Part shown: positions 1 through 64,000 of the stretch, piece by piece
How the letters are laid out: each line of letters starts with the position of its first letter
Numbering within the stretch: the first letter of the stretch is position 1
Origin: Marsupella aquatica
Taxonomy: Eukaryota; Plantae; Marchantiophyta
Direction of reading: 5' to 3'
NCBI GenBank assembly: GCA_973895155.1
Contig: OZ316899.1
Coordinates: 15,527,974 to 15,591,973 of the forward strand
Length of the DNA stretch: 64,000 bases
Notes under the pieces: generated by a model
What the model was told of the DNA's origin: nothing
What the model saw: the letters and a program-made list of their open reading frames with translations, nothing else
Database searches by the model: none
Program-made: the position numbers and the translations under genes

Positions 1-884
1 AATAAATTAAATACCAAGGGATCAGCATACAAGCCGATCACGAGGGCAGAGCAAATTGAGGCCCTACTAGAAGGCGGAAGAACACGATGGCCTGACCCTC
101 AGGAAGCAGGAATAGATGAGATACACGGGAAGAATCCTGAGCTGAGTCAGGAAGGGGAGCCGACACCGAGCAGAACGGCAAGGGAACAGTCTGTTGATAA
201 CCAGGGAGAAATTAAGTCAACCAACTCGGCTAGTACAGGCGAGATTCCAGTCTATGGAGGTATGAGACTGGAGAGGCCTCGGGGGTCTCACTATATGGAG
301 GACCCCCCCATCACCTGCGACGTTTTCATGCCTAGACCCCCATACTTATTAAGTTGAATTTTTTTTTTCCTCCCTCTTTCTTTCTTCTAAGAGTCTAAAA
401 TCCAAATTGTATTGCCCCTATAATTTGTGAAGTAAAGTGTCACATATCAATAAAAAATGCCTAGAAAGAAAAGATAAGTCTATGTCAGTACCTTGTGAAG
501 TCGTATGTCAGACATGGCACGCCCTGCAACAGCTCTTGCACCTTTGTCGACCTTAAACTTTGATCATTTCAATGCATCATTTATATTGTGTACCTAAAAG
601 GTCATCCCAATATAAACCTTACGTGCATAAGTGGGATGGCCTTTAAGGTCACAACATAAATAATCCATTCCACCCATTGATCACCAATCCCATGCTCCAT
701 CCATACTCCATTTAAAACTTATGTTGAGAGATGTAACATGTGACGGAGGGGAATTGAACCCCTAATTGAGAAATGATCTCAAGTTGCCAATCCGTCACCC
801 CCTATCCTATCCCACTACACCCACTAATATTAACAAAATAAAACATATATACAGACTCTCAAAAACTAAACAGTAGCATGATAT

Positions 885-3800
885 TCATACCATTGTTTGA
901 AGATACTGATCCAAAGCACGTCTATCTATTGGATCCAACACATAGATACGATCCATAACCCCTTCTTTCATGGTTAAACTAACACTAGCAATGACCATTT
1001 CAATATCCATCCATTTCAAATCAGTGGTATCATATCTGAATTCACTTTTGCTCTTACCAATAGGACTATACCAATTTAACAACAGTTCACAAATGTTACC
1101 TGATTGCCCTGCGAGTGGAGTTGGCCTATCCATCAAATCAATTGGTGACCGACAATTGCCCCACCTACTGCCATACTTCTGTCTCATTTGGACAATCCGA
1201 CCCAACCAAAAATATTTCTTACCTGCTGAGATTGCCTCCACCACAACCTTATTCTTTCTTCCCTTTCTTTTTCCAGATCTAGTACTTGGAGCAGGATTAT
1301 CATCAGACTCAAATGCAATTGCACAATCAGTGCCAACATCAACAAAACATGAGTTAGGATTGACTTCTTGCACTTTTCTCTTGCCAGTACTATAGTATAG
1401 CACTTGTTTCACCCTTGTCAACCTATCTTTTGACAAATGCGGATTTCCTACCAACTGGCTTACCAGAGTGGATTTGTAAATCACCTTGCCTTCATAAGTA
1501 ACAGTAGGCACTACCTTGGTACGATTATGCACATTAGTTACAGCATGGACAACTGATCCAAACACATGCCGAACTTCATGACCTAATGTCTCAAGCTCAT
1601 CTGAGGGGTCTACATCAAACTGTATATCATCTCTATGTACATCATCTGAATGCATCTCAGGAACAACAATGGGATCTGGTTCTGTTAACCATGCATCTAT
1701 TCTATTCAGATCATCCTCAGGATCTTCCAATTCATTAAAATCTCCAGTTGGGCGAGGACCTATGTCTGGTGGTTGGTGCTCTACTTGCTCCTCAGAATCA
1801 TTGCAAACAATTGCTTCCTTCAGAACCACCTCTAGTGGCCAGGTCTCACTTTCCACAACCCAAGGACATGTCCACCATCTCTTTCTAGCTGCTGGTAAGG
1901 AACTTCGTGGAGACATCTGCAATTGATGCATAAGATCCTTAGCAGCAACAAAACCTTCTTTAAGGGCTGCAACCACTAATTCATTAGTCTCAATGAGAGA
2001 ATAGTCAAGTAAATTTGGTGCTTCCTCCCCTTCCCCTATAGGATGAATCTTCCCCCATACATGATCTTGTTTCTTATGTGAACGACCTATCTTCAAGCCT
2101 TCTGGTCCATATTCTAGGGCAGCAAGCCGGTTCAGTCCAACAGCACTGTCCAACAGAGAGCCAAAATCATAATTTTGCTCATGGCCACTCATGCCTCCTA
2201 CCTTGCTGAAGAAAATCTCACAACAATCCGAACCTAGCAAGTGGAAGGGAACACCTAGATGTGGGAACTTATCTCGAAAGGCACAAATTAACAGCACAAT
2301 GAAATGACATGACATGTTAACATCATGAAAAGCCTGAATAGACATCATGTCTTTCTCAGTGTGTGCTGCAAATTTCCCACCCACTGAATGGTCACCAAAC
2401 CTCAACCACAATCTCCACAAACGTAGAAAGAATGAAACCTTGGATGCTAACACAATACGGGACCTCAAATCATGAACTGGAGAAAAGAAAATATCTAAGT
2501 AATCTGCACAAATCTCCAAGTACAACTGAGTTCCTAAACTTCGTTCATGTCGTACATCTCTCCTCTCATACATATCTTTCAGACATTGCTGCACTCTTCT
2601 TGCTGCTATTCGTTGTGGACCTGCCCAATTCTGCCGGTCAGTCCTATTCACATCATCCCAAGCCATGCCATGTTCATGAATTGGATAATGATTGTAGACA
2701 TTAGCTACATAAGATAAAGATGCATGTTGATCTCCTAGCACCAGTAAAGAAGACACTCTGTCTAAGGGGTTTATCATCTTTTTCCCATTATGAGGTTGGT
2801 CTTGGTCACCAAAGCCATACAAATCTCCATTTGGTAGAATTGAAACAGAGTATGTCCACCCTTCCCACCCAACTCCGTACCTTGGGTATGATCCATTCTG
2901 CCCTCTATAATCTTCCAGCATCAGCTTTCGGCGACGTGCATCACCATCACTAGCATGTCCAAGCAAAGGGCCTACCATAGCTCTACAATATTCATCCCAA
3001 AAAGCCTTTAACTGGACCCAATGCTCTCGTACCCAAGAAGCTGTGAACTTATTACAAGTTGGAAGTGCACACACAGCCAATTTAGGTAAGGACTCATGCA
3101 GAGGATTCACAATCACAACTCGGGCATACATGCACTTGGGGCATTGTTCAAATGTACTTACAATTTTATCATACCCCTCATCACCTTCACGAACTAGAAT
3201 TTCCAAACCATAGGAGCATACATGTTGCTCTGAAGGTCCACAGAAACCAATGAGAGTATCATACTTTGCCTCCCACCTGAAACACAGACATGCAATTTTT
3301 CAATATCACAGCAATTCCAGCCAAGTGCTACTTGTAAAGTCATTAAAAAAACAATTGGAAAAATGTCCAGTTCCAATTACCTAGGGCGTTCTTTGATCCT
3401 TGTTTCATCCTCAGCAAAGATAATAGGCACATCCCCCTCAATGCCCAATGAGTGCTTTGCAGCAGACAACACTCTAGCAATCTCCTGAAAGGTTTCCTTC
3501 TGTAACCCGGTTCGAAAAGGTGTGAGTTTTGCTCTATCACGTTTTAGGGTCACAAGGCTAGGGGCTGTCAAGTTTCGTGCAAAACAATGAGCAACTTGAC
3601 GGCCCCCAAATTGGAACATAGCCTGAGCAATAGCTCGAGTCCTATTACTGTAACGATTACCTTTTGGCTTCCTGCCTAAATTGCGAGCTACATCCTTCAA
3701 GAAATCCCACAAACCCTCCTTACCACCAAATGCACCATTCCTGTGTCCATTCAAAATACTCCTAAGAAACAATCTCAAATCCTTCCTGTCTGCTGCAACT

Positions 3801-5461
3801 CCTAACAACTCCTCTAGTTTTCGTTTCCTGGTGCTCAAGGCACATACTTTATGAGCCTGCAAAGCTAACAACCAACGCTCTTTTCGTTGCACAGAGTTCA
3901 GGTTGTGCACTTGATCTCTTAACTCTGTGTTGGTCAAATAATCCAAACATATACCACCAGCAATGGTTCGGCTCCCTCTGTGGACTACTGCTTCCGCTTC
4001 CCTGTGCACCCGTCCACTAAAATCATCTTCTAGTGTTATAGAATCACATTCACTACAAGTTAGATTTTCAAATCCTCCTCCATTCTGTGATAACCTCAAG
4101 CAATCCTTGTGTCTAAAACAGCCTGCTATACTCACAACACTCTCTCTACTTGGATGGAAAACATCCAAGCAACAACTTGGCTCACAATGCCATGTAATTC
4201 CCCCAGACTGATCATCTAAAATGCCAGAAATATCATAAGATATACCCTTCCATAATAGTCGAGGCACACCTCTCTCTACCCATAATCCCCAGCAAAGCAA
4301 ACTCAGACCAAGATCAACAGATTCACACACACCTGAACCTGAACCTGAACTGCTGCCTGTCCGGGACCCATCATCTTTAAAGAACTTCAAAATCCTGCTC
4401 TGAGCAGGATGTAGGTCCCTAGAATCAGTCCTCTTTGGCCTGCCCCTCTTCCCAGACCTCAAGGCAAGCTTTTTTGTGTCATGCCTAGTCTCCAATGCAT
4501 CCAAGTGATCTCGACTCACTAAGTGTGTCCTCAAATTGGGCTCCAAGGTAAGCTTCTTGGGGCACAAGTCAGTGTGAAGCATTCCACAGACAGTACAGCG
4601 AACCTTAAACAGGAAAGACCTGTTTACATACTCAGGAGTACTGGGATCAGGAACAATAGAGAATAGTTTGCCATCATCCCCAAGCTCAGCATTCAATCGC
4701 TGAACTATCTCAACACCTACTTTGATGGCGTCTGCATGATCATATTCTGGCTTCTCAGAGATGTCTGCTACCTGAACCAAAGTAGAAGGAATGCCCCTTC
4801 TCCGACAATAGTTATCCTTGTGCTTATTGAAGACCAAGTGTTTGGTCTTAAAATTACTAAAGCAATTGGAGATGGATTTAGGGTTCTGAGAGTTGTCTAC
4901 ATTGCCATAAGTTTCCCTACATTCAAGACACTCCAGATGCCCTCGAACATCTGTCCCCTCATCCCAGGTACGAATTCTCCAATTGTGATCACCATAACCC
5001 TTCTTATGTACCCATTTCTCTAACCTCATCCACTCATCTTTCCATAGCTTTGATGGGACATCTCCCATCAATTGTGACTCAAAAGAAGCCCTTACAGGGG
5101 AGGGTGCTAGTGCTGTTGGCCCCAGTTGTGGTGTCTCAGTATTTGGACCCAATGATGCAGGAGTGCAAGGATGACAGGGTACTGGTGGGATCCTCCCACC
5201 ATCTCCAAGTTCTTGTTGTACAACAATAACTCTTCCATCCAGCTCAGACAGATCAATTAATTTCTCATGTACAAGTTTCACTCGACCAGGAAGTCTCTCA
5301 TCCCAAAAATCAAAGTCAAAGTCTAGAGTAGAGGCAATACGAGCCCTAAAATCATGTAGGGTGTGTCCTTCTTTGAATGACAAAACACAGATTGGTAAAT
5401 CAGCCTTGTCATCCCCAACTTTGCGTATTAATTTAACAGAGTTGGGTTTAGGGGCTGCCAT
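885..5461 (-). CDS. P-element/THAP9-like DDE transposase, two exons (5461-3381, 3276-885), ~1490 aa, apparently intact
   Basis: A GT-AG intron at 3380-3277 joins the 694-aa and 773-aa ORFs in frame, giving IFAEDETRIKERPR|WEAKYDTLIGFCG (cf. P-type FDEMxI...YD..D...GF). Other motifs: DQPHNGKKMINPL (DxxH, cf. DxPHLxKxxRN), DRQN, GSDCCEIFFSKVGG (cf. QDxLExFFSxIR). The N-terminus has two CxxC...H-x5-H zinc-finger-like units and an AT-hook-like KRGRPKR. Confidence 0.8.
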
Positions 5462-5960
5462 TGCAATACAAATCTAGAACATGCATAGCACCATTGCTTT
5501 TGGAGTCGATAACAGAAAGACCTGCACAAATACATTTGAAATACACACAGGGGAAACACATTAGGATCTTCAAGAGATGCAATGACAACATACACATTCT
5601 CATGTCAGTAATGTACATAATGTCAGCATACATTTAACAATAGAAGTGCTAATAGGCCAAAACACTTTATAATGCAATCCATCATACATGCAAATGTATT
5701 CAGTGAAAATCATGATATACCGTTAAAGTTGGATAAAATATCTTTGGAAAAAATATCCTTTTTGCCTGGTTTTCTAACAATTCCCGAGGTTTAGTGCTTT
5801 TGCTCATCAAAATGCAGCACTATTAGTGACCGTAATTATGACAAAATGTCAACACTAATAAAATTGGGTACTACCACCCATGATGCAGCTTAAGTATATG
5901 CCTTGCTCATACCCCACTAAGACGTTGAAACCTAAGTAATAGGTTTGTTCATTATTCAGA

Positions 5961-6710
5961 TCACTGGAGCCATGAAATGTGGTCCCTGATTGGAGTCTTC
6001 AGGTGTGGATCAATAGGATGACGGGGGCAATAAAACATCTGTCGCTGTTGTCCATGTGCTTCATGTTCCCAGATGTCCCTATCATGAGCAAACCCTTTGC
6101 TTTTGATCATCTGGAGACAATCTGTATGCCAGGCATTTGGACATCGTAAACATTGTACCATGTTCTTGACCATCTGACCCTCAAGACTCTGATAACATGT
6201 CACACATGTATGCAGTGGGCAGGACTTTGCAGCAGCTACCAAACACCCAAAGCAATAAAATCGTACACAAAAATGATCAGAGCATTTTTGCACAATTGTA
6301 GGTGACGGTCCCACAGTGCGGCACCCATAACACATGGCCTGGTCCTGGTTACAATTTGGGCAAAACCATGGCTTCCCTCCATGATGGAGGGGAAGGACTA
6401 CACAGGGGCAAGAGTCATTAGGGGCTTCATCTCCAACCACATAATGAAATTGCCTGTGACATGGCCCATCACAAATTACCAACTTCCCACCATGCTCACA
6501 AATTGCACAAACATGAGGGCTGGTTTGTAGAATCTCTTGCTCAGAGAACAAGGGAATACACAATACCTCTTCTAAAGAGGACTGTGTTGCTTTCTTTATG
6601 TTTGAAGTCCTTGTCGGAATGGTTACAACTGAAATCATCACAAAGCACATCACATATGAGAGGGACATGTATGATACTGGGCAATCCATAGAACTTGGAG
6701 AAATCCACAT
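5961..6710 (-). CDS. Tandem PHD-finger protein (EDM2/NSD-like), cargo of the P-like element; 5' end probably spliced
   Basis: CAICEHGGKLVICDGPCHRQFH...WFCPNC, CYGC...C...CVRFYCFGC, CPLHTCVTC...VQCLRCPNAWHTDCL...FYCPRH. This is the pattern of the EDM2/NSD PHD cluster. Confidence 0.8.
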   Translation of the reverse strand: MWISPSSMDCPVSYMSLSYVMCFVMISVVTIPTRTSNIKKATQSSLEEVLCIPLFSEQEILQTSPHVCAICEHGGKLVICDGPCHRQFHYVVGDEAPNDSCPCVVLPLHHGGKPWFCPNCNQDQAMCYGCRTVGPSPTIVQKCSDHFCVRFYCFGCLVAAAKSCPLHTCVTCYQSLEGQMVKNMVQCLRCPNAWHTDCLQMIKSKGFAHDRDIWEHEAHGQQRQMFYCPRHPIDPHLKTPIRDHISWLQ

Positions 6711-6962
6711 TTGAAGTAGTTACAAACCTGCTCCAATGATCTGCAAACCTCCCTCCCAGATGAAGTCAACTACACAGTGCAGCCTGGACACCCACCAACC
6801 AAGACATACATAAATACAATGCCAGCTTGCGAAACTTTGCCACATAATGGGAATGAAAATTATTCTCATATATCATGGATGGTACAATTGCAGCCTTGCA
6901 AACAAAGGCCTAGTCATCCCGGACCTCAAGTCATGAACAACGCATCCATGTACTATCAGGGA

Positions 6963-7361
6963 CTACAATGTCAAGCATCCATGGGCTGTAACCTTAGCTT
7001 GACCTGGAATACTATTTGGGGCTACAATATCAAGCTCAGTTATATGTGGAATACTATCTAGGACTACAATGTCAAGCGTGTCCGGGATGACAATCTTGCG
7101 TAAAAGACACTCATTTTGAGGCCAAATGGTTGGCCTTATACAAGAGCACCTCCAGCGACGTGTGACAACTTTGTCATGCTTTCCCATGTATGTCCTAGTA
7201 ACAAGTCTTCCACGCATTTTCAAGCAAAAGCAATGGAACCATTCAAAATTGCCATCACCAACCCTGCACTTCACACAAGATTCGCACCAGCAGCATTCAT
7301 CTGGATGCTGCAAAAGGAGCTTCTCATAATTCACTTCTAATGTAATGCCCAATTTAGCCAT
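6963..7361 (-). CDS. Possible additional degenerate PHD finger (ING-like EWFH motif), perhaps an upstream exon of the PHD gene
   Basis: CCWCESCVKC...EWFHCFCL...RWRCSC. Confidence 0.4.
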   Translation of the reverse strand: MAKLGITLEVNYEKLLLQHPDECCWCESCVKCRVGDGNFEWFHCFCLKMRGRLVTRTYMGKHDKVVTRRWRCSCIRPTIWPQNECLLRKIVIPDTLDIVVLDSIPHITELDIVAPNSIPGQAKVTAHGCLTL

Positions 7362-7630
7362 GGCACTATTTTTTTTACTCGGTGAATGGCCAGGCGATCA
7401 GACGTGCAATGACAGGCAACTTACAATTCACTAGGTACAGTATGTGCTCTAGCAAACTGCTTCACCGCAAGTGCTGGTGCTCACAGCTGCAAGCACTGAT
7501 TGCTTTTGCAACCTGTGAACAAAATTAAAACCACCAGTTCAATAAGTTTCAAATGCTGCAAGCGCTGAAGACAACCAATTGGCCATGATGCATGTTACGA
7601 CAGCAATAAACAAATAATTGGGCTCAACAG

Positions 7631-7679
7631 ACCTGAATAGCTAACCTGAATAGCTAACCTGAATAGCTAACCTAAATAG
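7631..7679 (+). repeat. 13-bp tandem repeat (ACCTGAATAGCTA), about 3.8 copies
   Basis: Directly visible. Confidence 0.9.
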
Positions 7680-9924
7680 GATCATGGACCTCTCATAGCT
7701 ATGGTGTCCTTCCTACATTACACATTGGTCTAATTTATGCAGTGTTTCACTATGATTGTGTTCCATAGAAGAGCATCCAATCTGGCTGACCATTGGAGGA
7801 AGCTTGGGCTGGGTCATAGCTACAGCAATTACTCCTCTGCAAATGCTGTTTGTTGGTAACACATGTTTACTCATCAGTAGACGAATGAAGCATCTGAGGT
7901 TTTTGAAACTTGTGCTCTGATGAGGGAGTGAGTGACGTGGGAGCCATGATAATCATAGATTCAGTGCAAAAGCAAAATCCATGCTCAAAGGCAAACGTGG
8001 CAAAATCGGGTATATGTTCTTCACTGCCAAAGCTTCTGTTTGTGCAGCAAAATCCATAAAAGGAATGAAGGAACAAGGGGGAACTCCAGACTCAAGAGCC
8101 TCAATTGCTGCATTGTGGAAACGCGTTGCGTGGGAGAAGTCGTTGGCTTGTAGAAGAAGTAAAAGTGTGCTGGTGAAGGATTTTGTGGTCGGGGTGCATC
8201 ATAAGGTTGACACAGAGAAGAGAGAGGTGTGGAGAGGCAAGGAGAGGAGCAGAAAAGTAGGAAAGGCCGTGTAAGGCAGTCGATAAAAAGCGAGTTAGGT
8301 TTGGAGTGTCCTCTCGACAGCAAAGGATTTCGTGTGTGCTGAATTTGTTGCTGGTCCAAATTCCAGGAGCCAGTCAGTAACGGAATAGTGGAATTCTGGG
8401 AATAGCAGATGCTCATCAGTCGTAGCATCTGCGTATGTTTTGTCATCTGGGGAGAATTCAATGAGGTTTGTGGTTTTGGGGAAGGCTGCTGTGAAGAGTT
8501 TGTGTTCGTGTGGAGGGATTGGTGGCAAATTTTGATTGGTGCAGGGCAGAAGTAGCAAGAGATGGGAGAGTGACAGGATGTGGAGATCGGTTGGCCATAA
8601 CCAAGGCAGCGCCAATGACGACGAGGAGCGCAAAGAGGCAAAGGCGGAGGAAGATGAGGAGGTAGAAGAACCAGACCACCAAATAGAGAATTTACTACAT
8701 CAAAGACACTACAGAGATGAGCGCATCAATGGGCTACAACATATTCAAGTGCGGATCCCTTTTTTGCAATCAACTCACGGAAATAGAGGATTTACACTTA
8801 CTTGCCCCACCACAAATCATTCTTGGAAGTGTCTTCCTTGACAACACGTTTGTCCTTTGGAGATCGGCCAGTTTTCGCCCCGGAAAGCGTGGCAAGAGCC
8901 CCTATCGAGGTGATGTACAAACTCTTCTCGTGCTTCAGAGAGAAGAGTACAAAGAGAAACGGCAAAAACTTTAGTCATTATAATTGAATCAGACCATGGG
9001 AACAGACAGAGATAGCTTCCAAACGCTCAACTAAATCCTGAAGCAACAACCATGACGATCGCAACCCGTATGCGGCGAATGGACATAGCTATGCTAGGAC
9101 AGGACACAACGAGAGGGCACCGATCACCGTATCTAGAGAGCTGATTTATTCGTCTCCTACAAATCATAAGTCGCACAGTAGAGTTTCTACGCATCTTAAC
9201 GTAGGAACGAAGGTAAAAGGTAGTTTTTTTACCAGGCATCCTTGGAAATGAAAGCAACTTTTGAACTATCGACATGATGTGACAGAGTACAAGAAAGGCC
9301 TTCAGTGCATGTGAAACAGAAATGCTAGAACTACTCATGAGTTCACATGAAACACAATTCCCCGGTCTAACTACTTTCAAATCTCGATGGGCAAATCTAA
9401 CGCATATGACTTGCGCAAGCAATGTCTATGGAACACATCGGCTACGACCGCTACCAGATAAGGTGTGCCATGCGTGGTACATATGGGCTTCAAACAGTAG
9501 CAAGCAAGCATGATTGAGCGTCAAACAATAGCAAGCAAGCAAGCACGATCGTCAAAGCAGGAAGCGCCCACCTCCCGGTTGAGCAACACAGCAATGCTGC
9601 AGCAGCCCTGGCAATCCTGTTTGAGCAAGCAACAATGCAACACTCTCGCTCCCGTTTCAGCAAGCTAGTAGCTCCCGTTTCAGCAAGGTAGCAACTTCCG
9701 TTTCAACAAGCAGCAACACCACACTCCCGGCACCCACCTCTTGTTTGAGCAGCTGCAATGCAGCACTTGCAACAGCCACACTCCCGCCCGCACTCCTTGT
9801 TTGAGCAACAACACAGCAGTCACATAAACTTTCCTATCATTTCAGCAAGCAGGAACGTAGCACACTCCCTCAACCAAGACAATAGCGCACCTATACACTC
9901 CAACCTTGCAGCGCAACACTCTCG

Positions 9925-10470
9925 CCTGATCCTACATTCCCGGGTTCACTCCAAGCAGCAGCGCAACCGAGAAGTCTCGCTCTCCCCTTTACTCTAAGCA
10001 GCAGCGCAGCTGAGAAGTCTCGCTCTCCCATTCACTCTAAGCAGCAGTGCAACTGAGAAGTCTCGCTCTCCCCTTCACTCTAAGCAGCAGCGCAGCCAAG
10101 AACGACCTTGATCCTTCACTCCCAAGTAGCAGCGCGCAGTCGAGAACTTTGGGTTGATCCTTCACTTCAAGCAGCAACAGCAGCAACGCAGCCGAGAGCG
10201 CAACACTCTCGCTCTCCCCTTCACTCCAAGGCACAGCCAACAACTCTCGCTCGATCCTTCGCTCTAAGCAGCAGTGCAGCCAATAAATGTTGCTTGATCC
10301 TTCACTCCAAGCAGCCGTAGCAGCAGCGCAGGCGAGACCACAACACTCTCGCTCGATCCTTCTTCACTCACAGCCGAGAGCACAACACTCTCGCTCGATC
10401 CTTCTTCACTCGCATCCGAGGTCACAACACTCTCTCTCGATCCTTCTTTGCTCCAAGTAGCAGCACACTC
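9925..10470 (+). repeat. Degenerate ~40-bp tandem repeats (CCTTCACTCYAAGCAGCAGCGCAGCCGAGAAGTCTCGCTC-like) near the right end of the P-like element
   Basis: Roughly a dozen recognisable iterations. Confidence 0.8.
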
Positions 10471-11130
10471 GTTTAGACCCCCGTTTACACCATTTGCTGC
10501 AAGGTACAAACAAAAGAGTCTCTCATCCCAAACAACGGGTGGGGCCAAAGGGATATTGGAGGGAAACGACACGGGAGGAGACTGACAAGGGCGGCCAATT
10601 GAGGGAAACTAGACATGTTAAACGGAACAATTTCAAACTTAATCCCACTCAAACCCTAAACGTGAGTTCCCAAAAAACCAGACCCACTTAAATCATTCTC
10701 AAATTAGAATCCATGTTAAAATAAACATGACTTAGGAAAATATATTGAGAATGTTATGTGTGCCATGTGTACCAATGATATAGTGACACGTGTAATTTAC
10801 ATAGTCCGACACAAAGACCCCCTAACTTCCTTGTATGCCTTCCATCTACATAGTCAAAAATATTAATATCCCTATTATTCTTACAAGTTGTCCAACATAT
10901 AAAATTGACCCTATTGTTCTTACACAAATCTTCTTAAGTCTTCCGAGAAACCCAATTAACGGACCCTATACTTAGTCGCACGTGATATGAGATTTTCGCG
11001 AAGTGAGACCCCCGAGGGAGAGGCTGGAAGCCGAGCTGGACCCAAATTTGAAGAAGCAGATTAATATGATCCAAGCACGACAATACCAAAAGCTCAACTT
11101 AGGAGAAGGAAGGGAACTGAACTTGGGACA

Positions 11131-14100
11131 TGTGGTGCGTCCCATGGCTCCCTAAACCCAAGAAACCCCCCAGCTCATGCCGATTCCCGCGGGTTTCGCG
11201 CTTGGCGAGGCCGTTTCCGCGGCTTAGCGGCATGGGACGCTGCTAACCTTCTACTACTACTATTAACATTTTACACACATATACTTGACAGATCCTTCAT
11301 CGGGTCATGAGATACGTAGCCGGCCTAATCTAGGCCTTCCCCTGTCTTCCCTTCCGTCTTGTTAGGTATGTTTGGATTCCGCCGCCGGAATGATCCCCAA
11401 TAGGCTTGGTTAAGCCGCTAAGACCTCTCTCAGCTCGACACATCCAACTCTCACTCCCCTGCTTACTTTCCTTCCTTCTGGTTGATGTGGGCACTCTTCA
11501 CACAAGTTAATGCGACACACAAATAGCAAAATGACTCATTCTGACTGAGTCATACCATGCACTTGCCATACAAACAGTACATCTCATACACAAGCTCTGC
11601 GAACTAAGCCGTGAGGCCAACTCTATTCAACTCTTAGGCATGAGGAAACATGAATATACACAAGGGTCACTGTATGACTAACCGAGAGCTTCTCGTACTA
11701 CTTGATCCCAGCCCGGCTGGTGCAAACTAAAAACTTGCTAAAGAAGAGGCCCTGAGCTCCCCGCTACCCAGGTACTTATCCTGGTAGTGGATCCACCATT
11801 CTTTGCATCGTAAGCCTAATCTACTTAACAGTAATCTACTTGACCGAATCTACCTATGTACAGCAAGGCAGGAGCACAAGTGTTGCTCCTACCAGTGGGA
11901 CCGCAATCCCACTAAGCTAAGTGTCAGGGCCGCTCCTGGTCCTGATCCTAATCCTAAACTTGGAGATCCGCGCCCGCCCTACCCACTCACGCCTCCTCCC
12001 TCCACGTCCGCCCTCCCTAAAAGGAACGGCGCCCTTGCACCGTCACGACACCGGTGGTGGATCCTTAATGGACGCCCCCAACGCTTCCTCCTCAGCCACT
12101 GCCATAGGCTCATTCCCTGACAGATTACCTGCCCTTGACTGAGTCAACTCTCCATCGGCCTGACTGGGTCCACCATCGGCGTCGGCATCGGCTCGGGAAT
12201 CGGTTACGGCCTCAGCCTCGGCTACGGTCTCCCCGGTCTGCTCAAGAGGCGGATCTGGAATACCGGCCTCGTTACTGAGTAGTTCGGCTTGGGCCGCACC
12301 ACCCCCACCTGTGATGATAGCGGGATCTATTGCTGTATTCATGCCGGAGGATGGTGCTGGTTCTACCTCTTTGGTCACCACGGCTTGTGGAGTCGGATTA
12401 CTCCTTGACCCTGAAGGTTTCCGCTTTTTCTTCTTTTCTGGTTCGGCCGCTGGTCCCTTCCCCTTCCCACTTACTTCCGGCACTGGTGCAGTTGGCGCGG
12501 CTTTTTCTTCGGCCATTACCACTCCTGGTAACTTGGTTGCCCCAATTGGAGTTGGGCCTGATGAAGACAAGCACTTAAATACTGCGGCTTGTTTCTTCAG
12601 CCGCTCCGTTTGGTTGTCGGCCCGCCGCTGGAGGTTCTCCATCTTCCTCGTGATTTCCTCCAACTCCTCCTGGGTCTCATCCAGGTCCTTGCGCGCCTCC
12701 TCTAGTTCCTTCTGGGCTTCCTCCCGTTCTTGTTTCAAGGTAGTCCTCTCCTCCCGGGTTGCTCTTAGCTCCTTGTCGAGCTCTACAATGATGACAGACT
12801 CCATCTGGTTCATCTTGGCGTAAGTCTGTTCGAGCATCTCGTCCTTCTCCCTTAGGTCGGCCTTGAAGCTGGCCGTCAGGGACGCAAGCTCCTGCTGCAA
12901 CGCCATAATCCCTTGATAGGATTTCCCTAACTCAGCCTCCTTCTGCTCAAGGGCTCCGCGGATTTTCTTGAGCTCCCCCTTCAACGCCCATTCCTTTCTT
13001 TGGGTCTCCGCCATGGCCCGGCTGTTGGCTGTTATGTGGGCCTCCTCTGTATTCTTCAGCTCTTGCTTCCACTTCTCCCTCTCTTTGATTGTGTCGGCCA
13101 ACTCTCCCTGCGTCTGAGTCAGTTTATCCTTGATATTCTGATTATCAGCCTGCGCGGTGTCCAACTGCCCCTGCATGATGTTCAGCTCATGTCGTTTAAT
13201 CCGCAGTTCATCTTGGGCTTTCTTGGTCGCCCTTAGATCTTCAATCTCGGCTTCCATCCTCCTAAGCCGCCGAATGACCTCGTCCTTCTTGCTTCTCTCT
13301 AAAGCCACCGCTTCTTCTAATTGGTGCTTCTCCAACTGCTCCCTATGGAAAAAGGGTCCTACCTCCAACTCCTCTCCAAAGATGCCGAGCGCAAGTTCCC
13401 CACACATCTCACCATACTCCATGGCTCTATTCTTAGCGTAGGTGGAGTAAGTAGAAGTGATCGGCATCGCCCATCGCGGCCTCTGCTCCCAAGCCGACCT
13501 GAGGATCTCTTCAATCGTGGCTAGAGGTTTGCTTCCTTTTTCGGCTAGCCGCCTGATGTCCTCCGGCCAATCTCCTCCTGGTAAATCCTTTTCCCTAGCC
13601 AGGGCTGCCTCCTCTTCCTGCCTGATTCGCTCCTGAAATTCCTGCACCGTCTGTTTTATGCCGTCGAAGCTCGGGGGAGCAACATCTGGTGGGGGAGACT
13701 CAGGGCTACTCTACTGGTTGGGGTCCCCTCGCACTACCCTTGGAAGTGTGGGGACAAACCGGCCACAGGTCCTTACTCCTGGAACGTGATGGTCCGACCC
13801 ATAGCCGGAATTATCATGGCTGCAGTCCTCCACTGCCTCCTCTACCTCTTGGACGTCCGGCTTCTCCCTCTCCTCTTCGTCGGTAGGAGCTTCAGGCAAT
13901 TCTGCCTCCGGCAATTACCTTGGGAGTAAGATAGAAATCCTTCCCATATATCCTCGTGCAATTGGTCTCGAGTTCCCATGACCCCACGAATTCTAATAGG
14001 TCTGACTCCGGTACCTCCGGCTTCAGCCATGGTAATCTTACAAAGGCCTCTAAGCCGGATCCGGCCATGAAGCCTTGGTACTTCTTGGTCTGCATGGCCG

Positions 14101-15062
14101 TGAAGCATGCATCCTCCTCCCGTGCAAAATGTAGTTGCACCTCCACCGGTAGGGTTGCCGCCCAGCCCTTCCAGGTGTCATCCCTGGTTGGAATGGCCTT
14201 GATGGGATCGACCTCCTCCTCTTCGGCTTCTCCCTGCCTCCTGCTCTGCTGCTCGGCTGGCTTCTTTGGTGCCGCCGACCTCGTTCTTTTTTCCGGGGTG
14301 GCTTCATCGTTGACGGCTCCCTTCCTCTTCATCTCTGCTGCCGTGGAGGTTTCTCCTAGCACCGTTGCCTGGGTCCACCTTTCCGTGCTTCCCTTTAATT
14401 CCCAGTGTATGTCGTTGCAGTTCTTGATGGCCTCTCGGATGCCGACGACGCTGTCTTTGCAAAACAGAAGATCGTCGAGTTGATTGGAAGTAGGCGTCCA
14501 CAGGAACTCGTCTTTGATGAGTTCGCCTCCTAAGAAAGCCGTCTTCTGCAGCTCCCACAATCGAGCGAGCTCCTGCCGTTCTCGAGTTGCCCTTTCTGAT
14601 TCCTCGTCTTCGTAAGTCTTGATGTACTCAGTTGCCCGTTCGAACAGGCATCCCCAGAAATGTGCCGCTTGATTGACGTTGCTCATACCCTCCTTAGGTC
14701 GATCGTTGGTATCTACTCTCTCCCCGAGTGCTTGCCTAAGCAGCTGACAGTAGTTGGCCTCCCGTAGTCGTCTGCCTAGTTCGTGCTCGCAAATGAGCCA
14801 CCATCTCCTGCAAGCGCTCCTTACCCCTCTCCTCTGCCGGTCCTTCTTCCCGTTGATCCTTCCTAGCCGCCGACGCTTAACGCGCCCTAACCCTAATCGG
14901 GTTTTCACCCTCAGCGTCCTTACCTCCGGCCTCGGCCCGGGTTCCATGGTTGCCCCTAATGGTTTATATTTTCCTTGTTTTGTCCCTATACTAAGGTGTT
15001 CCTAGGGTGTCCTCCTGGTTTACCCACTTAACTGGCCGAGTGATTCCTGTCTAGGCATCACA
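11131..15062 (-). mobile_element. Family-1 solo LTR (3,932 bp), inverted, inserted into the pol of its own family
   Basis: Ends TGTGGTGC...GCATCACA. 5-bp TSD GGACA at 11126-11130 and 15063-15067. Its reverse complement matches 17852-19005 and 32799-35580. Confidence 0.93.
12043..14947 (-). pseudogene. LTR-encoded accessory protein of family 1 (plant-transposon-protein-like domain plus long coiled coil), internally deleted copy
   Basis: ORFs 13892-14947, 13711-13914 and 12043-13647 are colinear with the + strand copy in the 3' LTR. Contains GLEAFVRLPW...LLEFVGSW...IYGKDFYLTPKVI and an E/K/Q-rich heptad region. Confidence 0.8.
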
Positions 15063-17838
15063 GGACAGGACCTAGCACCTGAGCTTGAGAAGAAGACCAG
15101 TGAATTACTAATTGAATTTCAGGATGTGTTCGCATGGAGTCACCAAGATCTGAAGGGAGTAGACCCAAAATTAGGAGAACACCGAATTGATCTAATGTTG
15201 GGGGCCAAATCGTTTCGACAACCAATTCAAAGGATGAACCCTAAGTATTCCCTGATGGTCAAAACTGAAATCGACAAACTAGTGGAAGCCGGATTCATCA
15301 CTCCAGTCCTACATTCCGACTGGGTGTCTCCAATTGTAATAGTTCCCAAGAAAGCTGGACCCGATGGTAAGCCAAAGATCCGGGTTTGTCAGGATTACAG
15401 GAAGTTGAATGAGGCTATGTTAAAAGACCATTTTCCTTTACCCTTTATTGATATGGTACTAGACATGGTAGCCAGTCATGAACTATACTCATTCATGGAT
15501 GGATACTCTGGTTATAACCAAATCAGGATTAGGCAGGAGGATCAAATCAAGACGGCCTTCATCACAGAATGGGGGATCTATGTCTTCAATCGTATGCCAT
15601 TTGGACTCTGTAACGCACCAGCGATGTTCCAACGATTAATGGTGAACATTTTCCATGACTACTTGAGAAAGTTCATGGAAATCTTCATTGATGACTTTGC
15701 AGTCTTTGGGAAGGCATCAAAGCATGCTAAATACCTCAGGAAAACCTTCATGAGATGCAGAGAGGTAGGTCTCAAGTTACACCCAGATAAATGTTTCTTT
15801 GGAGTAATAGAGGGTGTGCTACTAGGTCACAAGGTATTAAAGAAGGGCATTGAGATTGATAAGGGTAAACTAGCAGTGTGGCTAGATATCATGCAACCTA
15901 AGAACATAAAGGATGTGAGATCCTTCTTGGGATGCATTGGTTATTATCGCCGGTTCATCAAGGATTTTGCCAAGCTAGCTTTACCATTAACCAACATGCT
16001 CAAGGCAGGTGTAGACTTTGAACCCACACCAGAACGAGTAATAGCAGTGGTGGAATTGAAGCAGATGTTAGTGGAGGCCCCAATCATGATAGCACCAGAC
16101 TGGAACAAGGATTTTCATGTCTTTGTAGATGTCTCAGGCTTCTATATCGGCTCAGTACTAAGTCAATTGGATGAGAAAGGGAGGGACCATCCCATATACT
16201 TTGCCAGCCGCCAGCTTGCCGATGCCGAACGAAACTACTCCACCACAGAAAGAGAAGCATTAGGAGTCATTTGTTCCTGTAAAAAGTTTAGACATTATTT
16301 ACTAGGGTACAAAGTAATCTTTCATACCGATCATGAAAGTTTGAAGTACCTAGTAAATAAGCCAGACCTTACAGGCAGGGTAGCAAGATGGATTTTGCTA
16401 TTACAAGAGTTTGACTACGAGCTAAAAATCAAGTCGGGAAAGCTACATGCCAATGCCGACTTCTTTTCAAGGATCACAAGAGAACCTGCCACGGATTGCA
16501 TCGATGATCGATTCCCGGACGAGGAGCTCTTCATTGTGGAAATAGCTGATACATGGTACCCTGAAATTTAACAATTTCTCAGCACATCCAAATTACAGCC
16601 AGGGCTAAGCAGAGAGCAAGCCGCAGTCTTTTTGCAAAAGGTCAGACAATATTAGTGCATTAAGGGCGTACTACACAGGTATGAAATGAGCGGCACGATC
16701 CAAAGGTGTTTGGAGAAAGGAGAAGTAAAATGAGTCTTAAGGGCTATGCATGGGGAGGAGGCCGGAGGACATTTTGCTCCAGTAACCACGTCTAAAAAGA
16801 TATTAAATGCCGGTTACTGGTGGCCCACCTTGCACAAGGATGTCTATCAGTTTATCAAACAATGCGATCCTTGTCAGCGAGCGGGAGGACCAAGGGCGTC
16901 CACAAGACATCCACTGCACCCTATTCTACCTCTGGCACCATTTGAGAAATGGGGTATTGACTACATTGGACCTCTGAAACCATTGACCCATCCTCGGAGA
17001 AACAAATACATAATCCTGGCCACGGATTATGCAACTAATGGGTAGAGGCCAGGCCGACAATGAAGGATGATGCAATTACTACGGCTCAATTCATGTATGA
17101 GCAGATCTTCACCAGGTATGGCGCACCCCTAGAATTAGTTAGTGATAGAGGAACCCATTTTCTCAATGATATAATTAGTCGTTTAAATGAGTAGTATTTA
17201 GTTAGACATAGACCTACTACTCCCTACCACCCAAAGGCAAATGGGTTGACAGAACAAGCAAATGGAATTATAGGAAACATATTAAACAAGACCGTAGCTC
17301 AGAACAAACTCGATTGGGATGATAAATTGTTTGCTGTTGTTTTTGCTTACAATTTAGCCTATAAATCCACTACCGGTCATACACCCCTTTTTTTAACCTT
17401 TGGACAAGAAGCCCTGGTACCCATGCAACTTGAGATTCCTACATTTCAAGTTACAATTGAGGAGAGAGCCTCAGAGGAGGAAAGCCTAAAGGAGCGAGAA
17501 TATAGATTAGAAGCTTTAGAAGAGGCAAGAATGATTTCAGCTGAGAGAGTAGAATATAGACAGAATACCATGAAGCAACAGTATGATAAAAAATTGAAAC
17601 CAGTTAGTATTCACACAGGAGATCTTGTATTACTTTATGACAGTAGGTATAGTAGGTTTCCAGGGAAGCTTTACACTTGCTGGCTAGGACCTTTCAGGGT
17701 ATCAATGAAGTTCTCCAATGGCTCTGTGCAATTGGCCAACATTACTGGAGAGATATACCCAGTTTGCATCCATTATGACCGCCTCAAGAAATACTATATG
17801 GACGAAGATGAAGTTGTTTGCAAGGACGCTTCACAATT

Positions 17839-17851
17839 AAGTGGGGAGCTA
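17839..17851 (+). promoter_or_regulatory. Polypurine tract of family-1 gypsy
   Basis: AAGTGGGGAGCTA lies at the end of integrase, directly before the LTR start TGTGATGC. Confidence 0.8.
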
Positions 17852-19614
17852 TGTGATGCCTAACCAGGAATCACTAGGCCGGTTAAGTGGGAAAACGGAA
17901 GTGTACCCTAGAAATACCTTAGTATAGTTACAAGAATGAGGAAAATATAAACAATTAAGGATGACTATGGAACCCGGGCCGAGGCCGGAAGTAAGGACGT
18001 CGGGGGAGAGAATAAAATTAGGGTTAGGGTGCACTAAGTGTCGGCAGCTAGGGGTAACCAACGATAGGGAAGACCAGAGGAGGAGAGGGGTAAGGACAGC
18101 TCGCGAGGAATGGTGGCTCATTTGCAAGCACAAATTGGGCAGACGACTACGGGAGGTCAACTACTGCCAGCTGCTTAGACAAGCACTCTAGGCGGGAGCA
18201 GATACCAACAAACGACTCAAGGAGGGTATGAGCAACGTCAATCAAGCGACACATTTTTGGGGATGCCTGTTCAAACGGGAAACTGAGTACATTGGGACTT
18301 ACAAGGACGAAGAATCAGAGAGAGCAGCTTGAGAATGGCAGGAGCTCGCTCGACTGTGGGAGCTGCAGAAATCTGTCTTCTTAGGAGGAGAATTCATCAA
18401 GGCCAAGTTCTTGTGGACTCCTACTGCCAATCAGCTTGACGACCTTCTGTTTTGCAAAAACAAGATCGTCGGCATTCGGGACGCCATCAACCGTTGCAAC
18501 GACATACACTGGGAGTTGAAGGGTAGCACAGAGGGGTGGACAAAGGCAACCGTGCTAGGAGAAACATCCACAACAACCGAGATGAAGAGGAAAGGAAACA
18601 ACAACGAAGAGGCCACCCCAGCAAAAAGAACGAGGTCGGCGGCACCAAGGAAGCCAGCAGAGCAGGGAAGCAGGAGGCAGGCGGAAGCCGAAGAGGAGGA
18701 GGTCGATCCCATCAATGCCATTCCAACAAAGGATGACACCTGGAAAGGCTGGGCGGCGACCCTACCAGAAGAAGTGCAACTGCATTTTGCACGGGAGGAG
18801 GATGCATGCTTTACGGCCATGCAGACCAAGAAGTACCAGGGCTTCATGGCCGGATCCGGCTTGGAAGCCTTCGTAAAATTACCATGGCTGAAGCCGGAGG
18901 TGCCGGATTCAGACTTATTAGAATTCGTGGGATCATGGGAGCCCGAGACCAATTCCACAAGGGTGTATGGGAAGGATTTCTATCTCACTCCCCGGGTGAT
19001 TGCCGAAGTGTTTGGCTTGCCGATGGGCAATAAGACCAAAGTAGATACCAGGAAGACCTTGCCAGACAAAGAGTTTCGGTCGTTTCCAGGGCCATCAACA
19101 AAGAATGGCTTCTTTCGAAACACCTGCACCAACCCACACATAGGAGAAATGATTGATTTCTTGCGGGTGACCATGCATTGTAACTTGCCAAGGGCAAAGA
19201 TCGGCAAGGCACAGGTCTATCTGGCGGAGAGGCCAGACCCAAGCCGAGACTACAATGGGTACCTCCTCACCCAACTAAAGAAGATCTTGAAGGAGGAATA
19301 GCTGGTGATCGGCATGGGAAGCATGTCCCGGCTTGGCTATCACATGCCGTTGTTGTGCCGGTATGCCAGAAGTCAGATCTTTGCCCCAGTACTTCCCCTG
19401 CAGGCGAGGGCACCAGAGGAAGTCCCGGAGCAGAGGCCGGAACCAGAGGAGCCCAACCAGCCCGCCAGTCCTACGATCGAGCAGATGTTTCAGCCAAGAA
19501 AAGAAGACTTGCCGATGCAGCAATCAGGCATGCAGAATCTGCTGAAATTGCTGGAAAAGGAGAAATCAGCCTATTCATTAAAAGTGTATTTTCTTTTGTT
19601 CACAAATCAGTCCT

Positions 19615-19700
19615 GAAATGTACACTTTTATGTCCCCAAATGTACACTTTACGAAGCCCAAATGTACACTTTTTGATACCTAAATGTACACTTTATAGGC
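19615..19700 (+). repeat. Left subterminal repeats AAATGTACACTTT (about 4 copies)
   Basis: Directly visible; same motif at the right end. Confidence 0.85.
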
Positions 19701-19960
19701 CAAATCTTATTAGTATTATATTATATTATTATATTATATTATATTAATTATAATAGTATTATATTACTTATTAGTTCACAAAGAACCATGGGATAGAGAT
19801 CATACTTGTAAAAACATTTCCGCACAAAGAAGCCCAGGCAAGGACCATTGATTGATAATGTGTGAAAATAATTATTTACAATTGTGTCCAAACTTACAAT
19901 GAATATCCAGCGCTGGCACCATTTTTACTATCTAATGGGCTTAATACATGAGTCAGATCT

Positions 19961-21094
19961 CTAAACAAAGTGCTCCTTACAATATTTATTTGAGCACGTG
20001 CCTTTGTCTCCTTTACTATCTACCCTAATGTCACGGTTGCAACTCCCTTTATCTTCAGGGAGATGAAATTTGGTGGTGTTGTTCCTAACTGCTATAATCT
20101 CCCGCAAAAAGTGTCTGGGATTTTCTCTATACAGACCTGAATATTCTCGTCCTACAAATGATCTAGCAAGTGAGGTGACAAGTGCATCGTCAAGTTCCAC
20201 CTCAGGACGTAAGCTACATATACGGTGCTTCACAGCCCAAGGAATCTCATTGCTATTGAGGTCCAGCACACTATGCCTATACTGTGACTTCCAAATTTTT
20301 GCTGCACATCTCTTACTAAGTTGATTATAAGTAATCTCATTTTTTGCCTTGTCTCTCTTAATGTGCAATAGAGACCACTTTGGAGAGTTTAGGAGAAGAT
20401 AACAACGAATGTCACTTGCATGTGACAATTTCTCAAGACATGGCCAAAGAATTGTTAGAAGAAAATTGTCTCCACGATTGGCATGGGTGTAGGACACTGG
20501 AAATAGTCCGGTCATGTCTGGGTTGGCAAATGCCTTCAAGGGGGAGTCATCCACAAGGAGTGTGTTGGTTTCATCATATAGATTTCCAAATGCACTCCAT
20601 ACCACCCGAAAATCCTTCAATAGCACATTTGCCTTTCCATTTGTAATGTCACGCCTTTGAATGCTTGTGTCAAAGGCTTCCACCCGTGTGAATACAAACT
20701 TCAGTTTCAACCGCTCCTCAATTGTGAACATCATGTTCAACATTTTCACTGTTCGTGGCATCCCAGCACATGTCCAAATTGCAACGTCAAACCTGTCAAA
20801 AACCAACTTTAGAAACTCATGGAGCCCTGGCCTCTCTGTATACATGCGACTAGTTCCATTTGATCTATCCCAATGCACTCCACTTGAGGTGACAATATTC
20901 CTGGATGTGCCCTTGCTTTGGAATTCAATAGAATCCCAAAGTATTTTATTAAGGTCCAAAATCAGCAACTTCCGCTTGAGGGGACCAGGTCTCAATTCTG
21001 CAAGTGCACCAAACACCATTCTCAGAGAAAAGACCAAAAGTGAACTTTGGATTAGGATTGTCTCAGTCCAAAAATACAAGACAATGGCTGACAA
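19961..21094 (-). CDS. FCP1/SCP (NIF) HAD-family CTD-phosphatase-like protein; probable ATG at 21019
   Basis: KRKLLILDLNKIL, RPGLHEFL...FDVAIWTCA, LLKDFRVVW, NTLLVDDSPLKAFANP. Resembles the DLNGxL subfamily. ORF is uninterrupted. Confidence 0.88.
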   Translation of the reverse strand: MSAIVLYFWTETILIQSSLLVFSLRMVFGALAELRPGPLKRKLLILDLNKILWDSIEFQSKGTSRNIVTSSGVHWDRSNGTSRMYTERPGLHEFLKLVFDRFDVAIWTCAGMPRTVKMLNMMFTIEERLKLKFVFTRVEAFDTSIQRRDITNGKANVLLKDFRVVWSAFGNLYDETNTLLVDDSPLKAFANPDMTGLFPVSYTHANRGDNFLLTILWPCLEKLSHASDIRCYLLLNSPKWSLLHIKRDKAKNEITYNQLSKRCAAKIWKSQYRHSVLDLNSNEIPWAVKHRICSLRPEVELDDALVTSLARSFVGREYSGLYRENPRHFLREIIAVRNNTTKFHLPEDKGSCNRDIRVDSKGDKGTCSNKYCKEHFV

Positions 21095-23684
21095 AAAAGA
21101 AAATTAACCTACATACCGTTTTTAGAAGCCTCACAATGTGTAGACGGATATGGAGACTTTAATTGGTGAGCGCATTCTGTGAGACCGAGAAGTATTTTAG
21201 ATTGATATGAATAAATACAAAGTCAAAGGCTGAATTTCATTCCGAAATAAGAGATCCGTATTCATCAATAATCATGTCAGCACCAAGCTCCTGTTGGATT
21301 TCAAAATTGACATCTGAAGTACTTTGTTCTACCCAATAAGGTGAAGTCCAAACAGGAGTTATCAACCCCAATTCTCCACTCTTATACTCCTCCTTATTGA
21401 GAATTGAAGGAGCAGCATCCAATGATATTTCTTGGCCTCGATTTGGCCCACTTTTCCACACATAAAATCGTGCGTTGCATTCCAATGACCTCCATCCAGT
21501 TGATCCAACTCTATTTCCTTTCTTTTTTGAGAGCGGAAGGACAATAGGACTCCCCGAGTGTGAACGAACGAACACCAATTTGTCATCAGAAGCTGAAAAG
21601 AGTGTGTCGGGACAAATTGAAGCACCTGCCTGGTTGTCAACAGCCGTTGATGCATTTCCTCCTAGATTGATCGGAATGTCAGGCAATCCGCCAGTCTCCC
21701 CCTCGGTCTCCCCCCGAGTCAATTCTTTAGTTTAAGCTTCATTTGAATCTCCGAGCCTCGTTGCGCCTTCATTGATCAGATTGGTTGAAGAAAGATGATC
21801 AAACGTATCAACCCTTGCTCCTTCCAGTTGCTCCATCTGTCCTCCCAACGTTGTTGGATTGGGATCATCCTTGTCCAAGTTATCATCAACTTGAACTTCA
21901 TTGGGCCCCGGAGGGATGTCATCTAAACCAGATGAACGGTTTGGTGCAAGTCCAATATCATCATCTACATCGTAAGGCTCACCTTGACCAACACGGTCAT
22001 CCAAATTCTTGACATATGCCTTCTCTGATGCCTCTACGCCTTCAGCCACTTTGTCAGCAACATCTTCAGACTCAGAACCATCGGATTCAACAGCGATAGC
22101 TACAGCCGCAACAGTGGTAGCCCACTGTCGAGAATTTTCAGCAAGTGATTCACAATGAGCTTTAAGTGAGGGAACTCTCTCGCAAAGGTAGGAAGCAAAA
22201 GCTTCCACAAAATGCCTCTCAGAGTGAGAGTCACAATAAACAAAGCATTCCCTATCGCAAAAAAATGATGTCTTCATGACTTGGCCACCGGAGAAAAAAT
22301 CTAGAACCAAATCTCCCGGTTCTGACAAGGATTCAATAATCCTTCGGATCATCCGCGTGGGTTTGGCATGAGGATTAACCCACCCTCCGCGACTGCCAAC
22401 TGTCTCAAATCGAGGGGCCATATTCATAATCTTGACGGCCTCTTCCGGGTCCAAAACCACTTTTAGGTCGTCGTTTTGTGTCCCCTCATCTGATTCCTTA
22501 GCCTTCCCCTTTCCCTTGTCGATCTTGCATACTTCGTAATCAACATCCTTTGCAGTATACAAGAATTTTGGCTTTGGATAGTTGGGCTTGAAAACTTCAT
22601 TCCAATTGACGTCTTCATCTCGAGAAATCCCCGCAAAGATAACTTCTTCAATCCCCCCACCCCAACATGAGTCATGAGGGTGCGGTTGATCATCTCGAGA
22701 ATAACTCCCATACTCAATGTGAATGGTCAAAGCTTTCTCTTGTCCCAGTTTATGAAGGGCACCATGGACATTCAATGCAAGTTGTCTAGGATGAACTGTT
22801 ATCGTCACAACAATCATGGGATTTTGTGGAAGCTCCACAATGTATTCAAAGAGAACAAGAATCTCTGCTTCAGTCCATTGTTTTTGCGGAAGCCGGCTAA
22901 AATCAACAATGGCAAGAGGGCAGGTCGGAGGAGCTTCTTGCAATGACTCTGGATCAATGGTCTTCATGAGATTGTCGCTAAAAAATGTAGCCCATGGTAG
23001 GGTCCAAGAACGTGATCCTCCGCCAAATTTCTGGCAGTATATATCATCTAGGCGGAATGCCAATGCTGTCGGCAAGATTGCGCTCTCCCGCGTATGATTT
23101 GGTTTTAAAAGGTTGGCAAGATAGACCTTGCCAGCGGCTCTTCGACACCTGCTGAACTCTGAATCAATTGCTAGCGTAGGAAGAACCTCCACTACTTTCC
23201 CCCAATTAGTATTTGCCGGGAAATTCACCGCATCCTTGGTGCAATAGTAGTCTTCAATAAGGGACTTCAGTTTCCGCACGATCTTCACATCTTTGGCCAA
23301 CTCCTATATAGATGGCATGTCTGATTTATTAGAGGCATCTTTCTTTAGCAATACCTTTCCTGACTTCACCCGCGTCAGTATTCTTGTGATGTCTCGTTGT
23401 GAGATCAACTCACCATCAAAACAACGAAACATGGCAACAGTAATTGCTTTTTCAGAATTCTCATTTCCTTCTACCCCAACTCCATCGGGAAGTTTCCCAT
23501 CCAACCACAACTGGCATACCAAACTCCATAACTCAAAAAGAGCATCGTCCGCAAACAGTAACCAGTAAACATTTCGACAATCTTTCCTTCCCATGGTCAT
23601 TCTTGCAAGAGCCAACCAATCCTACAATTGCAAAGGAAAGTCTGTTAGTTCTCCATAACTCAATTGTTTGACAGCACTCAGGTG

Positions 23685-24080
23685 CGGACTGAGACCATCA
23701 CAGTCCAACACAGAACTAGACAGTATCAGTGGAAATATTCTATTGAATGTGCATGATTTAGTTTGGACTGGGACCATCCCAGTCCAGAACAAAACTAGAC
23801 AGTATCAGTGGAAAAATAATCTATTGAATGTGTATGAATCCATTTGGACTGGGACCATCCCAGTCCAAAACAAAACTAGACAGTATCAGTGGAAAAATAA
23901 TCTATTGAATGTGCATGAATCCATTTGGACTGGGACCATCCCAGTCCAACACAAAACTAGACGATATCAGTGGACAAAGATTCTACTGAATGTGCATGAA
24001 TCCATTTGGACTGGGACCATCCCAGTCCAACGCAAAACTAGGCGATATCAGTGGAAATATTCTACTGAATGTGCATGAAT
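23685..24080 (+). repeat. ~80-bp tandem repeat (5 copies), each with the palindrome TTTGGACTGGGA-CCA-TCCCAGTCCAAA, inside a predicted intron
   Basis: Directly visible; lies between donor 24118 and acceptor 23622. Confidence 0.9.
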
Positions 24081-24869
24081 CTACGGTATTGTACCCATCA
24101 AGCAGTAACACTTCGTACCTGAATTTTTTTATTGTCTTGAACGTTTGTTTTGTTGTCCCCATGTTTTGGCCGGCTAGGTTTTCCACATTCCACAAATTGT
24201 CGCCTAGCATGAACGACTGTATCTTTGAAGCATGACTGAAACACCATCGTGCTATTGATCGCATTAGATCGCATTGAATGCTCAACTAATATTGACGATG
24301 GTGTTCAATGAGATAATATTCTTGACTTTCGAAATTCCAGCTTTTTCGCCAATGCTGTCAGCTTGGCATCCTTGTTTGCCCATTCTCGAATCCATCTGGC
24401 TGCTCTAGCCGAATGTTGACCGCTAATGGCAAGGAATTGAACCTCGCCCTTTTTCATGGCTGCTACAAAGTCCCTCCTATCTGATTCTGTGTTGTCATAC
24501 TGCATTAGGTTTCTATGTTTTGTAGTGTAAGGAATCAAGTCTGCTATGTGTGGTTCATGCCCCGGATTTCTTATCAGGGAATTGGCCACCTCCTTTACAT
24601 GTTCTGCATTCAACATTCTGTAACAGAGTCTTGCCGACGCGGGGAAAATACTGTCTACAGGAATAGAAAATATCAAATTGATCCCAAACGTATAATATTG
24701 CTCCATTTGTTGCAATACCTCATTACCTTCTAAGACCTTCTTCTCCTCAGGAGCGTCCAACTGCTCGTCCACATCTTGTGAATGCACTGTCAGGTTTTCT
24801 GTAGTGTCATCCATGATGGCACTGTCAATTTTCTGTTTCTTCTTCTGTCTTGGTCTCTTTTCACTTGCA

Positions 24870-25065
24870 CTCGGCTTCTCAACCGGACGTTTCTTCTCAA
24901 CTGGCTTCTCAACTTGGCTTCTCGTACTCGGCTTCTCGTACTCGACTTCTCGTACTCGGCTTCTCAACTGGCTTCTCAACTGGCTTCTCAATTGGCTTCT
25001 CAATTGGCTTCTCAACTCGGCTTCTCGTACTCGGCTTCTCAATCGGAAGTTTCTTCTCAACCGGA
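24870..25065 (-). repeat. Coding 12-bp-based repeats (EKPV/EKPS units) containing a frameshift
   Basis: Iterated GGCTTCTCAACT / GGCTTCTCGTACTC. Confidence 0.85.
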
Positions 25066-25924
25066 GGTTTCCTTTGGCTTTGTTTTCGTTTTCCCACTGC
25101 TCTTTGAGAGGTCGCTACTGTAGTTCCCGCGGTCTCTGTTGTAGGTTCTGAAGCTTTCTCTGGCGCTTTCTCGGGCACAGGGTTTGTATTCACCGCTGGA
25201 AGCTTTCTCGTCTTGGACAAAGATTCTATCCATTGCTTTGCTTTGACTAAATCAAACTTGGGAGCAAATGCAACATCCTTATCAATTAAAACACCAGGCT
25301 CCTCCGATTCCAACGATAATAATCCAGCTTTCTCAAGTAAATTGCTTAACGTCCAGGTAGTTGCAAAAGAAAAATTGCCTTGGTGCTTCATCATGTTGAG
25401 TTTCAAATATTGAAACCCATACATAATGTCGACTGGAAGCATACCAGTTACCCCGGCGACCAACTTCTTTGTGTCATAGGTCTTTGGAAAAAATCCCATT
25501 GACAAAACGCTCAATTCCCCACTTGCGTGCCATTCGACATTGAATTCAGAGGAGTATGCCTTTGACAGAAGGTTAACTTTAACCCAATAGGACTTATCGT
25601 GCATCTCGAGAATGACCGTATTCATCCCTCTCCCTCCAATGCCAACAGAGACCACAGGTCCGCAAACAAAAGTCAGGCTATCATTTCCTCTGCACTTTAA
25701 GGTCAAAATAGGTTCAATCGTGGTTGATGGCACTTCATTATTAAGCGGGGTTCTTGAGAACTCAAGCCCCCATCGAAAGTGTGGGGATCTCTCATCTAGT
25801 AAGAATCCGTCCAGGCAGTGGGTCGGTGCAATCGCGGGTTTGAAAACAACAAGATCGCTCCCTGCATCATAAACGTCATCCATGTTAGACTTGAAACCTT
25901 TAAAACATTCGAATAACTCTTGTT

Positions 25925-26127
25925 GGATTAGGATGGTCCTAGTCCAACTTGAGATGGTTTTAGACTTGCTCCTACAATTGGGATTCAATCTCCTAGATGG
26001 ATTAGGATCATCCGAGTCCAAGTTTGGATTGGGATGGTCCGAGTCCAAGTTTGGATTGGGATGGTCTGAGTCCAAGTTTGGATTGGGATGGTCCGAGTCC
26101 AACTTTGGACTCGGATGGTCCCAGTCC
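25925..26127 (+). repeat. 27-bp quasi-palindromic tandem repeat (TTTGGATTGGGATGGTCCGAGTCCAAG), about 6-7 copies
   Basis: Directly visible. Confidence 0.9.
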
Positions 26128-27374
26128 TCTAAGACTTAGGGAGGATAGGTGATGGATACTTACTAGGGATTCGTGATTGAAATTGTCTAGAGTCTTCGAG
26201 TGCCAGTTCCACACTGTCGCTCATAGAGGAGAGGTCAAACTCCTCCGTTTCTTCCACGTAGGACATCACAAGGACGCGATTCGCTTCCATCTTTCTAACA
26301 TGTGGCAGCGTGACATGTGGCATCTTAGCAGGCATCCAATCTAGGGCAATAAAAAGAATGGAGATGGAAGGTGGAAGGCGGAGGCAGGCGGAGGCGGGGA
26401 GGCAGAGAGAGAACGGAGAGCGGAGAGAGAGCGGAGAGCAGAGAGCAAGGAGAGCGAGAGGAGAGCAAGAGAGTGAGGAGGAGAGCGAGAGGAGAGCGAG
26501 AGAGCGAGAGAGCAAGGAGTGAGAGAATGAGAATGAGGTCCTGGCTGGACCTCTCCGTCCCTTTACCCCCTCCTGCCTCACCTCGGCCTGTGTACGGCCG
26601 GTTGCCTCCTTCTACTGCGTACGGCCTGCTCTGGCGTACGGCCTGCTCCTGCATACGGCCCGTTGCCCTCACCTTGAATACGGCCTCCTTCCTTGATGTC
26701 CTGCCTACCTAACAGCCTTCCATGGTAGTCCCCGTGCAATTAGGCTCGTGAAGATAAGGTGTGTCCCCAAGCTAAGGTGAACGCGTACTCAACCCTTATC
26801 TTCACGCGATTTCCGGTTGAGCCGACTCGAGCAAAGGGTATAATTTGGGAGACGCCCACTTCGGAGCTCATTCTTGTTCTAGTTTCCCAAATCTAAGCTC
26901 CATGTAATCCGGAGTGGAGTTTCTCTTAAAGTGTTATGTATTGAGCCACTTACCTTCATTGGGTCAGCTTAGCCAGCTTCTTGACATTTGGAGTCCTCTC
27001 AGTTTATCTTTTACAGACATGTGTGGTGTAGGGTTCAGTTTGTTTTTTACTCCCAAAATTTAGTGGCATATAGCTTGTATTTCAAGGTTTTGGGAAGTTT
27101 TTACCATTATTCAAACAACAATGTATACCCCTTGGATGTGATATTAATCTTCTACCAGATCTTAATACTAAGGTGAGTATAAGGTTAATGCATTCAAATA
27201 TAAGGTTCCATTATTTCATGAAACTGTATGTAGACATTAGGGTCTGCCTTAAGACCACGCAAACTTTAGGCTACACCATATCTAGGGAGATCCGTAAAAT
27301 ACGGGGTCTTCCTAAATTTGGATTTTTCTTAGCTTAAGATGTTTGAAGTCTATCTCCCATTACATCATGGGTTG

Positions 27375-28200
27375 GTCTAGGATGGTCCTAGTCCAAGTTT
27401 GGATTCGGATGGTCCTAGTCCAAGTTTGGATTAGGATCATCCGAGTCCAACTTTGCATTGGGATCATCTGAGTCCAACTTTGGATTGGGATCATACGAGT
27501 CCAAGTTTGAACTTGGATGGTCCAAGTCCTAGTTTGGATTGGGATGGTCCGAGTCCAACTTTGGATTGGGATCATCCGAGTCCAAGTTTGAACTTGGATG
27601 GTCCGAGTCCAAGTTTGGATTAGGATGGTCCGAGTCCAAGTTTGGATTGGGATGGTCCGAGTCCTAGTTTGGACTTGGATGGTCTAAGTCCTAGTTTGGA
27701 TTGGGATGGTCCAAGTCCAAGTTTGGATTGGGATGGTCCGAGTCCAAGTTTGGATTGGGATGGTCCGAGTCCAGGTTTGGACTTGGATGGTCCCAGTCCT
27801 AGTTTGGATTGGGATGGTCCAAGTCCTAGTTTGGATTGGGATGGTCCTAGTCCAACCTTGGACTGGGATGGTCCCAGTCCAAATCTTGAATCGGAGGATC
27901 GTAGTCCAAATCCAGACTTGAAGGATTGCAGTCTAAAGCCGGACTTGGATGGTCCCGGTCCAAATCCGGACTCGGATGGTCCCAGTCCAAATCCAGAATC
28001 GGAGGATTGTAGTCCAAATCCAGACTCGGAGGATTGCAGTCCAAATCCGAACTTGGATGGTCCCGGTCCAAATCCGGACTCGAATGGTCCCAGGCCAAAT
28101 CCAGACTCGGAGGATTGCAGTCCTAATCCAGACTTGGATGGTCCCGGTCCAAATCCGGACTCGGATGGTCCTAGTCCAAATCCAAATTGGAGGATAGTAG
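27375..28200 (+). repeat. 27-bp quasi-palindromic tandem array, about 30 copies, with a higher-order variant block after ~27880
   Basis: Directly visible; lies between candidate donor AG|GTGAGT (~27173) and acceptor TGCAG (~28254). Confidence 0.92.
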
Positions 28201-28254
28201 TCTGAATCAAAATTTGCATGAGTTTGGTTTTAATCCATTTTTTTCAGTGTGCAG

Positions 28255-31200
28255 GAAAATAGGAAAAGGATGTCTCAAAGGTTTTCTAGGGGCGATGATG
28301 TTACCTTGACAATCGATGGTTACGACGTTGGAAATGAGACAGTTCAAAAGACAAATCCGCGAGAGAGTGTTCAAAATATTGTGCTGGGAGAGAATCGAAT
28401 TGGGGTTCTCATTGAGAAGGCCTTTGGTGAGACTAGGAAGCTCCCTTTTCCAATGCCTAGGGCAGAAAATCTTCATGATGACATTGACTCATGTGTCATT
28501 TGGGATATGTCATGTGCATATCAATCTGCGGATAAGATTACTCAAAAACGCATCAGTATTGGTAGTTGTTCGACTCGAAAAGATAACAACATCCATAATT
28601 TTGCAAATGTAGAGGAGGATGCTTCGACCACCCTAAGGCCAGGCGATGAGGTTGAAATGTTTATCTCTGGCCATTGTGTGGCCTTTGGAGTTGTTTTCAA
28701 GACCGATCCAATGGAGAGATGTCATAACATATTACTCGGTGAGTCTCGGGTTAGTGTAAAAGTCACAGATGTGATTCATGGTAGTAAGACTTTACCTTAC
28801 GCACATGGTGGAGCTGCAACAATTGAAGAGCAAAGGGCTCCTGGGTTCTATGGGATGTGGTTGACGTCCACAATAAAGTGGAATGTTGATATTGATGGGA
28901 GCAACAAATCTTCCTCTAAGAAGCAGAAGGACAAGGCAAATTTTGTTTCATAGTCTTGTTCGGCGAACACCACGGACACTAAGTGTGACTATTTTCATCG
29001 GGCAAACTGGATGTCAGAGTTGGTTGAATTCTACACTGGTTTGGATCGAACCAAAATGGTTGCCACTGGAATGATCACTGTCCCTCAAGTGACAGCAGCA
29101 GTTGATGATGAAATTCTTGGTGATGACCATGTTGGGATTGCTGTGAAAGATGTCGTGGCAGCACAATACTTTCCCAACATCCACAAGGGAGTAGTGAGTT
29201 TGATTCGATGGCGGATTGATTCAACAAAACTAGTTGCAAATGGAAAATTTTTGTCAGACATTTTGGTGGAAGGTTCTGAGAGGATGGACTCAATGGATAG
29301 GGATGAACTCAATGTGGATGTAAGTGATAGAGGAGTACTGTGTTCAAGGCCGTACAATTTCAACAAGAGGAATCAAGTAGATCCGAATGAAAAGAAGAGG
29401 AGGTTGTTGGAAACCAAGGCAATTTCAAAAACAACAGAGGCGTCAATTGATGACGTGAAAAGAGAAAATTGTTGCAAGCAAAAATGTTGTCTCATTATGC
29501 CAAGGGAAAACATCAAAGATATTAGGATGGAATTTCATGGGATGTCAAGCGAGTCAAAAATGTCACACATTTTCAACCTCTTTCACTATAGAGAGGATGA
29601 TGTTCGTGATAAGGGACACCATGTTCTTAAGGGTATGGTCGTATGCAGACATGCATTTGCAATTATCCACGGTTTTAGCCACACCAAATATTATGATTAC
29701 AAAAGGAGATATGTGGAGGGTTGCAAAATTGGGTTCCATGGCAATACGGGCTTGATGAAAACAAGGGCAAATACCTTGCATGCACGAGCTCTGTTGGAGG
29801 CTTTTTTGACTCGAAATGCAGAGCCCATGCCTCATATGCCTTATGGAGGGGCACATGGGACAGACTCTACTGAGTACCGTCTTCCGGCGTGTTACAAGAA
29901 GCTAGAGATTCTGGAAGATGTGAGAACAAAGATGAAGGAAGAAGGGCTTCCTCCTGTCACAGAGAATACTCTCTACAAGATCTGGAGCAACTCATTTGCA
30001 AACTTCAGTTTTCATAAAGATGGTGCATTTGCCAAGTGTACTCTTTGTTGTGAATACAAAGACAGCTTGATGTGAGAAAGAAGGAAAAAAGAACGTGCTG
30101 AAATTGAAGAAAAGCGAGCGCAACATCTTTGTGAGCAAATGTCACGTAGATATGTTTACTACGCTCATCGAGTGATGGCCAAACAACACCCAGGAGAATA
30201 TCTTTGCATTATTCATGACAAGATGGATCAAGCAAAGACATGGATTCCAAAAATGGTTAGTACTCCTAAATCTCTTTCGGGTCATGGAATGCCGCTACCT
30301 ACTGCTCTCACAGGGATGTTGACCCACGGGAGGGATCCAGGAGTTTATGCACACTTTAGTGTCACTGGCCTTTGGCCAGGAGATGCCGATTTCACAGTGA
30401 CATCCTTGGCTAAGTGTCTTTGAGACCTTGAAGAGTACAATGGAGACAAGACAGGTGACATGTTGGATGGCCTTCATTGGGAACCTCACATACCTTTCTT
30501 TCAAGCCCTACTTGACTTTGAAGCATTTTTTACGGGTTATTTGGAACCAAAGAATATACCGGTGAATAGGTATATTGGTTCTGAAGATGGAGGTGAGAGT
30601 CGGACTGAGACCATCCCAAACCAACAAGATGAGGATGAAGGAGAAGACATGCAAGGAGAGCAAGGCAGTCCATCGTTCAAGCCCTTGCCAAGGCACCAAA
30701 CATTGCAGATGGATAATTCAGCAAAGGACAACAAAAACCAGACTGTCATGGCATTTTGTAGCGAGCTTGTGAGTAGAGGAGTATTTGAAACTGTTCAAAT
30801 GTCTTTTCTAATGGTTGGTCATACGCACAAAGATGTTGATGCACTCTTTTCAAAGGTATCATATCAAGTTCAGCACAAAGAAGTTGCAACCCTCCTTGCT
30901 CTTACGGCAGAGGTATGGGAATGCGAGAGCATTCATCCAGTTCCCAGATTGATAAAAGAATATCTTCAAACTTTCAAGGTGAAAGATATTCAAGGTCACT
31001 CAAAACCTGTATCATTTCTTTTCTCTATGAGAGATAATATACCAATATTTCAGTATAAGTCCCATGTAAAGCAAGCTTGGGCTCCAGTTGGTGGAAGGTG
31101 CATTTGGGCAACAGATCTGACAACAAATTCTCTTCTTTTACCTAGTGGAGAGCCCTTAGCTAAATCCATTGGAGAGATACACAAAAAATCTGAAGAGATT

Positions 31201-32007
31201 ATCCCATTTCTTAACAAGTACCTTGATTTTTTGAGAAGGAGTTGCACTGATGAGACATCTATAGCATATAAGGAAAGATTTCCTCTTGTGAAATATTGGG
31301 AGAGAATTGTGGAGTTGTTGACAAATGGGCTCGCACTAGAAGGAGAGGGAAGTACTCAATTTCCCTTGAAAAACAGATTTTGGCCTAAGACTAACCACGG
31401 CACTGGTTACAAGGTCAACCAACCGGAACAAAGTGGTCCTCCAAGTGAAGATGAGGAGAATGCAGAGATAACGTCTCTTCAAAATGAGGTCTTGGAAGAG
31501 ATGGAAGATCAAGCAACACCATTTGTTGGATCTCGAGCTGAGAGAGAACAAGGACGATGGATTCCTTTACAGGATATTTGTGAAGGAAACTTTGTATTTC
31601 TTCGACCCGAGGATGATTGGGAGAATAAAAATGGTGGAGGTCATTTCTGGTTGGTGAGAGCTTTGGGTTTGGTGGACCCAAAGCATGAAGTCCCAACTAC
31701 ATCTTCAACAAACCCTTCTCTGCCTCGACAGTACGCTCCAATGTTCCCAGTTGAATGGTGGAGGCCTAAACACTCTAAACTTGATGTGACTGAGAGTGCG
31801 CGGTATCTAAATTGTTTTGTGTCCACTAAGACATGGGAACGAGATCCAGGGTTTGGTGAGAATACTCAACATTGGCAGTATGCAAATTCTGCAATGTATG
31901 GTTTTAAATCTGGAATGAAAGAAGAAAACATGGCGGGCAGAGGTTTGAAGATCCCTCGAAATGTTCTACAAACTGTCCAAAATTATCTTCAAAGGATGGA
32001 CAAGTAG
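28255..32007 (+). pseudogene. Sola-like (GHTHxDxD-type) transposase with three N-terminal En/Spm-Tnp1-like repeats; one frameshift and two TGA stops
   Basis: CCKQKC...CRHAF...HGNTG, FAKCTLC, IIHDKMDQAKT, LQMDNSAKDNKN, FLMVGHTHKDVDALFS. ORFs 29011, 30139 and 30460 are in frame across TGA at 30073 and 30421. Confidence 0.8.
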
Positions 32008-32257
32008 ACTTAGTTGTTAGAAGCTATAATAATTAAATAGATAGTTACTAGTTTTTATGTAACTAAGATAGTCACTCATTCAAACATAGTAATTTACGTA
32101 CTAGTTATTTACTATTCTAATAGTTTTAATTTGATACTATCTCCTCATTTTCTAAACTTTTGATCATTATGAATATGAATGTTTGCTTTTTCTACATAAT
32201 TAAAAATATTTTTCTATTCATTCCTTTCTTTTAAATGATTATAAGAAGAGTTGGTAG

Positions 32258-32585
32258 GCAAATGTACACTTTTTAGGCCAAATGTACACTTTGTTGCACT
32301 AAAAGTTACACTTTCTAGACCAAATGCACTTAAATGTACACTTTTTAAGCCAAATGTATGCATTTTTCACTCAAATGTACACTTTTTAGGCCAAATGTAC
32401 TCAAATGTACACTTTTAAAGCCAAATGTACCTATTTTGATGTTCAAATTTACACTTTTCATTGCCCAAATGTACACTCTTTGGGCCAATTGTACACTTTT
32501 CTATCCCCAAATGTACACTTTTCATTGGCCAAATGTACACTTTTCCAAGCCCAAAAGTACACTTTTCATTGCCCAAATGTACATA
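32258..32585 (+). repeat. Right subterminal repeats CCAAATGTACACTTT (more than 10 copies)
   Basis: Directly visible. Confidence 0.9.
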
Positions 32586-35580
32586 AATCAAATAATAATA
32601 CACTTTTAATGAATAGGCTGATAGAAGAGAACGGCACCGGCAACGACAACGGCACCGGCATTGGTACAGGACACTGCCCCAGAGGTCGGCCTAAGCCGAC
32701 TCAGGAGGGAAAACCCCTTTACCGGAGCCAAGGTGAGAAGGAGGCCAGAACACGAGTCGGGAGTTCGAATGTATGTGGGAGCCTCCAGCCCCGAATCAGA
32801 GGCAGAGCAACCTAAGGCTCCTGCCCACGGAAAGCAGAGGGAGAAGACAGCCTGGAACCCAGAGGAGGAACCAGGGCCCGTGATCTATGAGGCCGTTTTT
32901 ACGGCGGGACCAGGAGAACAGAGGGGGAAGCCGGGAGTCCAAGCAGTGGAGGAGGCGATGGAGGACTACAGCAATGATAACTCCGGCTATGGGTCAGATC
33001 ATCATGTACCAGGAGTAAGAACCTATGGCCGCTTTATCCCCACGCTTCCAAGAGTAGTTCGAGGGGATCCCACCCAACAGAGCAGCCCCGAGTCCCCCCC
33101 ACCAGATGTCGCTCCCCCAAGCTTTGACGGCATAAAGCAGATGGCACAAGAGTTTCAGGAGCGACTCAGAGAGGAAGAGAAGGCAGCCCTGGATAGGGAG
33201 AAAGAGGAGGAGATTGGCCGGAGGACATCAGGCGGCTTGCCGAAAAAAGAAGCAACCCTCTTTCCACCATAGAAGAAATCCGCAGGGCGGCTTGGGAACA
33301 GAGGCCGAGGTGGTTGATGCCGATGACTTCTACTTACTCCACCTATGCTAAAGATAGAGCCATGGAGTACGGGGAGATGTATGGGGAACTTGCGCTCAGC
33401 ATCTTTGGGGAGGAGTTGGAGCAGGGACCCTTTTTCCAGAGGGAGATATTGGAGAAGCACCAATTAGAAGAAGCGATGGCTTTGGAGAGAAGCAAGAAGG
33501 ACAAGGTCATAGGGCGGCTTAGGGAGATGGAAGCCGAGGTGGAAGACCTAAAGGCGGCCAAGAAAGCCCAAGATGAGCTACGGATTAAACGGCATGAGCT
33601 AAACATCGTGCAGGGGCAGTTGGATACCGCGTAGTCTAATAATCAGATTATCAAGGATAAACTGACTCAGACCCAAGGAGAGTTGGCCGAGGCGGTCAAA
33701 GAAAGGGAGAAGTGGAAACGAGAGCTGAGAGACGCAGAGGAGGCCCACATAGCAGCAAACAACCGGGCCATGGCGGAGACTCAGAGAAGGGAGAGGGCGT
33801 TGAAGGAGGAACTCGAGGATATCCGCGGAGCCCTAGAGCAGAAGGAGGCCGAGTTAGGGAAATCCTATCAAGGGATTATTATGCTACAACAGGAGCTTGC
33901 TTCCCTGACGGCCAGCTTCAAGGCCGACCTCTGTGAGAAAGACGACCAGCTCAACCAGACTTATGCCAAGATGAATAAAATGGAGTCTGATGTCGTGACA
34001 GAGCTCGACGAGGAGCTAAGAGCAACCCAGGAGGAGAGGGCTACCTTAAAGAAAGAGTTGGAAGAAGCCCAGAAGGAGCTGAAGGAGGCAAGGAAGGACC
34101 TGGACGAAACCCAGGAGGAGTTGGAAGAAACCACAAGGAAGATGGAGAACTTACAGCGGCGGGCCGACAACCAAACAGAGCGGCTGAAGAAACAGACAGC
34201 AGTATTTAAGTGCTTAGCTTCATCTGTTCCAACTCCAATTGTGGGAACCCCGTTACCAGGAGTGGTACTGGCAGAAGGACAAGCCGAGACACACGCCCTG
34301 ATGTCGGAGGTAAGTGGCAAAGGGAAGGGACCAGCTGCCAAAACAGGGAAGAAGAAGAAGCGGAAACCTTCTGGGTCTGGGAGTTATACGGCTCCTCCAG
34401 CCTTTGTCACCAAGGAGGTAAACCCGACACCAACTTCCGGCATGGTCACGACAATGGATCCACCTGTCAAGGAAGGTGGGGATGGCAAGACTGAGGCCGG
34501 GACAACTATTGATGAAGCCGTGGTAGAAAATCCACCACTAGAGCCAGCCGAGGAAACCATAGCCGGGGAGGCCGTGGCCGATACTGATGCCGAAGCCGAG
34601 GGTGGACCCAGTCAGGCCGATGAAGAGTTGACTTGGTCCGGGGCAGGTAATTTGTTAGAGGAAGGACCGACGGCAGTGGCTACGGGGGAAGCGTTGGGGG
34701 CGTCCATTGAGGATCCACCACCGGTGTCGTGACGGTGCAAGGGCGTCGTTCCTTTTAGGAAGGGCGGACGTGGAGGTAGGAGGCGTGAGTGGGTAGGGCG
34801 GGCTCGGATCTCCAAGTTTAGGCTGAGGATCAGGACCAGGAGACGGCCCTGACACTTAGATTAGTGGGATTGCGGATCCACTAGTAGGAGCAACACTTGT
34901 GCTCCTGCCTCACTGTACTTAGGTAGATTACAGTTAGGTAGATTATAGGTAGGATAGATTAAGCTTACGCTGCTAAGAATTGGCGGATCCACTTCCAAGA
35001 TAAGTACCTGGGCAGCGAGGAGTCCAGGGCCTCTTTCTTAGCAAGTTTTTAGTTGCACAGCAGGGCTGGGATCAAGTAGTAAGAGAAGCTCTCGGTTAGT
35101 TATACAGTGACCCTTGTGTATATTCATGTTTCCTCATGCCTAAGAGCTAAATAGAGTTGGCCTCACGGCTTAGTTTGCAGAACTTGTGTATGAGATGTAC
35201 TGTTTGTATGGCAAGTGCATGGTATAACTCAGTCAGAATGAGTCATTTTGCTATTTGTGTGTCGTATTAACTTGTGTGAAGAGTGCCCACATCAACTAAT
35301 AGATGAAGGGAAGTAAGCAAGGGAGTGAGAGTTGGATGTGTCGAGCTGAGAGAGGTCTTAGCGGCTTAACCAAGCCAATTGGGGATCATTCCGGCGGCGG
35401 AATCCAAATATACCTAAAGAAAAGGAGGGGAATACAAGGAAGGCCTAGATTAGGCCGGCTACGTATCTCATGACCCGATGAAGGATCTGTCCAGTATATG
35501 TGTGTAAAATGTTAATAGTAGTAGTAGAAGGAAGTTAGCAGCGTCCCATGCCGCTAAGCCGCGGAAATGGCCTCGCCGAG

Positions 35581-36979
35581 GACAAAACCTGCCTCAAGAA
35601 GAGCATCAAGCGCTGCAACTCAATGATTCCCACATCCTGCTTCGGTAACTGAGACACCCTTCTCTTGAACTCCCTTAGGAGCTCTTGCGGCCCCTTCAGC
35701 TTCTTGTTCTTGTCATTCACCCAATCCAAGAAGGTAGCCTGCGTGACCCGATCAGCATCCTCCGCTTGGAACTCCTCTTTCATCTTCTGGTCGAAGTCAT
35801 CCCAACCCTCAGCTGACTCAACGATGGTCTGCACCATCAAACTCAACTCGTTCTCAACCAGCACCATGAACTCTTTCACGGCTGTCCCTTCGTCCAACTT
35901 GTAGATAGCTGCTTTTGTCAAGTAAGACTTAAGGTAGCTTGTCACATTTCTCCCATCGAACTGCCCATTCTCTTTTAGAACCTCTTGGAGACACCAAGTA
36001 GTTCTATTCGCTTCCCTGTTCGCCCTTTCCGACTCAAGCTCTTCCTTCCTTATGGTTCTCATCATCGACATGACGATGCTCGATATCGAATCGACTTCGT
36101 CATAGTCACCCATCTCATCCAATCGCCCCAAGGAATCCCCAGTACGGTTGCCAATGTCGCGAGGACTTAAAGTTAGGGGCTCCTTGGGCAAACTACACAT
36201 TTCTGGCTGCGATCGGGAAGGTGACAAGCACTTTTTGGAGCGAACTCTCACTCCTTTATATTTTTTACTTTTCTCACAAAGGTTACAATAGGTGCCCTCG
36301 AGTAAGCTTGCCCGCAAGAGTCTGGTAGCTGGCCCTACGGCGGGCCGCTACCTCTAACTTGTCGGGTAGAACTCCTCGAATGACTAACTACTCAAAATCT
36401 GATGGAAAAACTATCCTCCTTAGCTCACAAAAACCAAAAACTCAACTAGCTACTCCACTGGTCTAAAACAGCTCGCATGGAACTCGGGCCTGGACCAACG
36501 ATGCTCCAAACTTGAGAAATCCTCTCCTGGATCGATAAGACTCCAAACTCGAGAAATCCCCGCCTGGATCAACGAGACTCTAGACTCGAGAAATTCCCCG
36601 CCTGGATCGAAAACTCCCCACCTGGATGGAAAACTCACTCGGAACTCCAAAACCGCCACACAATAGTCGAGTTCCGCAGAACAGAGCGAAACTCACAGAA
36701 TGCAACTCAACACATCTCAGTAGACAACCGCCAACCTCAATGAGCCGAGACTCAAGTCTTAAGTAGCATCAGGAACCCAACCATCCAGCCTGAGCCAACT
36801 GCCAGCAGCAAGGCTCATCCAAACTCCAAGCCTGGTGACGATGAGTCACCCAATCACCAAACCTCAATCCATCCAACCAAGCAGCCCCTCCGAGTCAGCA
36901 TGCACGCAATCCAACCTGGAGGCCTTGCCCATCATCCCCTATAAAAGCCATTCCTGAGCCAAAATCTTTTGGCACGACA
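35581..36979 (-). mobile_element. Family-3 gypsy copy A: 5' LTR (36155-36979), PBS and truncated gag
   Basis: LTR TGTCGTGCC...CTCGCGACA. PBS TGGCAACCGTACTGGGGA (36153-36136). gag MGDYDEV...GQFDGRNVTSYLKSY. Confidence 0.88.
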
Positions 36980-38288
36980 CCGGCCTTGGAGAGATGGCCT
37001 CAACCCGAGGCCCAAAGTCTGGCGGCAACGCAAGCCTCACCCATCCAACCTCCACAGGTAGCGGTAGCCATTGTCGCGAGGACTTAAAGTTAGGGGCTCC
37101 TCGGGCAAACTGCGTGTTTCTGGCTGTGATTGGGACAGGCGACAAGCACGTTTTGGAGCGAACTCTCACTCCTTCATATTTTTTACTTTTCTCACAAAGG
37201 TTACAATAGGTGCCCTCGAGTAAGCTTGCCCGCAAGAGTCTACTAGCTGGCCCTACGGCGGGCCGCTACCTCTAACTTGTCGGGTAGAACTCCTCAAGTG
37301 ACTAACTACTCAAAATCTGATGGAAAAACTATCCTCCTTAGCTCACAAAAACCAAAAACTCAACTAGCTACTCCACTAGTCTAAAACAGCTCGCATGGAA
37401 CTCGGGCCTGGACCAACGAGGCTCCAAACTTGAGAAATCCTCTCCTGGATCGACAAGACTCCAAACTCGAGAAATCCCCACCTTGATCAACGAGACTCTA
37501 GACTCGAGAAATTCCCCGCCTGGATCGAAAACTCCCCACCTGGATCGAAAACTCACTCGGAACTCCAAAACCGCCGCACAACAGTCGAGTTCCGCAGAAC
37601 GGAGCGAAACTCACAGAACGCAACTCAACAGATCTCAATAGACAACCGCCAACCTCAATGAGCCGAGGCTCAAGTCTTAAGTAGAACCCAACCATCCAGC
37701 CTGAGCCAGCTGCCAGCAGCAAGGCTCATCCAAACTCCAAGCCTGGTGACTCACCCAAACACCAAATCTGGTGACGACGAGTCACCCAATCACCTTTTCC
37801 CTGCATAAGGTACTTGGTGAACTGTTCCATCCAACTCCCGAATAGTATAGGTCGCATTCGCATGAACAGCAACCACCACATACGGACCTTGCCACCTCCG
37901 AGCAAACTTGTTTCGGCTCAAGTGTTGCTCGTCCAACTTACTTTCGTAAACCAGAACCCAATCCCCTTCCTTAACCAAGACAAGCCTCAACCGATGAGTC
38001 CTGTCAAACCTGCCCTTGTTCCTTAACCTCGCCATCTTCAATTGCTTCCGAGCCACCTCAATCTTTGGGGGTAACAAGTTGAAGTGTTCGATCCTTCGAG
38101 CCAGCAACTCCTCTCTCGAAACTTCATCTTTCCATCCAATCAGTTGCCAGCTGCAAACATCTTCGTCGAGTGGCATCATCGGCAAGTGCCCAGTAAGTAG
38201 CTCAGCCGGAACGTATCCGGTCACTGAGCTACAAGTCATCTGATCCGCTAACAGAGCAAGTGGAAGGAGACTCGACCACCTGCCCAAG

Positions 38289-41200
38289 TGTGAGCCGCTC
38301 AATTAGTGGGTTAAATTAGTTTTAGGTTACATTTTTTCTTTTTTGTTCTAAGTAAGCGTATTATGCCTGTAAATGAGTGGGAAGTAGAAGTGAAACTGAA
38401 GTAAACTCTCTTCAGTAAAGCAGAGTAGGAAAGTTTCATTAGTTTAAACCACGGTTAATTTAACAGTGGATTAGTGGATTAGATAGGTAATCAGATCCTT
38501 AGAGTTTGTAATTTAGGCTGGGATTTTTTCTGAAGGTTCTAGGCAGGCCCTTGAGAACCCTTGTAAAAGTGCAAGTCATTTCAACCGTTCAATTAGAAGC
38601 TATTTACAGTGGAACAAAACTTAAAATAGCCAACTTGCAAGACATAGGGAAAATAGCCATAGAGCAAAAAATGTATTTTGAAGGCTAGCCATGGTGTTAC
38701 TATACCTAACACTATCCCTTAGAATTACTAAACCTAGTTTTGGACTTATAGATACTTTTTGGGAGTGGTCCGAATTCTGTAAAAGTAGCTATGAATTATA
38801 ACGGATTGCAGACTTTGAACAATTATAGAAAAGCCAAGTTTAATTATATATCAATTCTAAGAATTGTTTTAGGAAGCCCTAGGGCTAGGAAATCTAGGAG
38901 TATGTTCATAATAGTTTTTTTTCTTATGAGTGAGTTTTGAGCTATAGGCGAAGATGGCTGATGTTAAATGCCATAAGTAGCACTCAAAGGGAGACTTAAA
39001 GGGAGGAATGTTCTTTGTGCATACAAAGGGGTAATTCAGCTGCGTAGAGAAACGTGGTGGACTCATTTACATCTGTAAAGGGCAGGGTTACAATGTAAAA
39101 GAGCTAGCTAAGGCCAGGTGTCAAGCCCAGAATTCAATAGAGCAAAATTCAAAGTGAAATTGAAGGGAGAATGGAGCTCAATGCTGCAGCTGAATGGAGA
39201 GCCAATACTCCACCAAATCAAGTAAGAAGAACTGGGCTGGAATGCTGGGCTCAAGGAGAATCAGAAGACCTGAACTAGAAGAGGAAATCCTGGAGCACGA
39301 ATTAAAGGAGGAGATCGAAGGGAAAGCAAAGGCTCGAAGGGAAATTAATAGAGAAGATTGAAATTTCTGAATCAGAGAAAATATTTTACAGAAAGGAGAA
39401 GTCATCGACCGCTAACAAGGGGGCTCTTCAGGCGAAATCAACTTGCACCTTCTATAGGGGAACTTTGAGGTGGCACAGTGGACAGCTAGAAGACCATTTC
39501 CTCAGCTAGGGCGATTGACAAGAAATCTGAGCTGTGGCCCTTAACTTCAGGAATTGAATGCAGGATCAAGTCCATAGATATATTCTGAAATTAGAATGGC
39601 TGCTCTTTGCACTTCAGCAATTGAATGCAGGATCAAGTCCATAGATATATTCTGAAATTAGAATGGCTGCTCTTTGGACTTCAGCAATTGAATGCTACCA
39701 AGGTCAACCGACAGTCAAGAGAAGAACACATGGAAGGGAGATATTTTCATGAGAATGAAGGGCTGGTCTGAACGGAAGCACTGGCCAGACTTCCTTCAAA
39801 TAACCCACGATCCCTTCAAACAAGTTCAGTTTTCTAAGTTCTAGCTTAGTTCTCTCCTTGCTCCAAACTGAATCAGGCAGTCGACTCTGCCATAGATTGG
39901 AAGCATTCATTCTCCTATTTCCATGAGTTCTCTCTCTCCGTTCACCCATGCACTTATTGTCAAGACCAGCGCTTATATTTCACAGGGCTTATATTTCACA
40001 GGAGTACTGGGCCTTTACATTTGTAGTCTCACGGGGTTACTGTTTGGCTTTGTACACCTGAGTTTACACATGCAAGGTCAAGCAAACCGAGTTTACACCA
40101 GTAACTGAGCCTTGAGATAAGGCTGACTCTAGTTTAAAGTGACGATATCAATGGGTTCTGCTGAAACCTGAATAACTCGCTTAGTTTAGACCCAATCGGA
40201 GTACTTTTAAATACATTGGAAAGGTATCAACGGTGGCTAGAGGCTGGCACAAGCTAGGAGGATTGGGAGTTCACTAAGATTCTCTTGGAAGTCAGGTTGT
40301 ATAACAGTTTGATATTGCCAGCTACTTGAGAGGTTTTGATCGTGGTAAGGCTCTAAAAGGAGGTCAAGTGGGACTACAATCAAAGTGCATGGCTGATCCC
40401 AGAGTTCCTGATCCAAGAGGGCTGCCTGATCAGCATTTTCCTCCCCTGGTCCACAAGGCTAAGTTCACCTTGTGGAGTAAGCATGGGAGAGCAAATGCCG
40501 ACCCCGACATTTGGCTGGCCCAATACCTAGCTTGCTCAAAGGTGGACAAGAGGGGCAGAAGTTCAAATCTGAGGGCTTTCACCAAGGTGTACCTCAAGCA
40601 TTTCAGAGAGGACAACCAGATTACCAAGCCACTAACCAGTACGGTAAGGAGGTACCATGCTTGGGTCATTCGCAAGGCCCTAATCGGATGGGTGAGGCTT
40701 GGAGAAGGGCTCTTTCATGTCAAGGGGACCTAGGCTGGTTCTGGAGTCCAGGAATAAGGAGGTTAAGGAGTGGAGTCCTTAAAGCCAACATGGAGGGTAC
40801 CTAAGGACCTGAGTTACATGGAGACTTTGGAGGAACTTGGAGGGCCATTGGAAGTTGATCCCTCTACTATTTTTAGAACTATTTGGTAGATAGGGATGAC
40901 TGTACTTTGGAGGCTGACTTAGTCCCTGATTTGGAGGGATAGGACAGCCAAGTCAGGAGGTGAGGTGGACCTGAATGAAGGGCTAAAATCAAGGAGTTGA
41001 TTTAGGCTTTCAAAAGGCCACCAACTAGCTCATTAGTTAGGTAAGACAAACAAGTGAGTTAGTGAGATAGTTAGGAGGATAAGTAAGGATCTTTGACCCC
41101 CTTGAAAGGTGGGCTGGTCTTTTTTTAGTGGTGAGTCACTTGCTGGCCTTTGGGGTGGTTTTGGACTTTGTGATGAGTTGAAGCCAAGCAAGGAGTACTT

Positions 41201-41795
41201 AAGTTGGTGTGAGTTACTTTGTGTGGGTCCAAGTATGGAGAATCAAGGAGTAGCACTAAGAGACCTTAGGGGAACTAAGGTAGATGTTCTAGGGGTACTA
41301 GAACTCAAGTGTATGCCTTGAGGCTTGAAAGTACCATAGTGTTAAGTAGTAGGAGTTGAAGAAGCTAAAGTATAGCAAGTAGGTAGTGACAACCTACCCA
41401 TGTACTTCCTTTGAAATTCTTATGAAATTTCAACACGTTTCTGGGAAAGAAATTGTTGATGTGCACTCATCTGAAATCTTGAGGCCCTTGTGGTCTAGCA
41501 TGTTGCTCATATGATTGTTGTGAGTCCAGAAGTCTTCTCTTTGGGTAAGGGAGACCTAGATTAGTTGTCTTGCCGGGTAGGGGAACATTCCAACGGTGGA
41601 AACCAAAGAATACCCATTTCTGGTGACGGAAACCAAATACATCTGCACAGTCTCAAGGAGAAGCAAAGGCTTAATGGAAATAGAGGTAGTTCCTTCTTAT
41701 GGAGCGTCCCTCCCGTAGTTCCTGGTGATAAAGAGCTATCAAGTGCAAGCTTTTAGTACAATAAGGCTTATTAGCTCATAAGCGAGGGTCTGACA
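38289..41795. mobile_element. Family-4 putative solo LTR (3,507 bp)
   Basis: Ends TGTGAG...CTGACA. 5-bp TSD CCAAG at 38284-38288 and 41796-41800. Excision restores integrase ACDGDLGRW (cf. copy C). Confidence 0.82.
39545..39695 (+). repeat. ~67-bp direct tandem duplication in the family-4 LTR
   Basis: AATTGAATGCAGGATCAAGTCC...CTTCAGC occurs twice. Confidence 0.9.
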
Positions 41796-44700
41796 CCAAG
41801 TCCCCATCACAAGCCTTAGCCAAAGCACCCACAATCTGGATGTGCCCCCTTTCAGATTTCCCATTGCCTTCCGGATTGTAACTCGAAGTCAGCTTTAGTT
41901 TGATGCGGTATTGGTCAAAAAACTCTTGCGCTTCCTTGGAGCTGAACTCCCCCCTATCAGCTCTGATCCTTGTAAAGCACCTATGCCTTGCAATGATATC
42001 CTCAAGTATGAATTGGCAAACGGCAGCAATAGTGTTCGAAACCAACGCTCTCCCTTCCACATAAGAAGACAAGTCTTCTCTCGCCAAAACCAAGTATCTC
42101 GCCCCATTGCTCTCTCTTGGCATGTACACCACATCAACAGCCCATTGAAAGTGTAGAGCCACGGGGTAAGTCGGAACCAATCCATCCCTATGTCGGATCC
42201 TCGAGTAAAACTGGCAAATCTCGCAAGTCTCGACATAGTCTCAAATAGCCAAGTATAAACCTGGCCACCAGTACAGCTTCCGAACCCTCTCATAAGTCGA
42301 ATGCACCCCTTTGTGCCCAGCCATGTCAGCATCATGGCTGTCTTTGAGAATTTGGTCTTTCTCATCCTTAGTATCCACAACCCTCTGCAACAACTGACTT
42401 GGGTCCTTATGCCTTTGCCACAAGTAGCCCTCCCTCAATAGGAACTTGTAAGATCTCTTCCGGATCTTGACGAACTCCTGGTAACTCCACTCTGGTTGCT
42501 TCTCCAAAGTGCTAATGTAATGCCCGATATCAAGCAACTCTCTTGAGTAGAGTTCTTCCTTGAACTCTAGACTTCCAACACTTTCGGTTCCGGTCACCTC
42601 GCCAACTCTCGTTGCTACCTCATTTCCGAATCTCGCCCTTGACAGCATGTTGGCAACCGGATTATCCTTTCCCGCAATGTGACTTACCTCAGGGTTGAAC
42701 ATCCGAATGAAAGCGATCCACCTGAGCATTGCTATGTCAGGCGTGTCACAATTTGCAATCATCCCCAATAGCGATTGGCAATCAGTCTCAACCACCACCG
42801 GCGCCCCAATCAAATAGTTCCTCTCCTGATGGAGTGCCACTTTGGCACCCCAAAGCTCCCTCTTAACTTGGGCATATCTCCTTTGCCTTTCCGTAAAAGT
42901 TTTTGCCCCAAAGCTGATTGCATACCTTTCCCCATTCTCGTCATCTTGCCCAACACCCACCCGGCTGTGAACGGACTCGCATCAATAGTCATGATCAGTG
43001 GTCGCCCGCTCTCATAGTCCGCAGCTCAGAGAACTGGCGGGCTCATGAGAGCGCTCTTAAGCTTAGCCATTGCTTCACTATGCTCGGGTAGCCATCTCCA
43101 CTTAACCTTTTTCCTCAACAGCTCATAGAGTGGGTCCGCCAGGTGCAAGAAGTGAGGGATCCAGATCTTGTAAAAGACACAAGCACCCAGAAACCTCCAA
43201 ACTTCCGGCACCGATTCGCAATCCTTCATCTCGCTAGTAGCTCTCACCTTATCCATGTTTGGCTTCCTTCCATAAGATCCGCACATTTGCCCAACGACTT
43301 TCATCTCTTTCATCCCAAATTCAGACTTCTCCCCCGAAAGAGTGACTCCCACATCAATCAGCTTCTCAAGAACCGCCTTAACATCCGCAATGTGATCCCA
43401 CACAAACTGCCGGATCCCATCACTCCTCAAGGTCTCATCCTTCCCTTCAGCCAAACACCCCTTTATCGGGACATCATCAATGAATGGTCTCACTTTTTCC
43501 GGAATGAACGGCTCCAAGATTTTACTCATCGCATTTTGCATGTGCGCTACTGAGTTTGTCGCCCCTTGAGGAAGAGTGCACATCCTCAAGAGGCCCAACG
43601 GGGTCCTCATTGTTGTAATGTCTTGGCTCTCTTGCGCCAATTGGAACTGGTCTTAACCCGAAAACAAATCACCCATGGAGTAGATCGCCCTCCTAGCAAA
43701 CTCCTCCGCAAACTCATCCACGAGTGGCCCAACTCCCACATTCCTGATGGTCACCTTGTTCGGAGGTTGCATATCCTGAATGAATCTCAAGCTTCCATTC
43801 TTCTTTCTCACTGTAAACCATTTGTTTGAGTAGGGAGCATCAGACCTCTCGAGAATCCTAGCACTCAGCTTCTCCTTAAGCAGTTCTGCAAGCTTTGGAG
43901 CTAAAGCCCGCGGAACCAAAATCGGTTTCAGATCCCACGGAACATGAGGGACAGTAAAGATGACCACTCGGTGTCACCTTACTCGGATCCGCACAACCAA
44001 TCTCCTCAATCAAAAACGAGAATGCCTTGCCATGCTCCATTATCATCTTTCAAAATGCCACTTGCTCCACCTCCGTAAGTAACCCATCCGAACCAATCTT
44101 AAGCTTTGCCAAACTCTCTCGAGTAAACTTATGCCCTATCCGATCAGTTGGCCTCAGCCTTGGTTCCAATCTTGCTCGATCCATAACCTCCATTGCATCG
44201 TCCGGCAAAGGTATCGCCGCCGGCCTCACCTTCTTGTCGACCGTCATGTATTTGGTACTTGAGTATACAAGCACGACCATAGACGAGTATTGCCTTTCCA
44301 ACTCCTTCTCCAGGTTGTCCCTTCCCAAGTTAGACTCCGTACATTTGAGTGGCTCTTCCTCTCCATTGTTTATCATGTTTTCCCCTTCACAAGGAGCTAA
44401 GGAACGAGCACTCCGCCGATCCACTCTTTTCAGCGAAGTGCCAAGTCATTTTCCGGACCTGGACTAGAGTCGGCACTCTCAGTCCTCAACCCTTTCCTAT
44501 TCCTCTCGTTTCCAGGTAAAACAGCCGGAAATTGAACCACCTCTTTCCCATCTTTGCTCCAAACCTTCACCATGAAGGTAGTATCATCCATAACCTTCGT
44601 CTCCATCCTCCATTCAGTGATGAACGGCATGCCCAGTATCACCAAAAACGACAAGTGCTCATGAACAAAAATGTTACAAGCCTGCTTGACATTCCCAAAC

Positions 44701-47700
44701 TTCACCATCACATTCGGACATCCACCCCAAAGATAGTCCTTCATTGAACTCACCGAGTTCACACTCCAAAGGAACTCATTATCCACCGGCCAATTCCCCT
44801 TTTGAAACACCTTTGGATCCATCAAGTTGATCTCCGAGCCAGTATCAATGAGCGCCCGCACCTTGCCTTCCATTCCTTCCAACTGGCACTCGCTCTTTGG
44901 ACTTGCTCGAGCCCAGTATCCATCTCGGTAAGCATAACCATTTCCTTTCATTGAGCCCATGACATGAATGGTCCTCAACTGCGCGGTAATGCTTTCTCGT
45001 TCTTCCCCTTTAGTCGGGTCCCTGTTTGCCATAGACTCAGCTTCGCTTCCAGTTCCCATGAGCTCCTCTTCCGCATCGAAGAACTCATCTCATCCAATTG
45101 CCCCAAGGACTCCCCAGTATGGTCGCCAATGTTGCGAGGACTTAAAGTTAGGGGCTCCTCAGGCAAACTGCGCATTTCTGGCTGCGATTGGGACAGGCGA
45201 CAAGCACTTTTCGGAGTGAACTCTCACTCCTTTATATTTTTACTTTTCTCACAAAGGTTACAATAGGTGCCCTCGAGTAAGCTTGCCCGCAAGAGTCTAG
45301 TAGCTGGCCCTACGGTGGGCCGCTACCTCTAACTTGTTGGGTAGAACTCCTCGAGTGACTAACTACTCAAAATCTGATGGAAAAACTATCCTCCTTAGCT
45401 CACAAAAACTCAACTAGCTACTCCACTAGTCTAAACAGCTCGCATGGAACTCGGGCCTGGACCAACAAGGCTCCAAACTCAAGAAATCCTCTCCTGGATC
45501 GACAAGACTCCAAACTCGAGAAATCCCCGCCTGGATCAACGAGACTCTAGACTCAAGAAATTCCCCGCCTGGATCGAAAACTCCCCACCTGGATCAAAAA
45601 CTCACTTGGAACTCCAAAACCGCCACACAATAGTCGAGTTCCACAGAATGGAGCGAAACTCAGAGAACGCAACTCAACAAATCTCAATAGACAACCGCCA
45701 ACCTCAATGAGCCGAGGCTCAAGTCTTAAGTAGCATCGGAAACCCAACCATCCAGCCTGAGCCAGCTACCATCAGCGAGGCTCATCCAAACTCCAAGCCT
45801 GGTGACTCACCCAAACACCAAACCTGGCGACGACGAGTCACCCAATCACCAAACCTCAATCCATCCAACCAAGCAGTCCCTCCGAGTCAGCATGCATGCA
45901 ACCCAACCGGGAGGCCTCGCCCATCATCCCCTATAAAAGCCATTTCTGAGCCAAAATCTTTTGGCACGACACCGTGGCCAAAGAAGTACCGGAAGAGGCA
46001 GTGATCGCAACCTTAGACGCGATCAACCAGGCCGGGCCTGGTACAGAAGTTGGGGTGGTGGAGGCCTTTCCCAAGCCCGAGGGTCCAGAAGACCCACCAG
46101 TGGCTATTCCAGAGGACAATCCGATGGTGGAGGAGGACACTCCAGCCCCTTCCAACACTACATCCCCAGGGCTGGATGTCACTACCCTGGATCCCACGTG
46201 AGTTAATGTCTGACCGTGCCCAACTCTAGACGGGCATAACCTGGACCACCCGGAACTCTTCGTACCGGGTACATTTCTAAATGGGCTTTTGGGAGATTTC
46301 TCCCAACATATAGCCCGGGATATCGGGGAGTTTGTGGCTCGGAAGGTAGCCTACTTCTTCAATCAGGAGTTGGTTACCACAGTAAAGGCAGGTCGGGCTC
46401 AGTTGAAGGCCCTTCAGCGGATAGAGCGGTACCGGGTTGAGTCCGTGTACCTAAAGGATGAAGTTGCGGCTCAAGAGACTGAGCTTCTGCAACTATGACC
46501 CAAGGTTGCAGCCGCCAATGAATTGTTAGCAAATGCGCATGCCCTTATCGCCTTAGCCAAACAGGCCAAAGTCAAGAAGGAGGCCAAGATTGCACGGCTC
46601 CGGACCCAGGTTGACAGTTTGAAGAATCAAACTGTCATCTGGCAGAAAGACCTAGAGGAGGCCAAAGAGCGGGCCTAGCGTGACACTACGGAGATTGCCA
46701 CCCTGCAGGCCGAAGTGGCACGGCTTCAAGCCAAAGCCGAGAAACAGACCCAGGTGGTGGACAAGTTGACGAGCAACGCCCAGCAACTGGAAGAGGCATG
46801 CAAGGAGGCAGTTGAGGAGACAGACGCGGCAAAGCGAGAAAACAAATCTCTGTTGGACCAAGTCCAACTCCTCAAGGCGGACAACGACAGACTCCGTAGG
46901 CAGCGGGATGGCCGCTCCCACTTGGACGGCTCTGGCAAGCGCACCAGACATTAGCGGAGGGTTAGGCTTAGAATAGACTTAGGAGTAGCTAAAACAGGCT
47001 GGTAGGACAAGTGTCGGCCAGAAGATAGCGGCGCTGACACATTAGCCAGCCTGTGTAGAGTAGGTTAGACTAATAGGACAAGCAGGCACCAGCTTAGCAA
47101 GGATATAAGTTAGCATAGATTTGGGCACGAGGCCAGGCCAGTCCTCAGCCCTTAGTATTTAGCGGCCCCCCAGTTGAGGTTAGGGGAGGGGGATTTTAGA
47201 CTCAGAGGTTGGCCATTTGCAGTACGCGCGGGGAGTCCCAAACTCGGTGAAATACCGGAGTGCCAAGGGGAGGGTATACGACTAAGCTCGCTGGGCGAGT
47301 GCGGAGCCGGGCTCTGTTGTAGTGTATACTCCTCGGCCTTGGGCCCGTTCGTTCACGAGGTGTCGGGTCAACCAATCATAAAGTGTATGATCATAAATGA
47401 ATGAAATCCTTTCTCCTTAATTCCTTCGTGTAAATCGAGATTTCTGTTATGTATGAATGCATGTATGAGTCTTATGTGCAAGTATCAACGCCGGGCCAAA
47501 CATGTTGTGCCAACCGTGCACGGGGTGCCGGATACAGGTACGGGGTTGCGAGCCCGGGTTGAGCCCTTGTACTAATGGATCCGGATTGAAGGCGGTAACA
47601 CGAAGGCTTAGAAGTCTGTGAGCCGGGGTCGACCCCGTGTCGACTAAGGTATGTTCCGACGGCGGAACACAAACTATACCTAGGAGGTGTCTGTACATAA

Positions 47701-47840
47701 CAGTAAGCGCACTTAGCGCTACTTTACGTACTAAGTTAGGAGCATTCTGTGCGTCCCTCCCTGCCCAAACCCTCATATTTACGAAGGATGTGCCTGTCTA
47801 AGCCAAAGCCCGGGTTAAGGCCTAGGCTGACGATGTGACA

Positions 47841-50800
47841 GGAAGACAAACACAGCAACTGGCACGTTATTGCGTAAGGACCATCATCGTGTCAATGGGA
47901 TCACAATGCTCAAATCCGAATGGCCAAAGGTTCTGGCTGAGGCGTATGGGGATGACAGGTTAGATAAGGAATGGCAAAGTAATGGGGGTAGCCAAGGCAA
48001 GGTAAGGCACATTTTGTTGGGGTTGGATACCGCGCATAATGTCCAATTATGGCGATACAAGCAGAGGCGCGTGTACATCCCAGAGTCTCTAAGGTTAGAG
48101 GTTTTGCAGAAGTACCACAACTTGCCCTGGGGAGGGCATGGCGGACAAGCTGCTACGTATCGCAGCATGTCACATGATGTGTATTGGCCAGACATGAAGC
48201 AATCGGTCCTTCGCCACGTGCAAAGTTGTTACTCGTGCCAAAAGAACCAAATGGTCTATAGGGCAAAAGGAGGATTTCTTCAACCCTTACTAGTAGCTGT
48301 GGCTCCATGGACTTCATTGTTGGGTTACCTAAGTCTCACGGCAGTAACTCCATCTTAACAATTGTGGATCGTTTTTCCAAGATGGCGTATTTCTTGCCAA
48401 CTACGAAAATGGTTTCGACCCGAGAGGTTGCCGGTCTAGTGTTTGAGAATGTATTCCGACAATGGGGATTGACGTTGCATATCCTGTCCAACCGTGATAC
48501 CAAGTTCACGGGCCATTTTTGGAAGGCGTTGTTTTGGTTATCCGGAAAGGACCTTACTAGGGGATCAGCGTATCATCATGAGACAGATGGCCAAATAGAA
48601 CGGTGTCGCGAGGACTTAAAGTTAGGGGCTCCTCAGGCAAATTACGCGTTTTTGGCTGCAATCAGGACAGGTGACAAGCACTTTTTGGAGCGAACTCTCA
48701 CTCCTTTATATTTTTTACTTTTCTCACAAAGGTTACAATAGGTGCCCTCGAGTAAGCTTGCCCGCAAGAGTCTGGTAACTGGCTCTACGGCGGGCCGCTA
48801 CCTCTAACTTGTCGGGTAGAACTCCTCGAGTGACTAGCTACTCAAAATCTGACGGAAAAACTATCCTCCTTAGCTCACAAAACCAAAAACTTGACTAGTT
48901 ACTCCACTAGTCTAAAATAGCTCGCACAAAACTCGGGCCTGGACCAAACGAGGCTCCAAACTCAAGAAATCCCCGCCTGGATCAACGAGACTCCAGACTC
49001 GAGAAATTCCCCGCCTGGATCGAAAACTCCCCACCTGGATCAAAAACTCACTTGGAACTCCAAAACCGTCGCACAACAATCGAGTTCCGCAGAACGGAGC
49101 GGAACTCATAGAACGCAACTCAATAGATCTCAATAGACAACCGCCAACCTCAATGAGCCGAGGGTCAAGTCTTAAGTAGCATTGGAAACCCAACCATCCA
49201 GCCTGAGCTAGCTGCCAGCAGCGAGGGTCATCCAAACTCCAAGCCTGGTGACTCACCCAAACACCAAATCTGGTGACGACGAGTCACCCAATCGCCAAAC
49301 CTCAATCCATCCAACCAAGCAGCCCCTCTGAGTCAGCCTACACACAACCCAACCGGGAGACCTCGCCCATCATCCCCTATAAAAGCCATTCCTGAGCCAA
49401 AATCTTTCGGCACGACATCCTCCCCCAGTAAACCTGAGCAGCCTCCGGTCTGCTCCAATCCATCAGATTTCCTCTAAGTCTGAGTCCAAACTCGAGCCAT
49501 GCGCCTGGACCATTTCCTCCTCAAGAAACTCAAACCCAAAGCCTTCAGACTCGGCCTTAGGCACTCCACTTTCCAGAAACTTGAAGTCCAACTCATCTGA
49601 ATCAGAACCAGTCAAGCCACTTTTGAAACTCAAGTCCAACGGATGCGCCTGGACCAGTGCCTCATCTTCAAATTCACTCAAGTCAGAACTTGAGTCCATT
49701 CCCTTCTTGGTCCTCCTCTTGAAGATCTTCACCCTTTTCCCTGCGTAAGGTACTTGGTGAACTGTTCCATCCAACTCCCGAATAGTATAGGTCGCATTCG
49801 CATGAACAGCAACCACCACATACGGACCTTGCCACCTCCGAGCAAACTTGTTTCGGCTCAAGTGTTGTTCGTCCAACTTACTTTTGTAAACCAGAACCCA
49901 ATCCCCTTCCTTAACCAAGACAGGCCTCAACCGATGAGTCCTGTCGAACCTGCCCTTGTTCCTTAACCTCGCCATCTTCAATTGCTTCCGAGCCACCTCA
50001 ATCTTTGCGGGTAACAAGTTGAAGTGTTCGATCCTTTGAGCCAGCAACTCCTCTCTCAAAACTTCATCTTTCCATCCAATCAGTCGCCAGCTGCAAACAT
50101 CTTTCTCGAGTGGCATCATCGGCAAGTGCCCAGTAAGTAGCTCAGCCGGAACGTATCCGGTCACTGAGCTACAAGTCATCTGATCCGCTAACAGAGCAAG
50201 TGGAAGGAGACTTGACCACCTGCCCAAGTCCCCATCACAAGCCTTAACCAAAGCGCCCACAATCTGGATGTGCCCCCTTTCAGATTTCCCATTGCCTTAA
50301 GTAGCAATCGGAAACCCAACCATCCAGCCTGAGCCAGTTGCCAGCAACGAGGCTCATCCAAACTCCAAGCCTGGTGACTCACCCAAACACCAAACCTAGT
50401 GATGACGAGTCACCCAATCGCCAAACCTCAATCCATCCAACCAAGCAGCCCCTCTGAGTCTGCATGCACGCAACCCAACCGGGAGGCCTCGCCCATCATC
50501 CCCTATAAAAGCCATTCCTGAGCCGAAATCTTTTGGCACAACAACGGGTGAATGGTATTGTGGAGGACTACTTGCGTCACTTTGTGATGGCCAATCAAAA
50601 GGATTGGGCAAATCACTTAACAATGGCCGAGTTTAGGTATAACTTGACCAAGCATTTGGCAACAGGGTTTGCATCGTTTGTGTTGGCCACTGCGAGGACG
50701 CCAAGGGCACCCTCCTGGCTCATAAATACGGAAGCTTGGCGGACGGAAAGCAAGGTTCCTTCCATGGACAATTTTATTCGAGAGCGGCGCCTAGTTGTGG

Positions 50801-51354
50801 AAGCGGCTACCAAGGGTAAGGGTATGACCCTTGCCCAAAGTCGGTACAAGGAGCAAGGGGATAAACATTGACGCCAGGTAAGCTTTGAAATTGGGAGAGC
50901 ATCTGGTTGCAGTTGAGACCTGAGCAATACCACAGGAACATAAGTAGGAAGCTGGCTCCCAGATATGCGGGGCCCTATCGCATCATACAATGGGCCCACA
51001 AGGATAATCTAGTTTGGGTGGTGTTGCAGACACCCAAGGAAATGGGCGTGGGCAAAAGCACACCATGTTAGCCGGCTCAAGAAATTTGTCAAAGATGATG
51101 ATCCCAACCGGGATCAGGTCTTGCATCCAGATGCCATGCTAGTGGAGGACGCGGAGGAGTTTGAGGTGGAGGCAATTCTGGGCCACCGTGACAAACGCAA
51201 GTTGGGAAGGAAAAACTTAGAGTATTTGGTGAAGTGGGCTGGCTATGATCAGGCCGAGAGTACTTGGAACCGGAAGAAAATTTGGGTAATGCCTCAGAGA
51301 TCCTTGGAAGCTATCGTAAGCAAAGCTGCCTACCGCCGTTGTGAACTGGTATAG
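47841..51354 (+). pseudogene. pol: Chromovirus pol 3' part (RNase H end, H2C2, integrase, GPY, chromodomain); segments 47841-48603 and 50548-51354
   Basis: HNLPWGGHGG...CYSC, MDFIVGLP...VDRFSKM, TDGQIER|VNGIVEDYLR, RYAGPY, FEVEAILGHR...EYLVKWAGY...STW. Confidence 0.92.
48604..50543 (-). mobile_element. Family-3 copy C (1,940 bp): complete 3' LTR 48604-49417, PPT, integrase tail fused to a partial 5' LTR (50296-50543)
   Basis: 4-bp TSD ACGG (48600-48603 and 50544-50547). PPT ACTGGGGGAGGA at 49429-49418. Confidence 0.9.
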
Positions 51355-54300
51355 GCAACTGCAGCTACCTTTGTGAGTTGTACCCTAGTTTCACTCCTCT
51401 TGGCCTCTTAAGGATAAAGTCGGATCGAGTGGGTGCTAGAGGTTGTTGGGCGGCCAATTTGCTTTTTGCGAGTGGAAGTTGATGGTGCCCGCCTTACATC
51501 TGTGGGCGGGCTGGTTTGAACTAAAGGGGAGTACACCAAGGGGAGGACAATGGGTCCAACGAGTTTGGAGTTAGCTTACCCGCTTGGACTGGCATCCTAC
51601 TCAGATAAGTGGGATAGGTTGGAATTTCCTAAGTTTAGAATGCGCACATCAACCTGGTTTGCATCAGCCTTATGGGCAAACCATTTGTTACCTCATAAAA
51701 TTTTTAAGATCTAAAGTGGTCTAGGCGTGCTGGAACGTTTACTGAGGTCACCCGAATGTGACCATTTTTAAGGGGTGGTGCAAGTCGCGGAACTCAACTA
51801 CCTTAACGCTTAGCTCCGGTGTCACTGACTCCGACGCCGAGCTCCCTTATGGTCCAGGCCCAGATAGGCCATCTGGGGAGGACTTTTTTATTTTTATTTT
51901 TTAAATATGTTTATTCCGCGTGAACGTTCCAGCACGCCCAAGGGCAAAAGACCCAGAGGGGGAGAACAAACAAAACAGAATAAACATAGGAGCAAAACAA
52001 GCTCCCGGAGGTCAAGAGAAAATATGACAGAGGTGCATCAGGCAGGCAAAGTGGCCTTGCTCAAGAGATAATACGTCTAATCCCTAAGCTCATAAGTCTA
52101 GAGCGCTCATTAACTAAAAGGGTCCTAGCTCCGATCAGACGATAGTGTTTGCGGTCCAAGGTGGCTAGAAGCGTGGCAGCCACAACGGTGAGATGATCCA
52201 AGGTCTCCGTAATCAGACCCACCTGGTCAAAGGACCTAACACATGAATGATCAAAAGTATGCGCATTTTGCGCCAGCCAGATGTGCCAAAGAACCTGATA
52301 AGTAATGAACATCCAAAGTGAAAGTAAGGGTATTTGTTGGCGGCAGGAGAGGATAATATCCAGCAGAGTCTGAGATCCTCCAAAAAGTGCCCCATGCATC
52401 CAGCTCCATATCATGGTCCAATATCGGCGGGCATATTGGCAGAGGAAAAAGATGTGTGGGATAGATTCAATAGTACCAGGGTAAAGGCGACAGGTACCGT
52501 CGGATTTCTTTATCTTTAAGGCTCTAGAGCCAGAGAAAAGTCCCTGAGCAAGGATCCGCCAAATGAAAACCTCAGCCCAAGAAGCAAGGTCGGAAGACCA
52601 CAGAGTTCTCCAAGTCAAGTTCCAGGTCTCATCAGAGAGATTGACACCCCAGATTCTATTAAGGCAAATATGATCAGAGCCTTTAGGGCGAAGCATATCA
52701 TAGACCCGAGAGTTAGCAATACCAAAACCTTTCAAATCCTTCTCACAGTCACTCCACCTCCACAACCTGGTAGAGAGTTCAGTCCCTTGTCCACCAATAT
52801 GAGATCCATGAATGGTGTGAATAAGAAGTAAGCATTGTTGATGTCCCATGATAGTCAAGTCAGCCGGTCTGCAATATTCCTCCAAGAGTCGTCACCCGGG
52901 GACCAAAGATCTCTCAAAGTCCTGAATCCAAGTTGCCCATACGCTTCGATAACTTCCATTATGGTGCATTCAGGCAGGTTGTAAAAACCTAGCAAACATC
53001 TTAGCATATCTTCCAAACCCCAGTGTCCAGGGATGACAAGGGCGCCAGGACAGAAAATGAGGTTTTCTCTTACCAGCACCCAGGAGCTCCACAACCTTCA
53101 TGTGTAGTCAAGTTTCCCAAAAGATTGGGGGGTACTCAGTAACAGCTTGTCAGCCAGAGAGTAGCAGTTGCGGCGAATGGTCTTATAGTTGCGCCACTTC
53201 GTCAGATTGAGGTTCACAGCAAGCATCTGAGCCCATTCGGAATCAGGATGGTCAAGTGCACTAGTAAACCATTTGCTTAACAGAGCATCAGAGTGGGATT
53301 TGAAATCCTTCAGGCCAAGTCCACCTTCACACCTGGGCCGAGCCATCTTGTCCTATGCAACCAGCGGTATTCTCCAACCCCCGCCCGGGTTAGAGCCCCA
53401 CAAGAAGATGCAATTAAGAACTGTTAGTTTCTTTGTGAGGGAGGCAGGGGATTGGAGGAACATCATATGATAGATCGAGATGGCTTGGAGAACATGCCGA
53501 AGCAACATCAAATGCCCAGTGAAAGAAAGGAATCGAGTAGACCAAGAAGATAAGCGGGCACCAATACAATCCAGAACAAAATCATGCAGCTGGTTCTCAG
53601 ATAGATCATAGCCAAAAGGGGCCCCCAGATAGCGCTGAATAGAACCTCGCTCACTGATCCTACAGCCAGTAGCACGAAGCCAAGGGGGATTCCCTCCACT
53701 GAGAGAGGGATAATGGTCAACTTGTCCCAATTGATCTTAGCATCCGTTGCGGATTTGTAGCAGCCAAGAGCTCCCCAAGCCTGATCAACAGTGACAGCGG
53801 TGGCAGGGGTAAAGAAACCCAGATCATCAGCAAAAAGGCGAAAGGAAATATTCAAAGAAGGGGTAATCTGTAGCCCCTGCAATCGACCAGCATCAATTTC
53901 AGCATGACAAAAGTCCATGAAAGGTTGCGTGGAGATAGCAAAGAGTAGAGGTGAGAGAGGACATCCTTGTCACACCCCACGGGTCATGCCAATATTCTCA
54001 ATCCACAGTCCATTCACCAGGACCTTAGAACAAGCATTACTCAGCAGCAAAGTTATCAAGAAGATGAAGCGAGAGCTCAGGCCCAGCAGGTTCATAGTTT
54101 CCCAGATGTATGAGTGATCGACACTATTGAAAGTCTTCTTGAAACCAAATTGCAAGAACAATGCAGGTGTTTGAGTTAAGTTGATCCAATCGTTCACCAG
54201 CCATGCCAGCAAAATGTTCTCAAGAATATGGCGGCCCGGAATGAAGCCGGTTTGCTGAGGATCTATTAGTTGTGGGAGGAGGGATTTCAATCTCATTGCA

Positions 54301-56136
54301 AGCAGGTTGGCAATGAGTTTGTACATGATGGTTAACATGGTCAACGGCCTCCAATCTCTAAGTCTTCTCTTGTCAGTTTTTTTGGGAATGAATCGAATTA
54401 CCCCATCCTTGATTCCGGAAGCAAGATGACCAGTCCTCCAGAAATCACAGACCATGGCATAGAGGTCCGCTTTCATAAACTCCCAGCAAGAGCGTAGAAC
54501 TTCAACAATCATCCCATCTATACCAGGTGCCTTGTCATAGGGTAGAATCAAAAGGATCTCATGCAGCTCCTTCAATGATGGTAGTGCCTCTAATCTTCTA
54601 TTTTCAGTCGCAAAAGGGGAAAAATGTGTATGCTCTGAAAGTCTACGGCAAGCAGCCCGCATCTCAGTCAACTCTTGAAAGGTCTTCACAGTGAGGGAGT
54701 AAAGTGACTCACAGTACCTTTGAACTTCTCGTATTACCAATTTCTCCTCCCGGATCTCAACTCCATCCTCGGTGATAAGAAACTCCATATTCTCACGAGA
54801 GCGCTTGGTTTTCACCATTGCAAAGTAGAACTTGGATGGTTCATCTCCATGCCCCAGCCAATTGATTCTAGACAGTCTTCGATAGTGGTGAGCATCCTTC
54901 AACTCCACCTCACGAACACAAGCATCAGAAGAGTAAAATTCCAAAAGGGTGTCTGGTGAATAGTCTTCCATAATTGTCACTTTTAGAGTGCGCAACTTAT
55001 TCCTCAATCTTTCCATTTCTGCCTCCCTTGGAATCGGAGTAGATTGTAGGTCCATGTAGCATCTTCTAAATCTCTGATAGGCAGTGGCAAATCTTAGGTG
55101 GGGGTCAAGAGGGGGATCGAAATCCCCCAACCAAGCAGCAGCCAACAAATCCAAATTACCCGTGTCCCTGAGCACCATAGGATTGGCCTTAAAGTAGGTA
55201 GCTCTTTTGCAACCCGATGCAGCTGGGCGGATGGGTGTGAGTCGAAAAGAAATGAGAATAGGATCATGGTCCAAGAGGGCAGATGATCCGTCATGCTTAA
55301 GCTCAAGAATTTCTTCAATCCATAGCCCCTTCTCACTAATGTAGGAGCGGTCAAGTCGGGATTGAAAGAGCCTACCATTGCAAATCCCGCGCCAGGTAAA
55401 AAGAGATCTCGACACCGAACCCAAAATGTCTCTGACATCTAGCAGATCAAAAAGGATTTGTAAGAAGCGCCAGAATTCCAATTCCCAGCCCCGGAGAAGA
55501 AGGGACGGGCCCGTAGAGTCAGAGCGGCTCTCAGTCATGTTGAAATCTCCACCAATGATCCATCAATTGTGGGGCAGCACGTTGAGAAGTCGTTCCATAG
55601 CAAGATCCGATCACTAGTGGAGTTGGGTGCGTACAGGCTGAGAAAGCCAAAATTGCCCTCCGAATGCTCTAGTTGTACCCACACAGCACGACCTCCCCCA
55701 ACAGTGCCATTGGAAGTTACTTTGAAAGCCGGGTTGATCAAAATGGCAGCACCTCCGCGGCCCTCCTCAGGGCCAGAGTGTGACGCCGCCGGTACGGCGG
55801 TTAATGAGTGATTCAGTCTAACTGCGCTCGGCACGAGCGTTAGGTGGGTCTTAGGCCGCTATTATTAGCATAACGACAGTATTTAGGTAATCATTAGGGG
55901 TAGGACATCATTAGGCAATAAGGGGGACTTCAGGTTCGGGCTGGCGGCGGGTCGCTATTCGCACACCCGGGTTACGAGCGTGGAGGGGCCCCTCCCTCGG
56001 GTCCGTATAACGAACTTAAGGAAGCGGCCACTGACGCACGCTGACTCAGACCGGTGGAGTGGCCGGTACACCACAAGCGTGAGCGGTTCAACCTATGGGC
56101 GGCGAGGAGACGTCGGGGATCGACAAGCCCTCAAAG

Positions 56137-56143
56137 TATAAAA
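56137..56143 (+). promoter_or_regulatory. Candidate TATA box of the family-2 LTR
   Basis: GTATAAAAGGGG followed by a pyrimidine-rich leader, ~105 bp upstream of ATG 56245. Confidence 0.55.
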
Positions 56144-56244
56144 GGGGAGCCAACCCTTTGTAGTGCACCAGTCCATCAGTCCGCGCGCCAGCTTCGACCC
56201 CAGCTCTCTCGTTCTCTCTAGGTCGCCACTACTATCTCCTCTGA

Positions 56245-58887
56245 ATGTCGCACACGATCCTCTCCAGCTCGGCCATTCGATTCTGGACGCAGTTCCTATC
56301 TACCGGAAGGCACTTGGCCGATTCATTGAAACACGCCAACCCGCGCCGATACGAGATCGAACGCGAATACGAGAGAGCCATCCGCCTAGCAGGACGACAC
56401 CACTACGTCCTTAACTTTGACTACCCGTCTCAGAGCGAGCTTTACCGACCAGCTGAGGTATCTGGGTACTTCTTCAATGGAGACAAATATATCGGGTTCT
56501 GGGAAGCATTGCTTCGGCTTCCGGACGAGGTCTTCAATATCCCGGGTACAATCGACCTGCAGCGACATCACTTCGACCACATCCCTGCCCAGGTTCGGGC
56601 TGTCATTAACGGCGAGTCCAGCACCAACCGTTCGACAAGGGCGTCCGCACTCGCTTCGGAGAACTTCTACCAGCACCTACAGAGCTTCATGGGAACTCGG
56701 CCATCAACCAACATGACCAACTCAGCCGGACCCGTACCCGTACCCGTACCCGTGCCCATGCAACCTCAGCTTCAGCTTCAGCCTCAGCCGCAGCCTAGCC
56801 AAACCCCACCACCTATCACCCAGCCAGCACAGGTACGCTCCGTCATCAACGCTGTGGATCTTAGCGATGACGACGAGGCTACCCCACCCTTGACCAGGCG
56901 GCCCAGAGGAACAAGCGCTCGGGGGGCCGACACTATATCGTCCCCACCCCCTGCTCTGACCCCAGGAGCGGCCCCAGCAGACAACATGGTGACCGTGGCC
57001 GCCCCGGGCCCGTTACCAACCGCAGTGGCACTCCCCAGGCCCGATCGGGAGGATGGGGAAGTATCACCTTCCCCGAGTCAGTCACGGGGAAAGAAGAGGA
57101 AGGAATCCGCCAGTGCATCCGGGTTACCGTTGGCCACGGTAGCCGTAGCCAAGGTAACGATGCATCGCATGGGGGAAAACGTTCACAGCAACATCCTCCA
57201 TCCCAAGCATGCGGTGTACCTGAAGACTCAGGGATTTGAGCACCTCGCCTCTCTCCCCTGGAACACTTGCAGGTACTACGGGGAGGACATGACAGAATTC
57301 GTCAAGAATTATGACGACGTACGTCAACAGACTCGGCTGCGGGGAAGGAATATGTCCCTCACAGAAGAACGGCTCAAGATGATCTTCGGGTTACCCGAAG
57401 GTGACCATCGAGTCGAATCACGGGCTCCCAGGGGCAAGGGGGCCAAGTACCAATCTTCAAGTTTTCCCTCAGAGGGATCAGTAGACAACGGGTTCGTGAT
57501 GAGGACCTGCCTCATGCCCGAGATAGCTGAGCGGCTGGAGTTCCAGAGGTACGCTCTCCACATGATGGAACCCCGGGGGGAGATCTCCGCCGCCCAGGTC
57601 ATCCAGGTCGAGAACTATCGACCTAGGAAATGGGCGTCGTACTTCGCTAAGAAATTCCATGAAGAGATGGAGCGGCGAAGGAAGATGCTGTACATTGGCG
57701 GGAAGGCGTATTTCGCTAGCCACATCGAAATCATTCTTGAGTGGTACGCCCGGTTTGATCGACGAACCCTTCCCCGCATCAACGTTACAAAGCTGGTCCC
57801 AGCTAGGTGGGTTTTTCCGGCATTGGAGAGACGGCCCCAACCCGAGGCCCGAAGTCCAGTGGACACGCCAGCTTCACCCACCCCACCTCCACAAATAGCT
57901 GTAATCGTAACCGAGGAGGCACCGGAGGGGTCGGTCGTTGCAACCGTTGATGCGACCCAACTAGCCGGGCTAAGTACAGAAGTTGGTACGGCAGAGGTCT
58001 TACCCGAACCCGGGTCTCCCAAGGACCCGCCGGTGGCAATCCCGGAGAACCGGACATCGCTGCAGGAGGATACTCCGGCCCTTTCCAACGTTATGTCCCC
58101 AGGGCTGGACGTCACTGCCCCGGCCCCTGCGCGTGTTGATGTCTGCCCGTGCCCAAATCCGGACAGGCACAACTTGGACCACCCGGAACTCTTCGTACAG
58201 GGTACGTTTCTGAACGGGCTTCTGGGAGATTTCTCTCATCAAATTGCCCGGGATACCGGGGAGTTCATGGCCCGGAAGGTAGCCTGTTTCTTCAATCAGG
58301 AGTTGGTTGCCGCCGTAAAGGCAGGGCGGGCCCAGTCGGAGGCCCTTCAGAGGATAGAGCGGTACCGGGTGGAGTCCGTGTACCTAAAGAACGAAGTGGC
58401 GGCTCAAGAGGCTGAGCTTCTGCAACTACGACCCAAGGTTGCAGCCGCCGATGAGTTGTTAGCAAAGGCGTACGCTCTTACCGCCCTAGCCGAACAGGCC
58501 AAAGCTAGGAACGAGGCCGAGATTACACGACTCCGGAACCAGATTGACAGTTTGAAGAAACAAGCTGTCACCTGGCAGAAAGACCTGGAGGAGGCCGAGG
58601 AGCGAGCCCAGCGGGACGCGACGGAGATAGCCACGCTGCAGGCCGAGATGGCGCGGCTCCAAACCGAGGCCGAGAAGCAGGACCAGCTGGCGAGTAAACT
58701 GACGAGCGACGCCCAGCAGCTGGAGGAGGCATGTCAGGAGGCAGCAGAGGAGACGGACGCGGCGAGGCGAGAGAACGAATCTCTGCTGGACCAGGTCCAG
58801 CTCCTCAAAGCGGACAATGACAGGCTTCGAAGGCAGCGGGATGGCCGTTCCCATTCGGGCGGCTCTGGCAAGCGTGCCAGGCATTAG
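56245..58887 (+). CDS. 880-aa LTR-encoded protein (plant-transposon-protein-like domain, P/Q-rich linkers, C-terminal coiled coil, basic tail)
   Basis: Uninterrupted ORF. GFEHLASLPW...MTEFVKNY...RLRGRNMSLTEERLKMIFGLPEG aligns by eye with family-1 GLEAFVKLPW...LLEFVGSW...RVYGKDFYLTPRVIAEVFGLPMG. Confidence 0.85.
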   Translation: MSHTILSSSAIRFWTQFLSTGRHLADSLKHANPRRYEIEREYERAIRLAGRHHYVLNFDYPSQSELYRPAEVSGYFFNGDKYIGFWEALLRLPDEVFNIPGTIDLQRHHFDHIPAQVRAVINGESSTNRSTRASALASENFYQHLQSFMGTRPSTNMTNSAGPVPVPVPVPMQPQLQLQPQPQPSQTPPPITQPAQVRSVINAVDLSDDDEATPPLTRRPRGTSARGADTISSPPPALTPGAAPADNMVTVAAPGPLPTAVALPRPDREDGEVSPSPSQSRGKKRKESASASGLPLATVAVAKVTMHRMGENVHSNILHPKHAVYLKTQGFEHLASLPWNTCRYYGEDMTEFVKNYDDVRQQTRLRGRNMSLTEERLKMIFGLPEGDHRVESRAPRGKGAKYQSSSFPSEGSVDNGFVMRTCLMPEIAERLEFQRYALHMMEPRGEISAAQVIQVENYRPRKWASYFAKKFHEEMERRRKMLYIGGKAYFASHIEIILEWYARFDRRTLPRINVTKLVPARWVFPALERRPQPEARSPVDTPASPTPPPQIAVIVTEEAPEGSVVATVDATQLAGLSTEVGTAEVLPEPGSPKDPPVAIPENRTSLQEDTPALSNVMSPGLDVTAPAPARVDVCPCPNPDRHNLDHPELFVQGTFLNGLLGDFSHQIARDTGEFMARKVACFFNQELVAAVKAGRAQSEALQRIERYRVESVYLKNEVAAQEAELLQLRPKVAAADELLAKAYALTALAEQAKARNEAEITRLRNQIDSLKKQAVTWQKDLEEAEERAQRDATEIATLQAEMARLQTEAEKQDQLASKLTSDAQQLEEACQEAAEETDAARRENESLLDQVQLLKADNDRLRRQRDGRSHSGGSGKRARH

Positions 58888-60122
58888 CGGCGGAGTAGGA
58901 ATAGATTAGGATTAGGATTGGCTTAGTCAGGCTCTTGGGACAGGCACCTGCCTTAGGTACGGCAGCGCTGCCCTGCTGTCCAGCCTGCGTAGATTAGGAT
59001 CTTCTAATAAGACACAGCCGTTTTCCGGCCTGACTGTCAGCTTAGTTAGGACCTTGGTCAGCGAATCTTCGGCGGGAGGACGCCCCGTTCCTCGGCTCTT
59101 AGTATTTAGTGCACCCCTCGGTAGAGGCAAGGGGGGGGGGTTTTTAGTTTCAGAGTCGGACATCCGCGGGACATGCGGGGAGTCCCGACCTCTGGGAATG
59201 ACAGAGTACCAAGGGGAGGGGGTAGGACTAAGCTCGTCGGGCGAGTGCGGAGCCGGGCTCCGTTGTAGTGTGCACCCTTGGCCTTGAACCTGTGCATTCC
59301 AGGGCTGTCGTGTCAACTAAGTGTACGCATATGTTCCCTTTGTAGTAAAATCCTTTCCCATCATTTTTCCTTCGTGTAAATCGAGATTGTATGCATGTGT
59401 GCGCATATGTGTGTGGGTTTCTCGTATATGGGTGGCAGCGCCGGGCCGAACGCACTACCCGAGACGTGCACAGGGTGCAGCCTGCGGGTAAGTGGTTGCG
59501 AGCACGGGTTGAGGACCTGTATCATCGAATCCGGATCGAAGGCGGACAGCACGAAGGCTTAGAAGCCCTTAAGCCGGGGTCAATCCTGCTATCGACTAAG
59601 GTACGTTCCGGCGGCGGAACACAAACCATACCTAGGAGGTGTCCGTATTTAGCAGTATGCGCACTTAGCGCTAGTTTACGAGAATAAGGTGCATTACGTG
59701 CTTCCCTTCCTGCCCGAACCCTCAGATTTACGAGGGATGTGCCCGTCTAAGCTGAAGTCTGAGTTAAGGCCGAAGCCTACGACGTGACACAGAGTAAAAG
59801 ACATTGTAAGAGGGGAGAATAGTGCAGAGAGCATTATCCAATCTGAAGGAGTCGGCTTTCAATTCTTGCAAGGCAAGAGCGTTCAGGGAAGGGCGAACAA
59901 AAGAAACCCATTTAATGACCACGTTCTTACGAACAGGGTTGCAGAGACCACAAACATTCCATGAGGCAAAATTAAAAAGTCCCATGTCCGTCACAGAAAG
60001 TTCACACCACCTAGCCCAAGAAAATTAATTCAAGGGAGGAGAGGGGGGCCCTCCGAGGCAGCCATGTCAATCGGAGGCAGGCAAATCTCCATTGCAGTTA
60101 AAATTTTCTCAAGGGTGGTGGA

Positions 60123-62210
60123 TCATTCCATGCTCAACAGCAAAGTGGCATCAGCAGCACCACCATGGTCTCTAGACAGCCTCCTTCCAAGTGGGGTCAC
60201 TCCTCCAGAGCGAGCTCCAGAGCCCTGCGATTTCAAATCAGCCACAAACTGTAAGAATCTTTGGTTCTTAGCCTTTTTCTTCCCCTTCTCCTTTTTCCTA
60301 TCCTCCGGAGGGGAGCGCTGAGCCAATTTCCTAGCCCTGTCCTTCTTAATAGTTGTGCGTGAGATGAAGCCTTCATACTCAGACACTTCCACGTCCGAGG
60401 GTAGATCCGACGCAGAGGCCTCATCTTCCATCTCGTCCTTTTCTTCAAAAGTTCCATCCAGCTCATGCGGTGGGTGGGAACTCAGGGCAGAGGCCGTAGC
60501 CAATTTGAGGTTTGCAGGTGTATCCTTCAGTGGAGATCAAGAATTCAAGGGGGCCACAGTGAATTGGTTTGTCACTTGCAAGTCTTAAATAATACGAGGG
60601 ATACTCTCTTGGTGGGGGGGCAGGAGTTCAGCAAAAGGTTGAACTTCCGGCACAGGCGAAGAGTCCCCAGGTTCACACTCCGAATTAGTGGAGGTGGAGT
60701 TGGGTACAGTCACAATCAAGCTCCCAAAGAGCCGCATGTCAGAATTTGTTATAGCAGCATAGGCGGGGTTGCATGTTGTAATCACAGGAGCAGAAGGTGG
60801 GACCTCAGGATTTGCAATAGGAGTTGGATCAGGAACACAAAGTTCACAGGGTTCAGTGTTTGCCATCTGCACCGGAATAGGCAGCCCCTCAGCGCCAATA
60901 ATTCCCGTAGCATCCAACTGAGTAGTTGTAGCATCATCCTGAGCCGAGCAATCTCTTGCTAAATGACCCTTTTTACCACAGCGGAAACAATGAAAAGGTA
61001 TGTTTTTGAAGATAACCGGTTGCTAGATCGAAAGGCCAGATTGTATCTGAACTTCAACGCTGCGAGGGACCTCTGGTTGAGTGTCCCACAAGACACACGC
61101 ACAATTGTGTGGGTAAGAGCGTAAGTCATTGCCTTGAATGTAATGTAATATGTCACCAAGGGAGGCAGCAAGCTTGCGACGGCACGACTCCAGAATCAAA
61201 GCTTGGAAAGGGATTTCAATCCAGACCGGGAGCATAGTGTAAGAGTCACTCCGGATGTCAAAGGAGGGGTCCCAGGGGAATGTAAAAACAAATTTGCGTT
61301 CAAAAAACCACGGCGCATTAGCAAGTGCAAAATCCCGGTGCTCAGGGTGTTTGAAAGTCACCATGTAGAAGCTCTTCCCCACAAATTTTACCTGGGTAAC
61401 CAGCCAGTCCATCTCTTGCACACAAGTTTTATTAACCCAAAATTTGAAGGTGGGTAGCATCGGGGCCCGATCAGTGAAATAGCACATCATTGTGCAATTG
61501 AACAATTCCGTGACAGATTCCACAGCCTCTTCAAGAGACCATTGTATAGTGGTGTGTAATTTAGAAGGCCAGTCTTGCACTGAAAGGTCCGCAATCCTCT
61601 TTAAGAGAGGAATGCAAGCTTCTGCTTCCTCAGCACGCAAAGCAGTAGTAGGGGTCTCACAAGCTAGAGGCAAAAAAGAAGTTAGGCGAGAGTGAGGTAA
61701 GTCCGCTCTAGGGCGCAACGTCACCCCCTCAGGATGGCCATCAAGACTCTTTGGTGCCTGCTCAGACCGCTCCCCAATGTCGTCATGAAAATTCTCCACA
61801 GCAGGAGGTTCAGTCCGGCCTTCCAATTGGTCCATCATAAAGTGGTCTCGAGATCTGTATGCATCCCATCGAACAAACCCATCCACCACAGCGCCAGAAG
61901 GTTTCATACCAAACCAATTTTGCATCGGGACATCCGACGAGCAGGAGGTGGAAGTATTGGAGGGATTCAAGTGGGGGAGAGGTGGATGGTCATAGCGAAC
62001 ATCCTGCCGAGAGAATCCCGGGTGAGCAGCATGAGGCCCATCTTTCATGAAGTTGTCATGTCTCTCGGTAAATCGTTGACCAGGATCCACCCAATGACCG
62101 GCCCTGCCTTCAGCATCCCTGTGCGTCGGGAGGCCCCCTAAGGGCGCATCCCGGCCGCCATGACCAGAGAGACCACTCCGGGAGGAAGACATCCATGAAG
62201 ACCCACCCAC
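60123..62210 (-). pseudogene. LINE ORF1 (DUF4283-like domain plus CCHC knuckle)
   Basis: FYMVTF...ALANAPWFF...FPWDPSF...PVWIEIP, and CFRCGKKGHLARDC near 60995-60955. Confidence 0.85.
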
Positions 62211-62872
62211 AGGAGCAGTGTTGCGCGTAGGGAGAGAGAGCCTTTACGGATTGACAAGTAGAGTCAATTGAAAGAGCAGTAGTCCTTACAGGATCGAGTG
62301 TAACTCAAAAGCACGTAGTCACTTAAATTGTCATAATCAAAGATTAGCAAGGTCAAGTGCTCACCCGCGTAAGAATGAAAACAACGTTCAACAGATGTTT
62401 CAGAGAAAATGATTCTCCACAAAAAAGCGCTATAACGGCCCCGGATTCCAAAGGGTGTGCATCCTATATCATCCCTCGCCCATAATCCTGGTACCAAAAC
62501 AGTATCTATAGATGAAGTTCCGATGCAAAAGCGTAAGCAATCGGTCCAGAGCCTAGAAGGGAAGAAGCCAGGACCTCGAAAACCATAGAGCTACTTGCAA
62601 AAGTTTGTTCCAGCTCTAAACCTAATCAGTGAACGCGTAATCAACATTAGTGAATCATTCATAGTAAAAAGGGGAATCTACCATGAGTAAAAACCAATCT
62701 CCAATTGGAGAGAAAGCAAAGGAAGACTATATCAAAATAGTAAGAGCAATCAATCCTTTCAAACATTTTAGAGTCACCCAGTAACAAGTTCTACAGCTCC
62801 GCCAGTTCCTATCAACTCAACAGTTTCCGATCTAGTGCCTTTCCTTTTATGGTTGATCCGGGGAGGACTTAG

Positions 62873-63037
62873 CATGGGGAGACTTGTGGGCAATGAGATG
62901 TGGCACTAGCAAAGACAAGGAGCCAAGCTGGTGACACACACTAAAGACTTAGGCAAGCTGAGAGCTGGTTGGGTCAAGAAAAAAGGGGCCGGACTCAAGG
63001 TCGATCATCCAGGCTCCCGAATGGTGTCGTGATAATT
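62873..63037 (+). mobile_element. Probable PPT and start of the chromovirus 3' LTR (TG at 62885)
   Basis: With the LINE removed, ATGGGGAGACT|TGTGGG follows the chromodomain 3' region. No second LTR is present in the window for confirmation. Confidence 0.45.
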
Positions 63038-63194
63038 CACTTATTCATCATGAAATCATTACCACTAAGTATATTATTAAGTATATAGGTTAGATTTATA
63101 TTTTGTTACAGGGTAACTAAATAGTTTGACTATTAAAAATAAAATTAAAAATTTTTATTAATTTTTTTTTTTAAATAGTTTCACTATTACTTTT

Positions 63195-63690
63195 GTGCAT
63201 GTAAGGTAAGCAACTATGCAAACCACAAGATGCGTGCACAAATTGTTTGGATGCATGTGCAAATTATTTTATTTGCATGCAATAGTCATTTTATGTGCAT
63301 GGAAGGTGATCAAATGTGCAAGCCACAAGGTGCATGCACAAATTGTTTTAGATGCATGCAAATTATTTTATTTGCATGCATTAGTTGTTTTATGTGCATG
63401 CAAGGTGAGAAAATGTGCAAGCCACAAGGTGCATGCACAAATTGTTTTAGATGCATGCAAATTGTTTTATTGCATGCATTAGTTGTTTTATGCGCATACA
63501 AGGTGAACAAATGTGCAAGCCACAAGGTGCATGAATGCACAAATTGTTTTAGATGCATGCAAATTGTTTTATTTACATGCATTAGTTGTTTTATGCGCAT
63601 GCAAGGTGAACAAATGTGCAAGCCACAAGGTGCATGCATGCACAAATTGTTTTAGGTGCATGTATTAGTTGTTGTACTTGCATGCATTAT
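63195..63690 (+). repeat. ~100-bp TGCA-rich tandem repeat, about 5 copies
   Basis: AGCCACAAGG recurs at ~63321, 63420, 63518 and 63621. Confidence 0.9.
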
Positions 63691-64000
63691 TTGTTTTAAT
63701 TACAATAGTACTAGCACACATTCCTACGTTGGATGTGTGCCACTTGGCTTTCATCCAAGCGTTTGGGCGTAATCCATGCCCTCTTGGATTCAATATAAAT
63801 AAAGTGGTGAGGGAAACTCTCTCCTCATTCCCACATTTTAATAATGTTCGCATCGAAGCGATCCTCTTTTCTTCTCTCATATTTTTCTTCTATTCTTTGC
63901 TTTATATACATAGTAGTGAGACATTCTTTGGCCTGGATAGCAAAGGAATGAGCGATAGACTTATAGATGGGACCTTAGGGAACAAGGTCTTTTTGGGAAC

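Follow-up and report, generated by a model that had tools for sequence, protein, structure and literature searches.

P elements hold a classic place in animal genetics, and the transposase of the Drosophila P element has GTP as its cofactor. To our knowledge, land plants are usually credited with hAT, MULE, CACTA, PIF, Tc1/mariner, Sola, and Ginger elements only. The other described systems to be considered here are hAT elements, whose ends are of the YARNG type; Kolobok, which duplicates TTAA, has some members that carry THAP, and was reportedly related to P in motif pattern by Yuan and Wessler in 2011; and Novosib, which is found in the green lineage (the green alga Chlamydomonas) and, like Zisupton/KDZ, gives target-site duplications (TSDs) of 8 bp. 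The RNase H assignment of Novosib is uncertain (PMC5751038). The THAP domain of P transposases is, by report, confined to animals (PMC7776569), and members of the superfamily outside animals would therefore not be expected to carry it. A 2025 survey that screened 1007 plant genomes with Pfam profiles, including P, described active TIR elements in seven superfamilies, and P was not among them (PMC12973397).

Here, we analyzed a single 64-kb stretch of DNA (the window) and found within it a 10,739-bp element that is very probably a structurally complete cut-and-paste DNA transposon of the autonomous type, belonging to a branch of the P superfamily that is divergent and lacks THAP, in a liverwort-type genome.

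Termini of the element and of its relatives

The features that delimit the element are as follows.

278..11016, minus strand (that of the transposase gene): whole element, 10,739 bp
270..277, unstranded: left TSD copy, GGAGAGGC, the same 8-mer lying directly outside both terminal inverted repeats (TIRs)
11017..11024, unstranded: right TSD copy, GGAGAGGC, 8 of 8 positions matching the left copy
278..292, plus strand: TIR, CTCGGGGGTCTCACT, at the end nearer the 3' end of the transposase gene, 15 of 15 positions complementary to its partner
11002..11016, minus strand: TIR at the end upstream of the genes, 15 of 15 positions complementary to 278-292
312..320, plus strand: subterminal motif CACCTGCGA, 35-43 bp from the end, consensus CAYSTRCGA
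10976..10984, minus strand: subterminal motif CACGTGCGA, inverted, 33-41 bp in from the opposite end
9945..10450, unstranded: tandem-repeat arrays (unit 42-43 bp) within the non-coding subterminal stretch on the 5' side

The original prediction of perfect 15-bp TIRs and an 8-bp TSD held at every position, and a 16-bp TIR would destroy the duplication, which fixes the TIR at 15 bp and the TSD at 8 bp. Only two matches to the TIR were found in the window, even when up to two mismatches were allowed, compared to a chance expectation of 0.10, and none of 100 shuffles yielded two or more. The CAYSTRCGA-type motif was likewise matched only twice in the window, once per end, and it is a likely candidate binding site for the transposase. 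Separately, the right flank from 11189 onward is a repeat that recurs at 35153-35592, where the recurring copy does not include the insertion point.

Members of the family occur in liverworts and a fern, Adiantum, with several paralogous copies per genome. Two related elements in Riccia sorocarpa have ends near-identical to those in the window, with TIRs that match its 15-mer at 13 of 15 positions and perfect 8-bp duplications (GATGTCTT at locus L004 and TGAGAAAC at L006), and the identical 15-mer terminates elements in Calypogeia fissa. The TSD is therefore 8 bp in three of three complete elements, consistent with the length proposed at the outset, and the termini starting with CTCGG, also pointed out beforehand, proved to be conserved across three liverwort genomes. 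In all eight termini aligned from these three genomes, CAYSTRCGA lies 33-43 bp inside the end, with a spacer that varies. At another Riccia locus (L005), we found one TIR-like left end and no partner for it within the locus.

In public data, the family extends to 6039 representatives at 50% identity. Among the 66 matches of the first search and 10 clusters, every name was "hypothetical protein" save one Riccia "Transposase", and a precomputed Pfam domain, Tudor, was attached to only two of them. Long open reading frames (ORFs) that are conserved in several genomes and annotated solely as hypothetical proteins would also be expected if the host had domesticated the transposase gene and the TIR/TSD pair were a coincidence. 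However, the two TIRs of the window exactly flank the gene and are accompanied by a perfect TSD, like ends with differing 8-bp TSDs surround the relatives at unrelated Riccia loci, like ends bound the Calypogeia relatives, and the copies are paralogous and multiple per genome. We consider the likelihood of domestication to be close to negligible.

Transposase gene and upstream ORFs

Inside these ends, the coding features all lie on the minus strand.

3381..5461, minus strand: transposase exon A, residues 1-693 together with two bases of codon 694
3277..3380, minus strand: intron, GT-AG, phase 2, 104 nt
885..3276, minus strand: transposase exon B, third base of codon 694 to residue 1490, stop at 885-887
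5961..6710, minus strand: PHD-finger ORF, oriented like the transposase and upstream of it, PF23004 PHDvar_NSD, E 6.8e-8
6963..7361, minus strand: second ORF rich in Cys, lying upstream of the PHD ORF; no Pfam match

In the transposase gene, 693 codons precede the one split by the intron and 796 follow it, which agrees with the stop-free spliced ORF of about 1490 residues that had been proposed: 1490 codons, a 4.47-kb reading frame, a single intron, and no internal stops. Removing the intron restores the family-wide motif W....D.L.GFCG....H.C, and the frame of one relative (L001) breaks at the point that matches the window intron. The exact window ORF was absent from the record when looked up.

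The P-type DE, DxxH, and ExFFS motifs of the original prediction are present, and they fall on invariant or near-invariant columns of the family alignments. Exon A carries A-E-D685-E-T (D685 codon at 3409-3407), while exon B carries S-D804-G-D806 (D804 codon at 2948-2946), D853-Q-P-H856 (D853/H856 at 2801-2790), and C-C-E1047-I-F-F-S (E1047 codon at 2219-2217). Across 32 members that share just 20-25% identity, the columns D-E, S-D-G, DxxH..K, and E are invariant. D685, D804, and E1047 are candidates for the Asp/Asp/Glu catalytic triad on the strength of these alignments, and their places in the homologue model described below (beta1, the end of beta4, and the helix after the insertion) fit the fold.

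Exon A encodes, in order, a small N-terminal domain; two CxxC...HxxxxxH finger-like motifs (C178-x2-C181...H208-x5-H214 and C289-x2-C292...H313-x5-H319); an AT-hook (KRGRPKR, residues 338-344); a beta domain rich in Cys and His; a long helix spanning 508-544; a helical region resembling an HTH; and D685, the putative first catalytic Asp. Two C2H2-like fingers and an AT-hook had been predicted to replace THAP, and both are real and kept in relatives. For exon B, the fold of the homologue model predicts that the RNase H strands following beta1 give way to an all-alpha insertion domain and then to the catalytic helix; next come an acidic linker and, at the C-terminus, a beta-barrel domain. More speculatively, this barrel may resemble a BAH or chromo-barrel domain, for which the modeled structure gives a borderline Z; the C-terminal 238 residues matched only unnamed eukaryotic clusters in the ESM Atlas. 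Upstream, the PHD-finger ORF in all likelihood belongs to a companion gene of its own, and its homologue in a Calypogeia locus (L007) keeps both its position and its orientation upstream of the transposase.

The intact 4.47-kb frame and the perfect ends make a young, possibly active copy plausible from the sequence. On the other hand, an intact-looking copy can be an immobile relic, silenced or subtly defective, that informs on past activity only. We found neither a second copy nor an empty site in the 64-kb window, the exact ORF does not recur elsewhere in the record, the insertion cannot be dated from repeats as short as a 15-bp TIR and an 8-bp TSD, and TIR identity across species can reflect a constrained family trait rather than a new copy. 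Against this, a frame of such length, a clean intron, the catalytic residues, perfect TIRs and TSD, and both subterminal motifs are unlikely to have persisted for long without selection or a recent insertion. We regard the relic as a serious contender, with somewhat less than an even chance of being correct.

Fold evidence for the P superfamily

The catalytic fold was read from an AlphaFold2 (AF2) model of an unspliced homologue, P0005, which shares 42% identity end to end with exon B, and the window exons were treated separately; the comparison of the catalytic fold with P thus concerns this homologue and not the joined protein of the window. The model has a pLDDT of 78.6, with a core above 90. 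A Foldseek search placed the P transposase at the top (6p5a_A, E 6e-9, TM 0.62 on the target), followed by RAG1 (1.7e-3). Structural comparison with VIA gave a Z of 24.4 to the P transposase (6pe2_A/6p5a_A; rmsd 4.4 over 365-372 residues, P 174-569), compared to 10.5 for Transib, at most 9.3 for RAG1, and 8.3 for Hermes, a ranking among solved structures that does not include Kolobok, Novosib, Zisupton, or MULE, which have none and among which a closer relative is possible. The modeled features are those of the P type: the end of an HTH domain, a split RNase H, and an all-alpha insertion before the catalytic helix, with the insertion domain aligning structurally to that of P. The exon A model of the window aligned weakly but colinearly with P residues 128-236 (Z 4.9, model residues 560-692), which puts D685 level with D230 of P. 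The domain order in the window parallels that described for P (PMC7776569). Together, these model-based comparisons favor the divergent P lineage that was originally proposed.

At the level of sequence, the Pfam search of the five window ORFs returned no match for the transposase exons at E up to 1, and only the PHD finger in ORF 5961-6710. Searching each exon against the PDB with phmmer gave nothing real, and HMMER profiles of the family (A1 and A5) failed to retrieve the PDB chain of the P transposase. Relatives matched PF21787 with an E of 2.6e-4, which is under its cut-off, and 2 of 32 members matched PF12017 below threshold (best E 6.4e-5). Since the family profiles miss the P chain, the link to P consists of structure plus a few weak matches.

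No THAP match was found by Pfam in the window or in 58 relatives, and the N-terminal model (pLDDT 66) had no THAP fold match and no Foldseek match of any kind at E <= 0.001. The best VIA score for this model, a Z of 7.2 for residues 123-228 against ribosome hibernation factors, was set aside as lying inside the noise band, so we give the finger region no fold name.

We also considered placing the element elsewhere, in one of the superfamilies with 8-bp TSDs (hAT, Novosib, or Zisupton) or in Kolobok, in which case its likeness to P would reflect only a common architecture of RNase H plus insertion domain. The lack of a significant sequence match between the window protein and P models would allow for this, as would the gaps among solved structures noted above; hAT elements also make 8-bp TSDs, and the two fingers are similar to those of the BED or C2H2 type, a frequent feature of hAT transposases. 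However, the Z to P is far above that to Hermes, neither the hAT dimerisation domain (PF05699) nor BED was detected by Pfam in the window or the 58 relatives, and the sole transposase models matched in relatives, PF21787 and PF12017, are P-specific, albeit sub-threshold. The three TSDs, being 8 bp and not TTAA, count against Kolobok. We judge placement in another superfamily improbable, and on the evidence given for each we rejected the hAT, Kolobok, chance, and domestication readings.

Proposed mechanism and comparison with known systems

For a THAP-less P-superfamily transposon, we propose that the N-terminal fingers and AT-hook would bind the subterminal motif, that the long helix (508-544) would dimerise the protein in the manner of the P leucine zipper, and that the HTH would contact the TIR. 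The DDE site would then cut both ends and join them to target phosphates 8 bp apart, with subsequent repair producing the 8-bp duplication. More speculatively, the C-terminal beta-barrel and the upstream PHD companion gene may couple the element to chromatin. The fullest form of this model is a currently active, autonomous, two-gene liverwort P transposon whose zinc fingers read the subterminal motif and whose BAH/chromo-like barrel and PHD companion steer or protect insertion via histone marks, such that P-type transposition would be ancient, living in land plants, and missed by domain-based surveys. We offer this as a tentative possibility that is more doubtful than not.

The window family escapes exactly the kind of Pfam-profile screen used to survey plant genomes. 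An undamaged copy with defined ends is a substrate for transposition assays in bryophytes and could yield a tagging tool. With it, one can also examine whether dependence on GTP and the strand-transfer geometry of the P type are ancestral, and study a DNA transposon with chromatin-reader-like modules.

Among the known systems, Novosib and Zisupton/KDZ are likened to the element by description only, through their 8-bp TSDs. Kolobok shares with the window family the lack of any Pfam model and is set apart by description rather than by sequence, the three 8-bp TSDs found here being unrelated to TTAA. The hAT elements Ac and Hermes are similar in that they have an 8-bp TSD and short TIRs, bind DNA through zinc fingers, and carry a C/DxxH motif and an RNase H fold into which an alpha-helical domain is inserted, but the structural likeness is far weaker (Hermes, Z 8.3 with an rmsd of 7.7), the window element has no Pfam match to a C-terminal dimerisation domain or BED, and its termini are not of the YARNG type.

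Drosophila P and vertebrate THAP9 are the closest counterparts, although the window element differs from them in having two CxxC...HxxxxxH fingers and an AT-hook instead of THAP. Relative to P, its protein is about twice as long (1490 versus 751 residues) with an extra C-terminal beta-barrel, its TIRs are 15 bp starting from CTCGG versus 31 bp starting from CATG in Drosophila P, its sequence similarity lies under Pfam thresholds, and it has a PHD-finger companion gene. A transposase-binding motif inside the TIR, documented in P (PMC7776569), has a probable counterpart in the window element. What the element has in common with P and THAP9 is an architecture of the cut-and-paste kind, with TIRs and a TSD of 8 bp; the succession of a DNA-binding N-terminus, a long helix, an HTH, a split RNase H, and a C-terminal domain; an all-alpha insertion domain placed between beta5 and the catalytic helix; and the DE first motif, the DxxH after the second Asp, and the E..FS catalytic helix.

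Structure of the element and its genes

Sequence inspection of the window confirmed the original prediction that the element (278-11016, 10,739 bp) is bounded by perfect 15-bp terminal inverted repeats (TIRs) and an 8-bp target-site duplication (TSD). Its ends, gene model and repeats are as follows.

270-277 and 11017-11024: TSD, GGAGAGGC in both copies, directly outside both TIRs
278-292, plus strand: TIR, CTCGGGGGTCTCACT
3276..888, minus strand: transposase exon B (gene model)
3380..3277, minus strand: intron, 104 nt (5' GTAATT, 3' TTTCAG)
5461..3381, minus strand: transposase exon A (gene model)
5961-6710, minus strand: NSD-type PHD-finger ORF (PF23004, E 6.8e-8)
7631-7679: 13-bp unit ACCTGAATAGCTA, 3.8 repeats, deeper inside the element
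9945-10450: 42-43-bp tandem arrays in the 5' subterminal non-coding region, ~3-4 units each, 75-91% matches
11002-11016, minus strand: TIR, exact reverse complement of CTCGGGGGTCTCACT

Since a 16-bp TIR would destroy the TSD, we parse the ends as a 15-bp TIR plus an 8-bp TSD. When up to two mismatches are permitted, the TIR still matches the 64-kb window at these two places alone; 0.10 is expected by chance, and no shuffle reached two. The right flank (11189-11624) is 93% identical to an inverted copy ~24 kb away (35153-35592), so the transposon adjoins or sits inside another repeat.

An ORF scan of the window revealed two long minus-strand ORFs of 694 and 773 aa. Removing the single intron joins them in phase and regains the motif W....D.L.GFCG....H.C, as found in unspliced relatives; together the exons comprise 1490 codons with no internal stops, in agreement with the predicted stop-free spliced ORF of ~1490 aa. 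The transposase start (MA.S...) is kept in relatives, which argues against the PHD-finger ORF, located upstream in the same orientation, being an upstream exon of the transposase. A homologue of this ORF occupies the same place and orientation in a Calypogeia fissa locus, L007 (8379-8690, plus strand; 34% identity, E 6e-11), while none was seen in the Riccia elements. Because the homologue is equally placed, the PHD ORF is probably a conserved companion gene of the lineage rather than a chance capture.

A large, unannotated transposase family

An exact look-up of the window ORF returned no record elsewhere. The exons were searched separately rather than as a joined protein, and a Pfam scan of each gave no match; single-sequence and profile HMMER searches reached none of the solved structures. 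A word search recovered 66 relatives, the best 65% identical, in two liverworts (Riccia sorocarpa and R. fluitans), the fern Adiantum nelumboides and, in many further cases, on ENA, Logan and JGI contigs. The exon A search matched Calypogeia fissa and Riccia proteins. Named relatives are all annotated as hypothetical, except for one Riccia entry called 'Transposase' in UniRef. Searching 1.84 billion representatives with a profile gave 6039 proteins at E <= 0.001 (1023 at E <= 1e-30), so that the family is both large and unannotated; none of the 10 family clusters looked up carried a name. In sequence, relatives touch transposase models that are P-specific and no others, and they do so below threshold: PF21787 in the Adiantum protein (2.6e-4), and PF12017 in two of the 32 distant members (6.4e-5 at best).

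Fold, candidate catalytic residues and accessory modules

The catalytic residues are split between the exons, with the first Asp in exon A and the others in exon B. For this reason the fold was predicted, from a 35-sequence alignment, for P0005, an unspliced relative of 865 aa that matches exon B end to end at 42% identity. The model has a pLDDT of 78.6, with a core above 90. Foldseek gave strong matches only to two Drosophila P-element transposase strand-transfer complexes (top figures E 6e-9, TM 0.62 on target), followed by weaker matches to RAG1 (1.7e-3) and then Hermes (8.6e-3). VIA-align against P residues 174-569 aligned 372 residues at Z 24.4 and rmsd 4.4, compared with Z 10.5 for Transib, <=9.3 for RAG1 and 8.3 for Hermes, which makes P transposase the closest match among the solved structures compared. 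By fold and domain evidence, we reject hAT.

In the secondary structure of the P0005 model, D-E-T lies on the first strand, S-D-G-D ends the fourth, and the candidate catalytic Glu sits on a helix after a 160-residue all-alpha insertion. Across 32 members with only 20-25% mutual identity, no columns are invariant other than D-E, D-G, D..H...K and E, which correspond to D685, D804, D853/H856 and E1047 in the window protein. In the predicted fold, these residues occupy the positions needed for a DDE site, and the P-type motifs noted originally (DE, DxxH and the Glu) fall on invariant family columns. The model of the window's own exon A is only moderately good (pLDDT 66). Its residues 560-692 are colinear with P residues 128-236 (Z 4.9), which brings D685 opposite D230. 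A long, coiled-coil-like helix (508-544) immediately precedes this region and stands where the P element has its leucine zipper (P order: PMC7776569).

No THAP domain was found in the N-terminal half, either by Pfam in the window and relatives or by fold comparison of the N-terminal model. This half instead holds a small N-terminal domain, two similar CxxC...NL..H.....H motifs, an AT-hook and a Cys/His-rich beta domain, all kept in relatives, so that the proposed replacement of THAP by two fingers and an AT-hook stands.

In the P0005 model, the last 150 residues look similar to the BAH domains of plants and to chromo-barrels (Z 7.2-7.6, rmsd ~3, 83-87 residues); as the scores are borderline, we treat this as no more than a lead. 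Among distant family members (P0053, P0054 and members of the family alignment A5), the C-terminal module is instead a PTM/DIR17-type Tudor (PF21743, E 1e-9 to 2e-8) or, in single members, a SAP or C1 domain. These differing modules among distant members suggest that the transposase C-termini swap chromatin- or DNA-tethering modules.

Conserved ends across liverworts and comparison with P elements

Related elements in two Riccia sorocarpa loci (L004 and L006) also have 8-bp TSDs, consistent with the TSD length in the window; we reject Kolobok because of its TSD. The termini and subterminal motifs are as follows.

L004, 8695-8709 and 17858-17872: TIRs CTCGGGGATGTCACT flanking the transposase gene; perfect 8-bp TSD GATGTCTT
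L006, at 7509 and 19697: ends CTCAGGGATGTCACT and CTCATGGATGTCACT; TSD TGAGAAAC
Window, 312-320 (plus strand) and 10976-10984 (minus strand): CAYSTRCGA, the only 2 occurrences in 64 kb

In L007, the window's identical 15-mer closes one element and opens another, despite only ~67% DNA identity between the coding regions. The second L007 element (19584-21506) begins 3.2 kb past the end of the first and extends beyond the locus, with an identical TIR and subterminal sequence of the 5'-side type. The CAYSTRCGA block lies 33-43 bp inside every aligned terminus, while the spacer preceding it is not conserved. P elements have a subterminal transposase-binding site (PMC7776569), and we infer that CAYSTRCGA is a candidate for such a site. 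In the window and Calypogeia alike, the gene's 3'-side end reads CACCTGCGACGTTTT and its 5'-side end CACGTGCGAC.AAGTATAGGG; the two ends thus differ from each other in a conserved manner.

In the L004 element (8695-17872), the catalytic exon is preceded by only ~1.3 kb, and most of the N-terminal, DNA-binding coding region is absent. Together with the element's perfect ends and TSD, this is consistent with mobilization in trans, and L004 is likely a deletion derivative. It also contains at least 12 copies of a 25-30-bp palindrome, GGGAGCGGGACGTTCAGTCCCGCTCCC (12850-13520 and 8985-9060), with no counterpart in the window's element.

In the window, the element appears to have all the parts it would need: TIRs and subterminal motifs at both ends, the TSD, and a gene that is open over its full length, has a clean intron and keeps every invariant residue. 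Judged from sequence, such a complete set points to either a recent insertion or ongoing selection. No second copy or empty site occurs within the 64-kb window, and the TIR and TSD are too short for dating the insertion.

Our literature search found no paper on P-type elements in land plants. A survey of 1007 plant genomes with Pfam had P among its targets; the active TIR elements it reported include no P (PMC12973397). This copy supplies an undamaged element with defined ends and three concordant 8-bp TSDs, as well as cross-species conservation of the ends and subterminal motif and a conserved PHD companion gene. The window's exons gave no match to the curated P sequence models, and the element lacks THAP, a domain said to be animal-restricted (PMC7776569). 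The fold of the homologue model, the motifs and the 8-bp TSDs support the original reading as a divergent P lineage, and the element would work much as a P element does.

Follow-up and report, generated by a model that had tools for sequence, protein, structure and literature searches.

A protein-coding gene inside the long terminal repeats of liverwort Ty3/gypsy retrotransposons, with a core domain remotely related to plant transposon accessory proteins

Introduction

The window analysed here, a 64,000-nucleotide stretch of the Marsupella aquatica genome (contig OZ316899.1, positions 15,527,974 to 15,591,973), very probably contains LTRs from two families of a liverwort-type Ty3/gypsy lineage, whose 3.9-5.1-kb LTRs each carry a complete accessory gene and enclose a plain gag-PR-RT-RH-INT interior. 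Accessory ORFs are widespread in plant LTR retrotransposons and their functions are largely obscure. To our knowledge, the only well-understood plant transposon anti-silencing factor is VANC, which belongs to a dicot DNA transposon. Placement of a VANC-related module in an LTR would be a novel route by which retroelements carry and amplify a trans-acting gene, since a module located there is copied to both ends of the element and left behind in every solo LTR. Some 4-5-kb "non-coding" LTRs of bryophytes hold real genes; the homologues in Calypogeia fissa and Riccia sorocarpa are currently annotated as hypothetical or unnamed proteins.

The literature that we searched appears to contain no earlier account of a gene situated inside a plant LTR. 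Accessory ORFs (aORFs) of plant elements are described as internal, lying between the LTRs either ahead of gag or behind pol, and a review of the subject mentions none inside an LTR (PMC7264820). Full-text searches on LTR ORFs returned only retroviral precedent, of the sag/nef/bel type, and no gene inside a plant LTR.

Results

A solo LTR of family 2 contains an intact ORF

The features of both families are collected in Table 1. Copy 1 of family 2 has ends of the TG...CA type (TGTGAC...GTGACA) with CAGAG on both sides, and the combination of the TGTGACGCC...GTGACA ends with this flanking repeat identifies it as a solo LTR. Its host site is a minus-strand LINE, with RVT_1 and zf-RVT domains on one side of the LTR and DUF4283 on the other. 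The preliminary description had proposed that the gene multiplies with every solo LTR, and 55779-59789 indeed carries an intact ORF of 880 amino acids. The candidate TATA box, TATAAAAGG, is the sole match to TATA[AT]A[AT] within this LTR.

Copy 2 of the family (45988-47840) is 77% identical to copy 1 by self-BLASTN; it terminates in ...GTGACA and adjoins the integrase of a different gypsy element. A nested minus-strand gypsy element (37063-45974) splits an 87-bp piece of copy 2 from the remainder. Within the window family 2 is represented by LTR copies alone, with its internal region and RT lying outside.

Table 1. Positions of family 1 and family 2 features, counted from the first nucleotide of the window.
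Feature	Position	Strand	Basis or remark
Family 1 LTR copy A, starts TGTGATGCC at 15062	11189..15062	-	self-BLASTN; internal deletion 13871/13906
Copy A ORF piece: linker, coiled coil, tail	12043..13647	-	Pfam and BLAST
Copy A ORF piece: N-terminal domain, basic patch, first third of core	13892..14947	-	likely start MSNVNQ at 14686
5'-truncated pol of plus-strand family 1 element: RT from ~residue 104, RNase H, integrase	15063..17851	+	Pfam; tblastn with L006 pol
Polypurine tract AAGTGGGGAG	17839..17848	+	identical in Calypogeia elements
Family 1 LTR copy B, left part; right edge approximate	17852..19600	+	3' LTR of plus-strand element
Copy B ORF piece with complete first part of core	18411..19298	+	BLASTP to family 2
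Family 1 LTR copy B, right part: linker, coiled coil 33206-34729, conserved 3' non-coding 850 bp	32600..35592	+	left edge approximate
87-bp piece of family 2 copy 2, matching 57817-57903	36980..37066	+	DNA comparison
Family 2 copy 2, 3' 1.85 kb of LTR (residues 555-880 and non-coding tail)	45988..47840	+	self-BLASTN
Target-site duplication CAGAG, 5 bp	left 55774..55778, right 59790-59794	.	flanking sequence
Family 2 solo LTR (copy 1), 4011 bp, TGTGACGCC...GTGACA	55779..59789	+	ends and flanks read
TATA box TATAAAAGG	56137..56145	+	100 bp 5' of ATG
Intact LTR-borne ORF, 880 aa	56245..58887	+	ORF list
Family 2 N-terminal domain, ~130 aa	56245..56640	+	hhalign and tblastn to Calypogeia LTR ORFs
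Basic patch GKKRKE, NLS-like, in 19%-Pro disordered linker	57088..57105	+	sequence composition
Core globular domain, residues 311-530	57175..57834	+	Transposase_32-like sequence, predicted VANC21-like fold
C-terminal coiled coil	58405..58836	+	sub-threshold Pfam matches: GAS 757-864, ATG16 721-856
Second basic tail GKRARH	58867-58884	+	family 2 ORF

Both copies of family 1 are broken

Family 1 consists of two copies in opposite orientation that are ~85% identical (self-BLASTN). Copy B begins with TGTGATGCC and is immediately preceded by AAGTGGGGAG+CTA, with RT-RH-INT before that, and this arrangement identifies it as a 3' LTR. The same AAGTGGGGAG+CTA string precedes the 3' LTRs of two Calypogeia elements, L002 and L006, and the pol at 15063-17851 is colinear with L002 at 66% DNA identity. 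Copy B is interrupted by in-frame stops and by an insertion of ~13 kb; the last helix of the core and the linker follow one such stop, in 19302-19616. The deletion 13871/13906 has removed the second half of the core from copy A. The family 1 protein is accordingly a composite of the broken copies A and B, and the intact ORF is found in family 2 only.

Copy A was not accepted as a simple solo LTR or as a 5' LTR: a target-site duplication and a PBS were both missing, and 1-11189 contained neither gag nor pol. Similarity between the two copies ends ~850 bp past the ORF, and the 3' terminus of the family is not sharply defined. Over 800 bp of 3' non-coding sequence the copies are 94-95% identical, compared with 72-88% in the ORF, a difference suggestive of constraint in cis.

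Calypogeia elements place the gene within paired LTRs

Direct repeats flanking gag-PR-RT-RH-INT were observed in a relative of the window elements and in no single element of the window itself. This relative, L006 of Calypogeia fissa, is a complete element with LTRs at 2029-6801 and 13051-18173 (~4.8-5.1 kb) that are 98% identical, end in TGTGAG...TTAACA and are flanked by the 5-bp duplication CCATT. Between them lie canonical gag, zf-CCHC, PR, RT-RH and rve domains, with gag beginning 157 bp 3' of the 5' LTR and the INT ORF extending into the 3' LTR. The core ORF is present in both LTRs. Taken with the CAGAG duplication and the polypurine tract in the window, this bears out the proposal that the repeats are true LTRs with the ORF wholly inside them.

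In L002 and L004 the ORF likewise falls within LTRs of 4.9-5.1 kb, such that family 2 copy 1, L002, L004 and L006 all have it inside the LTR borders and not in the position of an internal aORF. The same ORF position recurs in at least five LTR families, from two organisms, between which no DNA alignment remains. L001 and L003 had no paired LTRs within their 10-kb flanks.

Many of the Calypogeia ORF copies are broken. The ORF of L006 has the same stop in both LTRs, indicating that the element transposed with its ORF already broken, and therefore that the protein is not needed in cis.

The priming site was also sought. No iMet PBS was found, no canonical PBS lay next to any 5' LTR examined, and self-priming complementarity of the Tf1 type was not found. 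No 5' LTR attached to an internal region occurs in the window itself. Four Calypogeia elements share a conserved TGGCGCTAGATGGAGGGG block 45-55 nt past the LTR end. In addition, the Calypogeia LTRs contain the 7-mer TAAGCGC/GCGCTTA 11-24 times (shuffle maximum 6-7), clustered in two non-coding blocks on either side of the ORF; in the window's own LTRs motif arrays did not exceed those of shuffled sequence.

The two families share one protein architecture

The preliminary description held that two LTR families without DNA similarity encode a single protein architecture. No BLASTN match links families 1 and 2 at E<=1e-5, and residues 321-456 of the family 2 protein align with the copy B ORF piece (18411-19298) by BLASTP at E=1e-18, which upholds that statement. 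The same alignment, at 32% identity, reproduces the core motif string reported for both families; tblastn gives 2e-17 for the core of family 2 against that of family 1.

The similarity extends beyond the core. A profile of the two N-terminal domains from the window matches the N-terminal ORFs of Calypogeia LTRs (hhalign 91.9%, E=7e-7), and the family 2 domain finds L005 by tblastn at E=1e-4. Both families have basic patches, Pro-rich linkers (17-19% Pro) and Pfam matches to coiled coils. From the amino end, an N-terminal domain is followed by disordered sequence of basic/Pro-rich character and then by the ~200-aa globular core; a Pro-rich linker connects this to a long coiled coil, and the protein closes with a basic tail. 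Ka/Ks between copies was 0.29, 0.34 and 0.27 across the two window families. Judged from these comparisons, the architecture of the LTR-borne protein is conserved, and the Ka/Ks range of 0.27-0.34 shows that purifying selection acts on it.

The core is a remote relative of known accessory domains

A plain homologous-protein search with the core returned no match, and an exhaustive HMM search was required; run against 1.84 billion representative proteins, this recovered 63 relatives. Those with a named source come almost entirely from liverworts, the exception being a protein from Orobanche.

Pfam's PMD family (PF10536) matched neither the window proteins at E<=10 nor any of 65 family members at E<=1. 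Transposase_32 (PF20167) was not matched by the window cores and was matched by 6 of the 65 members, the best colinear with the core at 31.8 bits (E=1.6e-7; gathering score 45 bits). The core also aligns by hhalign (97.8%, E=8e-13) with a moss group, 6 of its 7 members being matches to PF20167. At the level of sequence, these profile comparisons support the view that the core is a distant Transposase_32 relative and not a Pfam PMD domain.

The Orobanche minor protein, P0060, matches the core profile at E=2.5e-4 against the whole library. It also matches DUF1985 (PF09331) at E=8e-5, with 23.1 bits against a cut-off of 35.1, over residues that overlap the core match. DUF1985 was matched by no liverwort member; P0060 is thus the one protein that links the core family to DUF1985 at the sequence level, and does so below the cut-off.

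Two high-confidence AlphaFold models of the core (pLDDT 89.8 and 93.5) were compared with the PDB. For both, the top match was 9lnj_A, the VANC21-DNA complex, with E=0.15, probability 0.60 and TM 0.40 for model 1 and E=0.03, probability 0.92 and TM 0.50 for model 2, TM values of up to 0.5 being borderline. It was the sole outlier for each model, the next PDB matches having probabilities of 0.03 or less. Sequence searches of the PDB with two profiles gave only coiled-coil matches or noise and missed VANC21, and a fold search of BFVD with the core gave only noise.

In Riccia sorocarpa the core domain is found directly downstream of a DDE_Tnp_4 (Harbinger-type) gene, in two diverged copies with no gag-pol adjoining, and its presence beside such a transposase indicates a mobile accessory module. 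A moss-like element carries a related ORF at the corresponding position, ahead of gag. Taken together, the core belongs, as a distant member, to the group of accessory domains from plant transposons that comprises Transposase_32, DUF1985(VANC) and the PMD fold.

These results modify several earlier statements. The description of the core as PMD-like fails at the family level, as none of the 65 members matches PF10536, and holds in spirit, given the remote relation to Transposase_32, the fold match to VANC21 and the reported homology of VANC with MAIN (PMC13547354). The term "undescribed system" was too strong because the domain superfamily is already in Pfam. Similarly, an old lineage trait housed in the LTR was claimed too broadly: LTR residence is established just for the window's organism and Calypogeia, and in Riccia the domain lies beside a DDE_Tnp_4 gene.

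Discussion

We consider it somewhat probable that the elements carry an LTR-borne accessory gene in U3, encoding a VANC-like protein that acts in trans on the elements' own LTRs. Expression of the gene would be driven by a dedicated TATA promoter close to the LTR's 5' edge. U3 is the most likely location of the ORF, and the genomic promoter, R and U5 would then occupy the conserved final few hundred base pairs. It may have originated as a 3' accessory ORF that now lies downstream of the polypurine tract, in which position reverse transcription would copy it to both ends. The protein would then enter the nucleus and oligomerise through its coiled coil, the VANC-like core would bind DNA, and transcription of the family's own LTRs would be kept on in trans, through trans-activation or relief of silencing. 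The protein could continue to be supplied by solo LTRs such as 55779-59789. The VANC-like function is itself a tentative assignment that draws on the modelled fold, at TM 0.40 and 0.50, and on the single sub-threshold bridging protein P0060. Unlikely, in our estimation, is the fullest form of the idea: the LTR would itself comprise promoter, ORF and terminator as a self-contained cassette, and its product would be a VANC-like factor that recognises specific sequences, namely motif arrays in the LTR that encodes it, and acts by anti-silencing or by trans-activation.

The inverted placement of copies A and B around RT-RH, with an N6_N4 methylase ORF nearby, might suggest that the repeats are not LTRs at all, but internal accessory regions of several elements or the inverted terminal repeats of a DIRS-like element. 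Such a reading is hardly credible given the 5-bp duplication around family 2 copy 1, the polypurine tract at the edge of copy B, the direct LTRs and duplication of L006, and the location of the methylase inside the separate 13-kb insertion; no tyrosine recombinase was found. The edge of copy A coincides exactly with the start of RT homology, which sets in at RT residue ~104; the junction therefore reflects truncation and not design. The RT break, the separate methylase insertion and the direct LTRs of L006 together ruled out a DIRS-like inverted-repeat element, and the non-LTR reading as a whole is refuted by L006 and the target duplications. It is improbable that the ORF is a passenger, a Harbinger- or MULE-type DNA-transposon accessory gene caught once in an ancestral LTR and of no benefit to the retrotransposon. 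The Riccia domain, in two diverged copies downstream of a DDE_Tnp_4 gene and without gag-pol, would fit that origin, as would a DUF1985 protein being the sole angiosperm match and the many broken Calypogeia copies. Against it stand Ka/Ks values of ~0.3 in both window families, the shared ORF position in at least five families of two organisms that lack DNA alignment, the persistence of an intact 880-codon ORF with a TATA box in a solo LTR, and the moss-like element whose related ORF precedes gag at the corresponding position.

A role in the replication cycle is a more serious alternative, although we regard it as doubtful. Here the protein would be an oligomeric, Athila-domain-like helper that assists in assembling particles, in exporting or packaging RNA, or in bringing the pre-integration complex into the nucleus, and not a chromatin factor. 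Transposase_32 is the closest sequence family, and a Transposase_32 domain occurs in the 3' aORF of sunflower Athila elements, related to ATHILA ORF-1 (PMC11728184); the Athila domain has been modelled as coiled-coil pentamers with many host contacts (PMC13547354), and the LTR-borne protein has a long coiled coil and NLS-like patches. However, the sole structural match is a DNA-bound anti-silencing factor, Pfam detected no RNA-binding or capsid-like domain, and an element moved with a broken copy, such that any role must have been supplied in trans.

Among known systems, the VANC-like reading finds its closest counterpart in VANC21 of the Arabidopsis MULE VANDAL21 (DUF1985, DUF287 and coiled coil; PDB 9lnj/9lnk). 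VANC21 is also a transposon accessory protein that is dispensable for catalysis, it likewise combines a globular core with a coiled coil, and it was the sole PDB fold match for two independent core models, at borderline TM. The targets of VANC are short motifs that form arrays in non-coding parts of the element encoding it (PMC5735166, PMC10398659); the TAAGCGC arrays flanking the ORF in Calypogeia LTRs are a circumstantial hint in the same direction, with none in the window LTRs. VANC differs in being a spliced, dicot-specific gene of a DNA transposon, whereas the present gene lies inside the LTR of a bryophyte retrotransposon; in addition, no DUF287 was found here and no member reaches the DUF1985 gathering score.

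If the cassette reading were true, the first LTR retrotransposon with an anti-silencing system would be one from bryophytes, and every solo LTR could remain an active trans-acting gene. It would further suggest that the VANC/PMD/Transposase_32 module was a counter-defence tool already early in land plants. Transformation and methylome tools exist for Marchantia, and the LTR-gene arrangement is thus open to testing in liverworts.

ORFs with Transposase_32 or the "Athila domain" are the closest by sequence and are likewise Ty3/gypsy accessory proteins with a coiled coil and NLS (PMC11728184, PMC13547354), although all matches here fall under the Pfam cut-off (best 31.8 versus 45 bits). The sunflower Athila aORF occupies an internal position, after pol and before the 3' LTR (PMC11728184), whereas here the ORF is in the LTR and pol runs into the LTR. 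PMD (PF10536), known from MAIN/MAIL1 and from ORFs of gypsy and MULE elements, is likewise a plant mobile accessory domain that occurs across several classes of transposon and has links to their silencing. VANC is reported to be structurally homologous to MAIN, and the core is linked to the PMD fold at one remove through this homology (PMC13547354), with no PF10536 match here. Other plant Ty3/gypsy aORFs (Ogre ORF1, Tekay 5' aORF, Retand/Grande antisense ORFs) are similarly family-wide extra ORFs, often with NLS and disorder (PMC7264820, PMC11728184).

For the position of the gene, the nearest parallels are MMTV sag, an ORF in U3, and the nef and bel/bet ORFs that overlap the retroviral U3, where a coding gene in the LTR is present at both ends of the provirus. 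Those genes belong to animal retroviruses and encode unrelated, immune-modulating proteins of up to 320 aa. Compared with MMTV sag, the ORF described here is 600-900 codons long and occupies about two thirds of a plant-type LTR.

The accessory ORF lies within long terminal repeats

Self-comparison and Pfam scans showed that the window contains nested transposons, among them two LTR families carrying an accessory ORF. The preliminary description had housed this ORF in the LTR itself, and a complete element (L006), retrieved as DNA around a Calypogeia pol gene, bears this out. Its termini are TGTGAGGCC...GGTTAACA, its target duplication is CCATT, and each of its LTRs contains an ORF encoding the core, the ~200-aa globular domain of the LTR-encoded protein. 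The internal 6.2 kb is filled by gag, zinc knuckle, protease, RT-RNase H and integrase, with 157 bp from the 5' LTR to the gag start and an integrase ORF that extends into the 3' LTR; no extra internal ORF was found in L006. Two further Calypogeia loci (L002 and L004) have the same layout, with LTRs of 4.9-5.1 kb. In a moss-like contig (L008), cut at both ends so that no LTR border is visible, a related ORF lies 5' of gag-pol in the same order. Four diverged elements share a conserved block, TTCTTTTTGGCGCTAGATGGAGGGGG, 45-55 nt past the end of the 5' LTR; it is PBS-like yet not LTR-adjacent, the sequence immediately after the LTR being unconserved.

Family 1 shares its polypurine tract with L006, its RT matches Calypogeia proteins at 68% identity, and the pol fragment of the window is colinear with L002 (66% identity). 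The window thus derives from a liverwort-like genome, one outside the protein collection searched. The two family 1 copies lie in opposite orientation and are about 85% identical. Copy B, interrupted by a ~13-kb insertion, starts with TGTGATGCC at 17852 and is directly preceded by the purine run AAGTGGGGAG plus CTA and, before that, by 2.8 kb of RT-RNase H-integrase, identifying it as a 3' LTR. Homology between the copies stops about 850 bp past the ORF, the flanks differ, and the 3' end of the family 1 LTR is only approximate. Copy A, at which no target duplication was found, adjoins the pol fragment head-to-head. A designed inverted-repeat element was rejected for this junction, since RT homology begins at 15063, about RT residue 104, indicating truncation. 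An inverted LTR of this lineage directly abuts another copy's pol both in the window (11189-15062) and in the Calypogeia locus L005 (12067-16707), which could reflect a preference for insertion into relatives or recurrent rearrangement.

Family 2 copy 1 starts with TGTGACGCC, ends with GTGACA and is flanked on either side by CAGAG. It is inserted in a - strand LINE (RVT_1 and zf-RVT left, DUF4283 right); with the copy and one CAGAG removed in silico, a reading frame continued over the junction. Taken together, these termini, flanks and the continuous frame identify copy 1 as a solo LTR. The two pieces of copy 2 are parted by a nested gypsy element with 0.9-kb LTRs. The integrase (H2C2 and rve) of another + strand gypsy element (47870-48741) directly abuts the 3' end of copy 2, and this LTR therefore inserted within a pol gene.

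Features of the window and of related loci
Feature	Position	Strand	Remarks
Family 1 copy A	15062 down to 11189	-	self-comparison
Family 1 copy B	17852-~19600 and ~32600-35592	+	self-comparison
Family 2 copy 1	55779-59789		one full unit; self-comparison
Family 2 copy 2	45988-47840 and 36980-37066		3' 1.85 kb, 77% identical, and 87-bp piece; self-comparison
Family 2 ORF	56245-58887		intact, 880 codons
NIF/CTD-phosphatase-like ORF	19961-21094	-	inside 13-kb insertion
N6_N4 DNA-methylase-like ORF	21732-23300	-	inside 13-kb insertion
DUF7869 ORF	30460-32007	+	inside 13-kb insertion
Nested full gypsy element, 0.9-kb LTRs	37063-45974	-	
Further LTR copies/fragments of this gypsy family	36108-36982, 48604-49417, 50296-50547		
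L006 5' and 3' LTRs	2029-6801 and 13051-18173		98% identical
L006 stop between core and coiled-coil parts	4568-4570 and 15591-15593		both LTRs
TTCTTTTTGGCGCTAGATGGAGGGGG block	L002 ~13656, L004 ~13445, L005 ~7057, L006 ~6855		
TAAGCGC/GCGCTTA	L002 8741-13611, L004 8257-13395, L006 2029-6801		19, 24 and 11 occurrences
Riccia sorocarpa core-domain copies	L007 ~9800-14000, L009 9246-16700		

The LTR-encoded protein is conserved

The two families had been described as dissimilar in DNA yet alike in protein. Indeed, BLASTN within the window gave no match between them, and the shared core motif was recovered in a 137-residue alignment with 32% identity (BLASTP E=1e-18; the family 1 ORF pieces were used as separate, unjoined queries). 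Both proteins likewise have basic patches and proline-rich linkers (17-19% Pro), and the C-terminal parts matched coiled-coil families only (Pfam scans). At the N terminus identity drops to 20%, but a profile built from both regions aligned with N-terminal ORFs encoded in Calypogeia LTRs (91.9% probability in hhalign, E=7e-7).

The family 2 ORF has a TATA box, TATAAAAGG, 100 bp 5' of its ATG. Neither family 1 copy retains an intact ORF: a deletion at 13871/13906 removes the second half of the core in copy A, and copy B contains in-frame stops and the large insertion. Comparison of the copies gave Ka/Ks values of 0.29 and 0.34 (family 1) and 0.27 (family 2), and thus the ORF was under purifying selection during divergence of the lineages. 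In family 1, the final ~800 bp of the LTR are 94-95% identical between copies versus 72-88% in the ORF; conservation exceeding that of the ORF suggests a putative cis-acting sequence there.

The core may resemble VANC in fold

While a word-indexed protein search with the core gave no match, an HMM search run exhaustively over 1.84 billion representative proteins gave 63, nearly all of the named ones from liverworts (Calypogeia fissa, Riccia sorocarpa). No family member matched the Pfam PMD profile. Six of 65 members matched Transposase_32 (PF20167) below cut-off, colinear with the core, and the core profile aligned with a PF20167-annotated moss group that includes Physcomitrium A9U5K7 (hhalign 97.8%, E=8e-13). 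Transposase_32 has been reported in a 3' additional ORF (aORF) of sunflower Athila and related to ATHILA ORF-1 (PMC11728184).

AlphaFold models were made of two cores, from family 2 of the window (pLDDT 89.8) and from Calypogeia (pLDDT 93.5). The sole above-noise PDB match of each was VANC21, the anti-silencing factor of Arabidopsis VANDAL21, bound to target DNA (9lnj_A; probability 0.60, TM 0.40, and probability 0.92, TM 0.50). In the only angiosperm match of the HMM search, an Orobanche minor protein, the same residues also match the VANC domain, DUF1985. VANC is reported to be structurally homologous to the PMD protein MAIN, and coiled-coil oligomers are reported for VANC and the Athila domain alike (PMC13547354). 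The earlier label 'PMD-like' is therefore wrong by family but reasonable by fold, and we treat the tie to VANC as a lead rather than as membership.

A proposed model for the LTR-encoded protein

The ORF probably lies in U3. R and U5 normally occupy the LTR 3' end, which is here the most conserved LTR sequence. Counting from the LTR end, L006 further contains a TATA box (-139) and two AATAAA motifs (-36 and -15). A 3' accessory ORF may have shifted downstream of the polypurine tract, such that reverse transcription would now duplicate it.

The gene within the LTR is conserved and has a TATA box. By analogy with VANC, its product may bind the LTRs of its own family and maintain their activity. 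The strongest hint of LTR binding is a 7-mer, TAAGCGC/GCGCTTA, present 11-24 times in Calypogeia LTRs versus a shuffle maximum of 6-7 and clustered in two non-coding blocks, one before and one after the ORF; these are candidate binding sites, and no array of this type was found in the window's own LTRs. The main rival is a replication-cycle role of the kind proposed for Athila-domain proteins. Both L006 LTR ORFs share stops; the element therefore transposed with an already broken ORF, and the protein is thus dispensable in cis.

The core domain outside LTRs

LTR placement, earlier proposed as a lineage trait, is established only for the window's organism and Calypogeia. In Riccia sorocarpa, two diverged copies of a core-domain gene lie directly 3' of a Harbinger-type DDE_Tnp_4 gene, with no gag-pol beside them; in one copy (L009) a NIF phosphatase gene lies downstream. 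The core domain is a mobile accessory module used by several transposon classes.

A full-text literature search, with most subscription papers outside its reach, found no plant ORF inside an LTR; its precedents were MMTV sag and related retroviral cases. Whereas every plant aORF in a review is located in the internal region (PMC7264820), the ORF described here lies within the LTR. We rate it as a known accessory-domain class whose position and host group are new, and of which an earlier description is possible.

Other elements in the window

The insertion in copy B (19600-32600), probably a large DNA transposon, has AAATGTACACTTT-like repeat arrays at its ends (19603-19705 and 32259-32583) and, within it, a tandem array of at least 25 copies of a 27-bp unit (27264-28211) with a related stretch at 25923-26128. 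Like the Riccia locus L009, the insertion contains a NIF-like ORF. Within 885-6710 on the - strand, an ORF encoding NSD-type PHD fingers (5961-6710) is neighboured by two long ORFs of 773 and 694 aa, neither with a Pfam match. The second gypsy family spans 36108-50547 and includes the one nested full element; its 0.9-kb LTRs contain no ORF, and 37793-38289 and 49733-50229 match at 97.6%.

Follow-up and report, generated by a model that had tools for sequence, protein, structure and literature searches.

A gene-bearing LTR in two copies

The family-1 unit in the window (the whole 64-kb stretch of Marsupella aquatica DNA that was analysed) is a Ty3/gypsy LTR of about 4,740 bp. Copy B is the 3' LTR of an element whose decayed pol (15068-17830, + strand) holds reverse transcriptase (RT), RNase H and integrase in gypsy order (Pfam matches RVT_1, E = 1e-23; RT_RNaseH, E = 2e-35; Integrase_H2C2, E = 2e-13). 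A polypurine tract (PPT; 17839-17848, +) lies downstream of these domains and 3 bp upstream of the LTR, which opens with TGTGATGCC at 17852. Copy B is split into a left part (17852-19566, +; 85% identity to the start of copy A) and a right part (32621-35577, +; 85.6% identity to copy A over 2,694 columns) by a nested DNA transposon of 13,054 bp (19567-32620) with 24-bp TIRs and AT on each side, and is cut at 35577 by another gypsy element. The full LTR length of 4,743 bp is an estimate, copy B stopping 73 bp before the LTR end. A DUF7869 match (E = 1e-32) was recorded in the nested TIR transposon, outside the LTR proper.

The parent element of copy B is truncated on its 5' side at about 10850, and its PROT-RT region, the position of the aRH in TatI/II, is missing through this truncation. 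The gap between RNase H and integrase is about 100 codons and integrase ends at the PPT, so that there is no space for an aRH there. No Pfam match to a chromodomain was obtained 3' of the integrase, and the RT motifs look Athila-like.

Copy A is a solo LTR (11131-15062, - strand; 3,932 bp) with TG..CA ends (TGTGATGC..GCACCACA), flanked on both sides by a 5-bp target site duplication (TSD), GGACA (11126-11130 and 15063-15067), and without terminal direct repeats. Two internal segments present in copy B, of 736 and 84 bp, are deleted from it. Its host is the pol of the same-family element that ends in copy B, and, among the 15 joints listed out of 91, empty-site joints (11122/11127 to 15068) were present in three of four public runs (X1, X2 and X5).

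The 5' LTR, gag and primer binding site (PBS) of family 1 were not found within the 64-kb window, and the PBS junction is known from public runs. The LTR 3' end continued into a common sequence in contigs of four of four runs, and in three of these (X2, 22 contigs; X5; X6) the junction, read along the element strand, was CA-TTTT-TGGCGCTAGATGGAGGGGG; this includes a PBS-like site that begins with TGG 4 nt past the CA end and presumably resembles the 3' end of plant tRNA-Asn. X4 contigs carried a noisy version of this junction. Other contigs had unrelated flanks from 11131 outward. No contig spanning the 5' LTR and the ORF was found among the public-run contigs, which are short. Summed depth over the ORF was 3.4-9.8 times that of the flanking pol in three of four runs, with a step at the unit ends that was absent from run X6, and was 0.6-1.0 of the depth of the 3' tail; run depth here serves to place the step and has no copy-number meaning.

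A second family has the same solo layout. The family-2 solo unit (55779-59789, +; 4,011 bp, TG..CA, TSD CAGAG) holds an intact homologous ORF of 880 aa (56245-58887), preceded by a single TATA at +359 and followed by 902 bp after the stop. A partial second copy (45974-47841, +) retains the 3' third of the ORF and the LTR end at 77% DNA identity. The two LTR families share a layout of one TATA, an ORF and a tail of ~900 bp, with no detectable DNA similarity between them.

Because the PPT precedes the gene, the PBS-like site follows it and the solo copy is bounded by a TSD, the gene resides in the LTR and outlasts solo-LTR formation. The initial annotation had placed it in a ~4.7-kb LTR, downstream of a PPT and a TG start and also in a TG..CA solo LTR with a 5-bp TSD, and had proposed that it survives solo-LTR recombination; these claims were borne out. 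It is very improbable that the gene is instead an ordinary internal 3' extra ORF whose LTR boundary was misread, with short true LTRs and copy A as a deleted or non-autonomous element. Extra ORFs do normally lie in the internal region, as described in PMC6317226 and PMC7264820, and a full-length family-1 element is absent from the window and the run data. Against this, the PPT precedes the ORF rather than following it, the PBS-like site lies at the far end of the unit, copy A has no terminal direct repeats, ORF depth is close to that of the tail and far over that of pol in three of four runs, and family 2 repeats the solo layout.

Frame, selection and homologues of the LTR gene

A single gene fills about 73% of the family-1 LTR. 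Its frame comprises 1,238 codons from the first ATG (17967) and 1,151 from an ATG at 18228, counted by reading through, since both copies in the window are broken. Copy B is interrupted by stops (18330, 19299, the insertion junction, 33632) and by a frameshift near 33205. The copy A gene is broken by deletions, leaving a remnant (12043-14686, -) with an MSNV start at 14686, a stop at 12043 and the middle deleted. The ATG at 18228 is the likely start codon, because codons 1-70 are near-neutral and unmatched in homologues, while the downstream sequence is constrained and can be aligned with the N-terminal end of Calypogeia fissa protein P0007 (z = 5.1, 0 of 1,000 shuffles). The first ATG was rejected as the start (dN/dS 0.99, 0.47-2.47, over codons 1-70, and no homologue match), although these codons are free of indels and a weakly constrained extension upstream of 18228 may exist. 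The large ORF of the initial annotation thus stood, while its ~1200-aa size was reduced to about 1,150 aa.

The family-1 LTR gene is maintained by purifying selection. With one sequence pair per family as the basis, dN/dS was 0.31 (0.21-0.44) and 0.32 (0.24-0.41) in family 1, with bootstrap intervals below 0.45, and 0.27 in family 2 (partial copy vs. solo copy). Within the family-1 gene, dN/dS was 0.19 over codons 71-190 (numbered from the first ATG) and 0.10 in the core; non-coding controls gave 0.73-0.75, with intervals that include 1. A ratio near 1, which the initial annotation had set against its own reading, was not seen for the gene as a whole. The presence of an LTR-resident gene under selection is held with high confidence.

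Three regions were distinguished in copy B: the likely start with an N-terminal helical domain (18228-18590, +), placed by dN/dS and the P0007 match; a conserved globular core (18760-19400, +; boundaries approximate), for which a PMD/VANC-type fold is predicted via homology to family 2; and a coiled-coil-like region (33370-34200, +; boundaries approximate) with sub-threshold Pfam coiled-coil matches and a dN/dS of 0.27. The cores of the two families share 31% identity over 143 aa (E = 2e-18). Their direct N-terminal match is weak (z = 2.2), and the connection runs via P0007.

A search of representative proteins returned 19 matches, and two of the ten examined were Calypogeia fissa proteins. 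Homologous-protein searches gave no match, one of them being uninformative as it covered proteins of 1,379-3,935 aa only, and metagenome scans with the family-1 core and P0026 as queries returned no locus. None of 16 aligned members had a Pfam match to DUF1985, PMD, Transposase_28/32 or Athila; DUF1985/DUF287 profiles matched none of the 16 at E <= 1 and none of the further core-bearing proteins, and the PF10536 (PMD-A) profile had no Pfam match in the family proteins. A PDB sequence search gave a single match (E = 1.7), which was disregarded. An ENV-like or movement protein is scarcely credible: the sense ORF does directly follow pol, an env-like position (PMC7264820), but the longest hydrophobic run in the 880-aa homologue is 5 residues by a crude transmembrane test, and the viral fold library gave nothing at E <= 0.001.

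Predicted fold and known systems

The family-2 core was modelled with family 1 included in the alignment (pLDDT 76.7, pTM 0.75; one of five models confident). Across 48,161 chains its best match was VANC21 (rmsd 4.8, 201 of 227 residues), at Z = 7.2, and at Z = 7.5 on re-alignment, values in the range (7-8) that the tool rates as common for unrelated models; the runner-up had Z = 3.8. In Foldseek, VANC21 was the sole row with a TM near 0.5 (E = 2.9). The family-1 N-terminus-plus-core model was poor (pLDDT 50, pTM 0.25) and did not retrieve VANC21; its best match, ISW1a (Z = 5.2), was set aside on account of the model's quality. The VANC21 lead is new relative to the initial annotation, which offered no function. 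On this modelling the LTR protein probably has a PMD/VANC-type fold.

VANC21 (DUF1985; Arabidopsis VANDAL21 MULE; PDB 9LNK/9LNJ) recognises short motifs and removes methylation from its own family (PMC5735166), and is described as structurally like MAIN/PMD, with coiled-coil oligomerisation predicted (PMC13547354; 10.1101/2024.09.27.615353). Like the family-1/2 protein, it is an accessory protein that a transposon encodes, and both have a coiled coil and linkers of low complexity. It differs in its carrier, a Mutator-like DNA transposon rather than a gypsy LTR, and in sequence (8-11% identity over the matched core). Binding and demethylation are known for VANC21, whereas the family-1/2 protein is likened to it by predicted fold. 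A further apparent difference is that no clear tandem array of target motifs was found in the LTRs by region/k shuffle tests; TAATCTA, present five times in copy B, exceeded 100 of 100 shuffles (one significant result of 18 region/k tests) and was not significant in copy A. MAIN/MAIL1/MAIL2 (PMD-C) share the VANC fold, short DNA motifs and a link to chromatin state, a likeness taken from papers (PMC5418596; 10.1101/2024.09.27.615353) and not from direct comparison, and differ in being angiosperm host genes. The fold leaves the direction of effect unfixed, because the host proteins MAIN/MAIL1 silence with the same fold.

Extra ORFs are also carried by OTA non-chromoviruses, as Ogre PMD-A (PF10536), Retand Transposase_28 and Athila ORF-1 (PMC6317226; PMC5418596; PMC7264820; PMC11963269), PMD-A being encoded by gypsy elements (PMC5418596); the roles of plant gypsy extra ORFs are given as unknown in PMC7264820 and PMC11963269. 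The family-1 element resembles these in having an accessory ORF, a non-chromovirus-like gypsy character, an LTR of close to 5 kb, a PBS-like site that is not of the Met type and a 5-bp TSD, and the proteins are alike in a globular domain with a coiled coil and likely in fold group. The OTA ORFs are internal, whereas the family-1 ORF lies past the PPT and inside the LTR, and would therefore occur twice per element and once per solo LTR. The family-1/2 proteins also have no Pfam match to any of the OTA families, and their host is a liverwort.

LTR-resident genes have mainly been described in retroviruses (MMTV sag; nef overlapping U3), and the sag protein is about a quarter of the size of the family-1 LTR protein. 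MMTV sag is likewise a complete accessory ORF within an LTR, present twice per provirus with an LTR promoter upstream; it differs as an unrelated membrane protein of a mammalian retrovirus, and the family-1 gene takes up 73% of a 4.7-kb LTR. The sag ORF occupies U3 and has a promoter of its own there (PMC9412291); for the family-1 ORF a U3 position is inferred. Literature searches by narrow phrase matching listed no description of a gene residing in the LTR of a plant retrotransposon; the supplements of PMC6317226, which give extra ORFs element by element, may contain such cases.

LTR layout and proposed role

The sole TATA[AT]A in the whole LTR (17946-17951, +; position +95) is identical in copies A and B and, judged from sequence, is likely the promoter of the LTR gene. 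The non-coding 3' ~900 bp (34733-35577, +), with TAGATT repeats and a TGTA cluster, likely hold poly(A) signals and R/U5, and possibly a genomic-RNA promoter. TAGATT occurs four to five times past the stop in copies A and B and once or twice in family 2. Divergence in this tail was 3-13% per 200 bp vs. a dS of 0.36-0.42 in the ORF, and conservation across the LTR peaks in its last 900 bp. Placement of the ORF in U3 is slightly favoured over placement in a 4-kb R region.

The latter placement is also part of an alternative that is, as a whole, judged improbable, in which the protein regulates the element's transcription or RNA handling (trans-activator, export, poly(A) read-through control) and its ORF sits in a giant R heading the genomic RNA. 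A TATA followed by a TGTA cluster is the textbook order for start and end around R, and in each LTR the ORF lies between the sole TATA[AT]A, on its upstream side, and the TGTA cluster; aORF proteins have also been proposed as akin to retroviral accessory factors (PMC7264820). However, this layout would require strong-stop DNA of 4 kb and would place a leader of 4.6 kb ahead of gag, conservation is strongest in the last 900 bp, and no RNA-binding fold was found.

The preferred reading is that an accessory gene of PMD/VANC type was relocated into the LTR. The gene would be transcribed from the TATA close to the LTR start, and its mRNA would receive a poly(A) tail about 400 nt past the stop, within the TGTA-rich zone; with these predicted signals on either side, every LTR, solo LTRs included, would be a self-contained gene. 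The coiled coil may form oligomers, and the protein would bind short motifs in the LTR of its own family and keep the family's copies active in trans. With the ORF in U3, genomic RNA may start from a second promoter that lacks a TATA and lies in the conserved last 900 bp, as in MMTV sag. We put an anti-silencing role for the protein at even chances. Marginally favoured is the account in which a gypsy LTR holds a selected gene whose product, with a predicted DNA-binding core of PMD/VANC type and a predicted coiled coil, likely serves as a family-specific anti-silencing factor. Somewhat short of even, and put forward tentatively, is the fuller proposal that in liverwort gypsy elements the LTR is an anti-silencing cassette, in which a VANC/PMD-fold protein is coded within the repeat that it binds, gene and target co-evolve, and each solo LTR produced by host recombination acts as a new source of the factor.

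An unlikely competitor, though less so than the RNA-handling alternative, is an LTR-encoded DNA- or chromatin-binding protein that steers integration or anchors the pre-integration complex, its own family and repeat-rich chromatin being examples of possible targets. The insertion of copy A into pol of an own-family element, the dense repeat nest of the window, the lack of a chromodomain match after the integrase, and a coiled coil that could scaffold are consistent with it. A single self-insertion is nevertheless an anecdote, the nearest fold match has an anti-silencing role, and persistence in solo LTRs would be of little use to a targeting factor.

Solo-LTR formation is the usual host route for stripping LTR elements of coding capacity; in these elements, of which there are at least two diverged families, an entire gene under selection remains in place afterwards. 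Gene-bearing LTRs of this kind will be taken for host genes by LTR finders and gene annotators. If the fold holds, a testable function becomes available for the extra ORFs of plant gypsy elements, which have long lacked an explanation, and the intact family-2 gene offers natural material for a liverwort epigenome test. It would also bear on the direction of descent between PMD genes and retrotransposons, a matter left open in PMC5418596. VANC is termed dicot-specific, and derived from MAIN, in PMC13547354. Should the cassette proposal be true, this would be the first VANC-type retrotransposon anti-silencing system, and the fold in retrotransposons would predate both the split of bryophytes from vascular plants and the VANC genes of dicots and PMD genes of angiosperms. 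CpG depletion was milder in the LTRs, at 0.61-0.90, than in pol, at 0.44, which lends weak backing to the anti-silencing reading.

A gene under selection very probably resides in the LTR of two families

Self-comparison of the window matched 17852–19008 and 32920–35592, inverted, to a single block at 11189–15062 (85% identity). Copy A of this Ty3/gypsy LTR (family 1) occupies 11131–15062 on the minus strand, starts with TGTGATGC, finishes with GCACCACA and is flanked on either side by GGACA. It is located within a pol gene, with RT and RNase H (15068–16571) directly beyond it, followed by integrase, a purine tract (17839–17848) and the TG at 17852 that starts copy B. Copy A is an insertion, as its empty site (joints 11122/11127 to 15068) was found in public sequencing runs X1, X2 and X5. 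The pol gene belongs to an element of copy A's own family in the opposite orientation, a single case of possible self-targeting. Copy B is split by a nested element (19567–32620; 13,054 bp, 24-bp TIRs) and ends prematurely at 35577, 73 bp short of the LTR end; its full length was estimated at ~4,743 bp, and copy A lacks 736 bp and 84 bp relative to it.

The window supplies the PPT and the solo form of family 1, with no 5′ LTR of the family within it. Contigs of four public runs were aligned to the LTR 3′ end, and in 4/4 runs contigs exited into a common sequence, which in X2 (22 contigs), X5 and X6 was CA-TTTT-TGGCGCTAGATGGAGGGGG on the element strand. By position and its TGG start, TGGCGCTAGATGGAGGGGG is a primer-binding site, which we take to resemble tRNA-Asn. 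Other contigs split into unrelated flanks exactly at 11131 (X2: 39 contigs, agreement 0.35), and the entire 5′ LTR was spanned by 0 contigs in the runs examined. Because the left end of a solo LTR derives from the 5′ LTR, and terminal direct repeats are missing from copy A, the LTR is very probably the whole 4.7-kb unit; a misread boundary is highly improbable. The initial annotation had placed the gene in the LTR, and the PPT followed by TG at 17852, the solo copy with GGACA and the PBS-like exit sequence bear this out. Summed depth in the public runs rose at both ends of copy A and was approximately flat over ORF and tail. The ORF/pol ratio of summed depth, which does not equal copy number, was 9.8 (X1), 6.5 (X2) and 3.4 (X5), but 0.6 in X6.

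A second, probable LTR family (55779–59789; 4,011 bp, TG..CA ends, TSD CAGAG) holds an intact 880-aa homologous ORF (31% identity over 143 aa, E 2e-18), with a dN/dS of 0.27 against a partial copy, and is the best natural copy for functional tests. This unit is CpG-rich (o/e 0.90) and sits in a LINE. In both families exactly one TATA[AT]A occurs, and it precedes the ORF (+95 in family 1, +359 in family 2); the stop is followed by ~900 bp (912 and 902, respectively), with a TGTA cluster ~400 nt past it. Among 1.84 billion representative proteins 19 relatives were found, and two of the ten looked up were Calypogeia fissa proteins, which makes a liverwort the likely host.

Selection and protein length

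The ORF is broken in copies A and B alike (both dead). Between them, dN/dS was 0.31 (95% bootstrap 0.21–0.44; 346 codons) and 0.32 (0.24–0.41; 548 codons); a ratio near 1, named earlier as evidence against the gene, was not seen. By region, values were 0.10 (core), 0.27 (coiled coil) and 0.54 (tail). The non-coding 3′ part of the LTR, used as control, gave 0.75 (0.41–1.47) and alternative frames 0.75–1.7, except an antisense frame with shared third positions (0.37–0.38). Small ORF indels were 3, 6 and 84 bp plus a single 7-bp frameshift; the last 900 bp of the LTR carried nine of 1–3 bp. Codons 1–70 from the first ATG gave 0.99, the 87 codons before the ATG at 18228 matched no homologue, and that ATG aligned with the start of C. 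fissa P0007 (z 5.1). The protein is thus ~1,151 aa (73% of the LTR): the large ORF proposed initially stands, with its length of ~1200 aa revised and its likely start at 18228.

Predicted fold and possible function

The protein comprises a helical N-terminal domain, a low-complexity linker, a 200-aa core, a linker, a coiled coil and a tail. Pfam returned sub-threshold coiled-coil matches only. No transmembrane-like run was seen in the intact 880-aa homologue, which opposes an env-like role, the least probable reading considered. The family-2 core was modelled with AlphaFold2 from a 16-row alignment including family 1 (pLDDT 76.7, pTM 0.75; remaining four models 49–56). Across 48,161 chains its top structural match was DNA-bound VANC21, the Arabidopsis VANDAL21 anti-silencing protein (9lnk_A; Z 7.2, rmsd 4.8, 201/227 residues; runner-up Z 3.8), the comparison tool cautioning that Z 7–8 is frequent for unrelated models. 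Re-alignment gave Z 7.5, not independent of the first value, and Foldseek gave 9lnj_A at TM 0.49 (E 2.9), every other row being ≤0.17. The match gains weight from its extent over the whole domain, from its lead over rank 2 and from the nature of VANC21, a plant transposon accessory protein with a fold in common with the gypsy-borne PMD domain. VANC21 was not retrieved with family 1's own poor model (pLDDT 50), so a VANC21-like fold of its core is suggested through homology to family 2.

The VANC21 fold is common to PMD (PMC13547354; 10.1101/2024.09.27.615353), gypsy elements carry PMD as extra ORFs (PMC5418596, PMC6317226), and VANC21 recognises short motifs and strips methylation from VANDAL21 (PMC5735166). 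The LTR gene may operate like these extra ORFs of the PMD/VANC fold group; by profile or context it is no member of VANC or PMD-A. Transcription would begin at the 5′ TATA and end with polyadenylation in the tail, making every LTR a full gene; by analogy to VANC21, its protein would oligomerise and bind the LTR of its own family. Candidate binding sites are TAGATT repeats past the stop, with significant enrichment in only 1/18 tests. The architecture is real and well supported; the proposed function, an anti-silencing role, is plausible, if unproven. Guidance of integration targeting by the protein is an unlikely alternative role.

Between copies A and B the last 900 bp diverge 3–13% per window, and ORF dS is near 0.4. 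This low divergence fits a promoter, R and U5 there, with the ORF in U3, or could stem from recombination between subfamilies. Divergence was also observed to fall sharply at the stop codon (~22–27% to ~5%; 34733–35577 vs 11200–12040), as expected if constraint is strong there or if subfamilies recombined with a breakpoint at this position. The lone upstream TATA fits a giant R and so suits an RNA or transcription regulator encoded in R, a reading slightly less likely than integration targeting. The gene would be positioned as MMTV positions sag, an ORF in U3 under its own promoter (PMC9412291). Plant extra ORFs are assigned to the internal region in the reviews consulted (PMC7264820, PMC6317226, PMC11963269), and anti-silencing ORFs in Athila elements have yet to be investigated according to a 2026 paper (PMC12844716). 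No report of a plant LTR-resident gene was found in the literature searched.

Other features of the window

The 13-kb TIR DNA transposon within copy B has AT on either side and subterminal AAATGTACACTTT repeats. It holds a DUF7869 ORF (30424–32007, plus strand) and two ORFs on the minus strand, one for a NIF phosphatase (19961–21103) and one whose C-terminal part has a short match to an N6/N4 DNA methylase (21732–23303; E 1.4e-6). Carried by a transposon in what is likely a liverwort, such a methylase may be relevant to the enzymes behind liverwort 4mC. Its 27-bp and 81-bp tandem arrays (25923–28202 and 23686–24081) have a common GGATGGTCCNAGTCC core on both strands. Minus-strand ORFs of 804 and 698 aa, both without a Pfam match, and a PHD-finger ORF (NSD-like) at 885–6719 likely represent another DNA transposon with cargo. 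A third gypsy family (35578–50550) has short (~0.85 kb) TG..CA LTRs and is nested repeatedly in itself and in both long-LTR families.

Follow-up and report, generated by a model that had tools for sequence, protein, structure and literature searches.

The liverwort Marsupella aquatica carries a 4-kb unit that raises the question of whether a long terminal repeat (LTR) can itself be a gene and, if so, what its product does. The unit lies in a window of 64,000 nucleotides, the whole stretch of DNA analysed here (contig OZ316899.1, positions 15,527,974 to 15,591,973 of the forward strand, assembly GCA_973895155.1), to which all coordinates refer (Table 1). We read it as the solo LTR of a liverwort non-chromovirus Ty3/gypsy element, carrying a gene for a protein with a predicted VANC21 fold that likely acts as a nuclear, DNA-binding anti-silencer of its own family. 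We place the probability of this reading, taken as a whole, at roughly 0.5.

Table 1 Features of the two gene-bearing repeat families in the window.
Feature	Position	Strand	Remark
Family-1 paralogous unit, solo, TGTCC target duplication, internally deleted	11131..15062	-	
Family-1 pol (RT-RH-INT) with a terminal purine tract adjoining the LTR	15063..17851	+	
Family-1 3' LTR with homologous ORF	17852..35592	+	3' end cut off
Second family-2 copy, piece left of nested Gypsy element	36980..37071	+	codons about 525-555
Second family-2 copy, 3' piece	45972..47840	+	77% identical, 4 stop codons
Left target-site duplication, CAGAG	55774..55778	.	sequence; empty-site contigs
Family-2 unit, TG..CA, likely solo LTR (non-chromovirus Ty3/gypsy), inserted in a LINE	55779..59789	+	4,011 bp
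TATAAAA box at +359, likely ORF promoter (putative function)	56137..56143	+	sequence
Intact accessory ORF, 880 aa	56245..58887	+	no stop; dN/dS 0.27 over codons 555-880
N-terminal helical domain (aa 8-121), conserved, no clear known fold	56266..56607	+	
Core domain (aa 300-505), predicted VANC21-like fold	57142..57759	+	
Predicted coiled coil (aa about 690-865), then basic C-terminus	58312..58839	+	
Non-coding tail (putative roles)	58888..59789	+	902 bp
Right target-site duplication, CAGAG	59790..59794	.	sequence

A multicopy unit that contains one intact gene

The initial annotation had described a TG..CA unit of about 4 kb with a perfect 5-bp target-site duplication, and this description held: the unit measures 4,011 bp, begins with TGTGACGCC, ends with GTGACA and has CAGAG on both sides. 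Its termini match each other in inverted orientation at 8 of 10 bases. Searches of the unit for an internal direct repeat, terminal direct repeats and long terminal inverted repeats (TIRs) found none. Contigs from two public runs (X2 and X3) lack 4,016 bases, corresponding to the unit plus one target copy, and thus represent empty sites. In addition, flanks of many kinds depart from the unit at 55779 and at 59789 in public-run contigs. Both borders are therefore independent of the present assembly. The unit interrupts a LINE, of which the RT ORF (53970-55538) and the DUF4283 ORF (61023-62192) were recognised. Across four runs, 8,739, 13,295, 6,305 and 420 contigs fell on the unit, and in three runs its depth was hundreds of times that of its flanks. 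Contig counts and depth identify a multicopy family, denoted family 2, and are not of a kind from which a copy number can be derived. Neither an Rfam match nor a tRNA was found.

The annotated ORF downstream of a TATAAAA is likewise intact, with 880 codons and no stop, and its ATG lies 108 bp after the start of the box. This box is the sole TATAWA on either strand of the unit. Since by our estimate about one TATAWA is expected by chance in 4 kb at the composition of the unit, its position and context are what matter. It is followed by a CT-rich tract (56204-56219), as plant core promoters typically show after a TATA box. The ORF begins 467 bp into the repeat and occupies two-thirds of it, and the tail contains a T/GT-rich stretch (near 59325-59430) that is likely the poly(A) region. 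Transcription of the ORF would be driven from the TATA box in the head and its message would terminate in the T/GT-rich tail, so that each LTR, solo or paired, would be a complete transcription unit.

Purifying selection on the ORF

A decayed second copy ending at 47840 had also been noted initially. This copy is real and shares its 3' end with the intact unit, but it is not contiguous, because a nested Gypsy element (37072-45971) splits it. Its 5' part has been lost, so that its target duplication is unreadable. We compared the ORF with this copy over 322 codons, excluding the four stop codons of the copy, and obtained a dN/dS of 0.27 (bootstrap 0.19-0.38), with dS of 0.50 and dN of 0.135. 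There were 53, 35 and 89 changes at codon positions 1, 2 and 3, respectively, and no indel in codons 555-880. Control frames in the same comparison gave 0.68, 1.59, 0.73 and 1.79, and the antisense frame with shared third positions gave 0.33. For the stretch encoding the coiled coil, dN/dS was 0.16-0.26. Of the 12 indel rows listed, out of 62, eight lay in the tail, one in the leader and three in the ORF, where one kept the frame and the other two compensated each other. The comparison that the initial annotation had proposed as a check thus shows, by substitution patterns, that the family-2 ORF was under purifying selection in the replicating lineage.

Each stop codon of the second copy is TGA or TAG. 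Most changes are of the G-to-A or C-to-T type, a pattern seen in post-insertion decay. Stops of this type suggest that selection acted on the replicating lineage and not visibly on inserted copies. The intactness of the ORF at 55779-59789 may merely reflect youth.

A paralogous family with the same layout

A paralogous repeat family in the window, family 1, includes a pol region and a 3' LTR with a homologous ORF. The family-1 LTR begins at 17852, directly after RT-RH-INT and a purine tract, and the integrase frame ends inside the repeat. A 13-kb TIR element (19567-32620) interrupts this LTR. For family 1 we estimate a size of 4.75 kb and 1,150 codons. Family 1 likewise occurs solo, with a 5-bp duplication.

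The family-1 ORF is 28% identical to family-2 residues 321-503, and the core proteins of the two families are 26-29% alike. At the DNA level the families otherwise have in common only the first 9 bases (8 identical) and a 29-bp motif in the tail (59606-59634; 26 of 29 columns, E 1.6e-5). The shared motif forms a small hairpin, with no clear excess of local folding over shuffled sequences in the two windows that contained it (z -0.55 and -2.10).

Family-1 copies gave dN/dS values of 0.29 and 0.35. An upstream in-frame start (+117) was rejected as the coding start, since in-frame codons 1-87 had a dN/dS of 0.93 and a stop in one copy. From Met88 (+377) onwards the values were 0.11-0.23. There is a weak alignment between the Met88 stretch and the beginning of the family-2 protein (E 0.003), and a TATA upstream of Met88 is kept in both family-1 copies. 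Because selection in family 1 begins at Met88, which is homologous to the family-2 start, the order of TATA, leader, ORF and 900-bp tail is common to both families. Shared by two families whose core proteins are no more than 26-29% alike, the layout would be old. The new element here is the presence in one window of two deeply diverged families with a gene-in-LTR layout.

Family-1 pol has the order RT-RH-INT and contains neither an archaeal RNase H nor a chromodomain. It is 71% identical to a gag-pol protein of 1,954 aa, 57-58% identical to Riccia sorocarpa proteins and about 40-50% identical to flowering-plant polyproteins, some of which are Transposase_32 fusions. From domain order and polyprotein matches, it appears to be Athila-related. 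An integrase running into the LTR was not recognisable in 51 related polyproteins.

The unit as a probable LTR

In one run (X1), 13 contigs depart from the family-2 unit at 55779. Of the last 16 bases of their consensus (agreement 0.45), 14 agree with the family-1 purine tract, and the reading frame over the junction is identical to the family-1 integrase end at 7 of 8 residues; this junction is one 30-letter consensus from one of four runs, among 24 of 1,683 loose-end rows. A purine-tract/integrase junction thus precedes other family-2 copies and the paralogous family stands directly behind RT-RH-INT, which argues that the unit is of LTR type, as first proposed. On these sequence matches, the unit is very probably an LTR whose plus-strand priming takes place directly at the integrase end, thereby enclosing an accessory gene of the type that in Athila sits between pol and the 3' LTR. 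By standard LTR biology, such priming would place the gene inside the repeat. Reverse transcription would then copy it to both ends of the element, and recombination would leave it in solo LTRs.

A TG..CA-ended mobile cassette that is not an LTR and uses a borrowed integrase had been left as an alternative. In its favour, neither a family-2 gag or pol nor a family-2 primer-binding site (PBS) was seen in the window, as already stated for gag-pol, and the 3' loose ends in the four runs showed mixed flanks without a recognisable PBS, among which short repeated unitigs are possibly unlisted. Two metagenome scans, one with a shared-motif query and one with the homologue P0076, returned no loci. The integrase/purine-tract junction upstream of other copies, the position of family 1 directly after its integrase, and the lack of terminal direct repeats or long TIRs on the unit all speak against such a cassette, which we now regard as very unlikely.

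A predicted VANC21-like fold in the encoded protein

To characterize the 880-aa protein, we used profile, structure and composition searches. Pfam, queried with the 880-aa protein and with its core alone, gave only generic coiled-coil matches below cut-off and none to Transposase_32, ATHILA or DUF1985. Word-based searches (whole protein; core alignment at longer lengths) found no homologue. A HMMER profile of the core matched 67 proteins at E <=0.001 among 1.84 billion. Ten homologue clusters were looked up, four of which gave species names, namely Calypogeia fissa (three) and Riccia sorocarpa (one), both of them liverworts. One homologue, P0069 (906 aa), is composed of the same three parts as the 880-aa protein. 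When 34 homologues were scanned, Transposase_32 matched three (best E 4.6e-7) and DUF1985 one (8.1e-5), all below cut-off, and the Atlas leads for homologue P0011 were Transposase_32 (0.84) and ATHILA (0.83), both under 0.9. The core profile did not detect the Transposase_32 stretch in 120 proteins from the pol search (best E 0.69), and found none among PDB sequences, VANC21 included. These sequence matches suggest a faint tie of the core to Transposase_32, ATHILA and DUF1985.

The core was modelled from 56 of the 67 homologues together with the family-1 core (11 that were short, partial or off-domain were excluded), with a pLDDT of 91 and a pTM of 0.87. In Foldseek, VANC21 ranked first (E 0.023, above 0.001; probability 0.97, TMq 0.46), and the next match had an E of 2.6. 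In VIA-align, VANC21 scored Z 8.2 over 216 aligned residues (rmsd 4.5), close to the Z of 8 that the method associates with common arrangements, and the next of 48,161 chains scored 2.2. DNA-bound VANC21 was the sole match of the core model above Z 5 among these chains, at 9-10% identity. The gap to the next match and the coverage of the full domain suggest that the core is homologous to VANC21. The protein thus likely combines a VANC/PMD-type fold, as modelled, with a coiled coil. The core model had no clear match in a viral structure library (best E 0.009, TMq 0.22), nor did a model of the N-terminal domain (pLDDT 77) in the PDB (best Z 5.5).

A gene in sense orientation just after pol, with faint kinship to Athila 3' ORFs, could also encode an env-like membrane protein. 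No membrane helix was found in the 880-aa protein (maximum Kyte-Doolittle 19-mer mean 1.13), and the absence of a hydrophobic segment extends to the 906-aa homologue and family 1 (maxima across the three 0.49-1.26), which makes an env-like protein extremely improbable. The 880-aa protein has basic clusters at residues 283, 477 and 876.

Placement of the ORF in U3, R or U5

Where the ORF lies relative to the start of the genomic RNA depends on which promoter makes that RNA. The initial annotation had proposed that the ORF lies in R/U5 if the TATA is the LTR promoter. The layout is just as compatible with a U3 position and a separate promoter for the ORF, as in MMTV sag (PMC4667437), and we give U3 placement an even chance. 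A second, TATA-less promoter in the tail would then make the genomic RNA, gag would stay first on that RNA, and the minus strong-stop DNA would be shorter than 0.9 kb. No canonical TATA was found in the tail of family 1 or family 2, which counts against U3, where one would be wanted.

It is also quite conceivable, at somewhat below even odds, that the TATA at +359 is the only promoter and that the ORF lies in a 3.2-kb R. RNA ending at the poly(A) site of the 5' LTR would then be the ORF mRNA and read-through RNA would be genomic; gag-pol would need splicing or internal initiation, and an early strand jump would be allowed. This would agree with the location of the sole TATAWA of each family's LTR in the head, upstream of the ORF, with the CT-rich tract after it and with the T/GT-rich stretch after the stop codon. 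However, an 880-codon ORF before gag would block scanning, genomic RNA would carry the gene twice, and we identified no conserved splice sites. MMTV sag, a precedent for an LTR-coded gene, lies mostly in U3 and has several promoters in the account of PMC4667437.

Placement in U5 behind a short R, which is unlikely, would share the TATA upstream of the ORF and is the only case in which the minus strong-stop DNA must exceed 3.5 kb. The strong-stop of this size proposed initially is therefore not obligatory, U3 being at least as likely. Against U5, neither family has a poly(A)-like T/GT-rich stretch other than the one 3' of the stop codon, and a poly(A) site before the ORF would deprive solo LTRs of a proper end. 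A 4-kb plus strong-stop DNA, common to all placements, would not be unusual, since LTRs of about 5 kb are described (PMC6317226).

Proposed function

If the fold is indicative of function, the protein may bind non-coding motifs of its own family and counter methylation in trans, a proposal that we hold at even odds. Each leftover solo LTR would then likely carry its own putative anti-silencing gene, as the model of the core suggests. The motif bound by VANC21 is 9 bases long and lies in tandem arrays, and the protein clears methylation from the family to which it belongs (PMC5735166). We found no tandem array of a target motif in the family-2 LTR. Words containing TTAG were over-represented, but at the family-wise level enrichment was marginal (80-196 of 500 shuffles when all non-coding DNA was considered, 9-11 of 500 for 5- and 6-mers in the tail). 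The unit had a CpG observed/expected ratio of 0.90, compared with 0.72 for family 1, 0.68 for a family-3 LTR that lacks the gene, and 0.43-0.51 for adjacent pol and LINE DNA. The raised ratio of the unit lends weak support to our main reading, being confounded by GC content and age, and the family-3 value, also raised in an LTR without the gene, counts against that reading.

The protein could instead serve replication or trafficking (RNA export, transport of particles or integration complexes, target-site tethering) or act as a MAIN-like, self-limiting repressor, alternatives that together we judge credible but short of an even chance. Accessory roles of this sort have been proposed for those extra ORFs whose products have SMC-like coils and a nuclear location (PMC7264820). 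MAIN, a host silencing factor, has the same fold (PMC5418596, PMC13547354), so that the fold does not fix the direction of the effect, and the lack of tandem target arrays in the family-2 LTR agrees with either alternative. On the other side, the one protein matched in structure is an anti-silencer bound to DNA, Ikeda et al. raise anti-silencing as a speculation for transposon-borne PMD proteins (PMC5418596), and VANC likewise has a coiled-coil oligomer domain as described in PMC13547354.

An extension of the anti-silencing reading is that a liverwort Ty3/gypsy lineage moved a VANC-type gene, with promoter and terminator, into its LTR, and that solo LTRs, remaining as expressing anti-silencers once recombination has removed the element, keep the full-length copies of the family unmethylated in trans. 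We offer this as a speculation that is rather unlikely to hold in full.

Relationship to known systems and significance

Athila, Ogre and Retand elements commonly have extra ORFs, which are described in the internal region (PMC7264820, PMC6317226, PMC11963269), and their families include ATHILA (PF03078), Transposase_32 (PF20167), PMD (PF10536) and Transposase_28 (PF04195) (PMC6317226, PMC7264820). The liverwort elements resemble Athila/OTA non-chromoviruses in their long LTRs (with an upper end of about 5 kb in REXdb, PMC6317226), the 5-bp target duplication, the RT-RH-INT order (family 1), the sense extra ORF after pol, the coiled coil and the faint Transposase_32 matches among homologues of the 880-aa protein. 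In the parts of these sources drawn on here, the extra ORF of Athila/OTA elements lies ahead of gag or in the stretch from pol to the 3' LTR, whereas in the liverwort elements it lies inside the LTR and the integrase runs to the purine tract. The 880-aa protein also has no Pfam match to their families. Rice Retrosat2, RIRE3 and RIRE8 share LTRs over 3 kb, many solo LTRs and an extra ORF, but this is an ORF0 upstream of gag-pol (PMC3485330; compared by description only).

The closest structural relative, VANC21 of Arabidopsis VANDAL21 (PDB 9LNK/9LNJ), shares the predicted core fold (216 residues, Z 8.2) and, according to PMC5735166 and PMC10398659, is also an accessory protein of a transposon in which low-complexity linkers and a coiled coil occur. 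It differs in belonging to a eudicot Mutator DNA transposon, in contrast to the LTR context here, with only 9-10% identity and with tandem target arrays, none of which was found in family 2. As for a gene within an LTR, sag of MMTV-type betaretroviruses lies mostly within the LTR, has several promoters and is retained by most solo LTRs (490 of 527 contigs), as reported in PMC4667437. That gene encodes an immune protein of an animal retrovirus and sits in U3, whereas the unrelated 880-aa gene is wholly in the LTR of a plant element and has its own TATA. Narrow phrase searches of the open literature found no paper on a whole gene inside the LTR of a plant retrotransposon.

Solo-LTR formation is regarded as a host route for removing retrotransposons. 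A repeat that is a gene in its own right outlives this removal, and each intact copy doubles the dose. Genes inside LTRs are missed by annotation tools that treat LTRs as non-coding. The function of the extra ORFs of plant retrotransposons (ATHILA, Transposase_32 and PMD types) is an open question (PMC7264820, PMC6317226), and the VANC-like fold makes an anti-silencing role directly testable in a liverwort. Gene-bearing liverwort LTRs also bear on the origin of VANC, which PMC13547354 describes as dicot-specific and derived from MAIN, while the order of Gypsy-borne and host PMD was left open in the discussion of PMC5418596. Speculatively, Ty3/gypsy elements with gene-bearing LTRs may have supplied the VANC/PMD fold at a time before flowering plants.

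Nested insertions in gene-bearing LTR families

The pol of family 1, a gene-bearing LTR family paralogous to family 2, was found to be interrupted by a reverse-oriented solo gene-bearing LTR of the same family. The family-1 integrase directly precedes its 3' LTR, and neither gag nor a 5' LTR was recognised upstream of this copy within the window. The unit with terminal inverted repeats is likely a large DNA transposon. Its ORFs match NIF-phosphatase, DUF7869 and N6/N4-methyltransferase (the last a fragment), and it carries 27-bp and 81-bp tandem arrays.

For family 2, contigs from sequencing runs X2 and X3 join window position 58794 to 55778. Because this joint returns to the start of the family-2 unit, it suggests that elsewhere one family-2 copy is nested in the ORF of another. 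The tails, the non-coding LTR ends of about 900 bp, share a motif with a predicted small hairpin between families 1 and 2, while the remaining tail DNA is unalignable; the motif is a candidate packaging or processing signal.

Features of the window
Feature	Position	Strand	Details
Three-ORF region	885-6710	-	ORFs of 748, 694 and 249 aa
Family-1 solo LTR	11131-15062	-
Family-1 copy	15063-35592	+
Terminal-inverted-repeat unit	19567-32620		13,054 bp; 20-bp repeats; within family-1 LTR
Family-3 Gypsy copies	36155-36979; 37072-45971; 48604-50546	-	LTR about 820-850 bp
Tail motif	59606-59634
AT-rich tandem repeat	63191-63708		period about 100 bp

Other elements and the context of the core domain

The 4-bp sites of the family-3 copies (CCGG, CCAT/CCGT and ACGG) resemble the NCGN preference reported for Phygy in REXdb (PMC6317226). 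The three-ORF region is possibly a DNA transposon; its 249-aa ORF has NSD-like PHD fingers, and the 748-aa and 694-aa ORFs have no Pfam match.

In two homologues, P0052 (Riccia sorocarpa) and P0065 (unnamed), the predicted VANC21-like core domain of the family-2 ORF is located after a DDE_Tnp_4 fragment, which hints that this domain also occurs next to Harbinger-type transposases.
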